Below, one piece after another: positions 1-64,000 of a stretch of DNA of 64,000 bases. The notes beneath the pieces are model-generated. The model saw only the letters and a program-made list of their open reading frames with translations, had not been told where the DNA came from and searched no databases. Location: the NCBI RefSeq assembly GCF_963921235.1, contig NC_086108.1, positions 53,818,001 through 53,882,000 on the forward strand. The letters are read 5' to 3'. Each line of letters opens with the position of its first letter. Position 1 is the stretch's first letter. The translations under genes were made by a program, and so were the position numbers. This DNA is from Mobula hypostoma (lineage: Eukaryota).

Positions 1-1429
1 TCTTTTAGAAATTTAAAATGAAAGGCAGATAAATATACTGCACTAGTACAGAAAATAAAGAACAGGATGGTTCCAGGTTCAGTATGTGGTTGGTAGTTAT
101 CTGATCCCAGCCAGACCACAACATTCCTGCTGCACAGGCATGGCCGGAGAACAGAAACAGGAGGAAAAATAAATTTAATCTACTCCTGATCGCCATCCAG
201 TGATCCAGCTGGGTAAGCACACATCTGGAGGGCGATTCATTGAGCAGTCAACTGCAGATGGTCTTAGTTTTCTAGAAGTTAGAGCAGAGCAGGAGTGTTA
301 AATCAACGAGTTCAGGGTCTCCGCGTAATTAGAGTTAATCCAACAGGAGTGCACTGCACTGATTTTTATTTCTGCTGTGGATATTTTTGGTTTGTTCTTT
401 CTGGGTGTTTTCATTAGGTGACTCCACCTTCTGGTGCCTCTTTGACCAGATGTCTCAGGAAAATTGGTGCGTGCCAGGATATCTGAGAACACTCATGAGG
501 CTTGCGCAGTCTTAGTGCAGCTTGTGAGAGACTGGAGTTCTTATCCAGGCAAGATCTTGTGTGAAATGAAGACACAAGTGACAGTAAATGCTGAAATCTG
601 AAGCAACGATCAATCTGCTGGAAGAGCACAGCATTTGAGTGCATCTGTGTTAATATTTCAGATCAAAATCCTGTTTCAGGACCTAGTGAAAAACCAGAGG
701 GGAGGCAGAAAGAGGGACTCACAGAACTTCCATCTGAGAGAGAGAGGAGGAAAACTCCTTCAAAGCTGGCACTCCTTGAAGAGACTTTGCAGTGCAGCAG
801 TACAATGGAGGAATGAGACTGATTTCCTTCCATTGATGCAGTTGGGCTGCTGAGGTCCTCAAAAGGATCATTTGTTATCTTCTATGAAAGTTGAAATATA
901 CCCATTCTGATAACTGATGTGGAGCACATGGATAAGAGGAGAACTGAATCTCGGGTCACCAATGCTAACTGAACACATGCATGAGCTATGGCTGCAGTCA
1001 CACTCATCTTCACACATTCACTTCCATCAATCTTAATGAAATTGGAAGTGTATACAATCATGGTTTCTTAGTGTTGCTGACCGAAAGTGAACTTCCACAG
1101 CATGGTGTCTCAGTTTTAGGAGCAGAGGGTAATGTAGCAAAATATGTGTATTAATAATCTGGAGTCATTCTGGAGAGCAGTGCCTGCTTGCGTTGCACAT
1201 ATTGTGTTAGAGTCAGTGAATGTGTGCTTACCCAAGAGGGATAATAAAGCACCACATTTCTCAAGCCCATACCCGATTAAAGTACATTTGAATGTAGTAT
1301 CTGTTGGAGTATCACTAAATAAGGTAGACAACTTGCGCACAGCATTCTTCTACGAACATGAAGGAAATAGATGACCTGAAGTGGAAGAAGTTAGATGAAA
1401 GGAAGTGATAGAGATAGAAAAGTAAACAT

Positions 1430-1790
1430 CCAGTGTTGTTATTGAATGCTTATGAATGTACCTTTTTCCCAGTGTTGAAATATCTAATGCCAGAGGACAT
1501 GCATTTAAGGTGAGGGGGGTAAATTCAAAGGAGATGTGAGGGGCAAGTTTCCCCTCCCACACAGAAAGTGGCAGGTGCCTGGAAGGCACTGCCTGGGGTG
1601 GTGGTAGAGACAGATACACTAGAGACTTCAAAAAAAAATGTTTCAATAGGCACATGAATGAGGAAAGTGGAAGGATATGGACGTTATGTAGGCAGAAGAG
1701 ATTAGTTTAATTGACCATTTGATTACTAATGTAATAGGTTCAGCACAACATTGTTGGCTGAAGGGCCTGTTCCTGTACTGTTCTAGGTGC
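1430..1790 (+). mobile_element. decayed CR1-type LINE 3' end
   Basis: agaggacatgcatttaaggtgagggggg...gtggtagagacagatac...gggcctgttcctgtactgt, the same 3' motif set as the other CR1 copies in the window. Confidence 0.6.
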
Positions 1791-1869
1791 CAATGAGTTG
1801 GCTTCGAGAGCAGAAAACCCAAGAGCGAAGTGATCATTTTCAATGCTGAATTGAACTCAATGTTATTTT

Positions 1870-2695
1870 GGTCTCAACTGTGGCTCTGCAGCATTCTTAT
1901 CCTGTAGGTCAAAAGATTGTGTGTTCAAGCCCCACTCCAGAGACAAAGCTAAAAGTCTCAGCCGGCCCCACATTCCAGTCCTGTGGTGGGACTGCAGGGT
2001 CAGAAGGTGATAAATTAATTCCTTGTCTGCTCATGTGGCTGGAAAAGTAGGGGGTGATCTCATTGAAACCTATTGAATATTGAAAGGCTGAGATAGAGTA
2101 GATGTGGAGAGAATGATTCCTATAGTGGGGAAGTCTAGGTTCAGAGCCTCAGAATAAAAGGGTGTCCCTTTAGAAAAGAGTGAGGAGGAATTTCTTTAGC
2201 CAGAGGGTGGTGACTCTGTGGAATTCATTGTCACAGATGACTGAGGAGGCCAAGTCATTGGGTATATTTGAAGCAGAGGTTGAGAGATTCTAGATTATTA
2301 AAGGCATCAAAGGTTACATAGAGAAGGCAAGAGAATGGGGTTGAGAGGGATAATAAATTAGCCATGATGGAATGGTGGAGCAGACTCAATGGGCTGATTG
2401 GCCTAATTCTGCTTCTGTTGCTGATGGTCTAAAAGTTTATTTGTCGCAGTTTCAAAGTAGGTGAGTTATCCTCAGTAATTTGACCAATATTATCCCTGAG
2501 TCAATGTCAGAAACATGAATAGCTAATCATTATCACGTTGTTGTTTCTGGGGGTTTGCTGTGCACAAACTTGCCCATTACATTTTCTACATTACAACAGT
2601 GGCTACACTTCAGAAGTCTTTTATTGGTTTTAAAATGATTTAGGACAACATGTGGCTGTGAAAAAACATTGTACAAATATGTTAGACTTTTTTTT
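1870..2695 (+). mobile_element. old SacSINE1/DeuSINE-like SINE, split by a CR1 fragment
   Basis: tRNA-like head (gtgttcaagccccactccagagac) and tail gctgtgcacaaacttg...tacattacaacagtggctacacttcagaagt...attggttttaaa, resembling the shark SacSINE1 tail as recalled. Confidence 0.5.
2050..2432 (+). mobile_element. CR1-type LINE 3' fragment
   Basis: Encodes a GDLIET...DRVDVERM-like C-terminus and ttctttagccagagggtggtga..tgtggaatt. It is homologous to 49450-49810 on the minus strand. Confidence 0.75.
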
Positions 2696-2974
2696 AAAAA
2701 ACTGATCAGTGCCAGAAATGCTCTCAGCAAACTATATCAACTATTGAACTTCTAATGCACTTCTGGCATGAGCAGCCAATGTAATACCAGAATATTGTCG
2801 CCAAATCATTTCCAGTGCTGCAGACTGCTTGCATAATTGGGCAGTATCTCAACTGTTTGAAGGTATTCATGTTCGGCTCATCACGGTAATTGATAAATGT
2901 AAAGTCAATAAATCAAATACTTAGCATGCTTAATTTGCCGCTCTACTCTTTCTAAGCTTTTGACCGTGTAGTTA

Positions 2975-3602
2975 GGCACAGCTCAAACAGCAACTATAAA
3001 TTTGTAGATGGCACCGCTGTTGTTGGTAAGATTTCAGATGACAATGAGAAGGTGTACAGGAGTGAGATAGACTGACAGGTTGAGTGCTGTTGCAACAACA
3101 ACCTCACACTCAACGTCAGCAAGACCAGGAGATCATTTGTGGAATTCAGGAAGGAGAAGTTTGAGGAGATTTAGTATGTCACCAAAGACTCTTGCAAATT
3201 TCCACAGATGTACCGTGGAGAGCATTCCTGATATGGAGGCTCCAATGCACTGGATTGCAAGGGGCTGAAGGAGGCTGCCAGCTTCAAGAGGCAGTGCCTC
3301 AAAAAAGTGATGCCTATCATTAAGGACACTCAACATCTGCGACATCCTCTCCTCTAATTACTATTGGGGAGGAGGTACAGAAGCCTGAAGGCCCATGTTC
3401 ACTGGTTTACAAATACTGTAGCTTCTTCCCCTCTGCCACCAGATTTCTGAACCAGAACTAGTCTATGAGCTCTTCATTATTCCTTTTTCTCTACCACTTA
3501 CTTTGTAATGCATAGTAATTTTGATCTCTTTGCATTATATTGCTAACACATAGCAACAGGTTTCACATCATGTAGGTTAGTGATAAGAAACCTGATTCTG
3601 AT
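2975..3602 (+). mobile_element. decayed Rex1/Babar-type LINE 3' part
   Basis: KFVDGTAVVGKISDDNE (degenerate FADD), TLANFHRCTVESI, and an aaacctgattctgat tail. Confidence 0.65.
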
Positions 3603-4202
3603 ACCTAATTGATAACATGCCTAACTTCCAGCTCAGATACAGCAAGGATTAGATGAAGAGAGATCTGACCTTCCACTCATCCTCCATCCCCTCCCTGCTA
3701 CATTGATAGCCAGCTTTATCCACCTCCCTGGGATTCCATTTCCAAACTATTCTTAGTTCTCTACTCCTTTTAAGATGCATCATTTTGGCAAGCATTTCAT
3801 TCATCAACTCTGAACCCACCCCTCTTCTAATTGCAGTCTACTGTGATCTGGTACCTGCTTTGCTCTCATATTTCCACACCATCTTAGTCTACAATAGTTC
3901 TCAAGCTGCTGTGGTTGAGTGGCAGAGGTGACACTACTCTATCTATGATGCTGCGATATGTGCCTCAATGTACAAGATGTTCTTGTGCCGCCACTATCTC
4001 CTCTAAGTGGAATAGTTACTCTCTTGTTAAATTCAGCTTAGATGTGGGTGGTGGGGGGGAAAGAGTCCTTTGTACAGCTTTTGGTAATCCCGTTATTGTG
4101 AAAGAATGCGTTTATCAAAATGATTTGCAATGAATATCTATAAATGCACCTGATTTATGCCTGCATCCTTATAGACCTAGTGGTCTAATTCCTTTCCATC
4201 AA

Positions 4203-5290
4203 AGTTCAAAGTAAATTTATTATCAAAGTACATATATGTCACCGTATGTGCTGAGATTCATTTTCTTGTGGGTATTCACAGTAAATGCAAACAAAACACA
4301 ATAGAATTAACGACAAACTGCATACAAAACTAAAAAAGCAATCAATGTGCAAAAGACAATAAATTGTGCAAATACAAAAAGGAAAAAAATTTAGTATATT
4401 ATATTTTATGTTTTATATATATACACATACATACCCACTGTAGTTTAAGAGTAAGATGGCTGAGGGCTAATAACTGTTTGTAAACTTAGTTGCGTGGGAC
4501 CCAAGGCTCTTGCACCTCCTTCTGCATGGCAGCAGTGAGAGGACAGCATGGTCTGGATAGTGGGTGTCCTTGATAATAGATGCTTTCCTGCGATTGCACT
4601 TCTTGTAGATGTGCTCTGTGTAGGGAGGGCTTTACCTATGATGCACTGGGCTGTATCCACTACTTTTTGTAGGCTTTTCTATTCAATGGCATTGGCGTTT
4701 CCACAACAGGTCATGATGCCACCTGTCAATAGACTCTCCACTGTGCATCTTCAGAATGTTGTCGAAGTTTTATATGATGTGCTGCAACTTCTAAGTAGAG
4801 CTGCTGCCATACCTTCTTTACAGTGCCAGTTATGCTCTGGACCCTGGACCGATCCCCTGGAATAATAATGCAGAGGAATTTAAGGTTATTGACTCTTTCT
4901 GCCTCTGATCCCTCAATGAGGACTGGCTCATGGACCTCCAGTAGTCAATAATCAGCTCCTTGGTCTTGCTGACATTGAGTAAGAGGTTGTTGTTATGACA
5001 CCACTCAGCCAGATTTTGAGTAATCCTCCTATATGCTGTTTCATCATCACCTTTGATTCAGCCTCGCTAAATGGTGTCATCAGCAAACTCGAATATGGCA
5101 TTGAAGCTGCACTTAGCCTCACAGTCATTAGTATAAAGCGAGTGGAGCAGGGGACTAAACACTTAGCCTTCTGGTGCACCTGTGCTGATGCCGATTGTGG
5201 AGATATTGTTACCAATCCAAACTGACTGGGGTCTGAGGAATTCCAGGACCCAGTTGCACAAGGAGGTACTGAGGCCAAGGTCTTGGAGCC
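4203..5290 (-). mobile_element. Rex1/Babar-type LINE RT and 3' end, decayed
   Basis: Minus-strand frames give [36 protein letters not shown] and DTAQCIIGKALP. The tail is (ttgaact)n-like at about 4203. Confidence 0.75.
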
Positions 5291-5984
5291 TATTGAGTGG
5301 TGTTGAAAGTAGAGCTGTAATCAGTGATCTAGTCCGTTTGAATCGCTTGCTGGAGATGCAGCTGCACATTACCATGTTGTCACCTGGACTCTTTGGACAT
5401 TGTTGTGTTGAGGCTGTGCTTGTATTAAGGGACGAATGGTGCAAATCATTGTCTTGGACATTTTTATTGTGATCACAGGACCCAGCTGGATATTGGTAAC
5501 ATAGAATTCGGCAAGTCCAGTTCACTGGTTCATTGGCAAGACCAACTGCAGGGTGGTTGCATTGCTTCATTCATCGCTTGGACCAGGACCTCGTACTGTG
5601 GTATTGCCTATTGCAGCCACTATGAAGAGGAGACACCAGAGGTGGTGTGGGAGAGAATAGAGGCCACTGTGGGCATGCTGCTGTTCACCCTGGGCTGGGT
5701 GCTGGTGTTTGCTGCCCTTCGTTGTTCGATCAGTGGAAGACATGCTGGACCAGAACAACATCTCATGCACCATCAATCTATAGGCCATGCTATCCAGGGA
5801 CTTGGGCTAGATATTTTTTTCAACTGTTTGTTTTTTTTCTTCTGTTATTGTAACTATATGTGCTGTGTGTTGTTGACCCGGAGGAATGCTGTTTCATTTG
5901 GCGGTATTCATTTTTGGTTGAAGGACTATTAAACTTGAAAACATCCTGATGTATATATCCCCACTGACCAAATGTTCTAGGGTT

Positions 5985-6270
5985 AAGTGAAAAGTCGGTG
6001 AAATGCATCTGCTGTAGATCAGTTGTGAAGGGAGGCAAACTGGAGAGAAGACAAGTCATTTCTCAGGCAGGAGTTAATATGTTTCATCATCAGCCTGTCA
6101 AAGTTCTTCATCACAGTAGATGCAAGTCCTTCTGTACCATAGACATTGAGGTAGTTCACCACATTTTTCTTGGGCACCGGTATAATTGAAGTCAGCTTGA
6201 AGCAGGTGGATTCCTTTGACTGCCGAAGTGAGAGGTTAAAGATATCTGTGAATACTCCAACCTGTTGATT
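5985..6270 (-). mobile_element. Rex1/Babar-type LINE RT fragment
   Basis: ORF 6019-6294 contains GVFTDIFNLSLRQS..TCFKLTSIIPVPKK...LASTVMKNFDRL. Confidence 0.7.
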
Positions 6271-6789
6271 AGGTTCTTTATTCTTTCCATCCAAGAATTC
6301 GGGACTGATCTACGGAGACAACGAATGCACCAGGCATGGTTCCTAATTTCCGCAGATTCTGAACTTGGGTGACAGCAGGAAAACACAAAGATTAACACTA
6401 CTTTCAATTCAGATCACCATCCAAACAACAATACCTTTCATCCAGAGGTGGTTGAAATCTGGAATACTGCCTGATGGGGACAGGGGTCAGGGCAATGGAA
6501 GTAGTTACTCTTGCATCATTTAAGTATTTAAACAAACATGAATTACCATGCCATAGCAGGCTATGGGCCAAGTGCTGGTGAATGTGATTAATATAGTTCA
6601 ATGCTTGATGGCTATATCAGAGCCTCTATACAGTTTCTGTTGTGGCTTAATTTTATAGCTAGTTCTGATCAAGAAATTAGCAAATTCAAGCCTCACTCCA
6701 AAGGTTTGAGTAGATGTCACAAGTTGACACTGCGAGAATGTAACATTGTTATCGATGTCATTGTTTGGAATTAAATGCCACATAGTCAC

Positions 6790-7038
6790 CATGGTAGCGT
6801 TGTGGTTTGCGTAATGCTATGACATCTCGGGGCGTCTGAGCACAAGTTTGTATGTTCTTGCATGTGGATTTCCTCCAAGTGTTCCGGTTTCCTCCCACAG
6901 TCCAAAGACGTAGGGTTACTAGGTTAATTGGCCGTTGCAAATTGGCCTGTGATGAGGCTAGGGTTAAATTGGTGGGTTGCTGGGCAGCACAGCTCAAAGG
7001 GCCAGACTGTGTTCTCGAAATCACAGAAAATAAATAAA
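6790..7038 (+). mobile_element. tRNA-derived SINE
   Basis: gtagcg...tgtatgttctt...gtggatttcctcc...gttccggtttcctcccacagtccaaagacgta..ggttaattgg. The same body occurs at about 17810, 24150 (-), 29110, 44090, 46555 and 47350. Confidence 0.6.
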
Positions 7039-7155
7039 GCTCGCCATCTGCTTTCTCAGGTGGGTGTAATTGATCCCATATCCATTCTTCAACAGAGAAA
7101 CAGATTTTATCTGATGAGCTTTCTAATATCCCTCTGCCAATATTGTCATGGTACA

Positions 7156-7215
7156 ACACACATCAAAGTTGCTGGTGAACGCAGCAGGCCAGGCAGCATC
7201 TCCTGTTGTTGTTGT
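7156..7215 (-). mobile_element. 60-bp Penelope-like pLTR fragment with 13-bp TSD
   Basis: acacacatcaaagttgctggtgaacgcagcaggccaggcagcatct is flanked by ttgtcatggtaca at 7143-7155 and 7216-7228. Confidence 0.75.
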
Positions 7216-9099
7216 TTGTCATGGTACACATTGTTTGGTCTGATTTTGCAAGAATTGGTTGCTGTGTTTCCAAGATTAGAACTATAGCTGCACCTCTAAT
7301 GTAAAGCACATCAGCATATCCTGAGGTTTTGTTGGGCACCATATGAATCGGGATCATTATTTTCTTGCAAGTGCTACTTGTTGCTGATACAGCAGCTGTC
7401 CTGCAATATTAGAAGATTCTTCATCACAAGTAGATGTACTGAGCACTTCCTACCAATGAGTCCTCTGAGAAACTAGGCAGGTATGAGAAGTTGGGCCAGC
7501 TAGTGACACAAAATAACAGCATGTATCTGCCAGTCTATGTGAATCTGAATATCCATATGCAACCTTCTTTCACTGGTAAACTCAAAATGAATGCCACAAG
7601 ATTTGTTTGCTGGTGAACCATAGTCGCAATTTTCATAGCCTGCCGGATGTAATTAATTCATCCCCTGAGGCACTTTCATTGTTTTAGCATTCTCATTGCC
7701 TGCTTCACTTGACCAACCAGTTTGTGTTCTGTAACAGTTTATTTAATGTGCTTTTGGCACAAAATCTATTTTCCTCATGAACAAGTAAGACAGCACGAGA
7801 ACTCAATCCATAGGAAAATAACTGAAATTGCTAATTTTGAGTCACCTTCTCTGCCAATATTGCCACATCTGCAGCAAGTTTTACTAAGTTATTTACCGAG
7901 AATTGCAAGGAAGGCTAATACTGCAAGATATTCATCTTAAATACTTTCTGGTAGGAATCATAATCAATCAACCAAAGTTGTTGTTCTTCCACGAGCAAAA
8001 TTTAGACCAGAGGTTGAAGTGGAACTTTCTTGGCTGCATGGCTCGGTACTGCACTAATTAGTGCAATTAGAAAGCAAGCCATCAGAAGAGTTTTCCTTTT
8101 GATATTTTGGCAATGTACTGTGATTCAGTTTGTGATTGGTTTGGAGTGCATGGCACGAGGTTTTGAACATATCATTTTTGATTGTTTCACACCATTTGTA
8201 CAAATATGATAATAATCTATTGTACATTTTCTTTTCATTCTTGAACTTGTTCCCCATTTCTTTTGACAAGGATCTGACCTCCACTTGGCAAAACTTCATT
8301 GTGGGTTAAAAGGCCTGTACTGTGCTCTATGTTCTAAAACTCCATCCCCTTTCTCCCTCCAGTACTGAATGGACTGTTTTTTTTTCCCTCTAGTGAATCT
8401 TTGTGTAATATCTTACTCTCTGTATTTACAAGTTCTTCCCATTCCTTTACTCCTCTATCATGGATATATGCAAATAAAATGCTACTTGAGAGAACCCAAC
8501 ACTGCTGCTCTGCAGAGTTCCAAAGAGTGATATGCTATTTGTCTGAAAAACCTGAAAATTATCCAAAGAGGTTTTCCCTGGGGTCCCAGGAGGCACTGGT
8601 ATTGAGTGCTCAGCTTATCCATCACAAGCCTGCCCATACATTTTTCAGACACTAGATATGATTTGGTGGCAAAAATTGAAAGCATAAATTATATCCCTGT
8701 GCATACATTGTGCCAGATAAAGCCACTGTTGTGGAAATCTCTCAAGGACTATAGTACACTAGCCAATTGTGCTTTTGCTAACCCAGGGAGACGTCGTCAA
8801 TTATAGTACTTCAATTGGCACAGGCTGAACATTTAATCTTCCTGATCTTTCAGTCTCAGAGACGAAAAGATTAACTCTGAGGTATTAAGGAGAGCCCGAC
8901 CATCCTCAGGTTGAAATGGAATTCAGTGAAACCATTTACAGATGAGATCATACAGCTGCCTTCCAAAGAGAAAATGCTAAACATACTGAAGCAGCTCAAG
9001 AAAGAGATAACTTATTTTTGCATTTGAGCTCAAACGATAAGGTGCTTCCTGTCTATTTCAATAAGATATAGAAAAAACTCTTCACTACTAATTGAGACA

Positions 9100-9262
9100 C
9101 CAGACTGCAGTTGCTGGAAATCTGGAGGAACTCAGCAGGTCAGGAAGCATCTGTGGAGGGAAATAGACACTTGGTGTTTCAGATTTGGACCCTTCATCAA
9201 GCTGTCTATTTCCCTCCATAACTGCTGCCTGACCCATTGAATTCCTACAGATTTTTGTTTGT
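9100..9262. mobile_element. older palindromic Penelope-like pLTR insertion
   Basis: ggaactcagcaggtcaggaagcatctgtggagggaaatagaca is inverted against tgtctatttccctccataactgctgcctgacc, and the centre is gacccttcatca. Confidence 0.65.
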
Positions 9263-9339
9263 TCACTGTACTAGTTAGTATTAGTATTTACTATTAGCAT
9301 TTATGATTCAAGATTTAGCTAATAATGAGGATTGTGGGT

Positions 9340-9680
9340 TTATCTCAGATGTATAAGATAAAAGGTATAAATAGAGTGGACAGCCAAAGCCTCCCCCGCC
9401 CCCCCCCCCCCAGGGCAGCAATGGTTAATGGGAGGATGTACTTTTAGGGTGATTGAAGTGGGGGGGGAAATGTCAGAGGTAGGTATTTTTTAAAAAAAAA
9501 TACACAAACTGTTAAGTGCATGGAATGCACTGCTGGGAATGGTGGTAGAAACAGATACGTTTGGGGTATTTAAGAGACTCATGGGCACAGTGATGAAAGA
9601 AAAATGGAAGACTGCGTGTAGGGAAGGTTTGGAATAGGGTGAAAGATCATTACAACATTGATCAAAAGGGCCTGTACTAT
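9340..9680 (+). mobile_element. CR1-type LINE 3' fragment
   Basis: gtataagataaaaggtataaatagagtggacagcc...tggaatgcactg...gtggtagaaacagatac...gggcctgtact. Confidence 0.6.
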
Positions 9681-10720
9681 CTTATCTCAAACCAAATACA
9701 ATTCTATCTAATACCATGACATGCAGAAATATTCTATTTTTAGAGTAAAAGTGTCTTATTTAACATTTCACTTTTCACCCCTTTAGAGTGGTTTGTTCCA
9801 TCGATATAGTCCTCTCAAGTGATATTTTGGTAGATACACCTTTTTCAGAGATTTCATGAACTGTCAGCACACTTGGAATCCACTCCGGCTGTGATTCCTC
9901 TGACATATTGCTAAATGTTTTATGTAAACTATCTGCAGATTCAAAAACTAAACTATTTCTTTCATCTCTTTGAGATCAAGTGTGAAATTTCATCTTCCCT
10001 GATAGACCAACAATGAACAGTTAGGTCATAAACACTGGTCTCTGCTCAATTCATTGATCTCAGCAGCATTGGTGATAAGGATTTAAAACTTCCCTTAGAA
10101 TTCAATAGTTTTGATTTTTAACAGAAAATGTGTAATCTTGATAGGCAAGAAGTGCATGGGGTAAAGAAAAATGATTTTTCTTCTCCTGGTAGTGGCCACA
10201 TAAGGATCATGTGACTAGGAGAGGGTGGGGAAAAAATACAAAACCAGCATTGGACCTGAGCTTTTTCTCAAGGAGTTGGTTGGATTAAACTCAGAAGACT
10301 AAAGACTACTATTAAAGTCAGTTTGTTTTTCTGACCACTTATTTTCTCTCATCCTCCTTAAAAGGCAGTGACTTGTGATGATGCTCAAGTAGGAATTTAG
10401 AAGAATGTTAAATTTGAAATGTTTGAAATGAATCTAATTATATCAGCATATATTCAATCAACTCCACATGAGAATAGCATTGTGTTTACCCCTTTGGAGA
10501 AACAGTGATAAACAGTGTTTCAAATGGAAGCAGGATAGGTACAAAAGGACAAAAATCACATGTGGAACACTGGAATAACTGTGTTACTGGATTTGTTAAC
10601 GTAATTCACCAAGGAGAGTCAGTTTTTGGGGTGTATCATGGTGCATAAGGCAAGAACAAGTTTATAGAATCTTCAGAAGATTGAGTGCTGAATTGAAGTT
10701 TACGTCAAGTATAGATAATA

Positions 10721-10885
10721 ACAAGAGAAAAATCTGCAGACAGTAGAAATCCAAGCAACACATACAAAATGCTGGAGGAACTCAGCAGGCCAGCCAGTAT
10801 CGATGGAAAAGAGTAAACAGTTGACATTTTGGGCCGAGACCCTTCATCAGGACCGGGAAAAAAGATGAGTCAGAGTAAGAAAATG
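10721..10885 (-). mobile_element. Penelope-like pLTR fragment with mutated hammerhead (GAAA to AAAA)
   Basis: The minus strand reads ggtcCTGATGAagggtctcggcccAAAAtgtcaactg followed by the shared pLTR 3' end. Confidence 0.7.
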
Positions 10886-11033
10886 TAGGTAATTTGTGGT
10901 TTTCGTGGGTTGAACAGTAGTTTTTCCTTTTATTCAAAATGAACCATGGTGGAATATAATCAGCAGCCCTTCAATAGTGAGAAGAAAAGTAATAGCACTG
11001 AAATATCGGATTGAATATTACAAGAAATACACA

Positions 11034-11094
11034 TCTTAATGCTGTGATATTCGACATGAACACATGTCTTAATGCTGTGATTTTTGACATGAAC
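11034..11094. repeat. tandem duplication, 2 copies, 33-bp period
   Basis: tcttaatgctgtgatattcgacatgaac (11034-11061) and tcttaatgctgtgatttttgacatgaac (11067-11094). Confidence 0.85.
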
Positions 11095-11214
11095 CATGGA
11101 GACACAGCAGTGGTGCTGCTGCCCAAAAGCTTCAGCTACCCAGGCTCGAACCTGTCCCCTGTTTATCTGTGTGGAGTTGTTTTGTTTTCCTTGTGACCTC
11201 GCAGATTTACGTGC

Positions 11215-12240
11215 TCAAGATCACGATTGCTTCATATCATTTCCAGTACACAAGTATGAAGGAGAGTGAAATAACAATCACTCCAGATCTGATTCAGCAC
11301 AAAAAAGACAAGATAAAGAAAGCAATTAAAAAATAATACAAATATAAATACATAAGATAGCTTATACACGTAGATTGATTGTATGCCCATAAATTAACAC
11401 TCAGCACAGGAGTGCTTAAGGTGGCTGATAGGAAATGATAAGGTGGTGGTGGTGAGCATTGTGGAGGGGTGAGTTAGTGGGTGGTGTTGATCAGCCTTAC
11501 TACTTGGGGAAAATAACTGTTTTTGAGTCTCATGGTCCTGGCGTAGGTGCTACATAGTCTCCACCCTGATGGTCCATGAGCATGTTGGGTGGGATCCTTC
11601 ATGACATTACTGGCTCTTTTCTGTATATAGGTCCTTGATGGTGGGTAGGCTGGTGCTGGTAATGCATTGGGCAGTTTTGACTACTCAATGTGGAGCTTCC
11701 TGCCTACTGCAGTGCACTTACCATACCATGCAGTGATGCAGCACGTTAGGATGGTGTCTACTCCTCATCTGTAGAATGATGCGAGTATAGATGTGCATAG
11801 TCCAGCTCTCTTCAGCCTCCTCAAAAAAAAATAGAGGCGTTGGTGTGCTTTCCTGCTTGTATGGAATGTGTTCTCGGACCATGACAGGTTGGGTGAAATG
11901 AGTACTCCCAGGGTTTTGAAACTGCTTGCAGTTTCCACTACTGTGCCCGTGATGCAAAGCGGGGTGTGAGCTGTGTGAGCTCTCCTGGAATTGATAACCA
12001 TCTCCTTTGTCTTGTTGACATTGAGGAAAAGGTTATTTGCCTGGCGCCAGGCCTTTAGCTCTTCCAGCTCCTCTCTGCTGGCCATCTCATCATTGTTGGT
12101 GGTGATCCCCACCACTGTCGTGTCAAGTTCGCCAAAGACAATGTGATGTTTGGTTGTCCAGTCACTGGTGAGCAGAATGCGCAGCAGTGGGCTTTAGCAC
12201 ACAGCCCTGCAGGGCACCTGTGTTGTGGAAGATGCAGAGG
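11215..12240 (-). mobile_element. Rex1/Babar-type LINE 3' part inserted into a SINE (SINE halves at about 11097-11212 and 12240-12400)
   Basis: ORF 11765-12115 reads VGITTNNDE...WRQANNLFLNVNKTKEMVIN...KAHQRLYFFLRRLKRAG. The SINE head lies before it and the SINE body (ggccattgtaaattg) after it. Confidence 0.75.
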
Positions 12241-13849
12241 CCTAGATGCTCCAGATCCCAGGTTGCCCAATTATTTGGCCATTGTAAATTGCTCCCTGGT
12301 ATGCTCGTATTGGTGGGTAAGTGTGGGAGATAAGAGGCCACAGGGAAATAAATGGGGAAATGGGATTCTTGGGAATGATGGCATAAAGTGAAAAAATAAG
12401 AAAAATCTCTTTGCAAGTCAGTTTGATGTTATTTCTTAAAGAGCAATTTTCCATTAAAAATAATGTCATGCTGCATTAAAAAAAAACAGCACATATTGAG
12501 AAACTTTGGAGAAGCAGCAACATGACACCAATAACAAGCAGTTTAATTTCCCCATCTCATCTGTTGTTTTCCCTACAAAGTACTTGAGAAATGATTGCAC
12601 TGCTGTTGGCCATCCTCCCATCCCTAACTTAACTCAGGTTTGTTGAGGCAAAACAGTGCAAGCTATCTTTGTGACTCCAACAAGGGAGACATGTTTAAGC
12701 TGTTGCCATTCTTGTCTAATGTCTGTGCAAACATGAACTTTCTTCAAGACATTCAGTAACAAACTCTGCTGGATCATTTCCCCACTAGGCCTTGGGAACA
12801 AAGTACTTAAAATAACAACCAATAACAAGAACCCTGAAGGCAGATCAGACTTCATACTTAAAGCATATATTGAATCCTATTCTCTGATGGACTTGGGCTT
12901 TTCAGTTTGACTACTCTAGAAATCATATGTTTCCGTGTTATTTCAGATCAGCTCTGGTCAGTAAGATTGTAAATCTTTTTTCTAAACAGATGTAGGAAGT
13001 ACCAAGCCCCAGGATGCAACATATGAGGAAACAATGGATGGAAGGTCAAATTAATTAAAGGAAGAGGTGCAGGAAAGTCAAAATTCGATTTTTTTTTATA
13101 AGCTCTAGTTTACAAGATAACTTGAACACATTCACAATTTAACAAAGCATGGTTAAAAACATGGTGAAGGAAACACTGGATTAATCTGATTTCAACTCAA
13201 TAATAGATTAGTTCAAACTGTGTGTAATCTCCTTCAGAGAAAAATACCTGGATGCTTTCAGACAGGGACAGAAGTAGAGGGATCAGCCATGAGGTGTTTT
13301 ATCATTGTATTCTAACCAGCTGTGTTGTAGGAGCTGTTGGAAAAGTCTTCCAAGTAATGAGTCAGAGCTATGCTCAAGGTCCGCACAAAATGTCTTGAAT
13401 TGAAAATCTATGTATAGATCTCTTGCATGTAACTCTGTGGGCATTAGGTCACGTACGCCTGTGGCTTTTAAGCATGGGTGACTAAATTTTAAATTCTGTA
13501 AATAAATTGCTAAAACATTACCTCTGGTTGTGGGATACTGCAGATTGTATGCAAAAAGAGCATACATGGAGTGACATCACATGGCCTGTCATGCTCAGTT
13601 TGAGCATTTCAGGCTTAAATTAGGTGACATCTTTAACAGGATCGGTGATTTACTGCAGGTGGTCTTGTTTGTAGGGTCCTGCTGAGAAGTCGGCCATGAC
13701 TTTGCTGAATCATGGAGCAGGCTTGAGGGGCTTCCTGACCTACTTTGTTTCCTGCTCTTATTTGTTATGTAATAGTCCTCACAGCAGAGATGGAAACACC
13801 ATCATTATTCTTATTGATTTGAGGATTGAGTAAATTGGGATTTTTGTTT

Positions 13850-14160
13850 TGATTGGAGCATAGGAGAAAGAGGAGTTATTTTATAGAAGTGCAAAAAATC
13901 ATGAGGGGGCAGAGAATTATTTTGCAAGGGTTGGGAATTCTAAAACGAGAAGACATAGGTTTAAGGTGAGGGGAGAGATTTAAAAATGAATCTGAAGTAA
14001 AACTCATTTGCCCAGAGGGTGGTCAGTATGTAGAATGAGTTGCCAATGGAAGGAGTTACACTAATGGCATTTACAAAGGTACTTGAATAAGAATGGTTGA
14101 GAGAATTGGGCTAAACGGGGACCAACGAGACTAGTTTAGATGGGAATCTTAGCATAGCCC
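13850..14160 (+). mobile_element. CR1-type LINE 3' fragment
   Basis: ttggagcataggaga...cataggtttaaggtgagggg...cagagggtggtcagtatgtagaatgagttgcca. Confidence 0.6.
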
Positions 14161-14349
14161 AGTTAATGGGAATGGGCCATTCAGCTCATCTGTGACTATG
14201 ATTATGTGATACATCTGGTAAAATTTCAAGTCTGCAACACTCAGACATATCACATCACACTGAGCAGCTGTTGAGTTATAGCTACGAGTTGTAGTGTCAC
14301 AGAGCAGTACAACCAGAAGAGCCTACTTCGTATTGCTAAATAACTAAAT

Positions 14350-16630
14350 AACACCACAGATACAGGCCCTTTAGCAGAGCGTCATTTCCTCCCAGCTAGT
14401 CCCAATTTTAAACATTTGTCCCAAACCACCACCCCTCCATGTACCTATCCAAGTGCTCCTTAAATGCCTCAACCATTTCCTCTGACAGCTCATTCCATCG
14501 ACTCACCAACTTCTTCATGAACAAGTTGCCTTTCGGGTCTCTTAAATTTTCCCCTGTCGTTCTAAGTCTGTGCTCTTTAGTTCTGATCTTTCCTACCATG
14601 AGAAAAAGACTTGCCACCCAACTCATCTGACTCAGTTTTAAACATTTTTATCACCTCTCATTCTTCTATGTTCCACTCCTCTTAACTCAGGCCCCCTAGT
14701 CCTGGTAACATTCTTAGAACATAGAATAGTACAGCACAGTACAGGCACTTTGGCCCAGAATGTTGTGCCAATCCTTAAATCCTGCCTCCCATATAATCCT
14801 CCCACCTTAAATTCCTCCATATACCTGTTTAGTAGTCTCTTAAATTTCCCTAGTGTATCTGCCTTCACCACTGACTCAGGCAGTGCATTCCACGCACCAA
14901 CCACTCACTGAGTAAAAAACCTTCCTCTAATATCCCCCTTGAACTTCCCACCCCTTACCTTAAAGCCATGTCCTCTTGTATTGAGCAGTGGTGCCCTGGG
15001 GAAGAAGCACTGGCTGTCCACTCTATCTATTCCTCTTAATATCTTGTATACCTCTATCATGTCTCCTCTCATCCTCCTCCTCTCCAAAGAATAAAGCCCT
15101 AGCTCCCTTAATCTCTGATCATAATGCATACTCTGTAAACCAGGCAGCATCCTGGTAAATGTCCTCTGTACCCTTTTCAATGCTTCCACATCCTTCCTAT
15201 AGTGAGGCGACCAGAACTGGACACAGTACTCCAAGTGTGGCCTAACCAGAGTTTTATAGGGCTGCATCATTTCCTCCCGACTCTTAAACTCTTTTCCTCG
15301 ACTTACGAAAGCTAACACCCCATAAGTTTTCTTAACTACCCTATCCACCTGTGAGGCAACTTTCAGGGATCTGTGGACATGCACCCCCAGATCCCTCTGC
15401 TCCTCCACACTACCAAGTATCCTGCCATTTACTTTGTACTCTGCCTTGGAGTTTGTCCTTCCAAAGTGTACTACCTCACACTTCTCCAGGTTGAACTCCA
15501 TCTGCCACTTCTCAGCCCACTTCTGCATCCTAACCTAGACCTAAGTCACTTGTGTATTCACATCCAAATCGCTTATATAATTAACAAATAACAAGGATCT
15601 CAACATTGATCCCTGAATTCTTAAATCTTGTTTGCACACTTTTTTATTTTAACCATATCCTTCCTATAACAGGATGAACAACACTGTATACAGAACTTCC
15701 AAGTGCAACCTCACAATGAGGAAATGCCTTCTTCTCATTACTCCCATCAGAGGTACAGGAGTCTGAAGATGCACATTCAGTATGTAGGGGACAATTTATT
15801 CATGATCAAATTTCTGAACAGTCTATGAACAGTAAATCACAGTTTTGGCTCTCTTTTTGCACTATTTTGTTTTCTTATGGTAGCATGTGACATTTGTTTT
15901 GTACTATCTGCTGCCATAAAACAACAAATTTCGCAATGTAGGTCAGTGACAATGAACCTGATTCTGACATAAAAGCACAACTCCTATACTCCTTTTACAC
16001 CACCGTGTATCTGTGATGCCTCTTGCAGCAAACTATGCACTCGACACCTCGGTCGCTTGTGTATTCACATCCAAATCACTTCTATAATTAACAAATAACA
16101 AGGGTCTCAACATTGATCCCTGAAGCGCACCACTAGTCAAGAAACAACCTTGGCCACTATCGCCTACTTCACACACTGGGCCAATTCTGAATCTGCCAAA
16201 CTATCTCTCCCTAAATTCTGTAGGGACTGACCTTCCAGAACAACCTACTTTGTGGAATTTTGTCAAAGGCCTAGTTAAAGTTCAGTAGTCAACATCCACT
16301 GCCCTACACTCACCTACCATTTTGGTCACCTCTTCAAAAATAAACTAAAAGTTTCATCGAGCACAACTTCCAACATACAAAGCCATGCTGACTCCCACTA
16401 ATCAGACTGTCTATCCAAATAATACTAGAACCTGGCTCTCAGATGCCCCTACCCTGACTTACTGATGTCAGGCTGACTGACCTCTAGTTCTTTCATTTGT
16501 TGGAACAACATTAGCCGCCTTCCAGTCTTTGCAGCTTCTCCAGTGGTTTACAATGAAGAAAGTATCTTCACTTGGGCCTCTGCAATCTCCTTTCTAAACT
16601 CCCACAAAGTCCAAGGTCGCACTATGTCAG
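14350..16630 (-). mobile_element. old CR1-type LINE (RT to 3' end) hosting nested insertions
   Basis: Minus-strand remnants include SRWNELSEEMVEAFKEHLDRYM and a DFXKAFDK-like segment (tgtcaaaggcctagttaaag). Confidence 0.65.
14717..15530 (-). mobile_element. young 5'-truncated CR1 LINE
   Basis: Open 207-aa ORF: WAEKWQMEFNLEKCEVVHFG...LVRPHLEYCVQFWSPHY...LERRRMRGDMIEVYKI...TRGHGFK. It has a (ttctatg)n tail and a probable TSD attctta at 14710-14716 and 15617-15623. Confidence 0.9.
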
Positions 16631-16639
16631 GCCCTGGAG

Positions 16640-17795
16640 ATGTATCCATCTTCCGGAGGACTGGAAAATTGCAACTGTCACTCCACACTTGAAGGGAAGG
16701 AGGCAGAAGGAAGGAAATCTTAGGCTAGTTAACCTGACTTTAGTGGTTGAGAAAATGTAAGAGTCACTTGTTGAGGATGAGGCTTTTGGGGTACTTGGAA
16801 GCACATGATGAAATAGGTTAGAATTAGGACAGTTTCCTCAAGAGGAAATCTTGCCTGACAAATCTGATGGAATTCTTTGAAGAAAGAACAGGCAGGATAG
16901 ACAAAGGAGAGTCTGTGGATGTTGTTTATTTGGGTTTTCAGAACACTTTTGAAAAGGTGCCACACGTGAGGCTGATTAACAAGATAAGAGCAAGGGTATT
17001 ACAGGAAAGATACTAGCATGGATAGAAGATTGGCTGACTGGTAGGAGGTCAAGAGTCGGAATAAAGGGAGCCTTTTTATTTTGGCTGCCAGCGACTAATG
17101 GTGGGTCATGAGTCAGTGTTAGGACCACTTCTTTTCATGTTATATGTTAATAATTTGGATGAAGGAATTGATGGTTTTGTGGCCAAGTTTGCAGGCAATA
17201 CAAAGACAGATGGAGGGACAGGTAGTGTTGAGGAAACAGTGTCTGCGGAAGGACTTAAATTTGGGGAATGGGCAAAGAAGTGGCAGATGGAATATAGTGT
17301 ACGCAAGTGCATGGTCATGCACTTTGGTAAAAGGAATAAAGATGTGGATTATTTTCTAAATTGAGAGAAAATTTAAAACTCAGGGGTACAAAGGAAAGGG
17401 ACTTAAGAATCCCTGTGCAGGTTTCCCTAAAGATTAACTTGTGGGTTGGGTTGGTGGTAAGGAAGGCAAATGCAATGTTATCATTCATTTCAAGAGAATG
17501 AGAATACAATGCAAGGATGTAATGTTGAGGCATTATAAGGCATTGGTCAGGCTGTATTTGGAGCATCGTGAGCAGTTTTTGGCTCCTTATCTAAAAAAAA
17601 TATGTGCTGCCATTGGACAGGTCCAGAGAGGTTCACAAGAATGATCCCAGGAATGAAAAGGTCAACATGTGGATAAGTCTAGGAGCAGTGGATACAGCCA
17701 ATAGAGGGAAGTCCACTTAGATCAGAGATGAGAATGAATTTCTTTAGCCAGAGGGTGGTGAATCTGTGGAATTATTTGCCATGGATGGCTGTGGA
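16640..17795 (+). mobile_element. decayed CR1 LINE RT region
   Basis: PEDWKIATVTP, RLVNLT, SVLGPLLFMLYVNNLDEGIDGFVAKFAGNTK and YKALVRLYLE are spread across broken frames. Confidence 0.85.
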
Positions 17796-17809
17796 TATTA
17801 AACCTGATT

Positions 17810-18045
17810 CTGATCTATTGTCTGTAGGAATATGTACATTCTCACCACTCTCTCCATGGTGCTCCAGTTTCCTCCTACATTCCAAAGACATATGGTTAGG
17901 GTTAGTGAGTTGTGGGCATGTCATGTCAGCACTAGAAGCATGGCAAAACTTGTAAGCTGCCTGGCAGAATCCTTGCTGATTTGATTCAACACAAGCAACA
18001 TGTTTCATTGTATGTTTGTATGTATATGTGATAAATAAAGCTGAT
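17810..18045 (+). mobile_element. SINE (same family as 42150-42330, minus strand)
   Basis: gctccagtttcctcctacattccaaagac...tgtgggcatg...tttcattgtatgtttgtatgtatatgtgataaataaag. Confidence 0.55.
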
Positions 18046-19269
18046 TGCTTTCTTCTTCAACCAGCAGACTAAAACATTACCTATCAATACCTCCTCACCA
18101 AAGCCTCAACTCACAAATTCTGCTCTGCTTAACCTTATCTTCATTTTATTGGATGAAGTGCTCCTCCCACTCATTTAGCCAATCAATGAGACTTGCCTTA
18201 TTAAAGATATTCGTACCAAATCCTTCCCCCATTCCTACACTGGCTGATGCTCACAATGGCCACTCTGCTTGAGCCAATCTTCCTTTCACTGGCTGTTAAT
18301 TAGTTAATAGCCTATTAACAAACAATGAGCTAATTACCACTTTTAAATTCTCCCACTCTTGGTTCAGGTCCTGACTTGTAAAGTTGAAAGGAAATCCCTC
18401 ACCTAAGTTTATTTTGACTCGGGGAAGCCCCAGTTACACAGGACATGGCTCCTAAACTGTGGTTCCTTAACTGAGATATTAAGCTATTATCTGAGGTATA
18501 CCAGGCGCAATCTGTCTCCTGCACAGAGTGCTTGTTATTGTAATGGCACTTTGGAACATACTTGTAGTTGTACTGAGGCTTTGTTGGGGTGGTGGGGTCT
18601 CTCAAAGGTCTGGACCCTGATATCAGTATGCTAATAAATTGGGCAGCAATGTATAAGTTTTAAGACCTGTAAGCTTAGAGTTTCAAAGCGTGTTGGGTTC
18701 TGAAAACAATGGTTGTAAACATATTTGGCCTGAACAGATGTGGGCTAATAGTCAGCAAGGGCTAGTACTTACTCTCTTTAAGAATTTCTAGGTGAATTCT
18801 TTTTGCTTGTTGGATCCTTTAGTTGGTGCTAGTTTATTCTTTGGAAAATTGTTACCATATTAACACTTGATAACGTGATTTCCAAGAGAGAAATACAGGT
18901 TGATGGATTTTCTATAAACTAGACATTTAAAAAAAAATCAGGATGTTTGAGCTTTTGTTTATAAAGCACATAGGTGACTATTTTATTAGATCTCTCCATA
19001 TCAATATTCATTTATTTGCCCTTTACACTTGGGGTGTTTCTTCTACTTGTATGTTTAAATGGAGTGGTTTTCTTTGTTAGATAATTGTACCATAGTGAAA
19101 GTAAACCATGTTTTCCATTTAACACAATTCTTGAAATTAGTCTACAATATGTAATTAAATGTTGTCAGATTCCGCTCTGTTGAATCTGATACAACAGAAT
19201 TGCATTGCACTTACCAATGGAGAGGATCATTTACTAACGTTTTATTGCCCTGTTGACAACCTGCATTTA

Positions 19270-20888
19270 CGGTGGCATACAAATGTTTGGGCATCCCTGG
19301 TCAAAATTTCTGTTACTGTGAGTAGTTAAGTGAGTAGAAGATGAACTGATCTCCAAAAGTCATAAAATTAAAGATGAATCAACCTTTTCAACATTTTAAG
19401 CAAGATTACTGTATTATTTTTGTTTTGTACAATTTTAGAGTGAAAAAAAGAAAGGAGCACCATGCAAGAGTTCGGACACCCCAAGAGACTTGAGCTCTCA
19501 GACAACTTTTACCAAGGTCTCAGACTTTAATTAGCTTGTTAGAGCTATGGCTTGTTCACAGTCATCGTTTGGAAAGGCCAAGTGATGCAAATTTCAAAGC
19601 TTTATGAATACCCTGACTCCTCAAACCTTGTCCCAACAATCAGCAGCCATGGGCTCCTCTAAGCAGCGGCCAAGCACTCTGAAAATTAAAATAAATGATG
19701 CCCACAAAGCAGGAGAAGGCTATAAGAAGATAACAAAGTGTTTTCAGGTAGCCGTTTCCTCAGTTCGTAATGTAATTAAGAAATGACAGTTAACAGGAAC
19801 GGTGGAGGTCAAGTTGAGGTCTGGAAGACCAAAAAACCTTTCCAAGAGAACTGCTTGTAGTTTTGCTAGAAAGGCAAATCAAAACCCCTGTTTGACTGCA
19901 AAAGACCTTCAGGAAGATTTAGCAGACTCTGGAGTGGTGGCGCACTGTTCTACTGTGCAGCAACACTTGCACAAATATGACCTTCATGGAAAAGTCATTA
20001 GAAGAAAACCTTTCCTGTATCCTCACCACAAAATTCAATGTCAGAAGTTTGCAAAGGAATATCTAAGCAAGCCTGGTGCATTTTGGAAACAAGTCCTGTG
20101 GACTGATGAAGTTAAAATAGAACTTTCTGGCCGCAATGAGCAAAGGTATGTTTGGAGAAAAAAGGGTGCAGAATTTCATGAAAAGAACACCTCTCCAACT
20201 GTTAAGCACGGGGGTGGATCAATCATGCTTTGGGCTTGTGTTGCAGCCAGTGGCACGGGGAACATTTCACTGGTAGAGGGAAGAATGAATTCAATTAAAT
20301 ACCAGCAAATTCTGGAAGCAAACATCATACTGTCTGTAAAAAAAAAAGCTGAAGATGAAAATATGGCTTCTACAACAGGATAATGATCCTAAACGCACCC
20401 CAAAATCCACAATGGACTACCTCAAGAGGCACAAGCTGAAGGTTTTGCCATGACCCTCACAGTCCCCCAACCTAAACATCATCGAAAATCTGTGGATAAA
20501 CTTCAAAAGAGCAGTGCATGCAAGATGCCCCAAGAATCTCCCAGAACTGGAAGCCTTTTGCAAGGAAGAATGGGCGAAAATCCCCCAAACAAGAATTGAA
20601 AGACTCTTCGCTGGCTACAAAAAGTGTTTACAAGCTGTGTTACTTGCCAAAGGGGGTGTTACTAAGTACTGACCATGCAGAGTGGCCAAACTTTTGCTTT
20701 GAGACCTTCTCCTTTTTTGTTATTTTGAAACTGTAAAAGATGGAAATAAAAAAGTAATCTTAAAATATTAAAGGAATGTGTCATCTTTAACTTTATGCCT
20801 TTTGGAAATCAGGTCATCTTTTACTCGCTTAGCTATTCACAGTAACAGAAATTTTGGCCAGGGGTGCCCAAACTTTTGCATGCCATTG
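19270..20888 (+). mobile_element. full-length Tc1 (DD34E) DNA transposon with IR/DR ends; transposase pseudogene 19649-20672
   Basis: TA flanks both ends (19268-69, 20889-90). The roughly 220-bp imperfect inverted repeats start cggtggcatacaaatgtttgggca and end tgcccaaacttttgcatgccattg, with inner direct repeats. The protein runs MGSSKQ...GRP...WTDE...QQDNDPK-(34)-E...GGVTKY*, with TGA stops at 19784 and 20451 and a frameshift in the A-run at 20338-20347. Confidence 0.95.
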
Positions 20889-20934
20889 TACATCATCAAC
20901 AGAACTGAATGGGCAGAGGTGACTTGTAATCAAA

Positions 20935-21815
20935 AGGAGGAGGAGGAGAAGATGGCGATGCGACGCAGTGCGCGCGGCCACTCCGGTGATGTCTGTTATC
21001 TGTCAAGTAGGATGCTGTGCACAATTCTGATTTGATGGAGACAGACGTGAGAGAGCACGGAGGAACATCTGGAGAAACTTCTGAAATGCCCGCTTCGCTG
21101 CCGCTGCTACTGTGTGGACTGGAATCTCCGGAGCAGAAGGGTCCGAATCCTCGGCTTTGCTTGTTTCGGTAACTGGGGCAGGGTCGAAGGCGCTTGGCAG
21201 AGGATGGCGCTCGGGAGGCTGTATCGGACGGCTGGTCGGAGGCTCAAAGTTTTCAGACGGACTCAGAGTCGGCTATAGTTGGGTGCTTCCAATGCATCGG
21301 CAGTTGTTGGTGCCTGGAGGTTTATGGCAGGGAGAGTTTCTCCCTTTTGCCGCCTGCTATCTGAGACTATCGGGAGTTGATCAGGACTTTGAGATTTTTT
21401 TTTACCGTGCCCATGGTCTGCTCTTTATCAAATTATGGTATTGCTTTGCACTGTTGTAACTATATGTTATAATTATGTGGTTTTGTCAGTGTTAGTCTTT
21501 GGTTAACCAACACACATCAAAGTTGCTGGTGAACGCAGCATCTCTAAGAAGAGGTACAGTCGACGTTTCAGCCTGAAACGTCGACTGTACCTCTTCCGAG
21601 AGATGCTGCCTGGCCTGCTGCATTCACCAGCAACTTTGATGTGTGTTGCTTGAATTTCCAGCATCTGCAGAATTCCTAGCATCTGCAGAATTCCTGTGTT
21701 AGTCTTTGGTTTGTCCTTTTTTTGTGATATCACTCTGGAGGAACATTGTATCATTTCTTAATGCATGCATTTCTAAATGACAATAAACGAGGACTGAGTG
21801 TTCTCATAATCTATA
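20935..21815 (+). mobile_element. CpG-rich non-coding retroposon, probably a non-autonomous LINE derivative (5'UTR joined to 3'UTR)
   Basis: It starts with gaagatggcg, keeps many CpGs and has no RT-like ORF. It ends aaatgacaataaa...taatct, like the LINE tail at 36938-36970. Confidence 0.55.
21505..21695. mobile_element. palindromic Penelope-like pLTR insertion with 16-bp TSD
   Basis: Near-perfect hairpin centred on gtacagtcgacgtttcag-c-ctgaaacgtcgactgtac. The TSD gtgttagtctttggtt lies at 21489-21504 and 21696-21711, and there is an 18-bp tandem duplication agcatctgcagaattcct. Confidence 0.85.
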
Positions 21816-24149
21816 ATTTAAAAAAAATTTTCTCGTGCTGCAGGCAGTTCAGAGCAGCCTAATAAAACAAATTTTGCATTTATCTTTCTCCATTCTGTAC
21901 ATTCTGTTGGTTACTGTATAATGTCTAAATGGATTTTTTTCTGTTGTCTCTTAGGTTCTCTGTGTCACTAATTTATTTCTTTGTTCTCAGTATCATTACC
22001 TGCATGAATAGCCTTCTGTGTTGGATGATTTACATAGGAGTAGGACACCTTTACCTCAGGCATCAGAAACGGTCCCGTATAATACACAATTGCCAAAGGG
22101 AATACCCAATCTAACCCCCCCCTCACAAAGATTTGGTAACACGCTGTGATACTGGTTGAGAACCAACTGCAAAGTTCCCAGTTTGATACCTACTATGTAG
22201 AAAGTTAAACTTATCTCAGATGAAATAACAACGTACAGTATTTAGACTTGGCATATCAAGGAAAAATCAAGTGAGATTCCTTCTTGATTGTCATCCAGTA
22301 ATCCTTACTGAAATTGTGCACATGTGGAAGTGAGGCAAGGATAGGGGAGTGAGTATTTAACTGCAGTATTCCTATGTTTGCACAGCTTGTTGTGGATTAT
22401 GTCAGGATTGGTTGAGATGCTGGTAATCTTGGCATTCTGTGTGGAACCATGCACCCTGTGTGTGGTGGCAGAAAAATGTACTGATCCATCCAACGCTCAG
22501 TAATCCTTAAAGAGAACTCATCAAGTCACATTCCAAATCACACAATCTTAAACACAAGGCAAACAAAAAAGAATGAAAAATATTATTTCTGAAAATTACA
22601 TCGTAATTCATTTCCCTCTGAAAATAACATGAATTTCGGATGATGCATTCACTTTGTCTAATGTTAATAAACGCAGACATAATAATTTTGACTTTGTTTC
22701 TCTGCCAGCCATGTACACTTTGAGAGGGAAACAGCAGAATCAATATAGTACATTGAATTAAATTTATGAATTTAACACTTGGGTTCCCCTTAGTCTGATT
22801 CTTGGGTTTGCCTTGCTTTTGGCAGCCAGAGTATCCTCCTGTACCCACGGGGCCCTCATTAATAAATGCAAGTCAGCTTAAATGACAGAGTTATTACTCG
22901 ACTACTATTTTGGTCACTGCCCATAGTGCTCTTCGTATCCTGTTCTCAACCTCAACCATTGCAACAGATTGTGACATGGTCATTTCCAATTATATTTAAA
23001 AGCATTAGCAACTTGCTCTCAGGCAAACCACCCAATGTTTGCTTTTTCACTAATTAGGCAATTTCTAAGTGTTTGCAGTTGCAGTGAAAGTTCTGAACTC
23101 TTCAAAATCTTCTGGCATCATACTTGTTTCTTGTAAGAGTGCCGCTTAAAAGGAGGGGTAATCAAAACAAAGTGCATCTAGCTAGAAGAACAAACAGGGA
23201 CTCAATAAGCAGAGAGTGTGCAGCTGGAGATTTTTCTTGGGAACCAGTGAAGCTTGCACAGTGCAGCACATGAAAAGACCCTTCAACCCCTGATTTATGT
23301 GCTGAACGTGATGCCAAATTAAACTAGGTCTCTTCTGCCTTCACGTAATTGATATTCCCGCCCCACCATCCACTCCCTGCATATTTTTGTACCTATCTAA
23401 AAGACTCTTATACATGACTATTCTATCTGATTCCACCATTACCCCTGGTAGTCCAGTCCAAGCATCCTCCTTATCTCTGCATTAAAAAAACACAGAAAAT
23501 CCTCGGCAGATCAAGCAGCAAATTTGAAAAACAAAACAGAGTTAACATTGCAGGTCTGAAATCCATTGTTGGAATGGAGACAAAGAGAGAAAACAAGTTG
23601 ATATTCTATTGAGGGATGGTGGGTGTGAGTGGAGTATGTATCTTTCTGAAATTCCCTCTAGCTTGGCCGTTTCTCTCCCATTCTCCCTGCAACATAGAAC
23701 AAACTTGGTTCTTCACTTACCAAGTTCTGACAAAGCATCTTTGGCCGGAAATGTTAACTCTACAAGGTGAAAATCCACCCTGGTGTTTTGGGCATAGGGG
23801 CTAATCTGAGTGACTCCAACAATTATTTTCTCTTCTGTCGAACTCAACAGTAATAATTGCTGAAGAAGGTAATTTTCTGAAAATCCATCATCACTCAGTT
23901 TTGCACTTCAGCAGACAGTGATAGCAGAGTAATCTCATCAGTTTGACTTGGTGAGCCACTATCATTGGATTCAATCTGATTTGAGAATAAAATTGGCTAT
24001 TTATCATGTTACAGTATTTCTCTGTACTCCAATTAAATGCAAACTCAAGCAGGCAATCCAATAAGCTGCAAATCCCAGGGCAATTTGTAAGTGTAACAGA
24101 TTTTTTTCTCTAATGCTGCTTTGTAATTTCACTGGATTGATTGATTTAT

Positions 24150-24430
24150 TTAATTCATTTAGTGATGCAGCATGGAGTCGGCCCTTTGACCTTCTGAGCC
24201 ATGCCACTCTAGCAATCCCACAACCCCAATTAACCCTAACCCTAACAGGACAATTTACAATGACCAGTTGACCTCCCTGTATGTTTTTGAACTATGGAAG
24301 GAAATCGGAGCACCCGGAGAAAATCCACACATTCCATGGGGAGGATGTACAGCGGAATTGAACTCCAAACTCCGGAATGCCCCGAATGGTAATAGTGTTG
24401 TGCTAACCGCTACACTACTGTGGCACCCAA
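24150..24430 (-). mobile_element. SINE
   Basis: Reverse complement of the SINE body (gtagcggttagcacaac...gggtgctccgatttccttcca...ggtcattgtaaattgtcc). Confidence 0.6.
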
Positions 24431-24434
24431 TGGT

Positions 24435-24742
24435 GAATGGAAGCATCCTTGGAAAAGAGTAAACAGTCGGATGTTTTGGGCCAGGACCCTTCATAACGAC
24501 TTGGAAGATCTGAAACATTGACTGTTTACTCTTTTCCATAGAAGCTCCCTGGCCGGTTGAGTTCCTCCAGCATTTTGTATGCGTGTTACATTGGATTTCC
24601 AGCATCTGCAGATTTCCACAAACAAGAGAAAATCTGCAGATGCTGGAAATCTAAGCAACGCACACATAATGCTGAAGGAAGTCAGCAGGCTAGACAGCAT
24701 CTATGGAAAAGAGTATAGTCGATGTTTCAGGCCAAAACCCTT
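24435..24742. mobile_element. two Penelope-like pLTR fragments joined tail to tail
   Basis: ...gatttccagcatctgcagattt / aaatctgcagatgctggaaatc... form an inverted pair. The left unit has its own internal hairpin around gacccttcat. Confidence 0.7.
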
Positions 24743-25729
24743 GTTTTACAAAGCATTTCTGTTTTTCCTGTTCACCCTGGCTAATTAATATGAGAATTGG
24801 TCTTTCTAGAAATGAGCTGTGGATTGAAATTTGGTCTGGATAGGAACATAATCCCCAAATAGTGATGAGTACCTTCATTAATTAAAGTGTAATATCACAT
24901 TGGTGTATATTTACAAACCTTTGGACATTAGTCTTGGTCAAGACCTTCTCATCACCGAAATGGGGAATGTAAAGATAGGAATAAAGAATGTCAAAATTGC
25001 TCTTCAAATATATTATGGATATTTTAATTTTTCTTCATTTAAGCTATCTTCTATTCATCAAGTGAAACCTCATGTTTAGCTTTCACTAGGTTCCACAGCA
25101 ACCAGTTGCTGGCAGTAAGTGGTGTCTCCTGAGACCACTGATCTCCTTAGAGATTGTAGTTCAGCTGGAAATGGTACCATATTTCCTCTTTTCAAAGTGC
25201 TGTGCTATTAATTTCTGAATGAGTTGAGAACAATGGTCTAACTCTCAAATCCTGATCCACACCTCAGCAGCAGCCAAGTAGTTCATGAGACCAGCATGAG
25301 TAAATATGCTTTCAAGCCTCTCTCCTTTAATCTCTTGTTTAAAAAATAATCTCTGCTTGCCCAGCTGATAGCCCAGTTAAGACTATGGGCTTCATTTAGC
25401 TTCTGGAAGTCAGTGCAAGTGGCCTGGTCATGTAACTGAAGCAGGAAAAAAAGAAGCCGGTTTTGTAAACAGATTTTCTCAACTAAATCCGGCAGAAATT
25501 CAGTCAGAGTCAGTTGCTTTGGTGTTAGTTTCACCATAGAGAACACAACAAAAGCAATATCATTTGTATTGTATGATGTTTTTAAATATTAAAGATTTTC
25601 TGGTGCAAATAGAAGCATTGACAGATAAAATGGAATTCTTGTTTTCAGATCCAAAAGGAAATTAAAAAAATGTAAAACTTTGTGTGCTCAGCCACTTCAG
25701 GCTCTTGTGATTATTTCCAACACATTTTT

Positions 25730-26711
25730 CCAACTCTGGCAGACCACAGTACATGTGCTTGCAACACTGTGTGTCCGACAGAGTGATCAGCAGCACTGGG
25801 GCTCCACAGGGGACTGTCTTGTCTCCCTTTCTCTTCACCTTGGACTTCAACTACTGTACAGAGTCTTGTCATCTTCAGAAGTTTTCTGATGACTGCCATA
25901 GTTGGATGCATCAGCAAGGGAGATGAGGCTGAGTACAGGGCTACGGTAGGAAACTTTGTCACATGGTGTGAGCAGAATTATCTGCAGTTTAATGTGAAAA
26001 AGACTAAGGAGCTTGTCGTAGACCTGAGGAGGGCTAAGGTACCGGCGCCCCCTGTTTCCATCCGGGGGGGTCAGTGTGGACATGGTGGAGGATTACAAAT
26101 ACCTGGGGATACGAATTGACAATAAACTGGACTGTCAAAGAACACTAAGGCTGTCTACAAGAAGGGTCAGAGCCATCTCTATTTCCTGAGGAGACTGAGG
26201 TCCTTTAACATCTGCCGGACGATGCCGAGGAAGTGCTATCATGTTTGCTGTTGTGTGCTGGGGCAGCAGGCTGAGGGTAGCAGACAACAACAGAATCAAC
26301 AAACTCATTCGTAAGGCCAGTGATGTTGTGGGGATGGAACTGGACTCTCTGACAGTGGTGTCTGAAAAGAGGATGCTGTCCAAGTTGCATGCCATCTTGG
26401 ACAATGTCTCCCATCCACTACATAATGTACTGGTTGTGCACAGGAGTACATTCAGCCAGAGACTCATTCCACCGAGATGCAACACAGAGCGTCATAGGAA
26501 GTCATTCCTGCCTGTGGCCATCAAACTTTACAACTCCTCCCTTGGAGGGTCAGACACCCTGAGCCAATAGGCTGGTCCTGGACTTATTTCCTGGCATAAT
26601 CTACATATTACTATTTAACTATTATGGTTTTATTATTACTATTTAATTATTTATGGTGCAACTGTAATGAAAACCAATTTCCCCCGGATCAATAAAGTGT
26701 GACTATGACTA
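25730..26711 (+). mobile_element. 5'-truncated Rex1/Babar LINE
   Basis: STGAPQGTVLSPFLF, TAIVGCISKGDEAEYR..WCEQNYLQFNVKKTKELVVD and RCNTERHRKSFLPVAIKLYN are present, with an aataaa plus (gactat)n tail. Confidence 0.9.
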
Positions 26712-27812
26712 TTTTTGGTGAGAGTGCCTTCACTGCTCCCTCATTCAGATTTCAATTTAAAGTGACAGATCAAATCACAATTGCATCTTCAGGACTTGTT
26801 CTGCATTTTAGAGAGGCTCCAGCAACTTATTCTAACTTGCTGCAATTTACATCTTACCAGATTAGGGTAGGGAAGAAATGAGTGAGGCCCTTTCCTCTAA
26901 ACTGGAATTAAGATGCATTTAGCTATAAATAGTTGGGAGTGAGGGGCACATATCTTCCAACAGCCTACCAACTGATACTCTTATAACTACCAGAACTTAT
27001 AAGCTATACTTACCAGATCATAGATAAACTAGTTGTCTGCATGGTGATTTCCCTGTCTACCGATCCTGTAGGGATCTTTGCTAAAATGCTGAATTCTCCA
27101 GATCTCAGCTTCATGCTAGAACGTGCCAGCTCTGACATTAGTAGATAGCCCCTCTATCAACCATGTGGCAACTTCGATCCATGACAACGCAAAGACAGAA
27201 GTACATCTGGTCCTGTTAAACTTACAAATCTTTACTTTTCATCCCTTGCCCATTGTTTTGCTACTAACAGCCTTTATGATATAATGACAATTCACTCGGG
27301 GTTTATTTCTATGTTTAACCACAATATTTTTTTATTGGCAACTGGATTGCACTCTCTTTGCGGCCCAGGCCCTGCTGAGACTAGATGCTTTCCTGTATTT
27401 AGGTAATTTCAACCCATTTTCCAGGACCAGTGAGTGATGAAGCTAATTTAGCAGTGAATGACAATCTTGCTCTGAACTGCCAAGGGAATGTCTGGTGTGG
27501 AAATGTGAATTTACTTTGGTGGAGTGGCTGTTCCTCTGAACCTGGGCCAAGGCATATTTTTGGAGGGCAATGGAAGGAGCAGGGGAATGCTCGATACTGA
27601 CAGTGACTGCAAAGAATAAAACCTCTTGTTACTTATGTTACCTCAAGCAATGCACACTTACAAAATAAACATCAGTAGTGAAAAACCTGTGGCATTTATA
27701 AGTTAAGCAAGAGAGGTTTTATATTTCCTTGTAAGGATATGAAGTATGTTTGACTCATGTTCAGGGTTAATATTATAGACATTAATAAGTATTTCCTTTT
27801 GGTTTCCTCCAG

Positions 27813-27881
27813 GAACAGATTTACCAGATGATACTCAGTTGCAGCAATCCACCCCAGCATGGAACAGTTCCAGTGATTCAG
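27813..27881 (+). CDS. ROR1: ROR1 exon 2 (69 bp, phase 1/1), N-terminal linker before the Ig domain
   Basis: Polypyrimidine tract and AG (tttccttttggtttcctccag) precede it, and a strong donor CAG|gtaagc follows. It reads xTDLPDDTQLQQSTPAWNSSSDS and splices in frame to exon 3 to give ...[19 protein letters not shown]. This resembles human ROR1 ...PTSSWNISSELNKDSYLTLDEPM (recalled). Confidence 0.85.
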
Positions 27882-29109
27882 GTAAGCAATTCTTTATTAT
27901 CATAAGGCTCAGTGCAAAACAGAAAGGTACGCCCACCATCCATCCACAATCTCCTCCCTGCAAAAAATTCCAACACATCTGCCATACTGTACATACAACT
28001 GCATTGACACTATTAGTATTCTCAAACTCGAACTGGAAGACACTCTGGAAAAATGAAATATTTGTTCTACATCTGCAAGTGATTTTACTGAGTATTTGTT
28101 TTGCTGAGGCCTCGCTTGAGACATTGGGACACCAAAATGATACTGTAATTCAAACAGGATGTGTGTTTCAATGATCTCTCGAAGTCCTTGAGCTTTGATG
28201 AGGTCATCCTGTGGTAGTTAGAGGGCTCTGTAGCTGACACTCCAGTGAAATCACATGGTTTCAAATTAAGCAATCTTTACTCAAAAACATAACATTTTAT
28301 GAAATAACTGCACATCTCATAAGGTATGGTTTTCTGGAACTCTCATTTATCTCTCCCTTCCTTTCATTAAGAGAAACAGAAAAGCTTACTACTGCTTCCA
28401 CCTCTTGATTGAAGCTTTTCCCAGTTTATTCAATGTGGTCTTCCTCAAAAGTCACCAATCCCCACTGTTACAAACAACCATTATTCTTCCTGCTGTTTTT
28501 GTGGCTATTCTAATTGGAAGTTTAAACAGACTGAGGCTCTTTAGAGGGAGAAGACTAAGCATATTGTGGTTTCTAAAATTATGAAAGAGTTTGTTATGAT
28601 AGCCACGCATATGTTTCTGCTTGTGGTGAAGTCCAAAACGAAATGTCATTAATATCAGACAGTAATAAATCCCAAAGCGAATTCAGAAGAATCATCTTTA
28701 GCTCTGGGTGGTTAGAATATGGGATTTGCAATCTTGAGGAATGATTGAGGCAAGAAGCATAGATTAATTTCCGGGAAGCCTTGGTACATACAGTATTGTG
28801 AAGGGCAAAAGGAATAGAAGATTATTCTGATTGAGTTAAATGAAAACTATTGAAGGGGGTCTGTTTGGGGTTAAACCGGTCAAGTACATTCAAAGCTATT
28901 CTAGATGATTACTATTCATGCCTCAGGAATTTTGCTTGTGACTTTGAGGGTGTGAAAGAGCTTCTTATACCAAGTTTTATTCAGAGATAAAGTTGCTGCA
29001 GGCAATTGCAAAGTTATAGCTAGCAAATTAATAAACTTCAAGAGGAAAGCAGTGAGAGATTTTCTGCCTCTCTTACACCCAATGGAAACTAATATCAGGG
29101 TATTGATAA

Positions 29110-29335
29110 ACTTATGGTTAGTTTAACACAATTACAGCAGCAGTGACCTGGGTTCAATTCCTCCCGCTCTCTTGTATGTTCTTCCTGTGACTGCGTGGGT
29201 TTCCTCTGGGTGCTTCAGTTTCCTCCCACAATCCAAAGCCGAATGGGTTACTAGGTTAATTGATCTCATGAGTGTAATTGGCCGGCACTGGCTTGTGGGC
29301 TGGAAGGGCTTGTTATGGTGCTGTATCTCTAAATA
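29110..29335 (+). mobile_element. tRNA-derived SINE
   Basis: B-box-like gggttcaattcc followed by gtgactgcgtgggtttcctctgggtgcttcagtttcctcccacaatccaaag. Confidence 0.65.
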
Positions 29336-29964
29336 GATTTTTTTAAAAATTCTTAAGTCTACTTCTTCTAGCTGTTCTCAATAATAATAATTGCAAAGTT
29401 GTGTCAAAAGCTCAGTGAGTGAATGCAGCAGTTGGTCTGCTTTTGAATGTATAAAGCAAGGTGTTTCCAGGTCCAGGGCATGGTCTGTGGTGAGCAAGCT
29501 AGTCTCTGACAGGCAAAGATTCTCCAGTTCCTTTCTAAACTGCAGGCACTGTGAGGGAAACTTGGGAGGAGACCTTATGGTAATACTTCCTGAAAATATA
29601 TGTGTGGCGATCATAGAGTGAGCCAAATTGAAATTAGCTTTAGCACTTTCAACTGAGGAATAACCCAGTGACAGTCCATATAAAGGCAATACCCATTAAA
29701 AGTCCTTCATGAGACTTCAACTTTGGGAAAGGATACTTGAAACAGAAGAGGAATTCATTAAATTGGTTACCTGTGTATCTCCATTGTATCTTCATTTCTG
29801 GACAGTGGATGGATGTACATTTCTACTCAAAGGAAATCTGTGGGTGATATCTTCAAATGGGAAGTGACTATTTCTACAATTGTTGCTGCAACATAAACCA
29901 TTTCTCCTAGAATTTCAAATGCTTTAAGTTACCGAAATGTTCTTCTTGTAATGCATCTCCAGGA

Positions 29965-30960
29965 ATCAGTAAGGATAGGCAGCAGTATCTCTACCATGAT
30001 TATTCTCAGTGCTGGTACCCCACAGGGCTGTGACCCTAGCCCCCTAATTACTTGCTAAATACTCACAGCAATGTGGCCAGTGTCTGCTTTTACTCCATCA
30101 ACAAGTTTGCAGATGGCACCACTGTGGTGGGCTGTATCTCAATTAATGAGTCAGAGTATAGGAAAGAGATTGAAAACCTAGTGATAAGGTGTCATGACAA
30201 CAACCTTTTCCTCAATGTCAGCAAAAAATTGGTCATTGACTTCAGGAAGGGGGTGGGGCACGTGCTTCTGTTTACATCAATGGTACTGAGGTGCATCATG
30301 GTTTGGCATAGCAACTGCTCTATCCGACTGCAAGAAACTGCGGAGAGCTGTGGACATATTACAGAAACCAGCCTCGCCTCCATGGACTTTATGGTCTATC
30401 CTTTTTGCTGCAGTGGTAAAGCAACCAACATGAGTAAAAACCCCACCTAATCTAGACATTCTCTCTTCAAGCAGCGGATACTAAAGTCTGAAAGAAGGTA
30501 CCACCAGGCTCAACGACAGCTTCTATTTTCCTGTTGTCGGAATATTGAATAGTCATCTATCATGATAAGATGGATTCGTAACTTCACAATGTACCTCGTT
30601 ATGGTCTTGCGCCTTCTTGCCTTCCTGCTCTACACTTTCTATGTAACCGCTAACACTTTGATGTTGCAGTGTTCGTTGGGTTTGGCAATCAGCTTGCAGA
30701 CGCTTCATTGCCCGTCAAGGTGACATTGCGACTGGTGATGAAACGTCTGCAAGCTAACAGCCAAACTCAGCAAACACCGGAACGTAAGAAGCCTCAACCC
30801 GAGCTACCAGTATTCATCACCGTCCTAAACTGTAATACTTTATCTGACATTCTCTGATTGTTTTCCCTTGTGCTACCTCAGTGCATGATGTGATGAAGTG
30901 ATCTGTATGGTGGCATGCAAAGCAAAGCTTTTCAACTGTACATGTGAAAACAATTTACCA
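29965..30960 (+). mobile_element. decayed Rex1/Babar-type LINE 3' part
   Basis: GTPQGCD, SINKFADGTTVVGCISINESEYRKEIENL..CHDNNLFLNVSK. Confidence 0.75.
30660..30828. mobile_element. palindromic insertion of a second Penelope-like family with a partial hammerhead
   Basis: The arms agcttgcagacgcttcattgcccgtc and gactggtgatgaaacgtctgcaagct are inverted. The right arm carries ggtgat-GAAACGTC. The sequence is unrelated to the main pLTR family. Confidence 0.55.
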
Positions 30961-31644
30961 ATTTAATTTACCGAAGAGAGACTGAGAAGTCTAAATGGAA
31001 AATCAGCTCCACTCAGTTACATCCACAACATACTTTTTTTAAAAAATCATACATATGTATGTGCTTTCTGTGGCAATATTTTCCATCTTAAATTCCTATG
31101 TCCATTATGACTAATAAAAATTACATTGTTGCATACCATATTTGCAGACTGGAAATATTATCCGTCTTCCAAATGTTGCTAAGTATTATAAAACCAATCT
31201 ATAACAAGAACAAAACGAGCTAATTATAACTTGAGGTGATGAATAATTCCCCCGCCTTTTATTCACACTTAAACCTGGGCATCTGTGCATTCTAAAAAAT
31301 CTACACTTACTTCTACCTTCCTTTCTTTAAAGTATCCCTGCAACTGTACTGAAACTTCTATACTGTATTACTATATTTAAGTTGAGGTATTTTTGTTGAG
31401 GTTCCTTCCAAATTTGAACTTTGTTACAGTACATGGTGAATTTCCATTGTTTATAGAGGAGTTGAAGACAGATTTTTTTTTATAAAGCCAAACCTGTGAT
31501 TACAACTGCCCAATTTTATTTGTTAGATTTGCAGACTGCTTGTTGTTTTCATATGTTCTTAGTAAGTTCATTTAAGTTTATGTCCTGACCAACTATTTCC
31601 TATTTCCTTTCAGTTTTTGGTTTATTGCTATGCAACATATACTT

Positions 31645-32015
31645 CTTAATAATAACTTTATTTTGTATAGCATCTTTCATACATTAAGATGTGTTATGGA
31701 CTAGCACATGCTCAATTGTAGTTTTTTTCCAACGCTCGCTGTAAATAGATTGTAATGATAAATCAATGTAATCATAAAGATACTAGACAAAATTAAAAAA
31801 CATCAATAAAGACATTGTATGGAATAAAATGTAATTGAATATACCAAATTATATAAATGTAATCAGCATCAACAGGCATTAAGTAATCCTGTAAATAAGC
31901 CAAATTTTAAAAAGTAGGTTTTTAGCAGTGTTTTGAAACGTTCCACTGTGTATCTCAGTTCCTGTATCTCAGTCAGCAGAGTATTCCAGATTTTTGGTGC
32001 AAAAAAGCAAATTTT
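31645..32015 (-). mobile_element. L2-type LINE 3' end
   Basis: ORF 31869-32102 contains FFAPKIWNTL..EIQE...VERFKTLLKTYF, the typical L2 ORF2 C-terminus. Confidence 0.65.
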
Positions 32016-33114
32016 TTGAAGCACTGTTATTAACTTACAAGACTGCATGACTTTAAGTAGAGATCCCACTTTACTTGTGGAATTAGATTGGACAAATGCC
32101 AAAAATATAAACGTTGCAATCAGGATAAAGATTAAATCCCTACGTTTGAAACTATGGGTATTTGTGTTCTGGGAGAGCTTATATTGATTTCAACTTTTCT
32201 TTGCAGTGGGATATAAGTTGAATGTGATAGATAGGAAATGTGCATTATACTTATCATTTATTGAAATTAATAGTTACATGCCATCAGATTCTTCATGGTT
32301 CTGCCCACAGAAAGTTGTAAGAATTGTGATTATCTAATTGCAAAAGGACAATGCTATGTAACATATGTTGATGCTTTTTGGTTGTTTGACGTTATTTTTT
32401 GATGTTATTTTTCATTCCAAAAATTGGAGTTTACATTGTTATGAGGGATTCTGTATAACATTGCAAATGTGGAAGGTTGTATGGTGTTGATCCCAAATAA
32501 AATATGTTGACAATAATTCTGCTTTGATTTCTTTGTATCTAGTGTAGTATTGTAATTCTGTATCCACTAGATATAGATTAGAAAACTTGGCCGAAGATCT
32601 GTACTTGCGCCTTTCCAGAATTAGAAGAAGGATGTGCATATCTTATAACGTGCTTGGAAGTTTTTATTAGAAATGTACTTCTTCACTAACGGTTTGCAAT
32701 GACTGCATCACAGAAATGTTCATTGAGGATTTTTAGCAGCACACAGATCAGGCTTAGTTATCCTGAGGTCAGCCAGTAAGTGTCGAATCACATTCATACT
32801 ACCTAAACAACATGATACAAACCACCAGCGTTTCCAGGCTTCCACTTTAATATTTGGAAATCTAGGAAATCACTGGAAAATAATTATCTGTTGATTTGTA
32901 TCTTCCTGAGTAGATTTACTTGTTTGCAACTATGCTTTTCACCATTTTCCCCATCCCATTCTTGTACAAAAACATTAGTTTGCCCTGGTTTGTTTATTCC
33001 CCTCTCCAGCCAAATATGCTGAGACTAACTGTAGTATATCATTTGATTGAGATCAGATTGTGAGCCAATAAATGTATAGATTATATTTGGAACTTCCCTG
33101 GGTCTGTGTGGCTA

Positions 33115-34668
33115 GGTGGCTTACAATATAAACTTGTTTAAACTAGAATTGCTGGGGGGGAGGGATGGGAACTGTACTGAAGAGATAGAGGAAGGGGTGG
33201 TTGGCACACAAATAGAGAAAGCTTGTAGGCAGTGTGAGAGGGAGGATAGGCAGGTGATAGAGAAGGGATGCGCTCAGACCGATGGTTTGAGATGCGTCTA
33301 TTTTAATGCAAGGAGTATTATGAACAAAGCGGATGAGCTTAGAGCGTGGATCAGTACTTGGAGCTATGATGTTGTGGCCAATACAGAGACTTGAATGGCT
33401 CAGGGGCAGGAATGGTTACTTAGAGTGCCAGATCTTAGATATTTCAGAAAGGACAAGGAGTGAGGCGAAAGAGGTGGGGGTGTGGCACTGCTGATCAGAG
33501 ATAGTGTCATGGCTGCAGAAAAGGAGGAAGTCATGGAGGAAGTGTCTACTGCGTCTCTGTGGGTGAAAGTTAGGAACAGGGAGGGGTCAATAACTCTACT
33601 GGGTGTTTTTTACAGACCACCCAATAGTAACAGGGACATCGAGGAGCAGATGGGGAGTCAGATTCTGGAAAGGTGTAATAATAACAGGGTGGTTGTGGTG
33701 GGAGATTTTAATTTCCCAAATATTGATTGTCATCTCCCTAGAGCAAGGGGTTTAGGTGGGGTGGGGTGGAGTTTTTTAGGTGTGTTCAGGAAGGTTTCCT
33801 GACACAATATGCAGATAACCTACAAGAGGAGAGGCTGTACTTGATCTGGTATTGGGAAATGAACCTGGTCAGGTTTCAGATCTCTCAGTGGGAGAGCATT
33901 TTGGAGATAGTGATCACAATTCTATCTCCTTTTCCATAGCATTGGAGAGGGATAGAAACAGACAAGTTAGGAAAGTGTTTAATTGGAGTAAGGGAAATAT
34001 GAAGCTATCAGGCAGGAACTTGGAAGCATATATTTGGAACAGATGTTCTCAGGGGAATGTACAGCAGAAATGTGGTAAATGTTCAGAGGATATTTGTGTG
34101 GAGTTCTGCATAGGAACATTCCAATGAGACAGGGGAAGGATGGTAGGGTACAGGAGCCGTGGTGTACAAAGGCTGTTGTAAATTTAGTCAAGAAGGAAAG
34201 AAGAGCTTACAAAAAGTTCAAAAAACCAGGTCATGATAGAGATCTAGGAGATTATAAGGCTTGCAGGAACTCGGCCTTTTCTCCTTAGAGAAATGGAGGA
34301 TGAGAGATGACCTGATAGAGGTGTATAAGATGATGAGAGTCATTGATCGTGTGGATAGTCGGAGGCTTTTTCCCTAGGGCTGAAATGGCTAACACGAGAG
34401 GGCACAGTTTTAAGGTGCTTGAAGTAGGTACAGAGGAGATGTCAGGAGTAAGTTTTTTACGCAGAGAGTGGTGAGTGAGTGGAATGGGTTGCCGGCGATG
34501 GTGGTGGAGGCGGATACAATAGGGTCTTTTAAAAGACTCCTGCATAGGGACATGGAGCTTAAAAAAATAGAGGGCTATGGGTAACCCTAGGTAATTTCTA
34601 ATGTAAGTACATGTTTGGCACAGCATTGTGGACCGAAGGGCCTGTATTGTGCTGTAGGTTTCTATGTT
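33115..34668 (+). mobile_element. internally deleted CR1 LINE (APE endonuclease joined to 3' end)
   Basis: CVYFNARSIMNKADEL..YDVVANTET, GVFYRPPN, VVGDFNFPNID and HFGDSDHN are present. At about 34265 the sequence jumps to RMRDDLIEVYK and the 3' UTR with no RT core. Confidence 0.85.
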
Positions 34669-36365
34669 ATCTTTCAAGAAAACATTCTAATGTTCTGCAC
34701 ATTGATTCAAAACAAACACAGAAGAAGATTGAGATTCAGATTCATTTATTTATCACATGTCCAGTGAAATACATCCTTTGCATTAACAACCAGCTATAAG
34801 AGACGTGGTCTTTTTGACTACAATTATCTGATGCCATTACACAGTGATGGGTAATCTTGCCAGTTTTGCTCTCCTTGTGTGAGAATGGGGAGAACTCTGA
34901 AACCGACCAGTACTAATAAGATTGAAAATGTTCTATGGTAGAGGTACACACAGTACTAGTGAATAGTCATAATTATAAATCAATTCCCTGGCCCCCTCAC
35001 TTGAGACGTCTCCATGTCTATGTTACAGAGTGGGTGTAACATTGGTAAAGCCCTATTTAGCCCAGGCAATATTAATATATTGCCATGCTAACTGTCCTAT
35101 CACTGATTGTTTGGTGAACAGGAATGACTGATTTTGCGCTGTATATATTAGATCGCTGATGTCTGCCAGCCTGACTGCCCTGTTAGCATTAATGCTTAGC
35201 TTTAAACATAGCTACGATGGGCTTGATTTCCTCCCGTACTAATGGTGCGGCACGAGTTAGGGTGCGTACCTAACCCAGAACTTCATGCGTAGGGTCATTG
35301 GTCAAGTTGATCATGGAGGCTACCACATTTAAGCCTTTGTACTTCAACTTCCTCACATCAATCAGACATTTTCTTTGTGAACCATGCGACAGTAACTAAT
35401 TTTTACACATCGCAGATCAAAAGATCTCCTGCTGCAGAGTAGGGACCAACCCCAGAGTCTTAATGTCCTTTTCAAAATATTGTCTTGGCTCTTTACAGTT
35501 CGTGGGCTCATTTTGTACATAAAATTGGTGCTGCTTTTCATACATTTCAATCGAATTTTCTTGGATATAAAGCCATTTGGGAAAACTGAGGTTATAAAAG
35601 ATTCATAGTGTATTTTTCCTTTCCCCTTAATACCCTTTATGGATTAAATCTTTATTGGTGCTTAGCAACTGTACTGGGAAAACTGTTGTACTGGGAATAC
35701 TGATATTTACTTGAAGCATATAAGGGTGACGCCCATGGAATTGTCCCCCCGCCTGAGTAGGTATCTCCATGAGAGAAAATAGCTGGAGGAAAATGTGACT
35801 GAACTAAGTAACTGGAGTAACTGAAATGTAGAAGCTATTTTTTTAATTTAAAAAGTTGTAACAGCCCAAAGTCCCTGCAGAATCTGAGATAAGTTTAAAG
35901 TGAAGCAAGCACTGCATATGGCTGCCAACACAAACCCAGCAGAGAATTAGCTTATGTTCTGAATAAAGTTGCTGTGGAAAATGTAAAGCATTTCTTTGTG
36001 GTATAAAACAAAGAATGGTTGTTCTGGGGTTAATTCTCAACAGAAAGTAACAGGGGGTGGTTGGAGGGAGGGAATTGAGAGCTGAATTTCTAAATGATTT
36101 TAATTAAAATTACCATTGTGCACTATAAAGATTCTCTGTCTGCAGTGAGGGGATCTCAGATTCATCTTAATAAATAAATATCATTAATTAGTTAGATTCA
36201 GTATATTGGCAAATTAATTCTCTGATGTTGGAACAGTGGCAAAGGAGTTTTTTAATCAGGTGTTATATGTTGGATGAAAAATTTTTAAAAACTGCAGATG
36301 ATGGAAATTTTAAACCAAAAACAGAAAATGCTGTAAGTATTCAGCAGGTCCAGTTGCTTCTAAGG

Positions 36366-36990
36366 CTGGGGTATTCAACCTGGGGTCCACAGCCTCCTTG
36401 GTTAATGGTAGGGGTCCATGGCATAAATATATGATACTGACGGACTTTTACCGCTGTACCATTGAGAGCATACTCACCAACTGCATCTCAGTGTGGTATG
36501 GCAATTTTCCCGTATTGGACTGCAAAGCACTCCAGCGTGTGGTGAAAACTGCCCAGCGGATTATCAGCACCCAATTGCCCACCATTGAGAACATCCACTA
36601 TAAACGCTGCCTGGGCAGGGCGAAAAGCATTATCAGGGATGCATCTCACCCTAACCATGGACTTTTTACTCTCCTCCCATCCGGTAGGTGCTACAGGAGC
36701 CTCCGCTCCCGCACAAGTAGACACAGGAACAGCTTCTTCCCAGAGGCTGTGACACTGCTGAACCTCTCATCACAGCATGAAGCAGTATTGCATCCGTATT
36801 GTACTGTCTCAGTACTTCTATATTTGTGTGCTGTAGCACATTTCTTATTCGCAGTTATTTCGTAAATAACACTATTCTCTGCATTTCTGGTCAGATGCTA
36901 AATGTATTTCATTGGCTTTGTATCTGTACTCGGCACAATGACAATAAAGTTGAATCTAATTGAATCTAATAAAAAAGGTTGGGAAGCCTA
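36366..36990. mobile_element. hAT MITE (inverted relative to 44331-44408), split by a LINE
   Basis: ctggggtattcaacctggggtccacag...catggcataaa | LINE | aaaaaaggttgggaagcc. Confidence 0.7.
36428..36970 (+). mobile_element. young 5'-truncated Rex1/Babar-type LINE
   Basis: Open reading ILTDFYRCTIESILTNCISVWYG...LQRVVKTAQRII...HPNHGLFTLLPSGRCYRS...NSFFPEAVTLLN, with tail acaataaagttgaatctaattgaatctaat. Confidence 0.88.
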
Positions 36991-37354
36991 GGGTCAACAT
37001 TGCAGGTTGTTGACCCTTCATCAGAAACAGAAATATTGGCTCTTATTCTCTTTCTGCAAATATGGTCTAATCTGCTGAGCATTCCCAGCATTTTCTGTTT
37101 TTGTATTACTTGGTAAATCTTGACGAAGGGTTTGTGGCTCTCACCAACGAAAGCAGTGCACCAAGAGGTCGAAAGAAAGATCTAAACGCAGCCAGTATAA
37201 TATTGTCAGCTTTGACATAGTCACGTCTGATTCAGAAGTTTGTGTTTAGACCCAATTTTAGAAACCTGGGCATGCAAAGCATGCGAGTCTTCGGTGTCAT
37301 GTTGAAGGAATGATGTGTGGTTGAAGGCACATTTTAGATGAGGTGTTAAACCAC

Positions 37355-37472
37355 CTCTGGTACATGGAGCTTAGAAAAATAGAGGGCTATGGGTAACCCG
37401 AGGTAACTCCTAAAGTAAGTACATGTTGGGCACAGCATTGTGGGCTGAAGGGCCTGTATTGTGCTGTAGGTA
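37355..37472 (+). mobile_element. CR1 3' tail, same subfamily as 34545-34660
   Basis: acatggagcttagaaaaatagagggctatgggtaaccc...gggcctgtattgtgctgtagg is near-identical to the end of the 33115 element. Confidence 0.8.
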
Positions 37473-37547
37473 TTGTCCTCCGGCTGCAAGTGAAGGATCA
37501 AATGGCATTCTGAGAATGAGCATGGAAAGTGCCACAAACAGCAATAA

Positions 37548-37703
37548 AATAACATGCACAACACGCTGGAGGACCTCAGCAGGTCGGGCAGCATCCGTGG
37601 AAACAAACAGTCAACATTTCCACGGATGCAGCACGACCTGCTGAGTTCCTCCTGCGTGTTGTGCGTGTTGCTTTGACCCCAGCATCTGCAGGGTATTTTG
37701 TGT
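37548..37703. mobile_element. palindromic Penelope-like pLTR insertion with 9-bp TSD
   Basis: The arms gcacaacacgctggaggacctcagcaggtcgggcagcatccgtggaaa and tttccacggatgcagcacgacctgctgagttcctcctgcgtgttgtgc are inverted. The TSD cagcaataa lies at 37539-37547 and 37704-37712. Confidence 0.8.
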
Positions 37704-39054
37704 CAGCAATAAGATACATTTCTAGGGAATTTGTTATTCTGAAGGATAGATATTAGCCAGTAATCCTGTATTGCAGATATTTTGTGTACTATATTTGCCA
37801 TTACCCAAATGTCAGTGGTGGAATTGCTGTCTCCTCAAGTATCAAAGCAGAGCACAATAGCAATATAGAGCATTTTACTGGTGACCACGACATTTCCATC
37901 TGTTGAAACTCAACAGACTCGTGATGCAGTTTCACACAGCAGTTCATTTGTATTTTTCTGAGCCTGTGTAAAGGACGATGAATTGGACCTTGAACAACTG
38001 TATTTCTCAGCTACTCCTTGAGCAGTTTTAAAAATATAATTAAAGCGCACAATTTCTTGAAGAGACTGGGCGATTACAGAAGTTGCCTAATACAGTTTTA
38101 GTAATACCTTATCAGAGTCATTAAAATTTAGACTGTATTAGTGGGGTGGGGGTGTGGGGCTCATATTTAGAAGGTTTCAAAATATTAATTGACTTCCATG
38201 AGGCTGCCAGTTCTTTTGTATATCCTGTACCTTCAGACAGCCTTGATGATTCATTACCATATAATGCTAGTAGCTCCCACGTTGAACTACCAGTGGTTTG
38301 TCTCATCTTGAAAGAGAGTAACAAAGTGCTTGGAATTTACAAAGTAATCAGCAGATAATGCTGCCAAGAGAAGTACAAGCTGCAGCACTTAAAGGATGGC
38401 TCAATGGGTGTTAGCAGTTAAATGTGTTTTATGAGAAATACTAAAAAGAAATTGACTTTGAGAGTTTAGGTCTACAACATACCAAATTGTCCGAGGAGAG
38501 AAGATTTGTAAACAAGAGCAAGCTAAGACAGGAGAGAACTGTTTCAATCCCAGTGAATCGCTTTCCAAAGTTTTCAAGTTTACGTGATTATATTTCAAAC
38601 AAGATTTTTGCTTTTTAAGAGAAGGAGTTATTGTTTCACTATCATTTTCTTCATGTTTCCTACCTCACCCGAAGCACCACCTAACGATAGGGTACCATTT
38701 TGGAAGCTTGAACCCATGACCTCATAGGTCAGAGGTGAAAATGCTACCACTGAGCCCAGTTGAGTAAGGCCATTTGACTTCACTGATGCTTTTGACTCCT
38801 TTCTCTAATCAACTGAATGATGCAAGTTCTCATATTGTCTACTGGTTTAGTTGAGGTCAGCTAATTCAACATAGACAGTAGAACTAGGAAAAAATGTTTG
38901 CTGTCTGCGCTATGCCCTGTGATGAAATAATCCATTAACCCATCATTGCAGTACTTATTTTTTTAAATTACTGAATGCATTTTACATTTCTTTCTTATTA
39001 ACTGAATTGTTTTACTCACTTGCAGCTAAAGACTTTTTTAAATCTGCTTTTCAG

Positions 39055-39342
39055 ATTATTATCTAATCCTTGATGAGCCAATGAATAATATCACAACATC
39101 ACTTGGTCAAACTGCAGAGCTGTACTGTAAAGTGTCTGGCAATCCGGCACCTACCATCCGATGGCTGAAGAACGACGCTCCAGTTGTCCAGGAGCCACGG
39201 AGGATATCCTACCGACTAACTAACTATGGCTCCCGCCTACGAATACGAAACCTCGACACCACAGACACAGGTTATTTCCAGTGTGTGGCAACAAATGGGC
39301 AAAAGACTGTGTCAACTACAGGCGTGCTTTTTGTCAAATTTG
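39055..39342 (+). CDS. ROR1: ROR1 exon 3 (288 bp, phase 1/1), Ig-like domain
   Basis: Acceptor ctgcttttcag and donor G|gtaaga. It translates (D)[95 protein letters not shown](G), nearly identical to the ROR1 Ig domain. The motifs [29 protein letters not shown] and LFVKFG are ROR1-type rather than ROR2-type. Confidence 0.97.
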
Positions 39343-40567
39343 GTAAGATCTCCATTAAAATGTTACGTAGGTTATGGGGATATGAAACAAGGAATTCTAG
39401 GTTCCAAAACCAATTTCATATTGGTGCGAAAAGCCAAAATTCAAGCCAATGCTTTGGGCCCAATCACAATGGGGTACAGCCTTATGTACTTCGATGTGAC
39501 ACATTCATTTGTAGATTATTTTGATTTGAGGCTCATGGGGGAGGGCATTTTGAAAAGATAGAGTTTCCTGCACATCTACACGGTTACATTATATCATAGA
39601 TGTCAGGTATGGGTGCACGTGTAAGCTCTTTGATGGGTTTGCAGCAAATGGAATTATGTAGAATTTATGATTAGAAAGAGATCATATGTGTGAACACCAT
39701 AAAATTTATAGCATTCTAGTCATGTCCCTGGTGCTTTTGGTGCCTCCTCCTGCCACCTCATTATGGAACTGGGCAAATTCCAAACACCTACATGTGAAGA
39801 TATTCTTTCTGCTCCTCAGTTCAGTACATGGAGCAGTATCAGGAAGTCAGGGGGCTTTCATATATCCATGAACCACTACTGGGATGACGTCCACCAGCAG
39901 CTGAAGATGAAGATGAAGTACTTCTCATTTATGATCTACAGGCACAACTCCCGTCAGCACCAACGAGCATTAATAACTTGGTGAAGGGTGGGATTTATGG
40001 AGGAAGAGTTGGAGAGTGGTACCAGAAAAACTTCGGAACAGGGACTTATCCACAAAGCTAACAAAAAAAAGGCATAGCTGGTGCCCATGGCAACTAACTT
40101 TGATTTGTAGAAAGTGAGAGGAGTCAAAAGAGAAGTCCGCTAGGAGAATGAGTCCCGATACAGGGTTTTGACCAAAACAATGACGGTTTCTTTCCTCCCA
40201 CGTATCCTGCAACACCCTTCCATTCCTCCAGTACATTGGGGATTGCTCTAGCATTCGTACATGCCAGCTCTTAGAAAAGTCCAAATCAAGGACAAAGACT
40301 TGAAGGGCACAAAGTTCTGTTTGCAACCTGCACCAGGTCAGATGAGCACAAACCAGCACCATTTTGGTGCTCATTTTCCAGTGAAATCCAATTTATTTTC
40401 TCTTGTCCTTTGCTGCCTTGTTGGCAATGGTATTGGTCATCATGAGAAAAAGTGACCTATGGAGTGTGAGATGATAGTAGCCTCCTCTCTGGATTAGACC
40501 ATAAGACCATCAAACATAGGAGCATTGAGTCTGCTGCACCTTTCCATCCTCATTTGCACTATACCAG

Positions 40568-40652
40568 ATACACACAAACTACTGGAGAAATTCAACAGGT
40601 CAGGCAGCATCTGTGGAGGGAAATGAACAGTTGACATTTTGGATCAAAACCT
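40568..40652 (-). mobile_element. decayed Penelope-like pLTR fragment
   Basis: actggagaaattcaacaggtcaggcagcatctgtggagggaaatgaacagttgacattttggatcaaaacct. Confidence 0.6.
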
Positions 40653-40995
40653 GTCATACTTCCAGAGATATATGCACACCTGATCTGATTTACACTTCAG
40701 ATGTGCATCAGATTACACACAACGTAATCTGATGCCCATCTAATTATATCAGTCTCCATGGAACACCCCATTTGGAACATAACACGGAAATTAAACTGGT
40801 GTGGATGATTGTTGATCATACACAGAATTGTATAATTATTCAGTATAACCTGCCTGCATTAATCCTCCATATATCTTTTAAATCTGGTCTAGGATAAATA
40901 TCATACTTCTTACCCTTTATTAACCTACCCGCACTAAACTATGGTACTGTTTTCACCACCTCCCTTGGTCACCGCCCTTACCTTCTATGCAAGTG

Positions 40996-41026
40996 CACAC
41001 ACACACACACGTGCACTTTCTTTCTT

Positions 41027-41079
<53 letters not shown>
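40996..41079. repeat. compound (CA)n/(TC)n/(CA)n microsatellite
   Basis: Directly visible in the sequence. Confidence 0.95.
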
Positions 41080-41081
<2 letters not shown>

Positions 41082-41540
41082 TTCAGACTCACTCACTTCT
41101 CATACATACACAGACATCCCACCCTGCAAAAACTCATTTCAGGGAGATAGCACCCCCCCCCCCCGTAATACTTTGTTTAGTGATTTTGTCTAATCTGTAA
41201 ACCAAGTTGGGTATATGCAGCAAATGTGACATTAAAATATGTACTTATATTATATTATCATGTTTATTCTATTACAACTTTAAGCAAGTCTACAAGGAGT
41301 TTGGCCTCATCACGTAGGACATCAATAGCGTAGCTCCTTAGCAGCTAGCCAGCTAGTTTAAATAACGTTAGCTATGCTGTAATGACACCTGTTAAACTCA
41401 CCTCAACATGTCTTTTACATTTTAACCCACCATGGGCAATAGAAAAGTCACTGTTGCAAACAGTGCAGCGAGCAACACTGTCATTATTTTTGAGGTCGAC
41501 TGTAAAGCCCGCCCAAGAGAAAACCGATAGGTCTACTTAG

Positions 41541-42145
41541 CAGGGGTCCCCAACATTTTTTGCACTGCGGACCGGTTTAATATTGACAATATTCTTGCGG
41601 ACCGGCCAACTCGGTGGGTGGGGGGGGGGTGTTAATCGCGACCGGAATATAGGTGATAAGTCAATAGCATCATAACATTTTAAGTAACGTTTAGATATTA
41701 AACACACAGCGCATATTTTCCTCGAATGAACATATAAAATCATTGCAACACACCAATATCGTTGAATCAGTGGGAGCCCTGGGCTTGTTTTCCTGCAACA
41801 AGACGGTCCCATCGAGGGGTGATGGGAGACAGCGATACTCGAAGGGGGTTCCTTATGTCCAGTCTATTCTGCAATTTAGTTTTTGTTGCATTCATTGCAT
41901 AAAACTCCGCTTCGCAACGATATGATGTTGGAAATAGAAGCAACGTTTTCAGTGCTTTCGTGGCTATCTCAGGATATTTAGCCTTGACTTTGATCCAGAA
42001 TGCCGGCAGAGATGTTATGTCAAACATACTTTTCAGCCCGCCATTATCTGCAAGCTCGAGGAGTTGATCTCCTTCCCGCGCTGACATGGATGATGCGCGG
42101 GTAATGACCTCGCGTGCATTCAAGTTCAACAGTGCGCGTGACAGG
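41541..42145 (-). mobile_element. hAT transposon (Buster/Charlie group), 3' end with transposase C-terminal dimerisation domain
   Basis: The TIR caggggtccccaac starts at 41541. The minus frame gives DQLLELADNGGLKSMF..SLPAFWIKVKAKYPEIATKALKTLLLFPTSYRCEAEF..TKTKLQNRLDI..LRVSLSPITPRWDRLVAGKQAQGSH* (ZBED5/SCAND3-like). Confidence 0.88.
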
Positions 42146-42149
42146 GATC

Positions 42150-42330
42150 TTCTGGGAGAAGTGGGATGTCTGCATACATCAAAACATGCAGCAAAGTGCA
42201 TTGTTTGCATTAACAACCAATACAACCTAAGCATGTGCTCGGGGCAGCCTGCTAGTGTCACTGCACATTCTGACACCACCATAGCATGCCCACAGTGTTC
42301 AGCAGAACAACATAAGCAACAACAACATAA
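42150..42330 (-). mobile_element. SINE 3' part
   Basis: Reverse complement of the 17900-18040 SINE tail (gtgggcatgctatg...tgcactttgctgcatgttttgatgtatg). Confidence 0.55.
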
Positions 42331-44089
42331 CAATGGCAACAAAACACATGCACATGCACAAAATCTTCTCCTGATCCTCTGACTGGCTCTGGCCTTGAGC
42401 TCCCCATTAATCCATCTGTCTTCCCCCACTCTTTCTCTATGATCAGCCCAGGCCCATTACACAATGATTTCCCACAGACCTTTCTCTCACTACACTGCCC
42501 ATCTGTGGCAGAACACCTGATCATTGAACCAACCTGACCTTGACTCTCAGGCCACTTATCCTTACCTTCTACCCTGCAACCACTAGTCATTTACCTGATT
42601 ATCTACTCTCGCTCCCTCCTGGTCTGCCTGGAGCCCACATGGGACTGAGGCAGCACACTTTCATTTGAAAATGTGCAGAGCTGATTCAGTATTGCCTCAG
42701 GCCTGGGCTTAAGGCAGTAGAGTTCCTGACACTATAACTACCCATAGCATTTGTAGGACACTGCACAATTTTTAGGCTAAGGATTTTAAAATATTACAAA
42801 AGGAATATGTTGATAAAACTAAATAATATTGGTTTAAGTGGGATTTATTTTCCCTTTAGTGTATTGCTTTGCAGTTAGTAACCTTACTTTACAAGACTAG
42901 ATCTGTGGCTGCAGTTCTCCCTTTGTGGTGCCACAGTGCATTTTGCTATGGTTATAATTTAAATCTCTTGCACCCCAAGGGCTCAGTTGTTCAATGAGTC
43001 ACTTCATGAGTTTGAGCCACTGATGCCAGACTGGTCCCAATTTTTAAATCTTTTTTTTGTGTTGCATTAGCTGATCTGACAAGCTGTTAGCAATCTCATT
43101 GATACTGGATTAAAAAGTGAAAAATAAAGTCAAACAGTTGTTGTCATTCCTGATCATTGCATCATGATTCCTGGTGTGGAGTTGAGAACGGGTTTGGGCT
43201 TGAAATAAATATTAAAGGGTTGGAAATCCTGTACCATCTTGCATGCGAGAAATGGACTAGGATACCACATGATATTCCAGTCAAAAGAAAAATCTCTTTT
43301 TCTTTAAAGAGGAGTCTTTGATTTCTTTTTAAATGTAAATTCAAAAGAACAAAATGGAGGAAGTAGAATGTGAAAATTTCCCTCTCATTGGTAGCACCCG
43401 ATTTTGGTGTGGAGGAGGTATAGGAATTACTGGCCTGTAATAAAATCTTGGAGCACATCTGCAACCCATCCATTGTTCACTTTTCATTCACACTTGTAGC
43501 TCTGAGGAGAGGTGGTGAGTGAAAATTTAACACTTTTCCTAGATGAGGGAATGGAAATCCTATGCAATTTTTTTAAAATCTTCAAGCTCATCCCAACCCC
43601 CACTAATACCCTTGTCATCTGCTTTTAGTATAGCACTGGCTGAGGTCTGGAAGATATTTTCCTACCTTGACCAAGTATGGTAAGTGATTTTGAGAAGGAT
43701 CAGGAGAGAAAAACAAAGCTTTTTCTTAAGTAGCTGTAAGGTTATATTGTATGGTGGCTAAATTTATGCACTGCAATCAGAGAATGGAGTTGGGTCACAT
43801 TTGTCACAACTTCCCCCTTTTCCACCACCGTTCATAAGTTGGTACAGGATGGCTGCGTCTGAAATTACAGATTATCTATGGTGAATCAGTTCTGAAGTGG
43901 AAATTATTCTAGCTGAGTGCAAGAAAACATTTTAAAAATTCTAACACCCTGTTTTGTTGATTAACCCCCCCACCCCCGCACTGAAGTGACTTATTTCATA
44001 AACAGAAGTGTAGATAACAAAAGCAGGGAGGTAATTTTGAATCATTATAAAGGAACTGGTTAGCTTACAGTTAAAACAGAGGTACAGGG

Positions 44090-44495
44090 TGGATAGGCAT
44101 GAGGCCTCACAGCTGCTGAAACCTGAGTTTGATCCTGAGCTCGGATACTGTCAGGGAAGCGTGTTCTCCTTGTTACTATGTGGATTTTGTCTGGATGCTC
44201 TAGTTTCCACCAGTATTACAAAAGCAAGCTGTGAGGCTAATTGGCATTTGTAAAATATCTCTTAGCATAGGTTAATGGCAAAGAGAATCAGAGGAGGGGA
44301 ACTGGACATGTGCAAGAGAATATGTTATAGCAGGGATTTCCAACCTTTTTATGTCTTGTACCAATGCCATGAAGCAAGGAGTCTGTGGACCCCAGGTTGG
44401 GACCCCTGTGTTAAAGGAAATGGACATCATATAGGACTGATGTCCATTTCCTGGGACTGCTGTGCATGGAACTGGTCTCCTTCTATTCCATAACA
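44090..44495 (+). mobile_element. SINE hosting a MITE
   Basis: gcctcacagctg..acctgagtttgatcctgagctcgg...ggatgctctagtttcc...ctaattggcatttgtaaaat. Confidence 0.55.
44331..44408. mobile_element. 78-bp hAT MITE with 8-bp Buster-type TSD
   Basis: TIRs are cagggatttccaacct and aggttgggacccctg. The flanks tgttatag (44323-30) and tgttaaag (44409-16) fit nnnTAnnn. Confidence 0.85.
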
Positions 44496-46099
44496 AATAA
44501 ACAAGTTAAATAAGGAATACTGCCTCCAGTTCTAATAATCTCACTTCAGAGTGTTGAAGGCATCAGAGATGCTATAAAAAAAATTTTACTTGAATGGCCC
44601 CAGGAATAGAGGATTTCAGCTTCAAAGTCAGACAAAAAAAAACAACTAGGGCTGTCCTGTTTGGAATAAAAAGGTTGAGAGAAGAGCATGGCATGTTTAA
44701 ATAAGATGTTGTAGAGATGTGTTCCCATTGGCAAATGGCTTATAGACCAGAGGACAAACTTTCAAATTGAAAGGCTGATGAAAGTGAATGATTATGATCC
44801 GGAATTCACTGCTTGTTAAGGATTTCAAAAGTGAACTGGGCATTTGAAGGAAAATAATAATCAGGGCTAAGGAGGAAGAGCAGGGGAATGGGACTGCTGG
44901 GATTACTCTGCCGAGAGCTGTTACATACTCAGGGAGCTGAATAGCCTCTTAAAATAATTTGATTACTTACCTGAACATGACCATAAGAACTAAGGTTCAT
45001 TTTAGTATTTCTGCTGCTGTATTAATGTATCTTCTCATCATCTGATATCCTTGATCCTCTGTGGCTGCATGAACTGCTACATTCAACATCCAAAAAGATT
45101 CTAACTTTAAGCATAATTATGAATATTGTTCAAAATTACAAGAGGCTAGATCTATGGGGACATGGGCAACAACATTCTGAGTGAATGAAACTTTTGAGAC
45201 ACAGCTCTGTGTACGGCTTCTATCTCACTATTACCAGACCTTTGAATGGACCTCTCATATGCTAAAGAATAAACTCTTGATCTCCCAATCTACCTCTTAG
45301 TGGTCCTTGCGTGTTATTTCTCTGCTTTGTATTGCATCTTCTCTGTAACTGCAACACTGTATTCTACAGTGTTTTCTTTTTGAAAACCTCAGTGTAATTA
45401 TCTATAGCATGATCTGCCTGGAGAGCATGAAAAACTAAAGGTTTTCACTGTATCTCGGTATAGGTACCAATAATAATCCAACACCAATAGATTCCTTTTG
45501 CATGTCTAACTATTTTAACTTTTTTTCCAATTTCAGTTCCCCCTCCCCACATGCATACACCCTTCCTAAGGCCTGATGGGTTCCTTCTGACTTCTGCTAT
45601 CTTTGTATTCTTTGTAATGGAAGTTCATCAAATGAGACAGCTAGGGAGCAGAGAGAGCATTAGCAAATGTAATCCTATTCTTGCCTTTGCATATTCAACC
45701 AGTTAACATTCAGTGGTGGCATGTAGACAGCTAGATTTCTGCTCCTGTCCTTCCCAGCCCATGATCTGAATGAACGACATCCTCCTACTGAATGTGGCTC
45801 GATTAACTCAACATGAGTCTGGAATTTAACATGGAATCTTTGTCTCCATGTGGGTCGGTTCCACACTGGATAATACATCCAACTGTTAGTCCAATAGTCA
45901 ATGGAATATTTTTCCAGAAAACATCTGTCACTGATAAACTTCATTCTTTACACCAAGCTCTGATTTTCAATGCTTTGACATGAATCAAAGTGTGAAGCAA
46001 CAGATACCTGAAGATAAATAAAACCAGAATAAACAGAGAATGAGGAAAAAAAATCACTCAGCTCAAGAATATTAACTCTCTGTATTTCCCTCCTTGCAG

Positions 46100-46136
46100 G
46101 ACCCCCACCGACTCCAAATTCAGGCAAGGCAACGCA
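46100..46136 (+). CDS. ROR1: ROR1 exon 4 micro-exon (37 bp, phase 1/2), Ig-to-CRD linker
   Basis: Acceptor tttccctccttgcag and donor CA|gtgagt. It reads (G)PPPTPNSGKAT(H/Q), matching ROR1 'FGPPPTASPG'. The phase-2 end agrees with the mammalian ROR1 exon 4/5 junction as recalled. Confidence 0.88.
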
Positions 46137-46554
46137 GTGAGTATTCGTCTACATATTGTTACCTATTTCCAGAGCTAACATTCATCGGGCATTCTTACTT
46201 CAGGCATACACAGTTGTACTTAAAGAGTTTCAAGGAACTTGGAAAATGGCATGGGGTTATTTTCAATAAGTTTAAAACATTCTTTCTTTTAAAGCAATCA
46301 TTTGTACATTGTTTCATTTGCAACCCGTTCGATATTGTTTTGCCAGTCTTTAAAAATGCTTTACTATGGTCCTTGCTTGTGATGAAACAAATTGCAATCG
46401 GGCCACAGTACTTGCTGTAGTGGTGGGCATTTGTTTCTCATGCTTTCACATATGATAATAAGACTGCTTAGTCTGTATGTTATTTTCTTCTCTTCTCTGT
46501 CAATGTTTTCTGCTTTCCAAAAAGTAGGTATTAATGATGGAGCTTTTACATCTT

Positions 46555-46870
46555 GCCACACGGTGGTGCTACACATAGTACAGCTGACTCACGAGTTCTA
46601 GGGATTTGATCCTGACTTTAGGCGCTCTCTCTTTGGAGTTCGCAGTATTCTTTCTATAACCATGAGACTTTCCGCCAGATTATCTGGTTTCCTTCCGCAT
46701 TCCAAAGACATGTTTGTAGGTTAATTGGATACTAATGTGCATCTACACAGCCATTTATTGAAATAAGTGGCAAAAGGATCGAAAAGGAGAGATGGTTATG
46801 TGAGATAAAATAATCAGGGCTAGCACAGACCCAATGAGCTGAGTGGCTTTCTTCTCTGCTGTTACCCCAT
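46555..46870 (+). mobile_element. SINE
   Basis: tttgatcctgactttaggcgctctctctttggagttcgca...tctggtttccttccgcattccaaagacatg..ggttaattgg. Confidence 0.6.
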
Positions 46871-47349
46871 CAAGCAGTGTATTCCAAATCACTGAATTTA
46901 AAAAAAAATCATTTGCAAACCACTAGGTAGGTAAGAAGAACATCTCCTCTTTTGCTCTTTGATACCTTTCTGTGATCTCTTTCTACCAAACGTTCTGCAA
47001 TGGAAATAGTTTCTTCTTACTTATCAAAAGCTCTCATGGTTTTGAAAGCCTCTTAAATATTTTGTTACCCACCTGGTTCCAAGGAAAAACAATCCAAAAT
47101 ACTCCATTCTCTCCAGATAGCTGAAGTCCCACCTTCCTGGTATACAATCAGGTAAATCTGCACTGCACCCTCTGTGAAGCCAAAACATTCTTTTTGAAAG
47201 ACAAAACCAAGCTATGTTTTTAAAATCTGTGTTCAGGATGACTAATTTTACTGGGCTGTATTTAGAAGTTTCAGGGCTTCAAGACACTCAAACCTTTAAT
47301 AAATGCACTAAATATGGATTTGGTGTCTTTCCATGAATTTTCTGTTTGG

Positions 47350-47650
47350 ATTGTAAGTGATATCAGTTTGATTCTGACCACATGTAGTATGTGTGGATCT
47401 TGCATATTCCCCTGTGACTGTCTGTCTTTCCCCCGGATGCTCTGGTTCCCTCTCACGTACCAAAAATGCGCTGACCATAAGGTGAATTGGCTACAATAAG
47501 TTGCTACCAGTGCAGGTGGCTGGTGGGAGAATCTGGGCATGGGAGAGAGAACGGGTTGCAGTAAGTACTTGGAGCAGTGGGATTGCTCTCAACGTTGGTA
47601 TGGAATTGATGAGCAGAATAGCTTCTTTCGATGTTGTGAAACAATATGAA
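47350..47650 (+). mobile_element. SINE
   Basis: gtttgattctgacc...tgtgtggatcttgcatattcccctgtgactg...cggatgctctggttccctctcac. Confidence 0.55.
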
Positions 47651-48599
47651 ATAATATGTTGGTACATGAACACAAATTTCACCTTTCTCTCCTTCCCTAC
47701 ACCCAATCCCATCCCTCCAACCCAATCCCACGATTTTGGGTGGAACTATCAGTAAGCAAGTTATAACCTAGCAAAATGCAGTCTATGCTCATAATTTGTA
47801 TCCTCAAATATTGTAGTAACACTCTTCTCCATTGTTCAAATGTGTGTTGCTTTGCCCTCAAATTACCTGTCTGTTATCAAGAGCTGCATGAGCCAGAAGG
47901 TCCTCCAGGTGAATGTCAGAAAACTTAAGACCTTCTTCTTGTGCTGCTGTCAGCACTTCTGAATCCCTGGCTTCATTCCCTTACCCTCTCTTAATTAAGC
48001 TGAGTCAGGAAAGACATGACCTTTCAGCATTGTGCTCAGCCACAAGCTCATATTCTCTTACCTTTCTGTTAACAAAACTGCTTCTGGGAGTTTTGTCAAT
48101 CTTCCCAGCATCTGCCAGTAGATCTTTGTTTATGTTGCCAAAGCCTACAGTATGTACACGTGTCAGTGCAACCACATTACATCTAATCTCTCCGCCTCAA
48201 CTTCATACAACTTTTACTTGTTCATGTCTTCATTTACTCCATCCTTCATTTTCATGTTCAGCCTTCTCCAACCTCTTTTCACTCCAGATGTCAAAGCATC
48301 TCAATTTTATAATTGAAATGCCTTGTACTATTACCTTCCTACGTTATGCCTCATTGCTTCTAATACTGAACTGTATCTTACTCTGCATACCCTCCACTGC
48401 ACAAGAAATGGCTGTTTGTTGAACAGGTACATTTTTGATTTCTGAAACTATTCATTCCTTCTGCATCGTTATCTCTTTCCTTGCTTCAATAATCTAAAAG
48501 ACATCTTTTGAATTTGTTTTTTCTTTGCTTTCTATTCCTAACCTTTCTGGTGGTTCTCAGTTTCTCTTATTTGGTATGTGCTATATTGCTTTCCTCAGC

Positions 48600-49188
48600 A
48601 CTTTCGCTCCACCTGCAACAAGGGATTTCCTGGTAGCCAACCATTTTAATTCCACTTCACACCCCTAATTTTCTGGCCTCTTCTACTGCTACAACTGAGG
48701 CCTCTCTCAGATTGGAGAAGCAATGCCTCATATTCTGTCTGGGTAGCCTCCAACCTGATGGTATGAACATTGATTTCTATATCACCCGGTCATTTATTCC
48801 CCCCCTTCTTTTTTTCCATTCCCCATTCTGACTCCCCTTTTTATCCCTTCTCTTCACCTGCTTATCACGTCCCTCCTCTTTCCCTTTCTCCCAGTGTCCA
48901 CTCTCTTCTTCTATCATATTCCTTCTTCAGCCCTTTACCTTTTCAAATGATCACATCCCAGCTTCTCACTTCAATCTCCCTCCCCGCCCACATACCTTGT
49001 CCCTCATCTGGCTTCACCTAACACCTTCCAGCTTGTGCTCCTTCCCCACATCCGCTTTCTTATCTAATGTTCATACCCTTCCTTTCCAGCCCTGATGAAG
49101 GATCACAGCCCAAAATGTAAAATGTCTATTCCTCTCCATTTTGTGTGTGTTACCCTGGAGTTCCAACAGCTGCAGAATCTCTTGTGGT
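48600..49188 (+). mobile_element. decayed Penelope-like element 3' end (GIY-YIG C-terminus plus pLTR)
   Basis: VANHFNSTSH...EASLRLEKQCLIFCLGSLQPDGMNIDF is followed by a pyrimidine tract, a degenerate hammerhead cagccCTGATGAaggatcacagcccAAAAtgt and the shared 3' end. Confidence 0.75.
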
Positions 49189-49974
49189 TATATATTGTTT
49201 TCCTTTCCTTCTTTCTTCACTATGTAAATAAAAATTGCAGTTGTAAATCAGGTGTCCCTCAGATTTGTGCTGAAGAAATGGCTGAAACATTTACAACCAT
49301 GTTCAGCCAGAAATGCCAAGCTGATCAGTTGATTATTTCTTATATGATACCTATCATTACAAAGGCCAGTCTCCAGTTTATTCATTCCATGAGAAATTAA
49401 GAAGCAGCTGAGAGCACTGGATACCAAGAAGGTGATGGAACCAGACAATATAAGACCATGAGATTATAGGAGATAGGAGTAGAATTGGGCCAATTGGTCC
49501 ATTGAGTCTGCTCCGCCATTTCATCATGGCTGATCCATTTTCCCTCTCAACCCCATTCTTTGCCTTGTCCCTGTAACTTTCATGCCCTGACTAGTCAACC
49601 TCTGCCTTAAAATACACAAGTGCCTAGCCTCCACAGCCATCTGTGGCAAAGAATTCCACAGATTCACCACCATCTGGCTGAAGAAATTCTTCCACATCTC
49701 CATTTTAAATGGGCATCCCTCTATTCTGAGACTGTGCCCTTTGGTCCTGGACTCCCCCACTATAGGAAACATCCTCTCCACATCCACTCTATCTAGACCT
49801 TTCAAAATTCGGTATGTTTCAATGCGAACCCCGCCCCCCCCCCCCCCATTCGTCCAGTGAGTCCAGGCCCAGAGACATCAAACACTCCTCATACAATAAT
49901 CCTTTCATTCCTGGAATCATTCTCATGAACCTCCTCTGAACCCTCTCCAGTGTCAGCACATCCTTTCTCACTTT

Positions 49975-50068
49975 CTCAACAACACACAAAAATGTTGGAG
50001 GAACTCAGCAGGTAAGACATCATCTGTGGAAATAAATTAACAGTCGACATTTTGGACCAAGACCCTTT
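49975..50068 (-). mobile_element. Penelope-like pLTR fragment nested in a CR1
   Basis: caacacacaaaaatgttggaggaactcagcagg...cagtcgacattttggaccaagaccctt. The host LINE resumes on both sides at cctttct. Confidence 0.7.
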
Positions 50069-51893
50069 CTTAGATAAAGGTCCTAAAACCGCTCACAATA
50101 CTCCAAATGAAGCCTCACCAGTGCCTTATGAAACCTCAACATTACATCTTTGCTTTTATATTCTAGTCCTCTCAAAATGAATGCTAACATTGCATTTGTA
50201 TTCCTCACCAGCAACTCAACCTGCAAGTTAACCATGAGGACTTTCAAGTCCCTTTACACTTTGGATTTTTGAATTTTCAGTTTAATCAGAAAATAGTCTA
50301 TGTATTTGTTCCTTCTACCAAAGTTCATGACCATACACTTCCTTACACTATATTCTATATGCCATTTCTTTGGCCATTCTCCTAATCTGTCTTAAATCCT
50401 TCTGCAGACTCTTGGCTTCCTCAGCACTATATACCACTCTACCTCTCTTAATATCGCCCACAAATGCAGAATAACACTCATCACTGGCAACCATCCAGAA
50501 AAGGCTCTGTTTATTCCCACTCTTTGTCTCCTTCCAATCAGCCAATCCTCTGTCCATGCTAATACCTTTCCTGTAATACCATGGACTCTTGTTAAGCAGC
50601 CTCAGGTGTGGCACCTTGTCAAAAGCCTTCTGTAAATCTCACAACACCAACTGATTCTTATTTGTCTATCCTGCCTGTTATTTCTTCAATGAATTCCAAC
50701 AGATTTCTCAGGCAAGATTTTCCTTTGAGGAATCCATGCTGACTGTGCCCTATTTTATCATGTGCATCCAAGTAACCCGAAACCTCATCTTTAATAATGG
50801 ACTCCCAATATCTTCCCAGCCACTGAGGTCAGGTTAACTGGCCTATAATTTTCTTTCTTCTGCCTCCTTCCCTTCTTGGAGTGATATTTGCAATTTTTCT
50901 GTCCTCCAGAACCATGCCAGAATCTAGTGATTTTTGAAAGTTTATTAGTGAGTCCACAGTCTCCCCAGCGACCTCCTTCAGGACCCTGAGATGCAGTCTA
51001 CCTGGCCCAGGTGACTTATCCACCTTCAGACCTCTGAGCTTACCAAGCACCTTCTCCCTAGTAATAGCAAATGCACTCTCTCCTGCCCCCTGACACTCTC
51101 AAACTTCTGGCATACTGCTAATATCTTCCACAGTGAAGATTGATGCAAAATACTTATTCAGTTTGCCCGCCATTTCCTTGCTCCACATTGCTAACTCTCC
51201 AGTTTGCAATGTCCAATATCTACCCTCACCTCTCTGTTACTCTTTAAATATCTGAAAAAACATTTGGTATCCTCTCTGATATTATTCAATAGCTTTCCTT
51301 CATATTTCATCTTTTCCCACCTTATGGCTTTTTAGTTGCCTTGTTGGTTTTTAAAAGCTTCCCAGTCCTCTAACTTTCCACTAAGTTTTGCTATATTTTT
51401 GCCCTCTTTTTGCTTTTATGCTATCTTTGACTTCCCTTGTCAGCCATGATTCAACACTTGTTCTTTGGGAAGTATTTATCCTACGCCTTCTGACTTTCTC
51501 CCAGAAACTCCAGCCATTGCTGTTCTGCTGTCATCCTTGCTAGTGACCACTTCCAATCAATTTCGGCCAGCTCCTCTTTCATGTTTCTAAAATTCCCTTT
51601 AATCCACTGTAATACTGATACATCTGACTTTAACTTCTCCCTCTCAAATTGCAGGGGGAATGCTTCATAGGGGTTCTTTTACCTCAAGCTCCCAAATCAA
51701 ATCCAGTTCATTAGACAACACTCAATCAAGAATAGCCTTTTCTGGAGTGGACTCAACCACAAGCTGATCTAAAAAGCCATCTTGTAGACCTTTTGCAAAT
51801 TTTCTCTCTCTTGGGATCCAGCACCAAACCTGATTTTCCCAATCTATCTGCATATTGAAGACCTCTATGACTATCCTAACATTGCGCTTTTGA

Positions 51894-52116
51894 ATTTAAA
51901 AACACAAACACAAGGAAATCTGCAGATGCTGGAAATTCAAGCAACACACACAAAATGCTGGTGGAACGCAGCAGGCCAGGCAGCATCTATAGGAAGAAGT
52001 ACAGTTGACGTTTCGGGCCGAGTCCTGATGAAGGGTCTTGGCCCGAAACGTCGACTGTACCTCTTCCTATAGATGCTGCCTGGCCTGCTGCGTTCACCAG
52101 CATTTTGTGTGTGTTG
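51894..52116. mobile_element. young palindromic Penelope-like pLTR insertion with 13-bp TSD
   Basis: Inverted arms of about 80 bp. The TSD attgcgcttttga lies at 51881-51893 and 52117-52129, and the insertion interrupts the CR1 APE region. Confidence 0.9.
52021..52056 (+). ncRNA. minimal type I hammerhead ribozyme motif, core intact
   Basis: AGUC (stem I) - CUGAUGA - A - GGGU/CUUG/GCCC (stem II) - GAAA - CG - UC^ - GACU (stem I'). Predicted cleavage is after C52052 (GUC), and stem III is the palindromic ACGU. Confidence 0.8.
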
Positions 52117-53568
52117 ATTGCGCTTTTGACATGTGTTTTCCATCTCCCATTGTAATTTGTAGCCTACATCCTGCCTACTGTTTGGTGGTCTGTATGTAAC
52201 TCCTATCAGGGTCTTTTTACCCTTACAGTTTCTAAACTCTACCCACAAAGATTCTACATCTGATCCTATGTCACCTCTTTCTCAGGATTTCATTTCATTC
52301 TTCCAGCCCCTCTGCCTAACTGCCTGTCCTTTTGATATAATGTGTATCCTTGGATGTTAAGCTCCATATAATGATCTTCATTCAGCCATGACTCAGTGAT
52401 GCCCACAACATCATACCTGCGAATCTATCACTGTGCCACAAGATCATCTACCTTATTCCATATGCTACATGCATTCAACACTTTCAGTCCTGTATTTGTC
52501 ACCCTTTTTGACTTTGTTCCCCTATTACATTGCAACTCCTCACAGCTAAGGACTTGAACACAAGATCTACCTGCACTTCTAGCCAAGCTGTTTCAGGAGT
52601 GGGAAAATGTTACTTTCAATGTAAACATGCAGGAAAATGGTCAAATGTGTCATGTTTTCAAAGAGCAGGACAAATCCTATCCGTTTAATTACTGCCCAGC
52701 AATCCATTTCCATTCATCAGCATAGTGAAGGAAGGTGTTATTGGCAAAGCAGTCAAGTATTGTTTACTCACCAATTATCTGCTCACTGATACCATATTGG
52801 GGTTCACCTGAACCGCTCAGCTCTGGACCTTATTGAACCCTAGGTCCAAAGATGAACCAAAGAACTGGAATTCAGGTGCGAGGGGAGATTGACCGTCCTT
52901 GATAGAAAGGCAAGATTTGACTGAGTGTGACATCAAAGGCCCATGGTAAAACATGGTATCGGGGGAATGAACTGCAGCGCTTAGAATCATACTCACACAA
53001 AGGAAAATGGTGATTTTTGCTGTAAGAGGTCATCCAACAGTGCACTGAGACATCACTGCAAGAGTTCCTTCCAGCAGTGTCTTTGGCCTAACCATATTCA
53101 TCAATCTCCTTCTTTTCATTACAAAGGCAGGAGGAAGATATCTGGTAATTGTGCAGTGTTCAGTTCATTTGCAATCCTTCAGTAAATGAAGCAGTCTATC
53201 AGTGTATGCATTAAGACCCAGGCAATACACAAATATGGTCTGATAGGTGGCAGAGTACCAATTTCAAGAATCTTATAGCAAATAACAGCAGTGCCACTTG
53301 AGACTTTTTTTCAAATCTGGTAAATGTTACAATAACAACAGCCCCAGTCAGTTCCAGGTACACCAGGAGCTCTACTGCTCAGTAATATTTGCCCATGGTG
53401 CTTGTCTTATGTGGCTGTAAAAGATGAAATCCCACAGGCTGCCCAGTGATAGCCTCTGAACTTATCTTCATTTGACGTCCATACACAATTTCCAATGAAT
53501 TGTGCTGGATATGAAAGGCTTGCTGATATTCACCTCTCTTAACTCCACACATCAAGTATCACTTTGGC

Positions 53569-54139
53569 AAACACGAGAAAATCTGCAGATGCTGGAATTT
53601 CAAGCAACACACATAAAAGTTGCTGGTGAACGCAGCAGGCCAGGCAGCATCTCTAGGAAGAGGTACAGTCGACGTTTCGGGCCGAGACCTTTCGTCAGGA
53701 CTAACTGAAAGAAGAGCTAGTAAGAGATTTGAAAGGGGGAGGGGTAGGGGGAGATCCAAAATGATAGGAGAAGACAGGAGGGGGAGGGATGGAGCCAAGA
53801 GCTGGACAGGTGATAGGCAAAAGGGATATGAGAGGATCATGGGATGGGAGGCCTAGGGAACAAGATAAGGGGGGGGGAAGCCCAGAGGATGGGCAAGGGG
53901 TATAGTGAGAGGGAGAGAATGAGAGAGAAAAAGAATGTGTGTATATAAATAAATAAATAATGGATGGGGTACGAGGGGGAGGTGGGGCATTAACAGAAGT
54001 TTGAGAAGCCAGTGTTCATGCCATCAGGTTGGAGGCTACCCAGATGGAATATAAGGTGTTGTTCCTCCAACCTGAGTGTGGCTTCATCTTTACAGTAGAG
54101 GAGGCCATGGATAGACATATCAGAATGGGACGTGGAATT
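53569..54139 (-). mobile_element. young 5'-truncated Penelope-like element (GIY-YIG C-terminus 54139-53990 plus pLTR)
   Basis: The minus frame NSTSHSDMSIHGLLYCKDEATLRLEEQHLIFHLGSLQPDGMNTGFSNFC* is uninterrupted and is followed by a pyrimidine-rich tract, a hammerhead and the shared 3' end. Confidence 0.85.
53667..53702 (-). ncRNA. minimal type I hammerhead ribozyme motif
   Basis: The minus strand reads AGUC-CUGACGA-A-AGGU/CUCG/GCCC-GAAA-CG-UC^-GACU. The first stem II pair is an A-C mismatch. Confidence 0.72.
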
Positions 54140-54886
54140 ATGATTCTGAGTTTAATTTTATCGAAAGGTACAAAAAAATTTCAAATTCAATTTCAAAAGT
54201 TTAAAAACATTGCCTCTTTGGAATTTATAATGAGTATATCCTTGGCTTGGAGCCAGCTATTGTTTGCCAAAAGGAAAGGAAAAGGGTGCTAAGTATCTGT
54301 GTGAAGGATAGAAAATGTTGAAAGTTAACAGAATATCAGTCTTACAGATCGGCCATGATTTTTGGAGAATACTGTACAAGTAATACAGACAAATAATGTT
54401 CTTTGAAGATCATCTGTAACCAATCAGCTTCCAATGAATTTGACGATCTGTCATTTTGGAGCAATTCAGAATTGAAGATAAATCACTCACTTGCCCTGCA
54501 GAGTCCAGATCTTCAAAGCAATAATCATTGGTCTTCAGAGCAAGCAAGTATTAACAGTGTGCTTATTGCCTGTTGTGTTTAGGCCAACTAATCTGGTGTT
54601 CAGGTTTTTGCAGACACTGTTGGAGGAAATGGCTGTAAGTAAGTGAAAGTATTGGCTGTCTGTGGTACTCACTTCTGAACATCGTGGTTTTACCATTTTA
54701 AAGTGAAAGTGACTAAAGATACATTTCTTGCTGTAATGTTAGAACTACAGAATATTAATTAAAAACAAACACGGATTCTGTTTGTCTGAAAAACAGAAAT
54801 GATGGAAAGTTCAAACAAATCAGGTAGCATCTGTAGAAAGGGAAACAGACTGAAGGCATTTGGTCAGTTTTGTTTGTCATTCCACA

Positions 54887-56330
54887 GATAGATAGAAAGA
54901 CAGGTAGATACTTTATTGATCCCAAGGAAATTACCGTGTCACAGTAGCATTACAAGTGCACAGGTATAAATATTAGAAGAGAAGTAGAAAGAATAAGAAA
55001 TAAGTTACCACGAACAGTCTAACAGGAGGGGGGCATCAGTTCCCCGGCTATAGGTTGACTCATTATACAGCCTTATGGCCGAGGGTCAGAATGACCTCAT
55101 ATAGTGCTCTTCGGAGCAGTGCAGTTGTCTTAGTCTATTACTAAAAGTGTACCGCTATTCAGCCAAGGTAGTACGCAGAGGGTGAGAACCATTGTCCAGA
55201 ACTGCCAGAACTTTACGTAGGGTCCTTTGTTCTACCACAGCCTCCCCACAACAGACAGGTAGAATATGTGAAGGAGAGGCCTGAATACTCCAAAGCACTT
55301 CCGTCTCCTCAGAAAGTAGAGGTGACTCTGGCCCTTCTTGTACACAGCCTCTGTGTTAATTCTCCACTCAAGTCTGTCATCCAGGTGCGCCCTCAGGTAC
55401 TTGTAGGTCCTCACTACATCCATGTCCTCACCATCAATAGTAACAGGGAGCAATGCAGGCTTAGTTTTCCTAAATTCCATCAACATCAAATTTGTCAAAT
55501 GGTGCAAGCTGAATCATCTGTAGCACAACATCACCAAGACAAAGTCCTTCACCAGAGCCCTGTATTCATCTTCTTGTCCCCCCTTTATACACCTAACTAC
55601 TGCTGAGTCATCAGAGAATTTCTGCAGACGCCATGACTCAGTGTTGTATCTAAAGTCCGAGGTATACAGGGCAAACAGGAAGGGAGCCAGTACAGTCCCC
55701 TGTGGGGCCCCAGTGCTGCTTATAGCCATGCCTGATGCATTGCTCTGAAGCCGCACAAACTGTGGTCTGCCAGTCATGTACTCCATTATCCAGGATACAA
55801 TGGAACTACCAATCTGCATTGAATGAGCTTTTGCTGCCAGCAATGAGGGCAGTATGGTATCGAAGGCACTAGAGAAATCAAAAACCACGATCCTCACAGT
55901 GCTGCCCTCCTGATCCATATGGGAGTGGGCACTGTTCAGCAGGTCGATGACAGCGCCGTCAACTCCAGTGTGCTCCTGGTAGGCAAACTGTGAGCAATTG
56001 AGGGTTGATCTGACCAGGGATCGGAGTTGAGCTAGGACCAGCCTCTTTAGGGTCTTCATGATGTGTGAAGTCAGGGTCACTGGAAGGTAGTCATCCAAGA
56101 CTTTCGGTTGGCCCTTTTTGGGTACTGAGACCACACACGATGTTTTTCACACGGTTGACCCTTTCCAGGCTGAGGCTCAGTTTGAAAATGTGTTGGAGAA
56201 CTCCACACAACTACTCAGCACACTCCTTCAGGACCTTGGGGTTCACACCATCCGGTCCCAATGCTTTGCCATGTCTGAGTTTCCCCAGAACCCTTCTCAC
56301 CTGCTGAGATACTGCCTGACCAACCTGTGT
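54887..56330 (-). mobile_element. Rex1/Babar LINE RT and 3' end
   Basis: ORF 55514-56134 reads DYLPVTLTSHIMKTLKRL...QFAYQEHTGVDGA...FDFSSAFDTI...STGAPQGTVLAPFLF...KFSDDSAVV, and there is a (tcta)n tail at about 54890. Confidence 0.92.
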
Positions 56331-56980
56331 GTTTCTGGTATTTTTTTAAAATTACTAAACATTACAAACTGTGGAATATTTATGATTTTCAACGTAACTT
56401 TTTTTTAAATTGTCCCCTATATATTTCTTCTACAAGTGTCACATTTTCATTTTTGAAAGGAATGACATATTGGGATGTGATCATGTAAAAAGAAACTGAA
56501 TTCCTGTTACCTCCACCCACCACCCAGCACCAACTGACCACAGTATTCAGTGAGCTTCAGAGAACACAGTTAAATAGGCAAGTTTGATCTTGCCTGACAT
56601 GTCCATTTGCACATTTTCTAGCAACAGCTAAATGAACAAAGACAAAGGCAGGAATGCCAGCAGACTCTTCCCCTCATTAACTCAGGACAACTGAGATGAC
56701 ATGCAAGGCTGCAGCTGGCATGCTAGTTGAGATGCACCTTTATTTACAAACCACTGCCAAAAGCTGGGTAACTCTCAAAGATATTTTTTGTTTCCTCTTT
56801 GCAATTTGTTTTCTCTTATTGTTTTCAACGAAGAGAGAGTGAAGGTGTATCCTGCTCACTAATCTCAGACTGTAAACTCAGATGCCCTGTGATTCAGCAC
56901 TGAGATCACCGTCTCAGAGTCCTTGCAGTTAGTGATTACACAGCAAATATTTTCTTATCTTTAGCCAAAATTAAGAAATA

Positions 56981-58586
56981 CAGTGCCTTGTAAAAGTATT
57001 CAGCTCCCAACAGAAAACATTGTTTATGTAAGTGAGTATTACAACCAGGGATTTTGATCAACTTAACTGAGAATCTTTATTTGTGAATCACATGCTCTTT
57101 TGCACAGTGGAGCCTAAAAGACGGGGAAAACTTTAAAAACTGAAAAGCTAAAAATTGAAAGACTGAAATGTCAGCAGTTCAAAAGTATTCATGCCCCTTT
57201 GCTCAGTACTTAGCTGAACCCCCCCCCCCCATTACAGCTATTACAGCCAGTGGCTTTTTCCGATAAGTCTCTATTGGCTTTGCACAACATGATGGAGCAA
57301 GATTTGCCCATTCCTCCTTGGAAAGTTGCTCAAGCTGTGCCAGGTTAGTTGGGTAGCAGTGGCGGACAGCAATCTTGAGATCTTGCCAAAGATTGGGGTA
57401 AGGTTAAGGCTCTGACTGCTCCATTTAAGGATATCAATTTTCATCATTTAAAGCCTCTCCATGTTTGCTCTGACAGTGTGCCTTGGGTCATTATCCTGCT
57501 GAAAGACGAACTTCCTCCACAGTTTAAGCTTTCTGGCAGAGGCTAGCAGGTTTTCATCCAGGATCTCTCTGTATTTAGCAGCATTCATCTTCCCATCAAT
57601 CCTATCTGGATTTTCAGTTCCTCCTGCTGAAAAACATCCCCACAGCATGAAGCTATCTCCACCATACTTTACAGTAGGGATGGTGTTATTTGGCTGATGT
57701 GCAGTATTAGATTTACACCTCACGTACCACTCAGTGTTGAGGCCAAAAATATTCCACTTTAGTCTCATCGACCACAAGACCTTCTTCCACATCTTTACAA
57801 TATCTTCTAAATGATGCTTTGCAAAGTCTTTACAGGCAAGGATATTTTTTTTTAAGCCAGAGATTCTTCTCTGCCACTCTTCCACGAATACCCTTTTTGT
57901 GCAAGGACTTAGAAATTGTGGAGCCATGAACTTCATCTCCAGTTGCAGCCACTGACTTTTGCAGGTGTCTCAGAGTGATTTTTGGCATCACAGTAGCCTC
58001 TCTTATGAGTGTCATTCTTTTCCAGCAACTAAGTTTATCGGGACAGCCTAATTTAGACAGTGTGGCTATGGTTTCATATTTTCTGCTTTTCTATGATGGA
58101 CTGCTCTGAGCCTTGAGGTATGCTTGGTGCCTTTGAGATGGTCTTGTACTCGTCCTCCGATTTGTGTTTTTCTATTATCATTTCTCTGACTTGCCTTGAA
58201 TGCTCTTTTGTCTTCATTTTGGTTTGGTCTGTTGAAAATCTACCATACTGTTGGACCTTACAGAGAGAGGGGGTATTTATTCAGGTGATCCTCCAATTTT
58301 CTACATCAACAAATTGGATAGTTTGTAAGGTAGTATATAGTATTGCACCTGAGGAAAATTACTGTAGTAATTACAAAGAGAATGAATGTTTTATCAGCCT
58401 CACAATTTTGGTTTTTAATTTTAGTACATTGTTTACAGATTTTGGAATTTTTGTTTTGATTGACATGATGCATAATGTTTTGTAGATTACCACAAAAAAT
58501 CCTACGTCAATATATTTTAAAATTTTTAAATGGGGAAGTAAAATGTGAAAATATTGGTGGGAGCTGTATGTTTTTTCAAGGCAATG
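56981..58586 (-). mobile_element. full-length decayed Tc1 DNA transposon; transposase pseudogene about 58217-57203
   Basis: TA flanks both ends (56979-80, 58587-88). The TIRs are cagtgccttgtaaaagtattcagctccca and tgggagctgtatgttttttcaaggcaatg, with an inner DR aaaagtattca at 57181. The protein runs MKTKEHSRQVRE...TVKYGGDSFMLWGCFS...FQQDNDPRH...GSAKY*. Confidence 0.92.
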
Positions 58587-59329
58587 TAGTTACTATGTGG
58601 CCATTTATTCTCTCAAATAATTTCTACATACTATAAATCTGCTGCTCAGTTTGAAATCACACAAGGAAACTATATGCAGGTTTGGCAAATTGTGCCATAT
58701 ATGATTTCCAACCCAATGTAATTTTATGTCAAAGTCTGTTAAATAAGTTTATTTTTGATTTAACCCACTCAATCAGTTAACACCAAGAAAAATCCTGTTC
58801 CCAAACTATACTGCTGAAGGTCTGAGGGATTCAAAAAGGTGGAGGGATCTTGATGTCTTGAGTATGCATTTTATAAGAACAGTGTTTCTGCAGTATCAGT
58901 TATCCTTCTGTATACACCACTATAAATTCAATGGAGCCAATGACCTCCTACTGTGTCCCAATTTTACTTTGCTGTGTGGGGGCTTTGCACTGGAACTGTA
59001 ACATCAGCTGTGGGATCGAACTGGCAGAAAAGTAATGCATGAATGATACAACATGCTTCAGTGAAACGTAACTGAAACAAATGTAAAGTGAAAGAGAAAC
59101 ACAGAAACTGGAGGCAAGAAAACTGGGCCCTTTCTGCCTTGTGTATTATTCAATTATCAAGTTTAGGGCAGTTAAGGAAGCTCTTGATGAAGAGAAGTGT
59201 ATGGCAAAGAAAGGGTTTAGAGAGGGAAATCTAGCGGTGGGAACCTCAATAGTTGAAAGTAGCATTAACAAAAATATAACTATTAATACTGTCAGTGCCA
59301 CAAATCAAACAGCTCAGGAAATGGGGGAT

Positions 59330-60660
59330 ATATAACCATATAACAATTACAGCACAGAAACAGGCCATCTCGGCCCTTCTAGTCTGTGCCGAATGCTTAC
59401 TCTCACCTAGTCCCACCGACCTGCACTCAGCCCGTAACCCTCCATTCCTTTCCTGTCCTTATAGCTATCCAATTTAACTTTAAATGACAATATCGAGCCT
59501 GCCTCTACCACTTCTACTGGAAGCTCATTCCACACAGCTACCACTCTCTGAGTAAAGAAGTTTCCCCCTCATGTTACCCCTAAACTTTTGCCCCCTAACT
59601 CTCAACTCATGTCCTCTTATTTGAATCTCCCCTACTCTCAATAGAAAAAGCCTATCCATGTTAACTCTGTCTATCCCCCTCATAATTATAAATACCTCTG
59701 TCAAGTCCCCCCTCAACCTTCTACGCTCCAAAGAATACAGACCCAACTTGTTCAACCTTTCCCTGTAACTTAGGTGCTGAAACCCAGGTAACATTCTCGT
59801 AAATCTTCTCTGTACTCTCTCTATTTTGATGACATTTCCTATAATTCGGTGACCAGAACTGTACTCAATACTCCAAATTTGGCCTTACCAACGCCTTGTA
59901 CAATTTTAATATTACATCCCAACTCCAATGCTCAATGCTCTGATTTATAAAGGCCAGCATACCAAAAGCCTTCTTCACCACCCTATCCACATGAGATTCC
60001 ACCTTCAGGGAACTATGCACCATTATTCCTAGATCCCTCTGTTCTACTGCATTCTTCAATGCCCTACCATTTACCATGTATGTCCTATTTTGATTAGTCC
60101 TACCAAAATGTAGCACCTCACACTTATCAGCATTAAACTCCATTTGCCATCTTTCAGCCCACTCTTCTAGCTGGCCTAAATCTCTCTGCAAGCTTTGAAA
60201 GCCTACTTCATTACCCACAATGCCACCGATCTTAGTATCATCTGCATACTTATTAATCCAATTTACCACCCCATCATCTGGATCATTAATGTATATGACA
60301 AACAACATTGGATCCAGTACAGATCCCTGAGGCACACCGCTACACACCGTCCTCCAATCTGACAAACAGTTATCCACCACTACTCTCTGGTGTCTCCCAT
60401 CCAGCCACTATTGAATACATTTTCCTATTTCAATATTAATGAAGGAATGCTAATAAAGGAACGATTGAACCTTCCTAACTAACCTTCCGTGTGGAACCTT
60501 GTCAAAGGCCTTACTAAAGTCCATATAGACAACATCCACCGCTTTACCCTCATCAACCTTCCTAATAACCTCTTCAAAAAATTCAATAAGATTTGTCAAA
60601 CATGACCTTCCACGCACAAATCCATGTTGACTGTTCCTAATCAGACCCTGTCTATTCCAG
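59330..60660 (-). mobile_element. 5'-truncated CR1 LINE RT and 3' end
   Basis: SGVPQGSVLDPMLFVIYIND...KYADDTK...WAERWQMEFNADKC...LVRPNLEY and LERRRLRGDL. Confidence 0.92.
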
Positions 60661-62714
60661 ACAATTGTATATAATTATGAGGTGAGATTAGTTCATAGTG
60701 AAAAGATGGATGAGGCAGAGGAGTACTTTTACCCCAAAAATGTTATGTTGAACTTGAAGAAAAGGAAGGGTGTAACCAGACTAATGCCTTTCAATGGAGG
60801 ACAACACTTTCAAATCCATAGGGTGTGAAAAAACAACTATAGCCAACAAAATAGTTCTGAATTTTACTGTTTATTATTATGCAAGGAATATGGTAGATGC
60901 TATTTTTCATAGTGAGTTCCTACAAACATCCAAGAGGTTACTGAAATTTTGTTTGAGTCATGTCTGTGCATCAGCAAACTTCAATTAGAACTTAACGTTC
61001 TTGCTCCTTTCTGAATGGCATTGCGCCTCTGGGGTCTTGGTTGGTGACTTTTCTGAAAGGGGGTAAATATGAGAAAGTGGGATTGCAATATGTTACACAG
61101 TGTTGTCTGTTGTTCCAAAGTCTCCACCATAGTGTCCGTTCACTTCTTCCACCCGGAGGTTCACCATTTTTCATTTTGTACCTCATCCTGTCAAAATCTT
61201 AGGTCATGGTTTTGTCTGGTACTGCATTAATATATAGGTATTATGGTATCGATGAGGCTGTGGCATTATCTGCTTAGATGCCCTGCATCTAAATCCATGC
61301 CTGAAAATTCAGTCACTGGACACTAATAAAATAAATTATATTTTTGTGTTAAACTTAAATTGATGTGGATATCTGGAGGGAGATGAGAAAATGCCGAGCT
61401 AAAAACTTTACAATGCCATTCTCAAACTGACTGAGGCACAGCATTTTTTTATGTGCAAAGTTAACCTCTTGTCCAAGTTGTAGGCTCATTTACAGAACTC
61501 ATGCAGAAGGCATTATTTCCATATATAGTCCAGATTTGGAAGTCAAAGCAAATGCTTTTTAACACAATAGTATTATGTACAGAGATCTAAATAGCATTTC
61601 ATTCTGCTCAGAGAAAAAAGAACAATTGGAGGAGGAACTGTTAATATTAGCTTAGACCAAGATACTTATCAGAAAACCTACATAGTGAGCTTAAAACAGA
61701 CAATATGCAATTAAAATGTAATGATAATTTTTTTCAGATATTGCAAGATCTTAGCTCAGCTATGTTTTTGGCTTCCTTGTTCAGCTGTTATTTTGTGGAT
61801 AAATCATAATTATTCTATTCACCTAATTATTTTAATAGTTTTGTACTGATCACATTGACCATTTCCAAGTCAAGATGTGATTGTGAGCGTGGGCAGAGGG
61901 TTATGAAAATAGGAATTTTCCTGTCATGATGCCCCAGGCAGCATGACAATGGACAGATTTAATAGATCATTGTCCATTGTTACTGTGTAGAAGGTCTTAG
62001 ATTTTATCTCTGGCTATGCTGAATTAGTCAACCTCAGCATAATTGAGGTGCTGTTAATTGTTTGGATATTCCCTGTGCTACATTTGGGGAAATTTACTTG
62101 AAATTTGTCAGTGGCTCAGTAATATGAGCCAGTGGTTGGTTTCCTCTGAAAGCCAATCGTAGTCAGTGGCTATTTTTTTCACAAGATAAATTATTCGGGT
62201 TATTGAGACCTGGACTAATCACTGCCCACATCCTTCATGGAAAAGCAGATGGAATGGTTTTGATTTATTCTCAATGAATACTTTCATGGAAGACTCAAGT
62301 AGCAATGATCTGCTTTCTTTAATGTTGTTTCTAGGCATCATTAAAAGGATTTGACTAAATCATCTAAGTCACCTTTCATTGTTCCTTTTGACGTGACTGC
62401 ATGTCCTCCATTCCAAATTCCCAAGGGCAGACCTTTTCATCATCAAGTCCCACAGCAGTCAAACATTTGATGTGGCAAAGCCTTCAGGACTGAGTGACAG
62501 CCAGTAACTTGTCAGAAACCCTTCAGGACTGTGTGGCTAACCATTGAGTGCTGGGCTCCGAGGTTTCTGCAGCACCTGTATTTGTTAATTATTGTCTTAA
62601 CTAGAATTGTTAAACCCTTGTGCTTTCTGTTTAATCTCGTCAAGTTTATTTTGACAGGTTTTCCGAGTTCTGTGGATTACTTAAGGGTGGTGGAGTGGAA
62701 ATCCTTCTTTACCA

Positions 62715-63064
62715 AAGGAGGTGTAAGGTGCTCTTTCCCTCCACTAGCCTGCAGGTCACCCTTGGGCAAGGTGTAACACCTTCTTAGCCCTCTGATCAAG
62801 GTCATATGGAGCCATAGGAGTAGGCGATGTATGGTTGTATGAGCAGCTGGTGAATATCACAAGTCCTGGTTATGTGACCACTGATGCCAGGTAGACAAGC
62901 TCTGAAGGGTATTCATGGCTGGGGTCACCCTTCTTGTAAATACACTGCCCAGAAGGCAGCAATGGCAAACCAATTCAGTAGAAAAATTTGCCAAAAACAA
63001 TAATGCTCATAAGACCATGGTCACTCACATCATATGACATGCCACATAATGATGATAATGATGT
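62715..63064 (+). mobile_element. non-autonomous RTE-related short retroposon (tentative)
   Basis: cccttgggcaagg...aatggcaaacca...aaatttgccaaaaaca (RTE-UTR-like motif) with an (atg)n tail. Confidence 0.45.
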
Positions 63065-64000
63065 GATTATTTAAAGTGTACTCCCGATTAGCGCTTATAG
63101 CGGGATCCTTGTTTTGAGAATGATTTGTCTCACGGTGTCGCTCGGTGGAGCCACCAATGTTCTTTTGGAATTCCTATGTATAAATTTTTGTTTCCATCTT
63201 TACATGGGAGTTATGTTGTTCCTCTGCACCTGAGTTCAGTTGTTGCTAACGCTTAATGTGACACAAGGACCTCACAATCAATGGACCCAGTGGAGGTGCA
63301 TCAACAGCTTGTGCATCGGTCACTAGAGGCAAGGGTGCCTCCTAAATTCAGTTCTGTCCCAAGTCTACGGTCCGAGTGTACATTCCTAGCGTATCCAGTC
63401 TATATCCAAGGTTCTCTAGATCCACAAGGTTTGCTAGGTCTCCCATAGTATTCAGTGTTCTTGAGTTATATTCAATGTCTCAAGAGCATAAGGTCTGTTT
63501 CAAGTTGAATGAAATAGATGCCATGGATTTCAAGGAAGAGCAGCAAATTGGAAACAAAACTGGCTAAGAGGTCAGAGCAAAGGGGTACATTTCTGTGTTG
63601 TAAATTTTCTGTAATTCTGCAAAGAAACTGAAAATCAGAAAAAACTTTTTTTCTGATCCCTACCACACCCACCCAACCAGAGGAAAGAATTTTAAACTGA
63701 AGAGGTTATCCATTAGTTTTTCTTGAAGTTGATTAAACTGAGACAAAGAATTAAAACCGCCCCTATCTCAACAGCATCAGGTCTGTCTTGAACTTACCAG
63801 ACCTACCTTGACAGCATTAGGTCTGTCTTGAGAGCATTAAGTCTCCCTGAGCCATCAGATACTGGCCTTAGGGAGGGAGGTACTGTCATGAGCCCTTCGG
63901 GCCAATGCAGCTAACTGTAGAGCGATGGGCTGGAGGCATTCATAAATATGAAATCAATGATGTCCATTAACTCAAGCTTGTTTGATTTTAACCCACAATT

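Follow-up and report, generated by a model that had tools for sequence, protein, structure and literature searches.

Very short head-to-head insertions of a putative Neptune-type Penelope-like element in the genome of a ray

Penelope-like elements (PLEs) are known to leave an inverted, truncated copy next to the main copy, with a short tail on one side only (PMC8557442 and PMC3846280). In the rotifer element Pen2a_Av and its kin this tail measures 31 bp (30 to 40 bp in PLEs generally), target-site duplications (TSDs) vary from 8 to 10 bp, and some copies are joined by microhomology and have no TSD (PMC3846280). In Poseidon of Anolis (PAc), both target strands are cut and extended, two RT start sites flank the tail, and the start site is used without strand preference in vitro (PMC11167929). 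Minimal hammerheads of metazoan PLEs are mostly single motifs from truncated copies, with opposite-strand pairs also described 100 to 700 bp apart (PMC4209133), and non-LTR retrozymes form head-to-tail tandems of 150 to 450 bp with one ribozyme per unit (PMC7229834; bioRxiv 10.64898/2026.07.22.740005).

Here, we analyze 12 related loci in a 64,000-nucleotide stretch of the ray Mobula hypostoma (contig NC_086108.1; hereafter the window). A truncated pLTR in inverted orientation, with 30 to 40 bp of tail on one side, is published PLE anatomy, and the ray element is that anatomy at its shortest. The ray loci share with Pen2a_Av and its kin, and with the scheme of PMC8557442, the head-to-head inverted 5′-truncated copy, a tail on one arm (35 to 40 nt here), TSDs of variable length (here up to 16 bp) and the occurrence of copies without a TSD. 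Unlike that group, they are mostly 60 to 225 bp long, keep both arms within the pLTR, occur about once per 5 kb and reside in a cartilaginous fish. They resemble Poseidon in the two putative RT starts bounding the tail, in both strands probably being cut and extended, and in a hammerhead motif immediately upstream of the tail; in contrast to Poseidon's lack of strand preference, 6 of 6 scorable two-armed loci in the ray pair a tailed with a tailless arm.

As a reference we used 153 nt from the minus strand of 53568-53720, along which all “ref” positions are counted. All 12 loci align to it with local scores of 38.5 to 306, against a maximum of 30 in the reversed window, which bears out the “about a dozen related copies” of the first-pass annotation. 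Two long copies continue into the C terminus of a GIY-YIG endonuclease (tblastn E values of 2e-33 and 1e-10), again as had been noted from the sequence. All 12 loci are pLTR (3′ end) copies of a probable Neptune-type PLE, an abundant element whose hairpins represent dead insertions of very small size.

No full-length PLE copy is present in the window, and the order of RT followed by a C-terminal GIY-YIG domain is read from relatives, the window holding the C-terminal piece only. That 49-amino-acid piece (53993-54139) is 75 to 90% identical to ray proteins; on its own it matched no Pfam family. P0002, one of the related proteins, contains a YIDD motif, and its Pfam match to GIY-YIG (E 4.6e-4, 20.9 bits) falls just below the cut-off of 22.6. 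Endonuclease-bearing PLEs are defined by two cysteines between GIY and YIG, part of the CCHH motif (PMC8557442), and the alignment of relatives shows CxxCxxC between GIY-like and YIG-like words, with histidines downstream. In addition, all four long relatives aligned display C-X4-C-X2-C upstream of the GIY-YIG core, corresponding to the CX2-5CxxC linker between RT and endonuclease that is common to Neptune and Nematis and absent from Penelope and Poseidon. Between the first two, host range makes Neptune the more likely parent.

Seven of the loci are two-armed. The smallest (7143..7228) is a 60-bp insert between 13-bp TSDs (7143-7155 and 7216-7228), consisting of a tailless arm in inverted orientation (7156-7202, minus strand, ref 68 to 114/116) and a GTT-rich 13-nt stub (7203-7215) that is similar to the tail end and, from these 13 letters, may represent it. 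An old hairpin at 9098..9262 lacks a clean TSD and joins a tailed arm (9098-9201, minus), with an internal deletion of ~26 nt and a decayed hammerhead, to a tailless arm (9202-9262, plus). The 191-bp hairpin at 21489..21711 is bounded by 16-bp TSDs, the first 5 letters of which match the tail end; its tailless arm (21505-21571, minus) contains a 12-nt deletion and its tailed arm (21571-21695, plus) an 18-nt tandem duplication within the tail, and the arms start at ref 41 and ref 39, giving a nearly symmetric apex. The compound locus at 24438..24746 comprises an inverted arm (24438-24508, minus) cut at ~ref 78, a tailed arm (24506-24617, plus) and a second tailed arm (24617-24746, minus) lying tail to tail with the preceding one. 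At 36287..37102, a tailed minus-strand arm is divided into two pieces (36287-36367 and about 36992-37030, the latter with a decayed hammerhead) by ~620 bp of other sequence and is followed by a tailless arm (37026-37102, plus); we infer that these pieces form one element, an old split hairpin. The hairpin at 37539..37716 has a tailless arm (37552-37620, minus) from ref 43 and a tailed arm (37617-37703, plus) from about ref 61, overlapping by 4 nt at the junction. Finally, the 223-bp hairpin at 51881..52129, between 13-bp TSDs, has a tailed arm (51894-52022, minus) from ref 35 and a tailless arm (52021-52116, plus) from ref 19, with a junction overlap of 2 nt.

The remaining five loci are single. 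They include a tailed arm of ~167 nt at 10718..10885 (minus) with one core change in its hammerhead and a weak TSD candidate (8 bp, one mismatch), a tailless arm of an old subfamily at 40566..40658 (minus; no clear TSD), and a tailless arm of ~100 bp at 49969..50070 (minus), nested in another repeat whose paralogous copy (17501-17670) does not contain the arm. The two long 5′-truncated copies measure 595 bp (48582..49204, plus), with a decayed GIY-YIG C terminus (48621-48777), a 3′ UTR, a decayed hammerhead and a tail, and 572 bp (53568..54139, minus), with the 49 C-terminal codons, a 3′ UTR, a hammerhead at 53667-53702, a tail and no TSD.

The four clean TSDs reported previously were all recovered: 13 bp at 7143/7216, 16 bp at 21489/21696, an exact 9 bp at 37539/37704 (13 bp if one mismatch is allowed), and 13 bp at 51881/52117, enclosing inserts of 60, 191, 152 to 156, and 223 bp, respectively, as expected of independent insertions. 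Using the same search boxes on 400 random pairs, repeats of at least 9 bp were found in 6 and of at least 13 bp in none. A fifth TSD of 14 bp with one mismatch (48582-48595 and 49191-49204) surrounds the copy at 48596-49190. At the seven remaining loci the exact flanking repeat never exceeds 7 bp (the length of the word common to both sides at 49969..50070), and no TSD above chance was detected at 9100, 10721, 24435, 36288, 40568 or 53569, nor around old pairs near 586 and 23487. The A+T content of the TSDs is 0.67, compared to 0.59 window-wide (n = 5 sites). The site orthologous to the 53569 copy is empty in a relative's contig (run X9), and at the 51881..52129 locus contig joints from 51859 to 52117 occur in all four contig runs.

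In each of the six scorable two-armed loci, one arm carries the tail and its partner stops short of it (0.5^6 = 0.016). At 21505, 37548 and 51894, where this asymmetry had originally been claimed, tailless arms end at ref 114 to 116 and tailed arms at about ref 150 to 156. The “fixed asymmetric design” of the first-pass annotation thus stands for the arm ends, which are constant, but not for the apex, which varies, and two arms are also found at 9100, 24435, 36288/37026 and 7156. All seven junctions differ from one another, in a comparison covering seven loci of differing ages in the window plus partial contig data. A hairpin that mobilizes itself is therefore refuted by the very test the annotation had set, in which unique apices would speak against it; a rare hairpin subfamily may exist elsewhere in the genome, the scored set being these seven loci of mixed age. 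Among the best-supported joints in the four contig runs (15 listed, at least 1993 more), no apex was held in common, and hairpin-type joints among those 15 came from a single contig per run or a single run. Loose contig ends before 52021 (465 in X1, 363 in X9) go on as T/C-rich, 3′-UTR-like sequence and not as the apex of 51894. Of the runs listed as containing the repeat, none is recorded as RNA; X17, presumed to be RNA, was left out of account as evidence of transcription.

The first-pass annotation had named a ribozyme-bearing family as one of two possible origins; the pLTR does contain a predicted minimal type I hammerhead motif at 52021..52056 (plus; strict descriptor match at 52025-52056), as in endonuclease-bearing PLEs. 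The motif would comprise a helix I of 4 bp, CUGAUGA, one extra A, a helix II of 4 bp, GAAA and a palindromic ACGU replacing helix III, with the cut predicted after 52052. It shares with metazoan PLE hammerheads the core, an additional base following position 9, the G10.1-C11.1 pair, a palindrome at 15.2-16.2 and a short helix I, whereas helix II has 7 to 8 bp in Schistosoma families (PMC4209133). The strict descriptor matched once in the whole window and never in 10 shuffles; the relaxed descriptor gave 8 matches (4 within family copies) against 4 to 10 in shuffles, so only the strict match exceeds chance. An Rfam search returned 15 matches, none at gathering score and none to a hammerhead (E up to 10), with only sub-threshold miRNA matches on the hairpins. 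In folding z-score (-1.06 to +0.82), the stretches spanning the ribozyme and the pLTR do not stand out, and the minimum-energy fold differs from the active hammerhead. The arms do not begin preferentially at the predicted cut: at most 1 of 19 (the 9100 tailless arm) starts within a few bases of it.

Our reading is that an autonomous Neptune-type PLE with an endonuclease left these loci behind as integration products that were dead on arrival, with the hairpins built anew at each site (probability roughly 0.85). That hairpins form de novo at each insertion is very strongly favored, and given this, synthesis from two primers is the somewhat preferred route. The GIY-YIG endonuclease would make a staggered cut, leaving TSDs of 9 to 16 bp or sometimes none; both target 3′ ends would prime RT on the element RNA, from the end of the 35- to 40-nt tail in one case and from its start in the other, and the two short cDNAs would be joined head to head through 1 to 4 nt of microhomology. 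One-sided events would yield single arms, and rare longer cDNAs the copies that reach the ORF. L1 twin priming likewise uses both target nicks as primers and produces, within a single TSD, a 5′ inversion joined by microhomology, with non-overlapping parts of one RNA being copied. The 7156 locus has the shape of such a product; the ray two-armed loci are otherwise unlike L1 in that their arms mostly copy the same 50 to 90 nt twice.

Self-priming or fold-back at a short inverted match, with endonuclease resolution then removing one tail, could also build a hairpin at each site, a model put forward for Penelope elements of rotifers, and we regard it as rather unlikely here. It fits the short overlaps at the junctions and the near-symmetric 21505 apex, explains the longer tailed arms at 9100 and 36288 equally well, and follows published views, in that self-priming was inferred from palindromic junctions (PMC3846280) and the tail was attributed to endonuclease resolution (PMC8557442). 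However, at 7156, 37548 and 51894 (3 of 6 scorable loci) the tailless arm extends further 5′ than its tailed partner and holds sequence absent from a tailed first strand, so it is not a simple fold-back copy, and a tail cannot be gained by copying a tailless first strand. The two parts at 7156 do not overlap at all, and fold-back works only if the tail can later be lost from either arm. What the window adds to the published anatomy is this longer tailless arm, with each nicked target strand probably priming on its own, at one of the two RT start sites already known, before a joining step.

Mobilization of the hairpin itself was considered in two forms. A MITE- or SINE-like hairpin, transcribed and moved in trans by the PLE enzyme, would be short, abundant, TSD-flanked and constant at its outer ends, as these loci are, and non-autonomous PLE derivatives are known in Chlamydomonas (PMC8557442); yet junction and insert length (60 to 223 bp) vary, the contig joints listed converge on no apex, and the long copies with an ORF end have the same young sequence as the short ones (93 to 96% to 53569), making this form highly improbable. 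The other, a non-LTR retrozyme whose ribozyme-cut monomers circularize and reinsert, we hold to be still more remote. The hammerhead motif, the PLE link and the long TSDs recall retrozymes, proposed to derive from PLE pLTRs (bioRxiv 10.64898/2026.07.22.740005), but the ray loci are head to head or single with variable 5′ ends, and most arm ends interrupt the motif. The arms lie on opposite strands, so that one transcript could not contain two same-sense ribozymes. As no head-to-tail unit of the repeat appears among the window's 14 tandem-repeat rows and none of its hairpins has two intact hammerheads, these loci fall outside the retrozyme definition. Of the two origins offered by the first-pass annotation, short products of the parent element thus fit, and a retrozyme-like, self-mobilizing family does not.

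More tentatively, with odds we place a little below even, the mini-hairpins may record the normal PLE reaction, in which a dimeric enzyme lets both strands prime, the start point being invariably the end of the tail for one strand and its beginning for the other. RT starting at the tail beside the transcript's 5′ pLTR would, over a distance of about 170 nt, exhaust its template or be halted by the ribozyme, and the shortness of most products would not reflect random 5′ truncation. The lengths of 17 of the 19 arms in the window are 47 to 167 nt and of two 572 to 595 nt, with none of intermediate length (post hoc comparison with a single exponential, p about 0.001). If this were true, some hundred thousand events per genome would allow ray assemblies to test the integration mechanism by counting. 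For the steps of PLE transposition that follow first-strand priming, strict asymmetry of the tail, arms of unequal length and microhomology at the junctions, surveyed across very many copies, could tell two-primer synthesis from fold-back. For repeat annotation, such hairpins risk being labelled MITEs, SINEs or microRNA precursors.

Literature searches for accounts of the family in cartilaginous fishes, or of twin priming in PLEs, gave either no papers or listings, one of them without any PLE paper by title; Repbase or Dfam may well contain the family. A pattern scan of viral contigs gave no matches. A 19-nt pattern retrieved 114 metagenome stretches, which we dropped as chance because the best score against the reference (51) barely exceeds that of the pattern itself and the four inspected were bacterial-looking or unrelated. 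Arm identity is about 89 to 97% for young arms, whatever their tail state, and 66 to 82% for old ones; this difference (91 to 97% on the young side) agrees with the “several waves” suggested earlier, as several subfamilies or ages. Each arm's nearest neighbor is its own partner at 9100 (82%) and 37548 (91%), where arms follow the subfamily of their locus, and in young copies partner arms are no nearer each other than arms of other loci. A profile search of the window recovered additional old copies beyond the 12 loci.

All 12 loci listed as related copies in the first-pass annotation align to a 153-nt reference from the 3' end (pLTR) of the Penelope-like element (PLE), taken in ORF sense from the minus strand of 53568-53720, with scores of 38.5 to 306 against a background of no more than 30 in the reversed window. 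The four target-site duplications (TSDs) reported there are exact, measuring 13, 16, 9, and 13 bp at the loci starting at 7156, 21505, 37548, and 51894, respectively, while the identical search on 400 random position pairs returned at least 9 bp in 6 and at least 13 bp in none. The 595-bp copy at 48596-49190 has a TSD as well, the fifth, of 14 bp with a single mismatch, and the search at the other 7 of the 12 loci gave none exceeding chance. In addition, a profile search of the window recovered a further partner arm (one pLTR copy) at 37026-37102, as well as features left out of scoring: a single plus-strand arm at 40153-40237 and two weak, very old head-to-head pairs, 586-682 (minus) with 818-862 (plus) (E values, 3e-4 and 5e-4) and 23487-23564 (minus) with 23729-23761 (plus) (0.03 and 0.7), whose arms are spaced 135 to 165 nt apart.

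The seven two-armed loci are all arranged head to head. As had been claimed for 21505, 37548, and 51894, only one arm carries the extra 3' tail: tailless arms stop at reference positions 114-116 and tailed arms at about 150-156, so that the tail measures 35 to 40 nt, and this pairing holds in all six scorable loci (24435 was omitted, its inverted arm being cut short). Tailless and tailed 5' starts, respectively, are reference 68 and a 13-nt stub at 7156, about 50 and 22 at 9100, 41 and 39 at 21505, about 43 and 18 at 36288-37102, 43 and 61 at 37548, and 19 and 35 at 51894; at 24435 the inverted arm starts at about 9 and the tailed arm at 38. The tailless arm extends further 5' in three of the six scorable loci and the tailed arm in the other three, at 21505 by 2 nt only. 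The 19 arms seem to fall into two length classes (17 of 47 to 167 nt, 2 of 572 to 595 nt, and none between), on a post hoc test with nonindependent arms; 5' ends are firm for two-armed and empty-site-bounded arms, and a fast-evolving UTR could conceal old copies of intermediate length.

The apices, or arm-arm junctions, differ at all seven two-armed loci, with overlaps of 1, 2, and 4 nt at clean junctions, which speaks against a self-mobilizing hairpin and for formation de novo at each insertion. Contigs of four runs weakly support this, with no shared apex among the 15 best-supported joints of a set that includes 1993 others and leaves some joints uncounted. The suggested retrozyme-like family is likewise not upheld: PMC7229834 and bioRxiv 10.64898/2026.07.22.740005 define retrozymes as head-to-tail repeats in which every unit contains a ribozyme, an arrangement absent from the window, and the two-armed loci differ from the units of PMC7229834 in being head to head.

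Both arm ends lie at the two TSD copies. For a Poseidon PLE, PMC11167929 shows cutting and extension of both target strands, two internal RT start sites, one at either end of the tail, and a reaction that does not require ribozyme cleavage. Were each target strand to prime its own cDNA, arm ends at the two TSD copies would be the expected outcome. Simple fold-back was rejected at 7156, 37548, and 51894, where the tailless arm holds sequence that the tailed strand lacks, since a fold-back copy cannot hold sequence absent from its template. A possible alternative to priming by both target strands is self-priming (PMC3846280), after which either of the tails would be lost. The short PLE hairpin insertions are real and well observed, and their kind is already known: according to PMC8557442, PMC3846280, and PMC8969392, an inverted truncated PLE copy with a one-sided 30- to 40-bp tail is typical. 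A literature comparison, with Repbase and Dfam outside it, found no paper describing this family in cartilaginous fish.

The proposed GIY-YIG parentage is confirmed by 49 codons in the copy at 53568-54139, for which 6 of 9 candidates gave matches, to proteins from Mobula hypostoma (90%) and from Hypanus sabinus (75 to 82%), making a ray the probable host. These relatives have a YIDD motif in the RT and cysteines inside a GIY-YIG domain, along with a C-X4-C-X2-C linker, and the parent is therefore a Neptune- or Nematis-type PLE by the definitions in PMC8557442; we putatively call it Neptune-type. Both long copies run from the endonuclease end through a T/C-rich 3' UTR of about 400 nt to the hammerhead (reference 19-54), a conserved stretch, and the tail. 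A decayed fragment resembling the PLE RT region (40000-40086, minus; tblastn E value of 0.001 with P0007) adjoins the old arm at 40153-40237 on the opposite strand.

At 52021-52056 we observe a predicted minimal type I hammerhead, in which palindromic ACGU replaces helix III; it is the sole match to a strict descriptor in the window, with none in 10 shuffles. Features listed for minimal hammerheads in PMC4209133, which also describes paired motifs on opposite strands 100 to 700 bp apart, are present.

Four of the 24 listed runs supplied contigs that were aligned to 51560-54300 at 87% likeness. One 627-nt contig of run X9, from another organism, spans 53113-53567, then one letter, then 54140-54297, and thus represents an empty site of the 53569 copy, whereas contigs of runs X1 and X5 enter the insertion; 53568-54139, inserted without a TSD, cleanly marks related rays by its presence or absence. 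The joint from 51859 to 52117 (7, 6, 4, and 1 contigs across four runs) fits host-repeat copies without the 51894 hairpin and defines its right border only, not the left. Loose contig ends before 52021 lead into sequence resembling the 3' UTR, with low agreement (0.39), rather than into the 51894 apex. Summed depth, which is not a copy number, reaches 3 to 9 million on pLTR bins versus about 16 to 37 on unique DNA, agreeing in order with the window's density of one locus per 5 kb; the ORF-end bin, at 4.4 million, indicates that the close relatives of the 53569 copy include many long ones. For 49975, a paralogous copy of the host repeat without the insert lies within the window. This LINE-like repeat forms two long inverted copies (16691-17795 and 49475-50875, 77 to 86% alike), with several more fragments across the window.

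The inverted arm at 24438 is probably cut by the abutting repeat at 24185-24434 (family D6; similar copies at 6863-7004, 29173-29237, and 44179-44276), which we take to have a tRNA-like SINE head. At the nearby tail-to-tail junction (24595-24640 and 24740-24755), the first tail ends about 10 nt early, and the nucleotides it lacks seem to come after the second arm, a pattern suggestive of one PLE copy having inserted into another's tail. About 620 bp of other sequence (36368-36990) divides an old hairpin; the ends of this stretch presumably resemble the terminal inverted repeats of a small DNA transposon, and inside it lies another repeat, which ends in a 10-bp tandem. Finally, an 83-nt near-perfect palindrome at 30682-30764, unrelated to the PLE repeat and with a subthreshold miRNA match on both strands, is possibly a small DNA-transposon relic.

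Follow-up and report, generated by a model that had tools for sequence, protein, structure and literature searches.

A hammerhead motif beneath a hairpin in ROR1 intron 4 of Mobula hypostoma: a probable by-product of Penelope-like integration

The 223 bp at 51894-52116 of the window (the whole 64,000-nucleotide stretch of DNA analysed) are very probably a single insertion of a Penelope-like retroelement, consisting of two head-to-head 3′ ends within a 13-bp target-site duplication (TSD), with the hairpin that they lay over a hammerhead motif being a neutral by-product of integration. The duplication, the match of the arms to the pLTR end of intact elements encoding reverse transcriptase (RT) and GIY-YIG, the tail on one arm and the abundance of the layout are all observed. 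The locus, in intron 4 of ROR1, is real, ordinary and in line with the published pattern, as one of tens of thousands of copies. By itself it is of little weight, though it shows the Penelope insertion signature cleanly. The family to which it belongs also bears on whether minimal hammerheads ever cut host pre-mRNA.

Anatomy of the insertion

51881..51893, + strand: left copy of the target-site duplication, 13 bp, identical to 52117-52129
51894..52022, − strand: inverted arm, a tailed, 5′-truncated Penelope-like 3′ end beginning within hammerhead stem II (alignment to the full-length copy L096)
52021..52116, + strand: sense arm, an untailed, 5′-truncated Penelope-like 3′ end from hammerhead stem I (aligning at ~90% identity with full-length copies at their pLTR end)
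52117..52129, + strand: right copy of the target-site duplication, 13 bp, identical to 51881-51893
51200..52540, − strand: host repeat split by the insertion, a decayed LINE-like coding region with approximate limits (high repeat depth in DNA contigs; contiguous flanks in paralogues)

That 51894-52116 is one insertion follows from the 13-bp duplication around both arms taken together with two paralogues of the host repeat, L093 and L088, in which the 13-bp motif is single and the flanks are contiguous. The arms overlap by 2 nt (AG, 52021-22), and the tail is the 48 nt of the inverted arm that run past the end of the sense arm (51894-51941). Aligned to the pLTR plus the start of the ORF, the inverted arm has 87.5% identity. 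Between themselves the two arms differ by 3 substitutions and 1 indel over ~82 columns (~95% identical), two of the changes being of CpG type, as is expected for a decaying copy. In folding, 51941-52116 is one hairpin, and the minimum free energy for 51894-52116 is −165.8 kcal/mol.

By likeness the host repeat is a putative CR1-type endonuclease region; Pfam gave no match on two short stop-free pieces of its flanks. Repeat copies dominate both the contigs from four DNA-type runs (85% likeness) and those from two DNA runs plus two runs guessed to be RNA (98%), and none of the listed pieces spans the insertion site. In contigs of three other organisms repeat copies likewise dominate, and no listed piece bridges the orthologous site. 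Contig joints that skip the insertion in the 85% likeness set probably stem from other copies of the host repeat and are not counted as empty alleles.

The host gene

46099..46138, + strand: ROR1 micro-exon 4, the upstream edge of the host intron (GPPPTPNSGKATQ between AG and GT; peptide shared with P0002 and P0003)

Two shark proteins named ROR1 share 98% and 97% identity with the Ig exon, and a paralogue on another contig is nearer to the solved human ROR2 (137 vs 123 bits); at E<=1e-20 the Ig exon retrieved no ROR entry from the PDB. Exon 1 lies ~176 kb upstream of the window (64% identity, E=5e-4). Exons 2 and 3 fall within the window, near 27810-27880 and 39055-39342 respectively, while exon 5 is ~31 kb beyond its end, near +95,085 when the window coordinates are extended. 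Given these exon positions, the hammerhead motif at 52021-52056 is on the sense strand of ROR1 intron 4 (~49 kb), where the sequence-only reading had placed it on the + strand.

The hammerhead motif

52021..52056, + strand: candidate minimal type I hammerhead motif (stems I and II of 4 bp each, an additional A following A9, loop III absent, predicted cut 52052/52053)
51999..52020, + strand: segment of the inverted arm paired in folding with 52039-52060 (22 bp including two G-U, within a longer stem)

Read from the letters, stem I is AGUC (52021-24) with GACU (52053-56), CUGAUGA occupies 52025-31 and the additional A is 52032. Stem II is GGGU (52033-36) with GCCC (52041-44) around a CUUG loop. 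GAAA follows at 52045-48, then C52049-G52050 without a loop III, these lying within the palindrome ACGU (52048-51), and GUC at 52050-52 with the cut predicted at 52052/52053. The conserved core (CUGANGA, GAAA, NUH) with stems I and II is, on evaluation of both sequence and structure, that of a minimal type I hammerhead of the kind borne by Penelope-like elements (PLEs). A chance match is excluded for the core, since the reversed-pattern controls accompanying exact-pattern counts on the 3.48-Gb assembly were 0. The copy retains all core letters, with changes at tolerant positions (N7, loop II), and was singled out by the sequence-only reading for its intactness; its departures from intact elements are U7 and a loop U, both CpG-type transitions.

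As positions 15.2 and 16.2 are adjacent, a monomer of the motif is unable to form stem III. Dimer cleavage is said to have been studied by Lunse et al. In the excerpted parts of Cervera and De la Pena 2014 (PMC4209133), which define the metazoan PLE minimal hammerheads, a tested monomer was uncleaved and dimers were weakly cleaved. The PLE-type features listed there are all found here, namely an extra nucleotide between 9 and 10.1 (A52032), the G10.1-C11.1 pair (G52033-C52044) and palindromic 15.2-16.2 without a helix III loop, in addition to the shared catalytic core and short helix I. Stem II differs, having 4 bp in the ROR1 motif and 7-8 bp in Schistosoma; and, compared with the motifs described in those parts, most of the ROR1 core is covered by its own antisense arm.

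The sequence-only reading thus fares well on what it saw, since the core residues, stems, extra A and palindrome are as it had them. Its attribution to Penelope-type elements agrees both with these features and with the match of the arms to the pLTR of elements encoding RT and GIY-YIG, and the complementarity that it noticed between the upstream arm and the 3′ half of the ribozyme is the 22-bp pairing above. The segment so paired comprises the 3′ strand of stem II, GAAA, the cut site and the 3′ strand of stem I. The covariance-model check that it proposed went the other way: Rfam gave zero hammerhead families at E<=10 in 50000-54000 or at gathering score in the window, and its weak miRNA-family matches reflect only the long hairpin.

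The parent family

Five copies elsewhere (L095-L099) were chosen for open frames of 1043 aa. The motif is in both pLTRs in three of them and in the 3′ pLTR only in the other two. In L095, L096 and L098 the motif occurs in each of two direct repeats of 660-1170 bp, the partial-tandem arrangement of pLTRs. The full-length L096 also shows the layout of the ROR1 locus, with the tail on an inverted arm upstream and none at its 3′ end. In the ORF, Pfam places RVT_1 at 582-697 (E=6e-5) and then GIY-YIG at 946-1002 (E=0.002), both below curated cut-offs; Atlas neighbours of the ORF at 0.97 carry RT, GIY-YIG and HTH_animal, and a PDB search with the ORF gave no match. A single ORF with RT followed by GIY-YIG is characteristic of EN+ Penelope-like elements, as is, at the ROR1 locus, an inverted 5′-truncated copy with a one-sided tail and a TSD.

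A non-LTR retrozyme was considered and rejected. Retrozymes are head-to-tail tandem units each with a hammerhead; here the pair is head-to-head with one whole core, and the family is tied to an autonomous ORF.

At least five frames of 1043 aa are uninterrupted in L095-L099, and flanking repeats are up to 99% identical, from which the parent family would appear to be young and possibly active. Its commonest core is CUGACGA, with a G-U pair at 10.1-11.1. A literature search for hammerhead ribozymes in shark Penelope elements found nothing relevant, and was too thin for the family to be called undescribed.

Abundance and layout

Exact counts in the assembly give 44,267 intact cores, 1,521 matches to the core variant of the ROR1 intron 4 copy and 64,413 matches to a downstream anchor. 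Fold-back junctions so tight that the antisense arm is <=10 nt from the core number 73 genome-wide. Among the first 30 of these the tail is on one arm only in all 30 (left only in 14, right only in 16), a flanking direct repeat of at least 9 bp is present in 16, and median arm identity is 90%. Core letters have been lost in 21 of the 30; GAAACGTC is kept in the other nine, with a perfect stem I in three. Near the start of contig C1, 14 of 51 cores of the window's variant have an inverted arm within 600 nt. An independent sample of 68 arms taken by the anchor on that contig (G000:C1) has an inverted partner within 640 nt for 22, which represent 17 insertions, and the tail is again one-sided in 22/22; about 15 of the 68 arms extend to the edge of the 640-nt view. 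With one-sidedness at 30/30 and 22/22, the family is useful for asking how an inverted arm and a one-sided tail arise.

Mode of integration and known systems

How could one insertion event yield two opposed 3′ ends, only one of them tailed? The element's endonuclease may nick both target strands 13 nt apart, with each nick priming reverse transcription, one from a distal and the other from a proximal internal start site. Two different start sites would leave the tail on one side. Each cDNA would then end prematurely around the hammerhead's 5′ edge, and the two be joined over 2 nt of microhomology. A published alternative is that of Arkhipova et al. (PMC3846280), who, in the portion of their paper drawn on here, attribute junctions of this kind to self-priming on an antisense template.

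The layout has close precedents. The same portion of PMC3846280 describes two pLTRs with an inverted pLTR beside them, a 31-bp tail that may be present at one end, and a TSD of 8-10 bp, and the excerpt of Craig et al. 2021 (PMC8557442) gives the layout of inverted pLTR, one-sided tail and TSD as typical. The EN+ Penelope insertion units of those accounts (Arkhipova et al. 2013; Craig et al. 2021) share with the ROR1 locus a head-to-head inverted 5′-truncated copy beside a direct copy, a tail at one end and a short TSD, and with its parent the order pLTR-ORF-pLTR and RT then GIY-YIG. However, the ROR1 copy is reduced to 129 + 96 nt of 3′ end without ORF, its TSD is 13 bp (8-10 bp in the rotifer examples) and its tail is 48 nt (30-40 in the published parts).

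For Poseidon of Anolis carolinensis the relevant passages of Frangieh et al. 2024 (PMC11167929) report that both target strands are cut and extended in vitro, and that two RT start sites bound the tail. Cutting and extension of both strands in this manner would yield the layout at the ROR1 locus. The hammerhead within the pLTR shortly before the ORF start and the two 3′ ends that bound the tail are also shared. According to those passages the lizard ribozyme is active only with protein, with zero reads ending at the cut site. Unlike Poseidon, the parent ORF here has a linker rich in cysteines preceding the endonuclease, and in this motif it resembles the Neptune and Nematis clades.

There are also amniote intronic hammerheads, in RECK and C10orf118, which the excerpts of PMC6155905 and PMC10761166 describe as conserved across classes and active in cells. 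Like the ROR1 motif, they are type I hammerheads that lie in a vertebrate intron on its sense strand. In contrast, the ROR1 motif is a repeat copy among tens of thousands, lacks a monomeric stem III and has no sign of conservation.

Masking of the core and its tolerance

Does the hairpin matter to ROR1? The sequence-only reading proposed a latent self-cleaving motif held off by its own arm, a cage that could explain tolerance or serve as a folding switch. The holding off is what folding predicts; the two roles are not supported. In a secondary-structure model, imposing stems I and II while the core stays open makes the fold less stable by ~40 kcal/mol for the whole insertion and by 31 for the nascent prefix to 52056, compared with 2.5 once the arm is removed, so masking of the core by the arm is expected to be permanent in effect. 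Being transcribed first, the arm would pair with the core in ROR1 pre-mRNA and preclude cleavage of the intron 4 copy, which would anyway be near-inactive as a monomer and be lost with the intron. A cage is not needed to explain tolerance, since the motif alone is unable to form stem III. Further, the arm came with the same insertion event, as the 13-bp duplication attests, the layout is common genome-wide and most tight fold-backs have lost core letters. ROR1 even has an uncaged intact sense core, in intron 1.

An improbable reading, though the best placed of the alternatives, is that the hairpin arose by insertion and selection then acted: unpaired intact sense cores in introns would be mildly harmful, through dimerising and cutting pre-mRNA, and arm-masked ones would survive more often in genes. 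In the 291-kb ROR1 unit, intact cores number six on the sense strand and three on the antisense strand. The six sense cores are possible dimer partners within one transcript, and for five of them an antisense arm lies upstream, 1 to 3,251 nt away. The strength of the predicted masking would suit such selection, and a preprint (10.64898/2026.07.22.740005) reports hammerhead-bearing retrozyme copies to be under-represented in Xenopus introns. However, in a genome sample (every second of the first 80 listed intact cores, in the first 4.9 Mb of C1, irrespective of gene context) 22 of 40 cores have an antisense arm that lies no more than 5 kb upstream and extends into the core, against which the 5/6 in ROR1 is not significant (one-sided Fisher p=0.20; 0.29 excluding the intron 4 copy). 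The five masked cores lean towards the tolerance idea, yet are too few to count. The sixth, near 53,812,511 on G000:C50, 5.5 kb before the window, has no antisense arm in the 5 kb searched on each side, and intron 1 tolerates it. Also counting against selection are the sheer number of intact cores in the genome, and activities that the excerpted reports put as weak even in dimers (PMC4209133) or dependent on protein (PMC11167929). Its bolder extension is that head-to-head integration is a built-in safety catch for Penelope-like elements, intact sense-strand cores in introns persisting mainly when masked by their own inverted arm, as unmasked ones pair within one long pre-mRNA and cut; this we regard as a quite unlikely conjecture. 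The intron 1 core is a natural uncaged control.

Very improbable is a domesticated switch, by which refolding under some condition would free an active ribozyme to cut ROR1 pre-mRNA. An intact core on the sense strand with the arm immediately adjoining invites the thought, and domesticated intronic hammerheads do exist in amniotes (RECK and others, in the excerpt of PMC6155905). However, the modelled gap of 31-40 kcal/mol makes two states implausible, monomeric stem III is absent, the copy sits within a decayed repeat with its ~95% identical arms undergoing CpG-type decay, and many loci have the same layout.

Barely credible is that the junction is the ribozyme's own cut, with element RNA cleaved by the hammerhead and folded back at that end: junctions do cluster around the motif, but while 14 of the 68 anchor-sampled arms start within 10 nt of C3 only 2 start within 3 nt of the cut site, and at the ROR1 locus both arms begin upstream of that site, by 32 nt (sense) and ~17 nt (inverted). 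The clustering at the 5′ edge of the motif rather than at the cut might reflect RT pausing or a protein footprint, both of which are guesses.

Neighbouring copies

53568..53702, − strand: neighbouring copy of the same family, extending further 5′ (one mismatch in stem II of its core; complementarity of 91% with 52021-52114)

This copy lies 1.5 kb downstream and could act as another antisense partner for the whole sense arm, a situation comparable to inverted Alu pairs. Intron 4 also has two younger head-to-head insertions of the family, L092 and L093 (G000:C50, window-extended 75,717-76,908 and 90,045-93,536), in both of which the two arms have intact cores, the tail is one-sided and the TSD measures 14-15 bp. 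The second of them (90,045-93,536) would give a hairpin of ~1.3 kb in ROR1 pre-mRNA.

Older fragments of the same or related families lie in the window at 7154-7201, 9118-9199, 10730-10853, 21508-21677, 24463-24742, 36288-36353, 37551-37691, 40570-40657, 49137-49189 and 49976-50067; several of these are likewise fold-backs, with cores decayed or missing. The open frames at 19787-20383 (+), 57448-57969 (−), 41767-42456 (−), 14905-15534 (−), 59865-60407 (−) and 55514-56146 (−) are presumably fragments resembling Tc1-type transposase, other DNA transposons and LINE reverse transcriptase.
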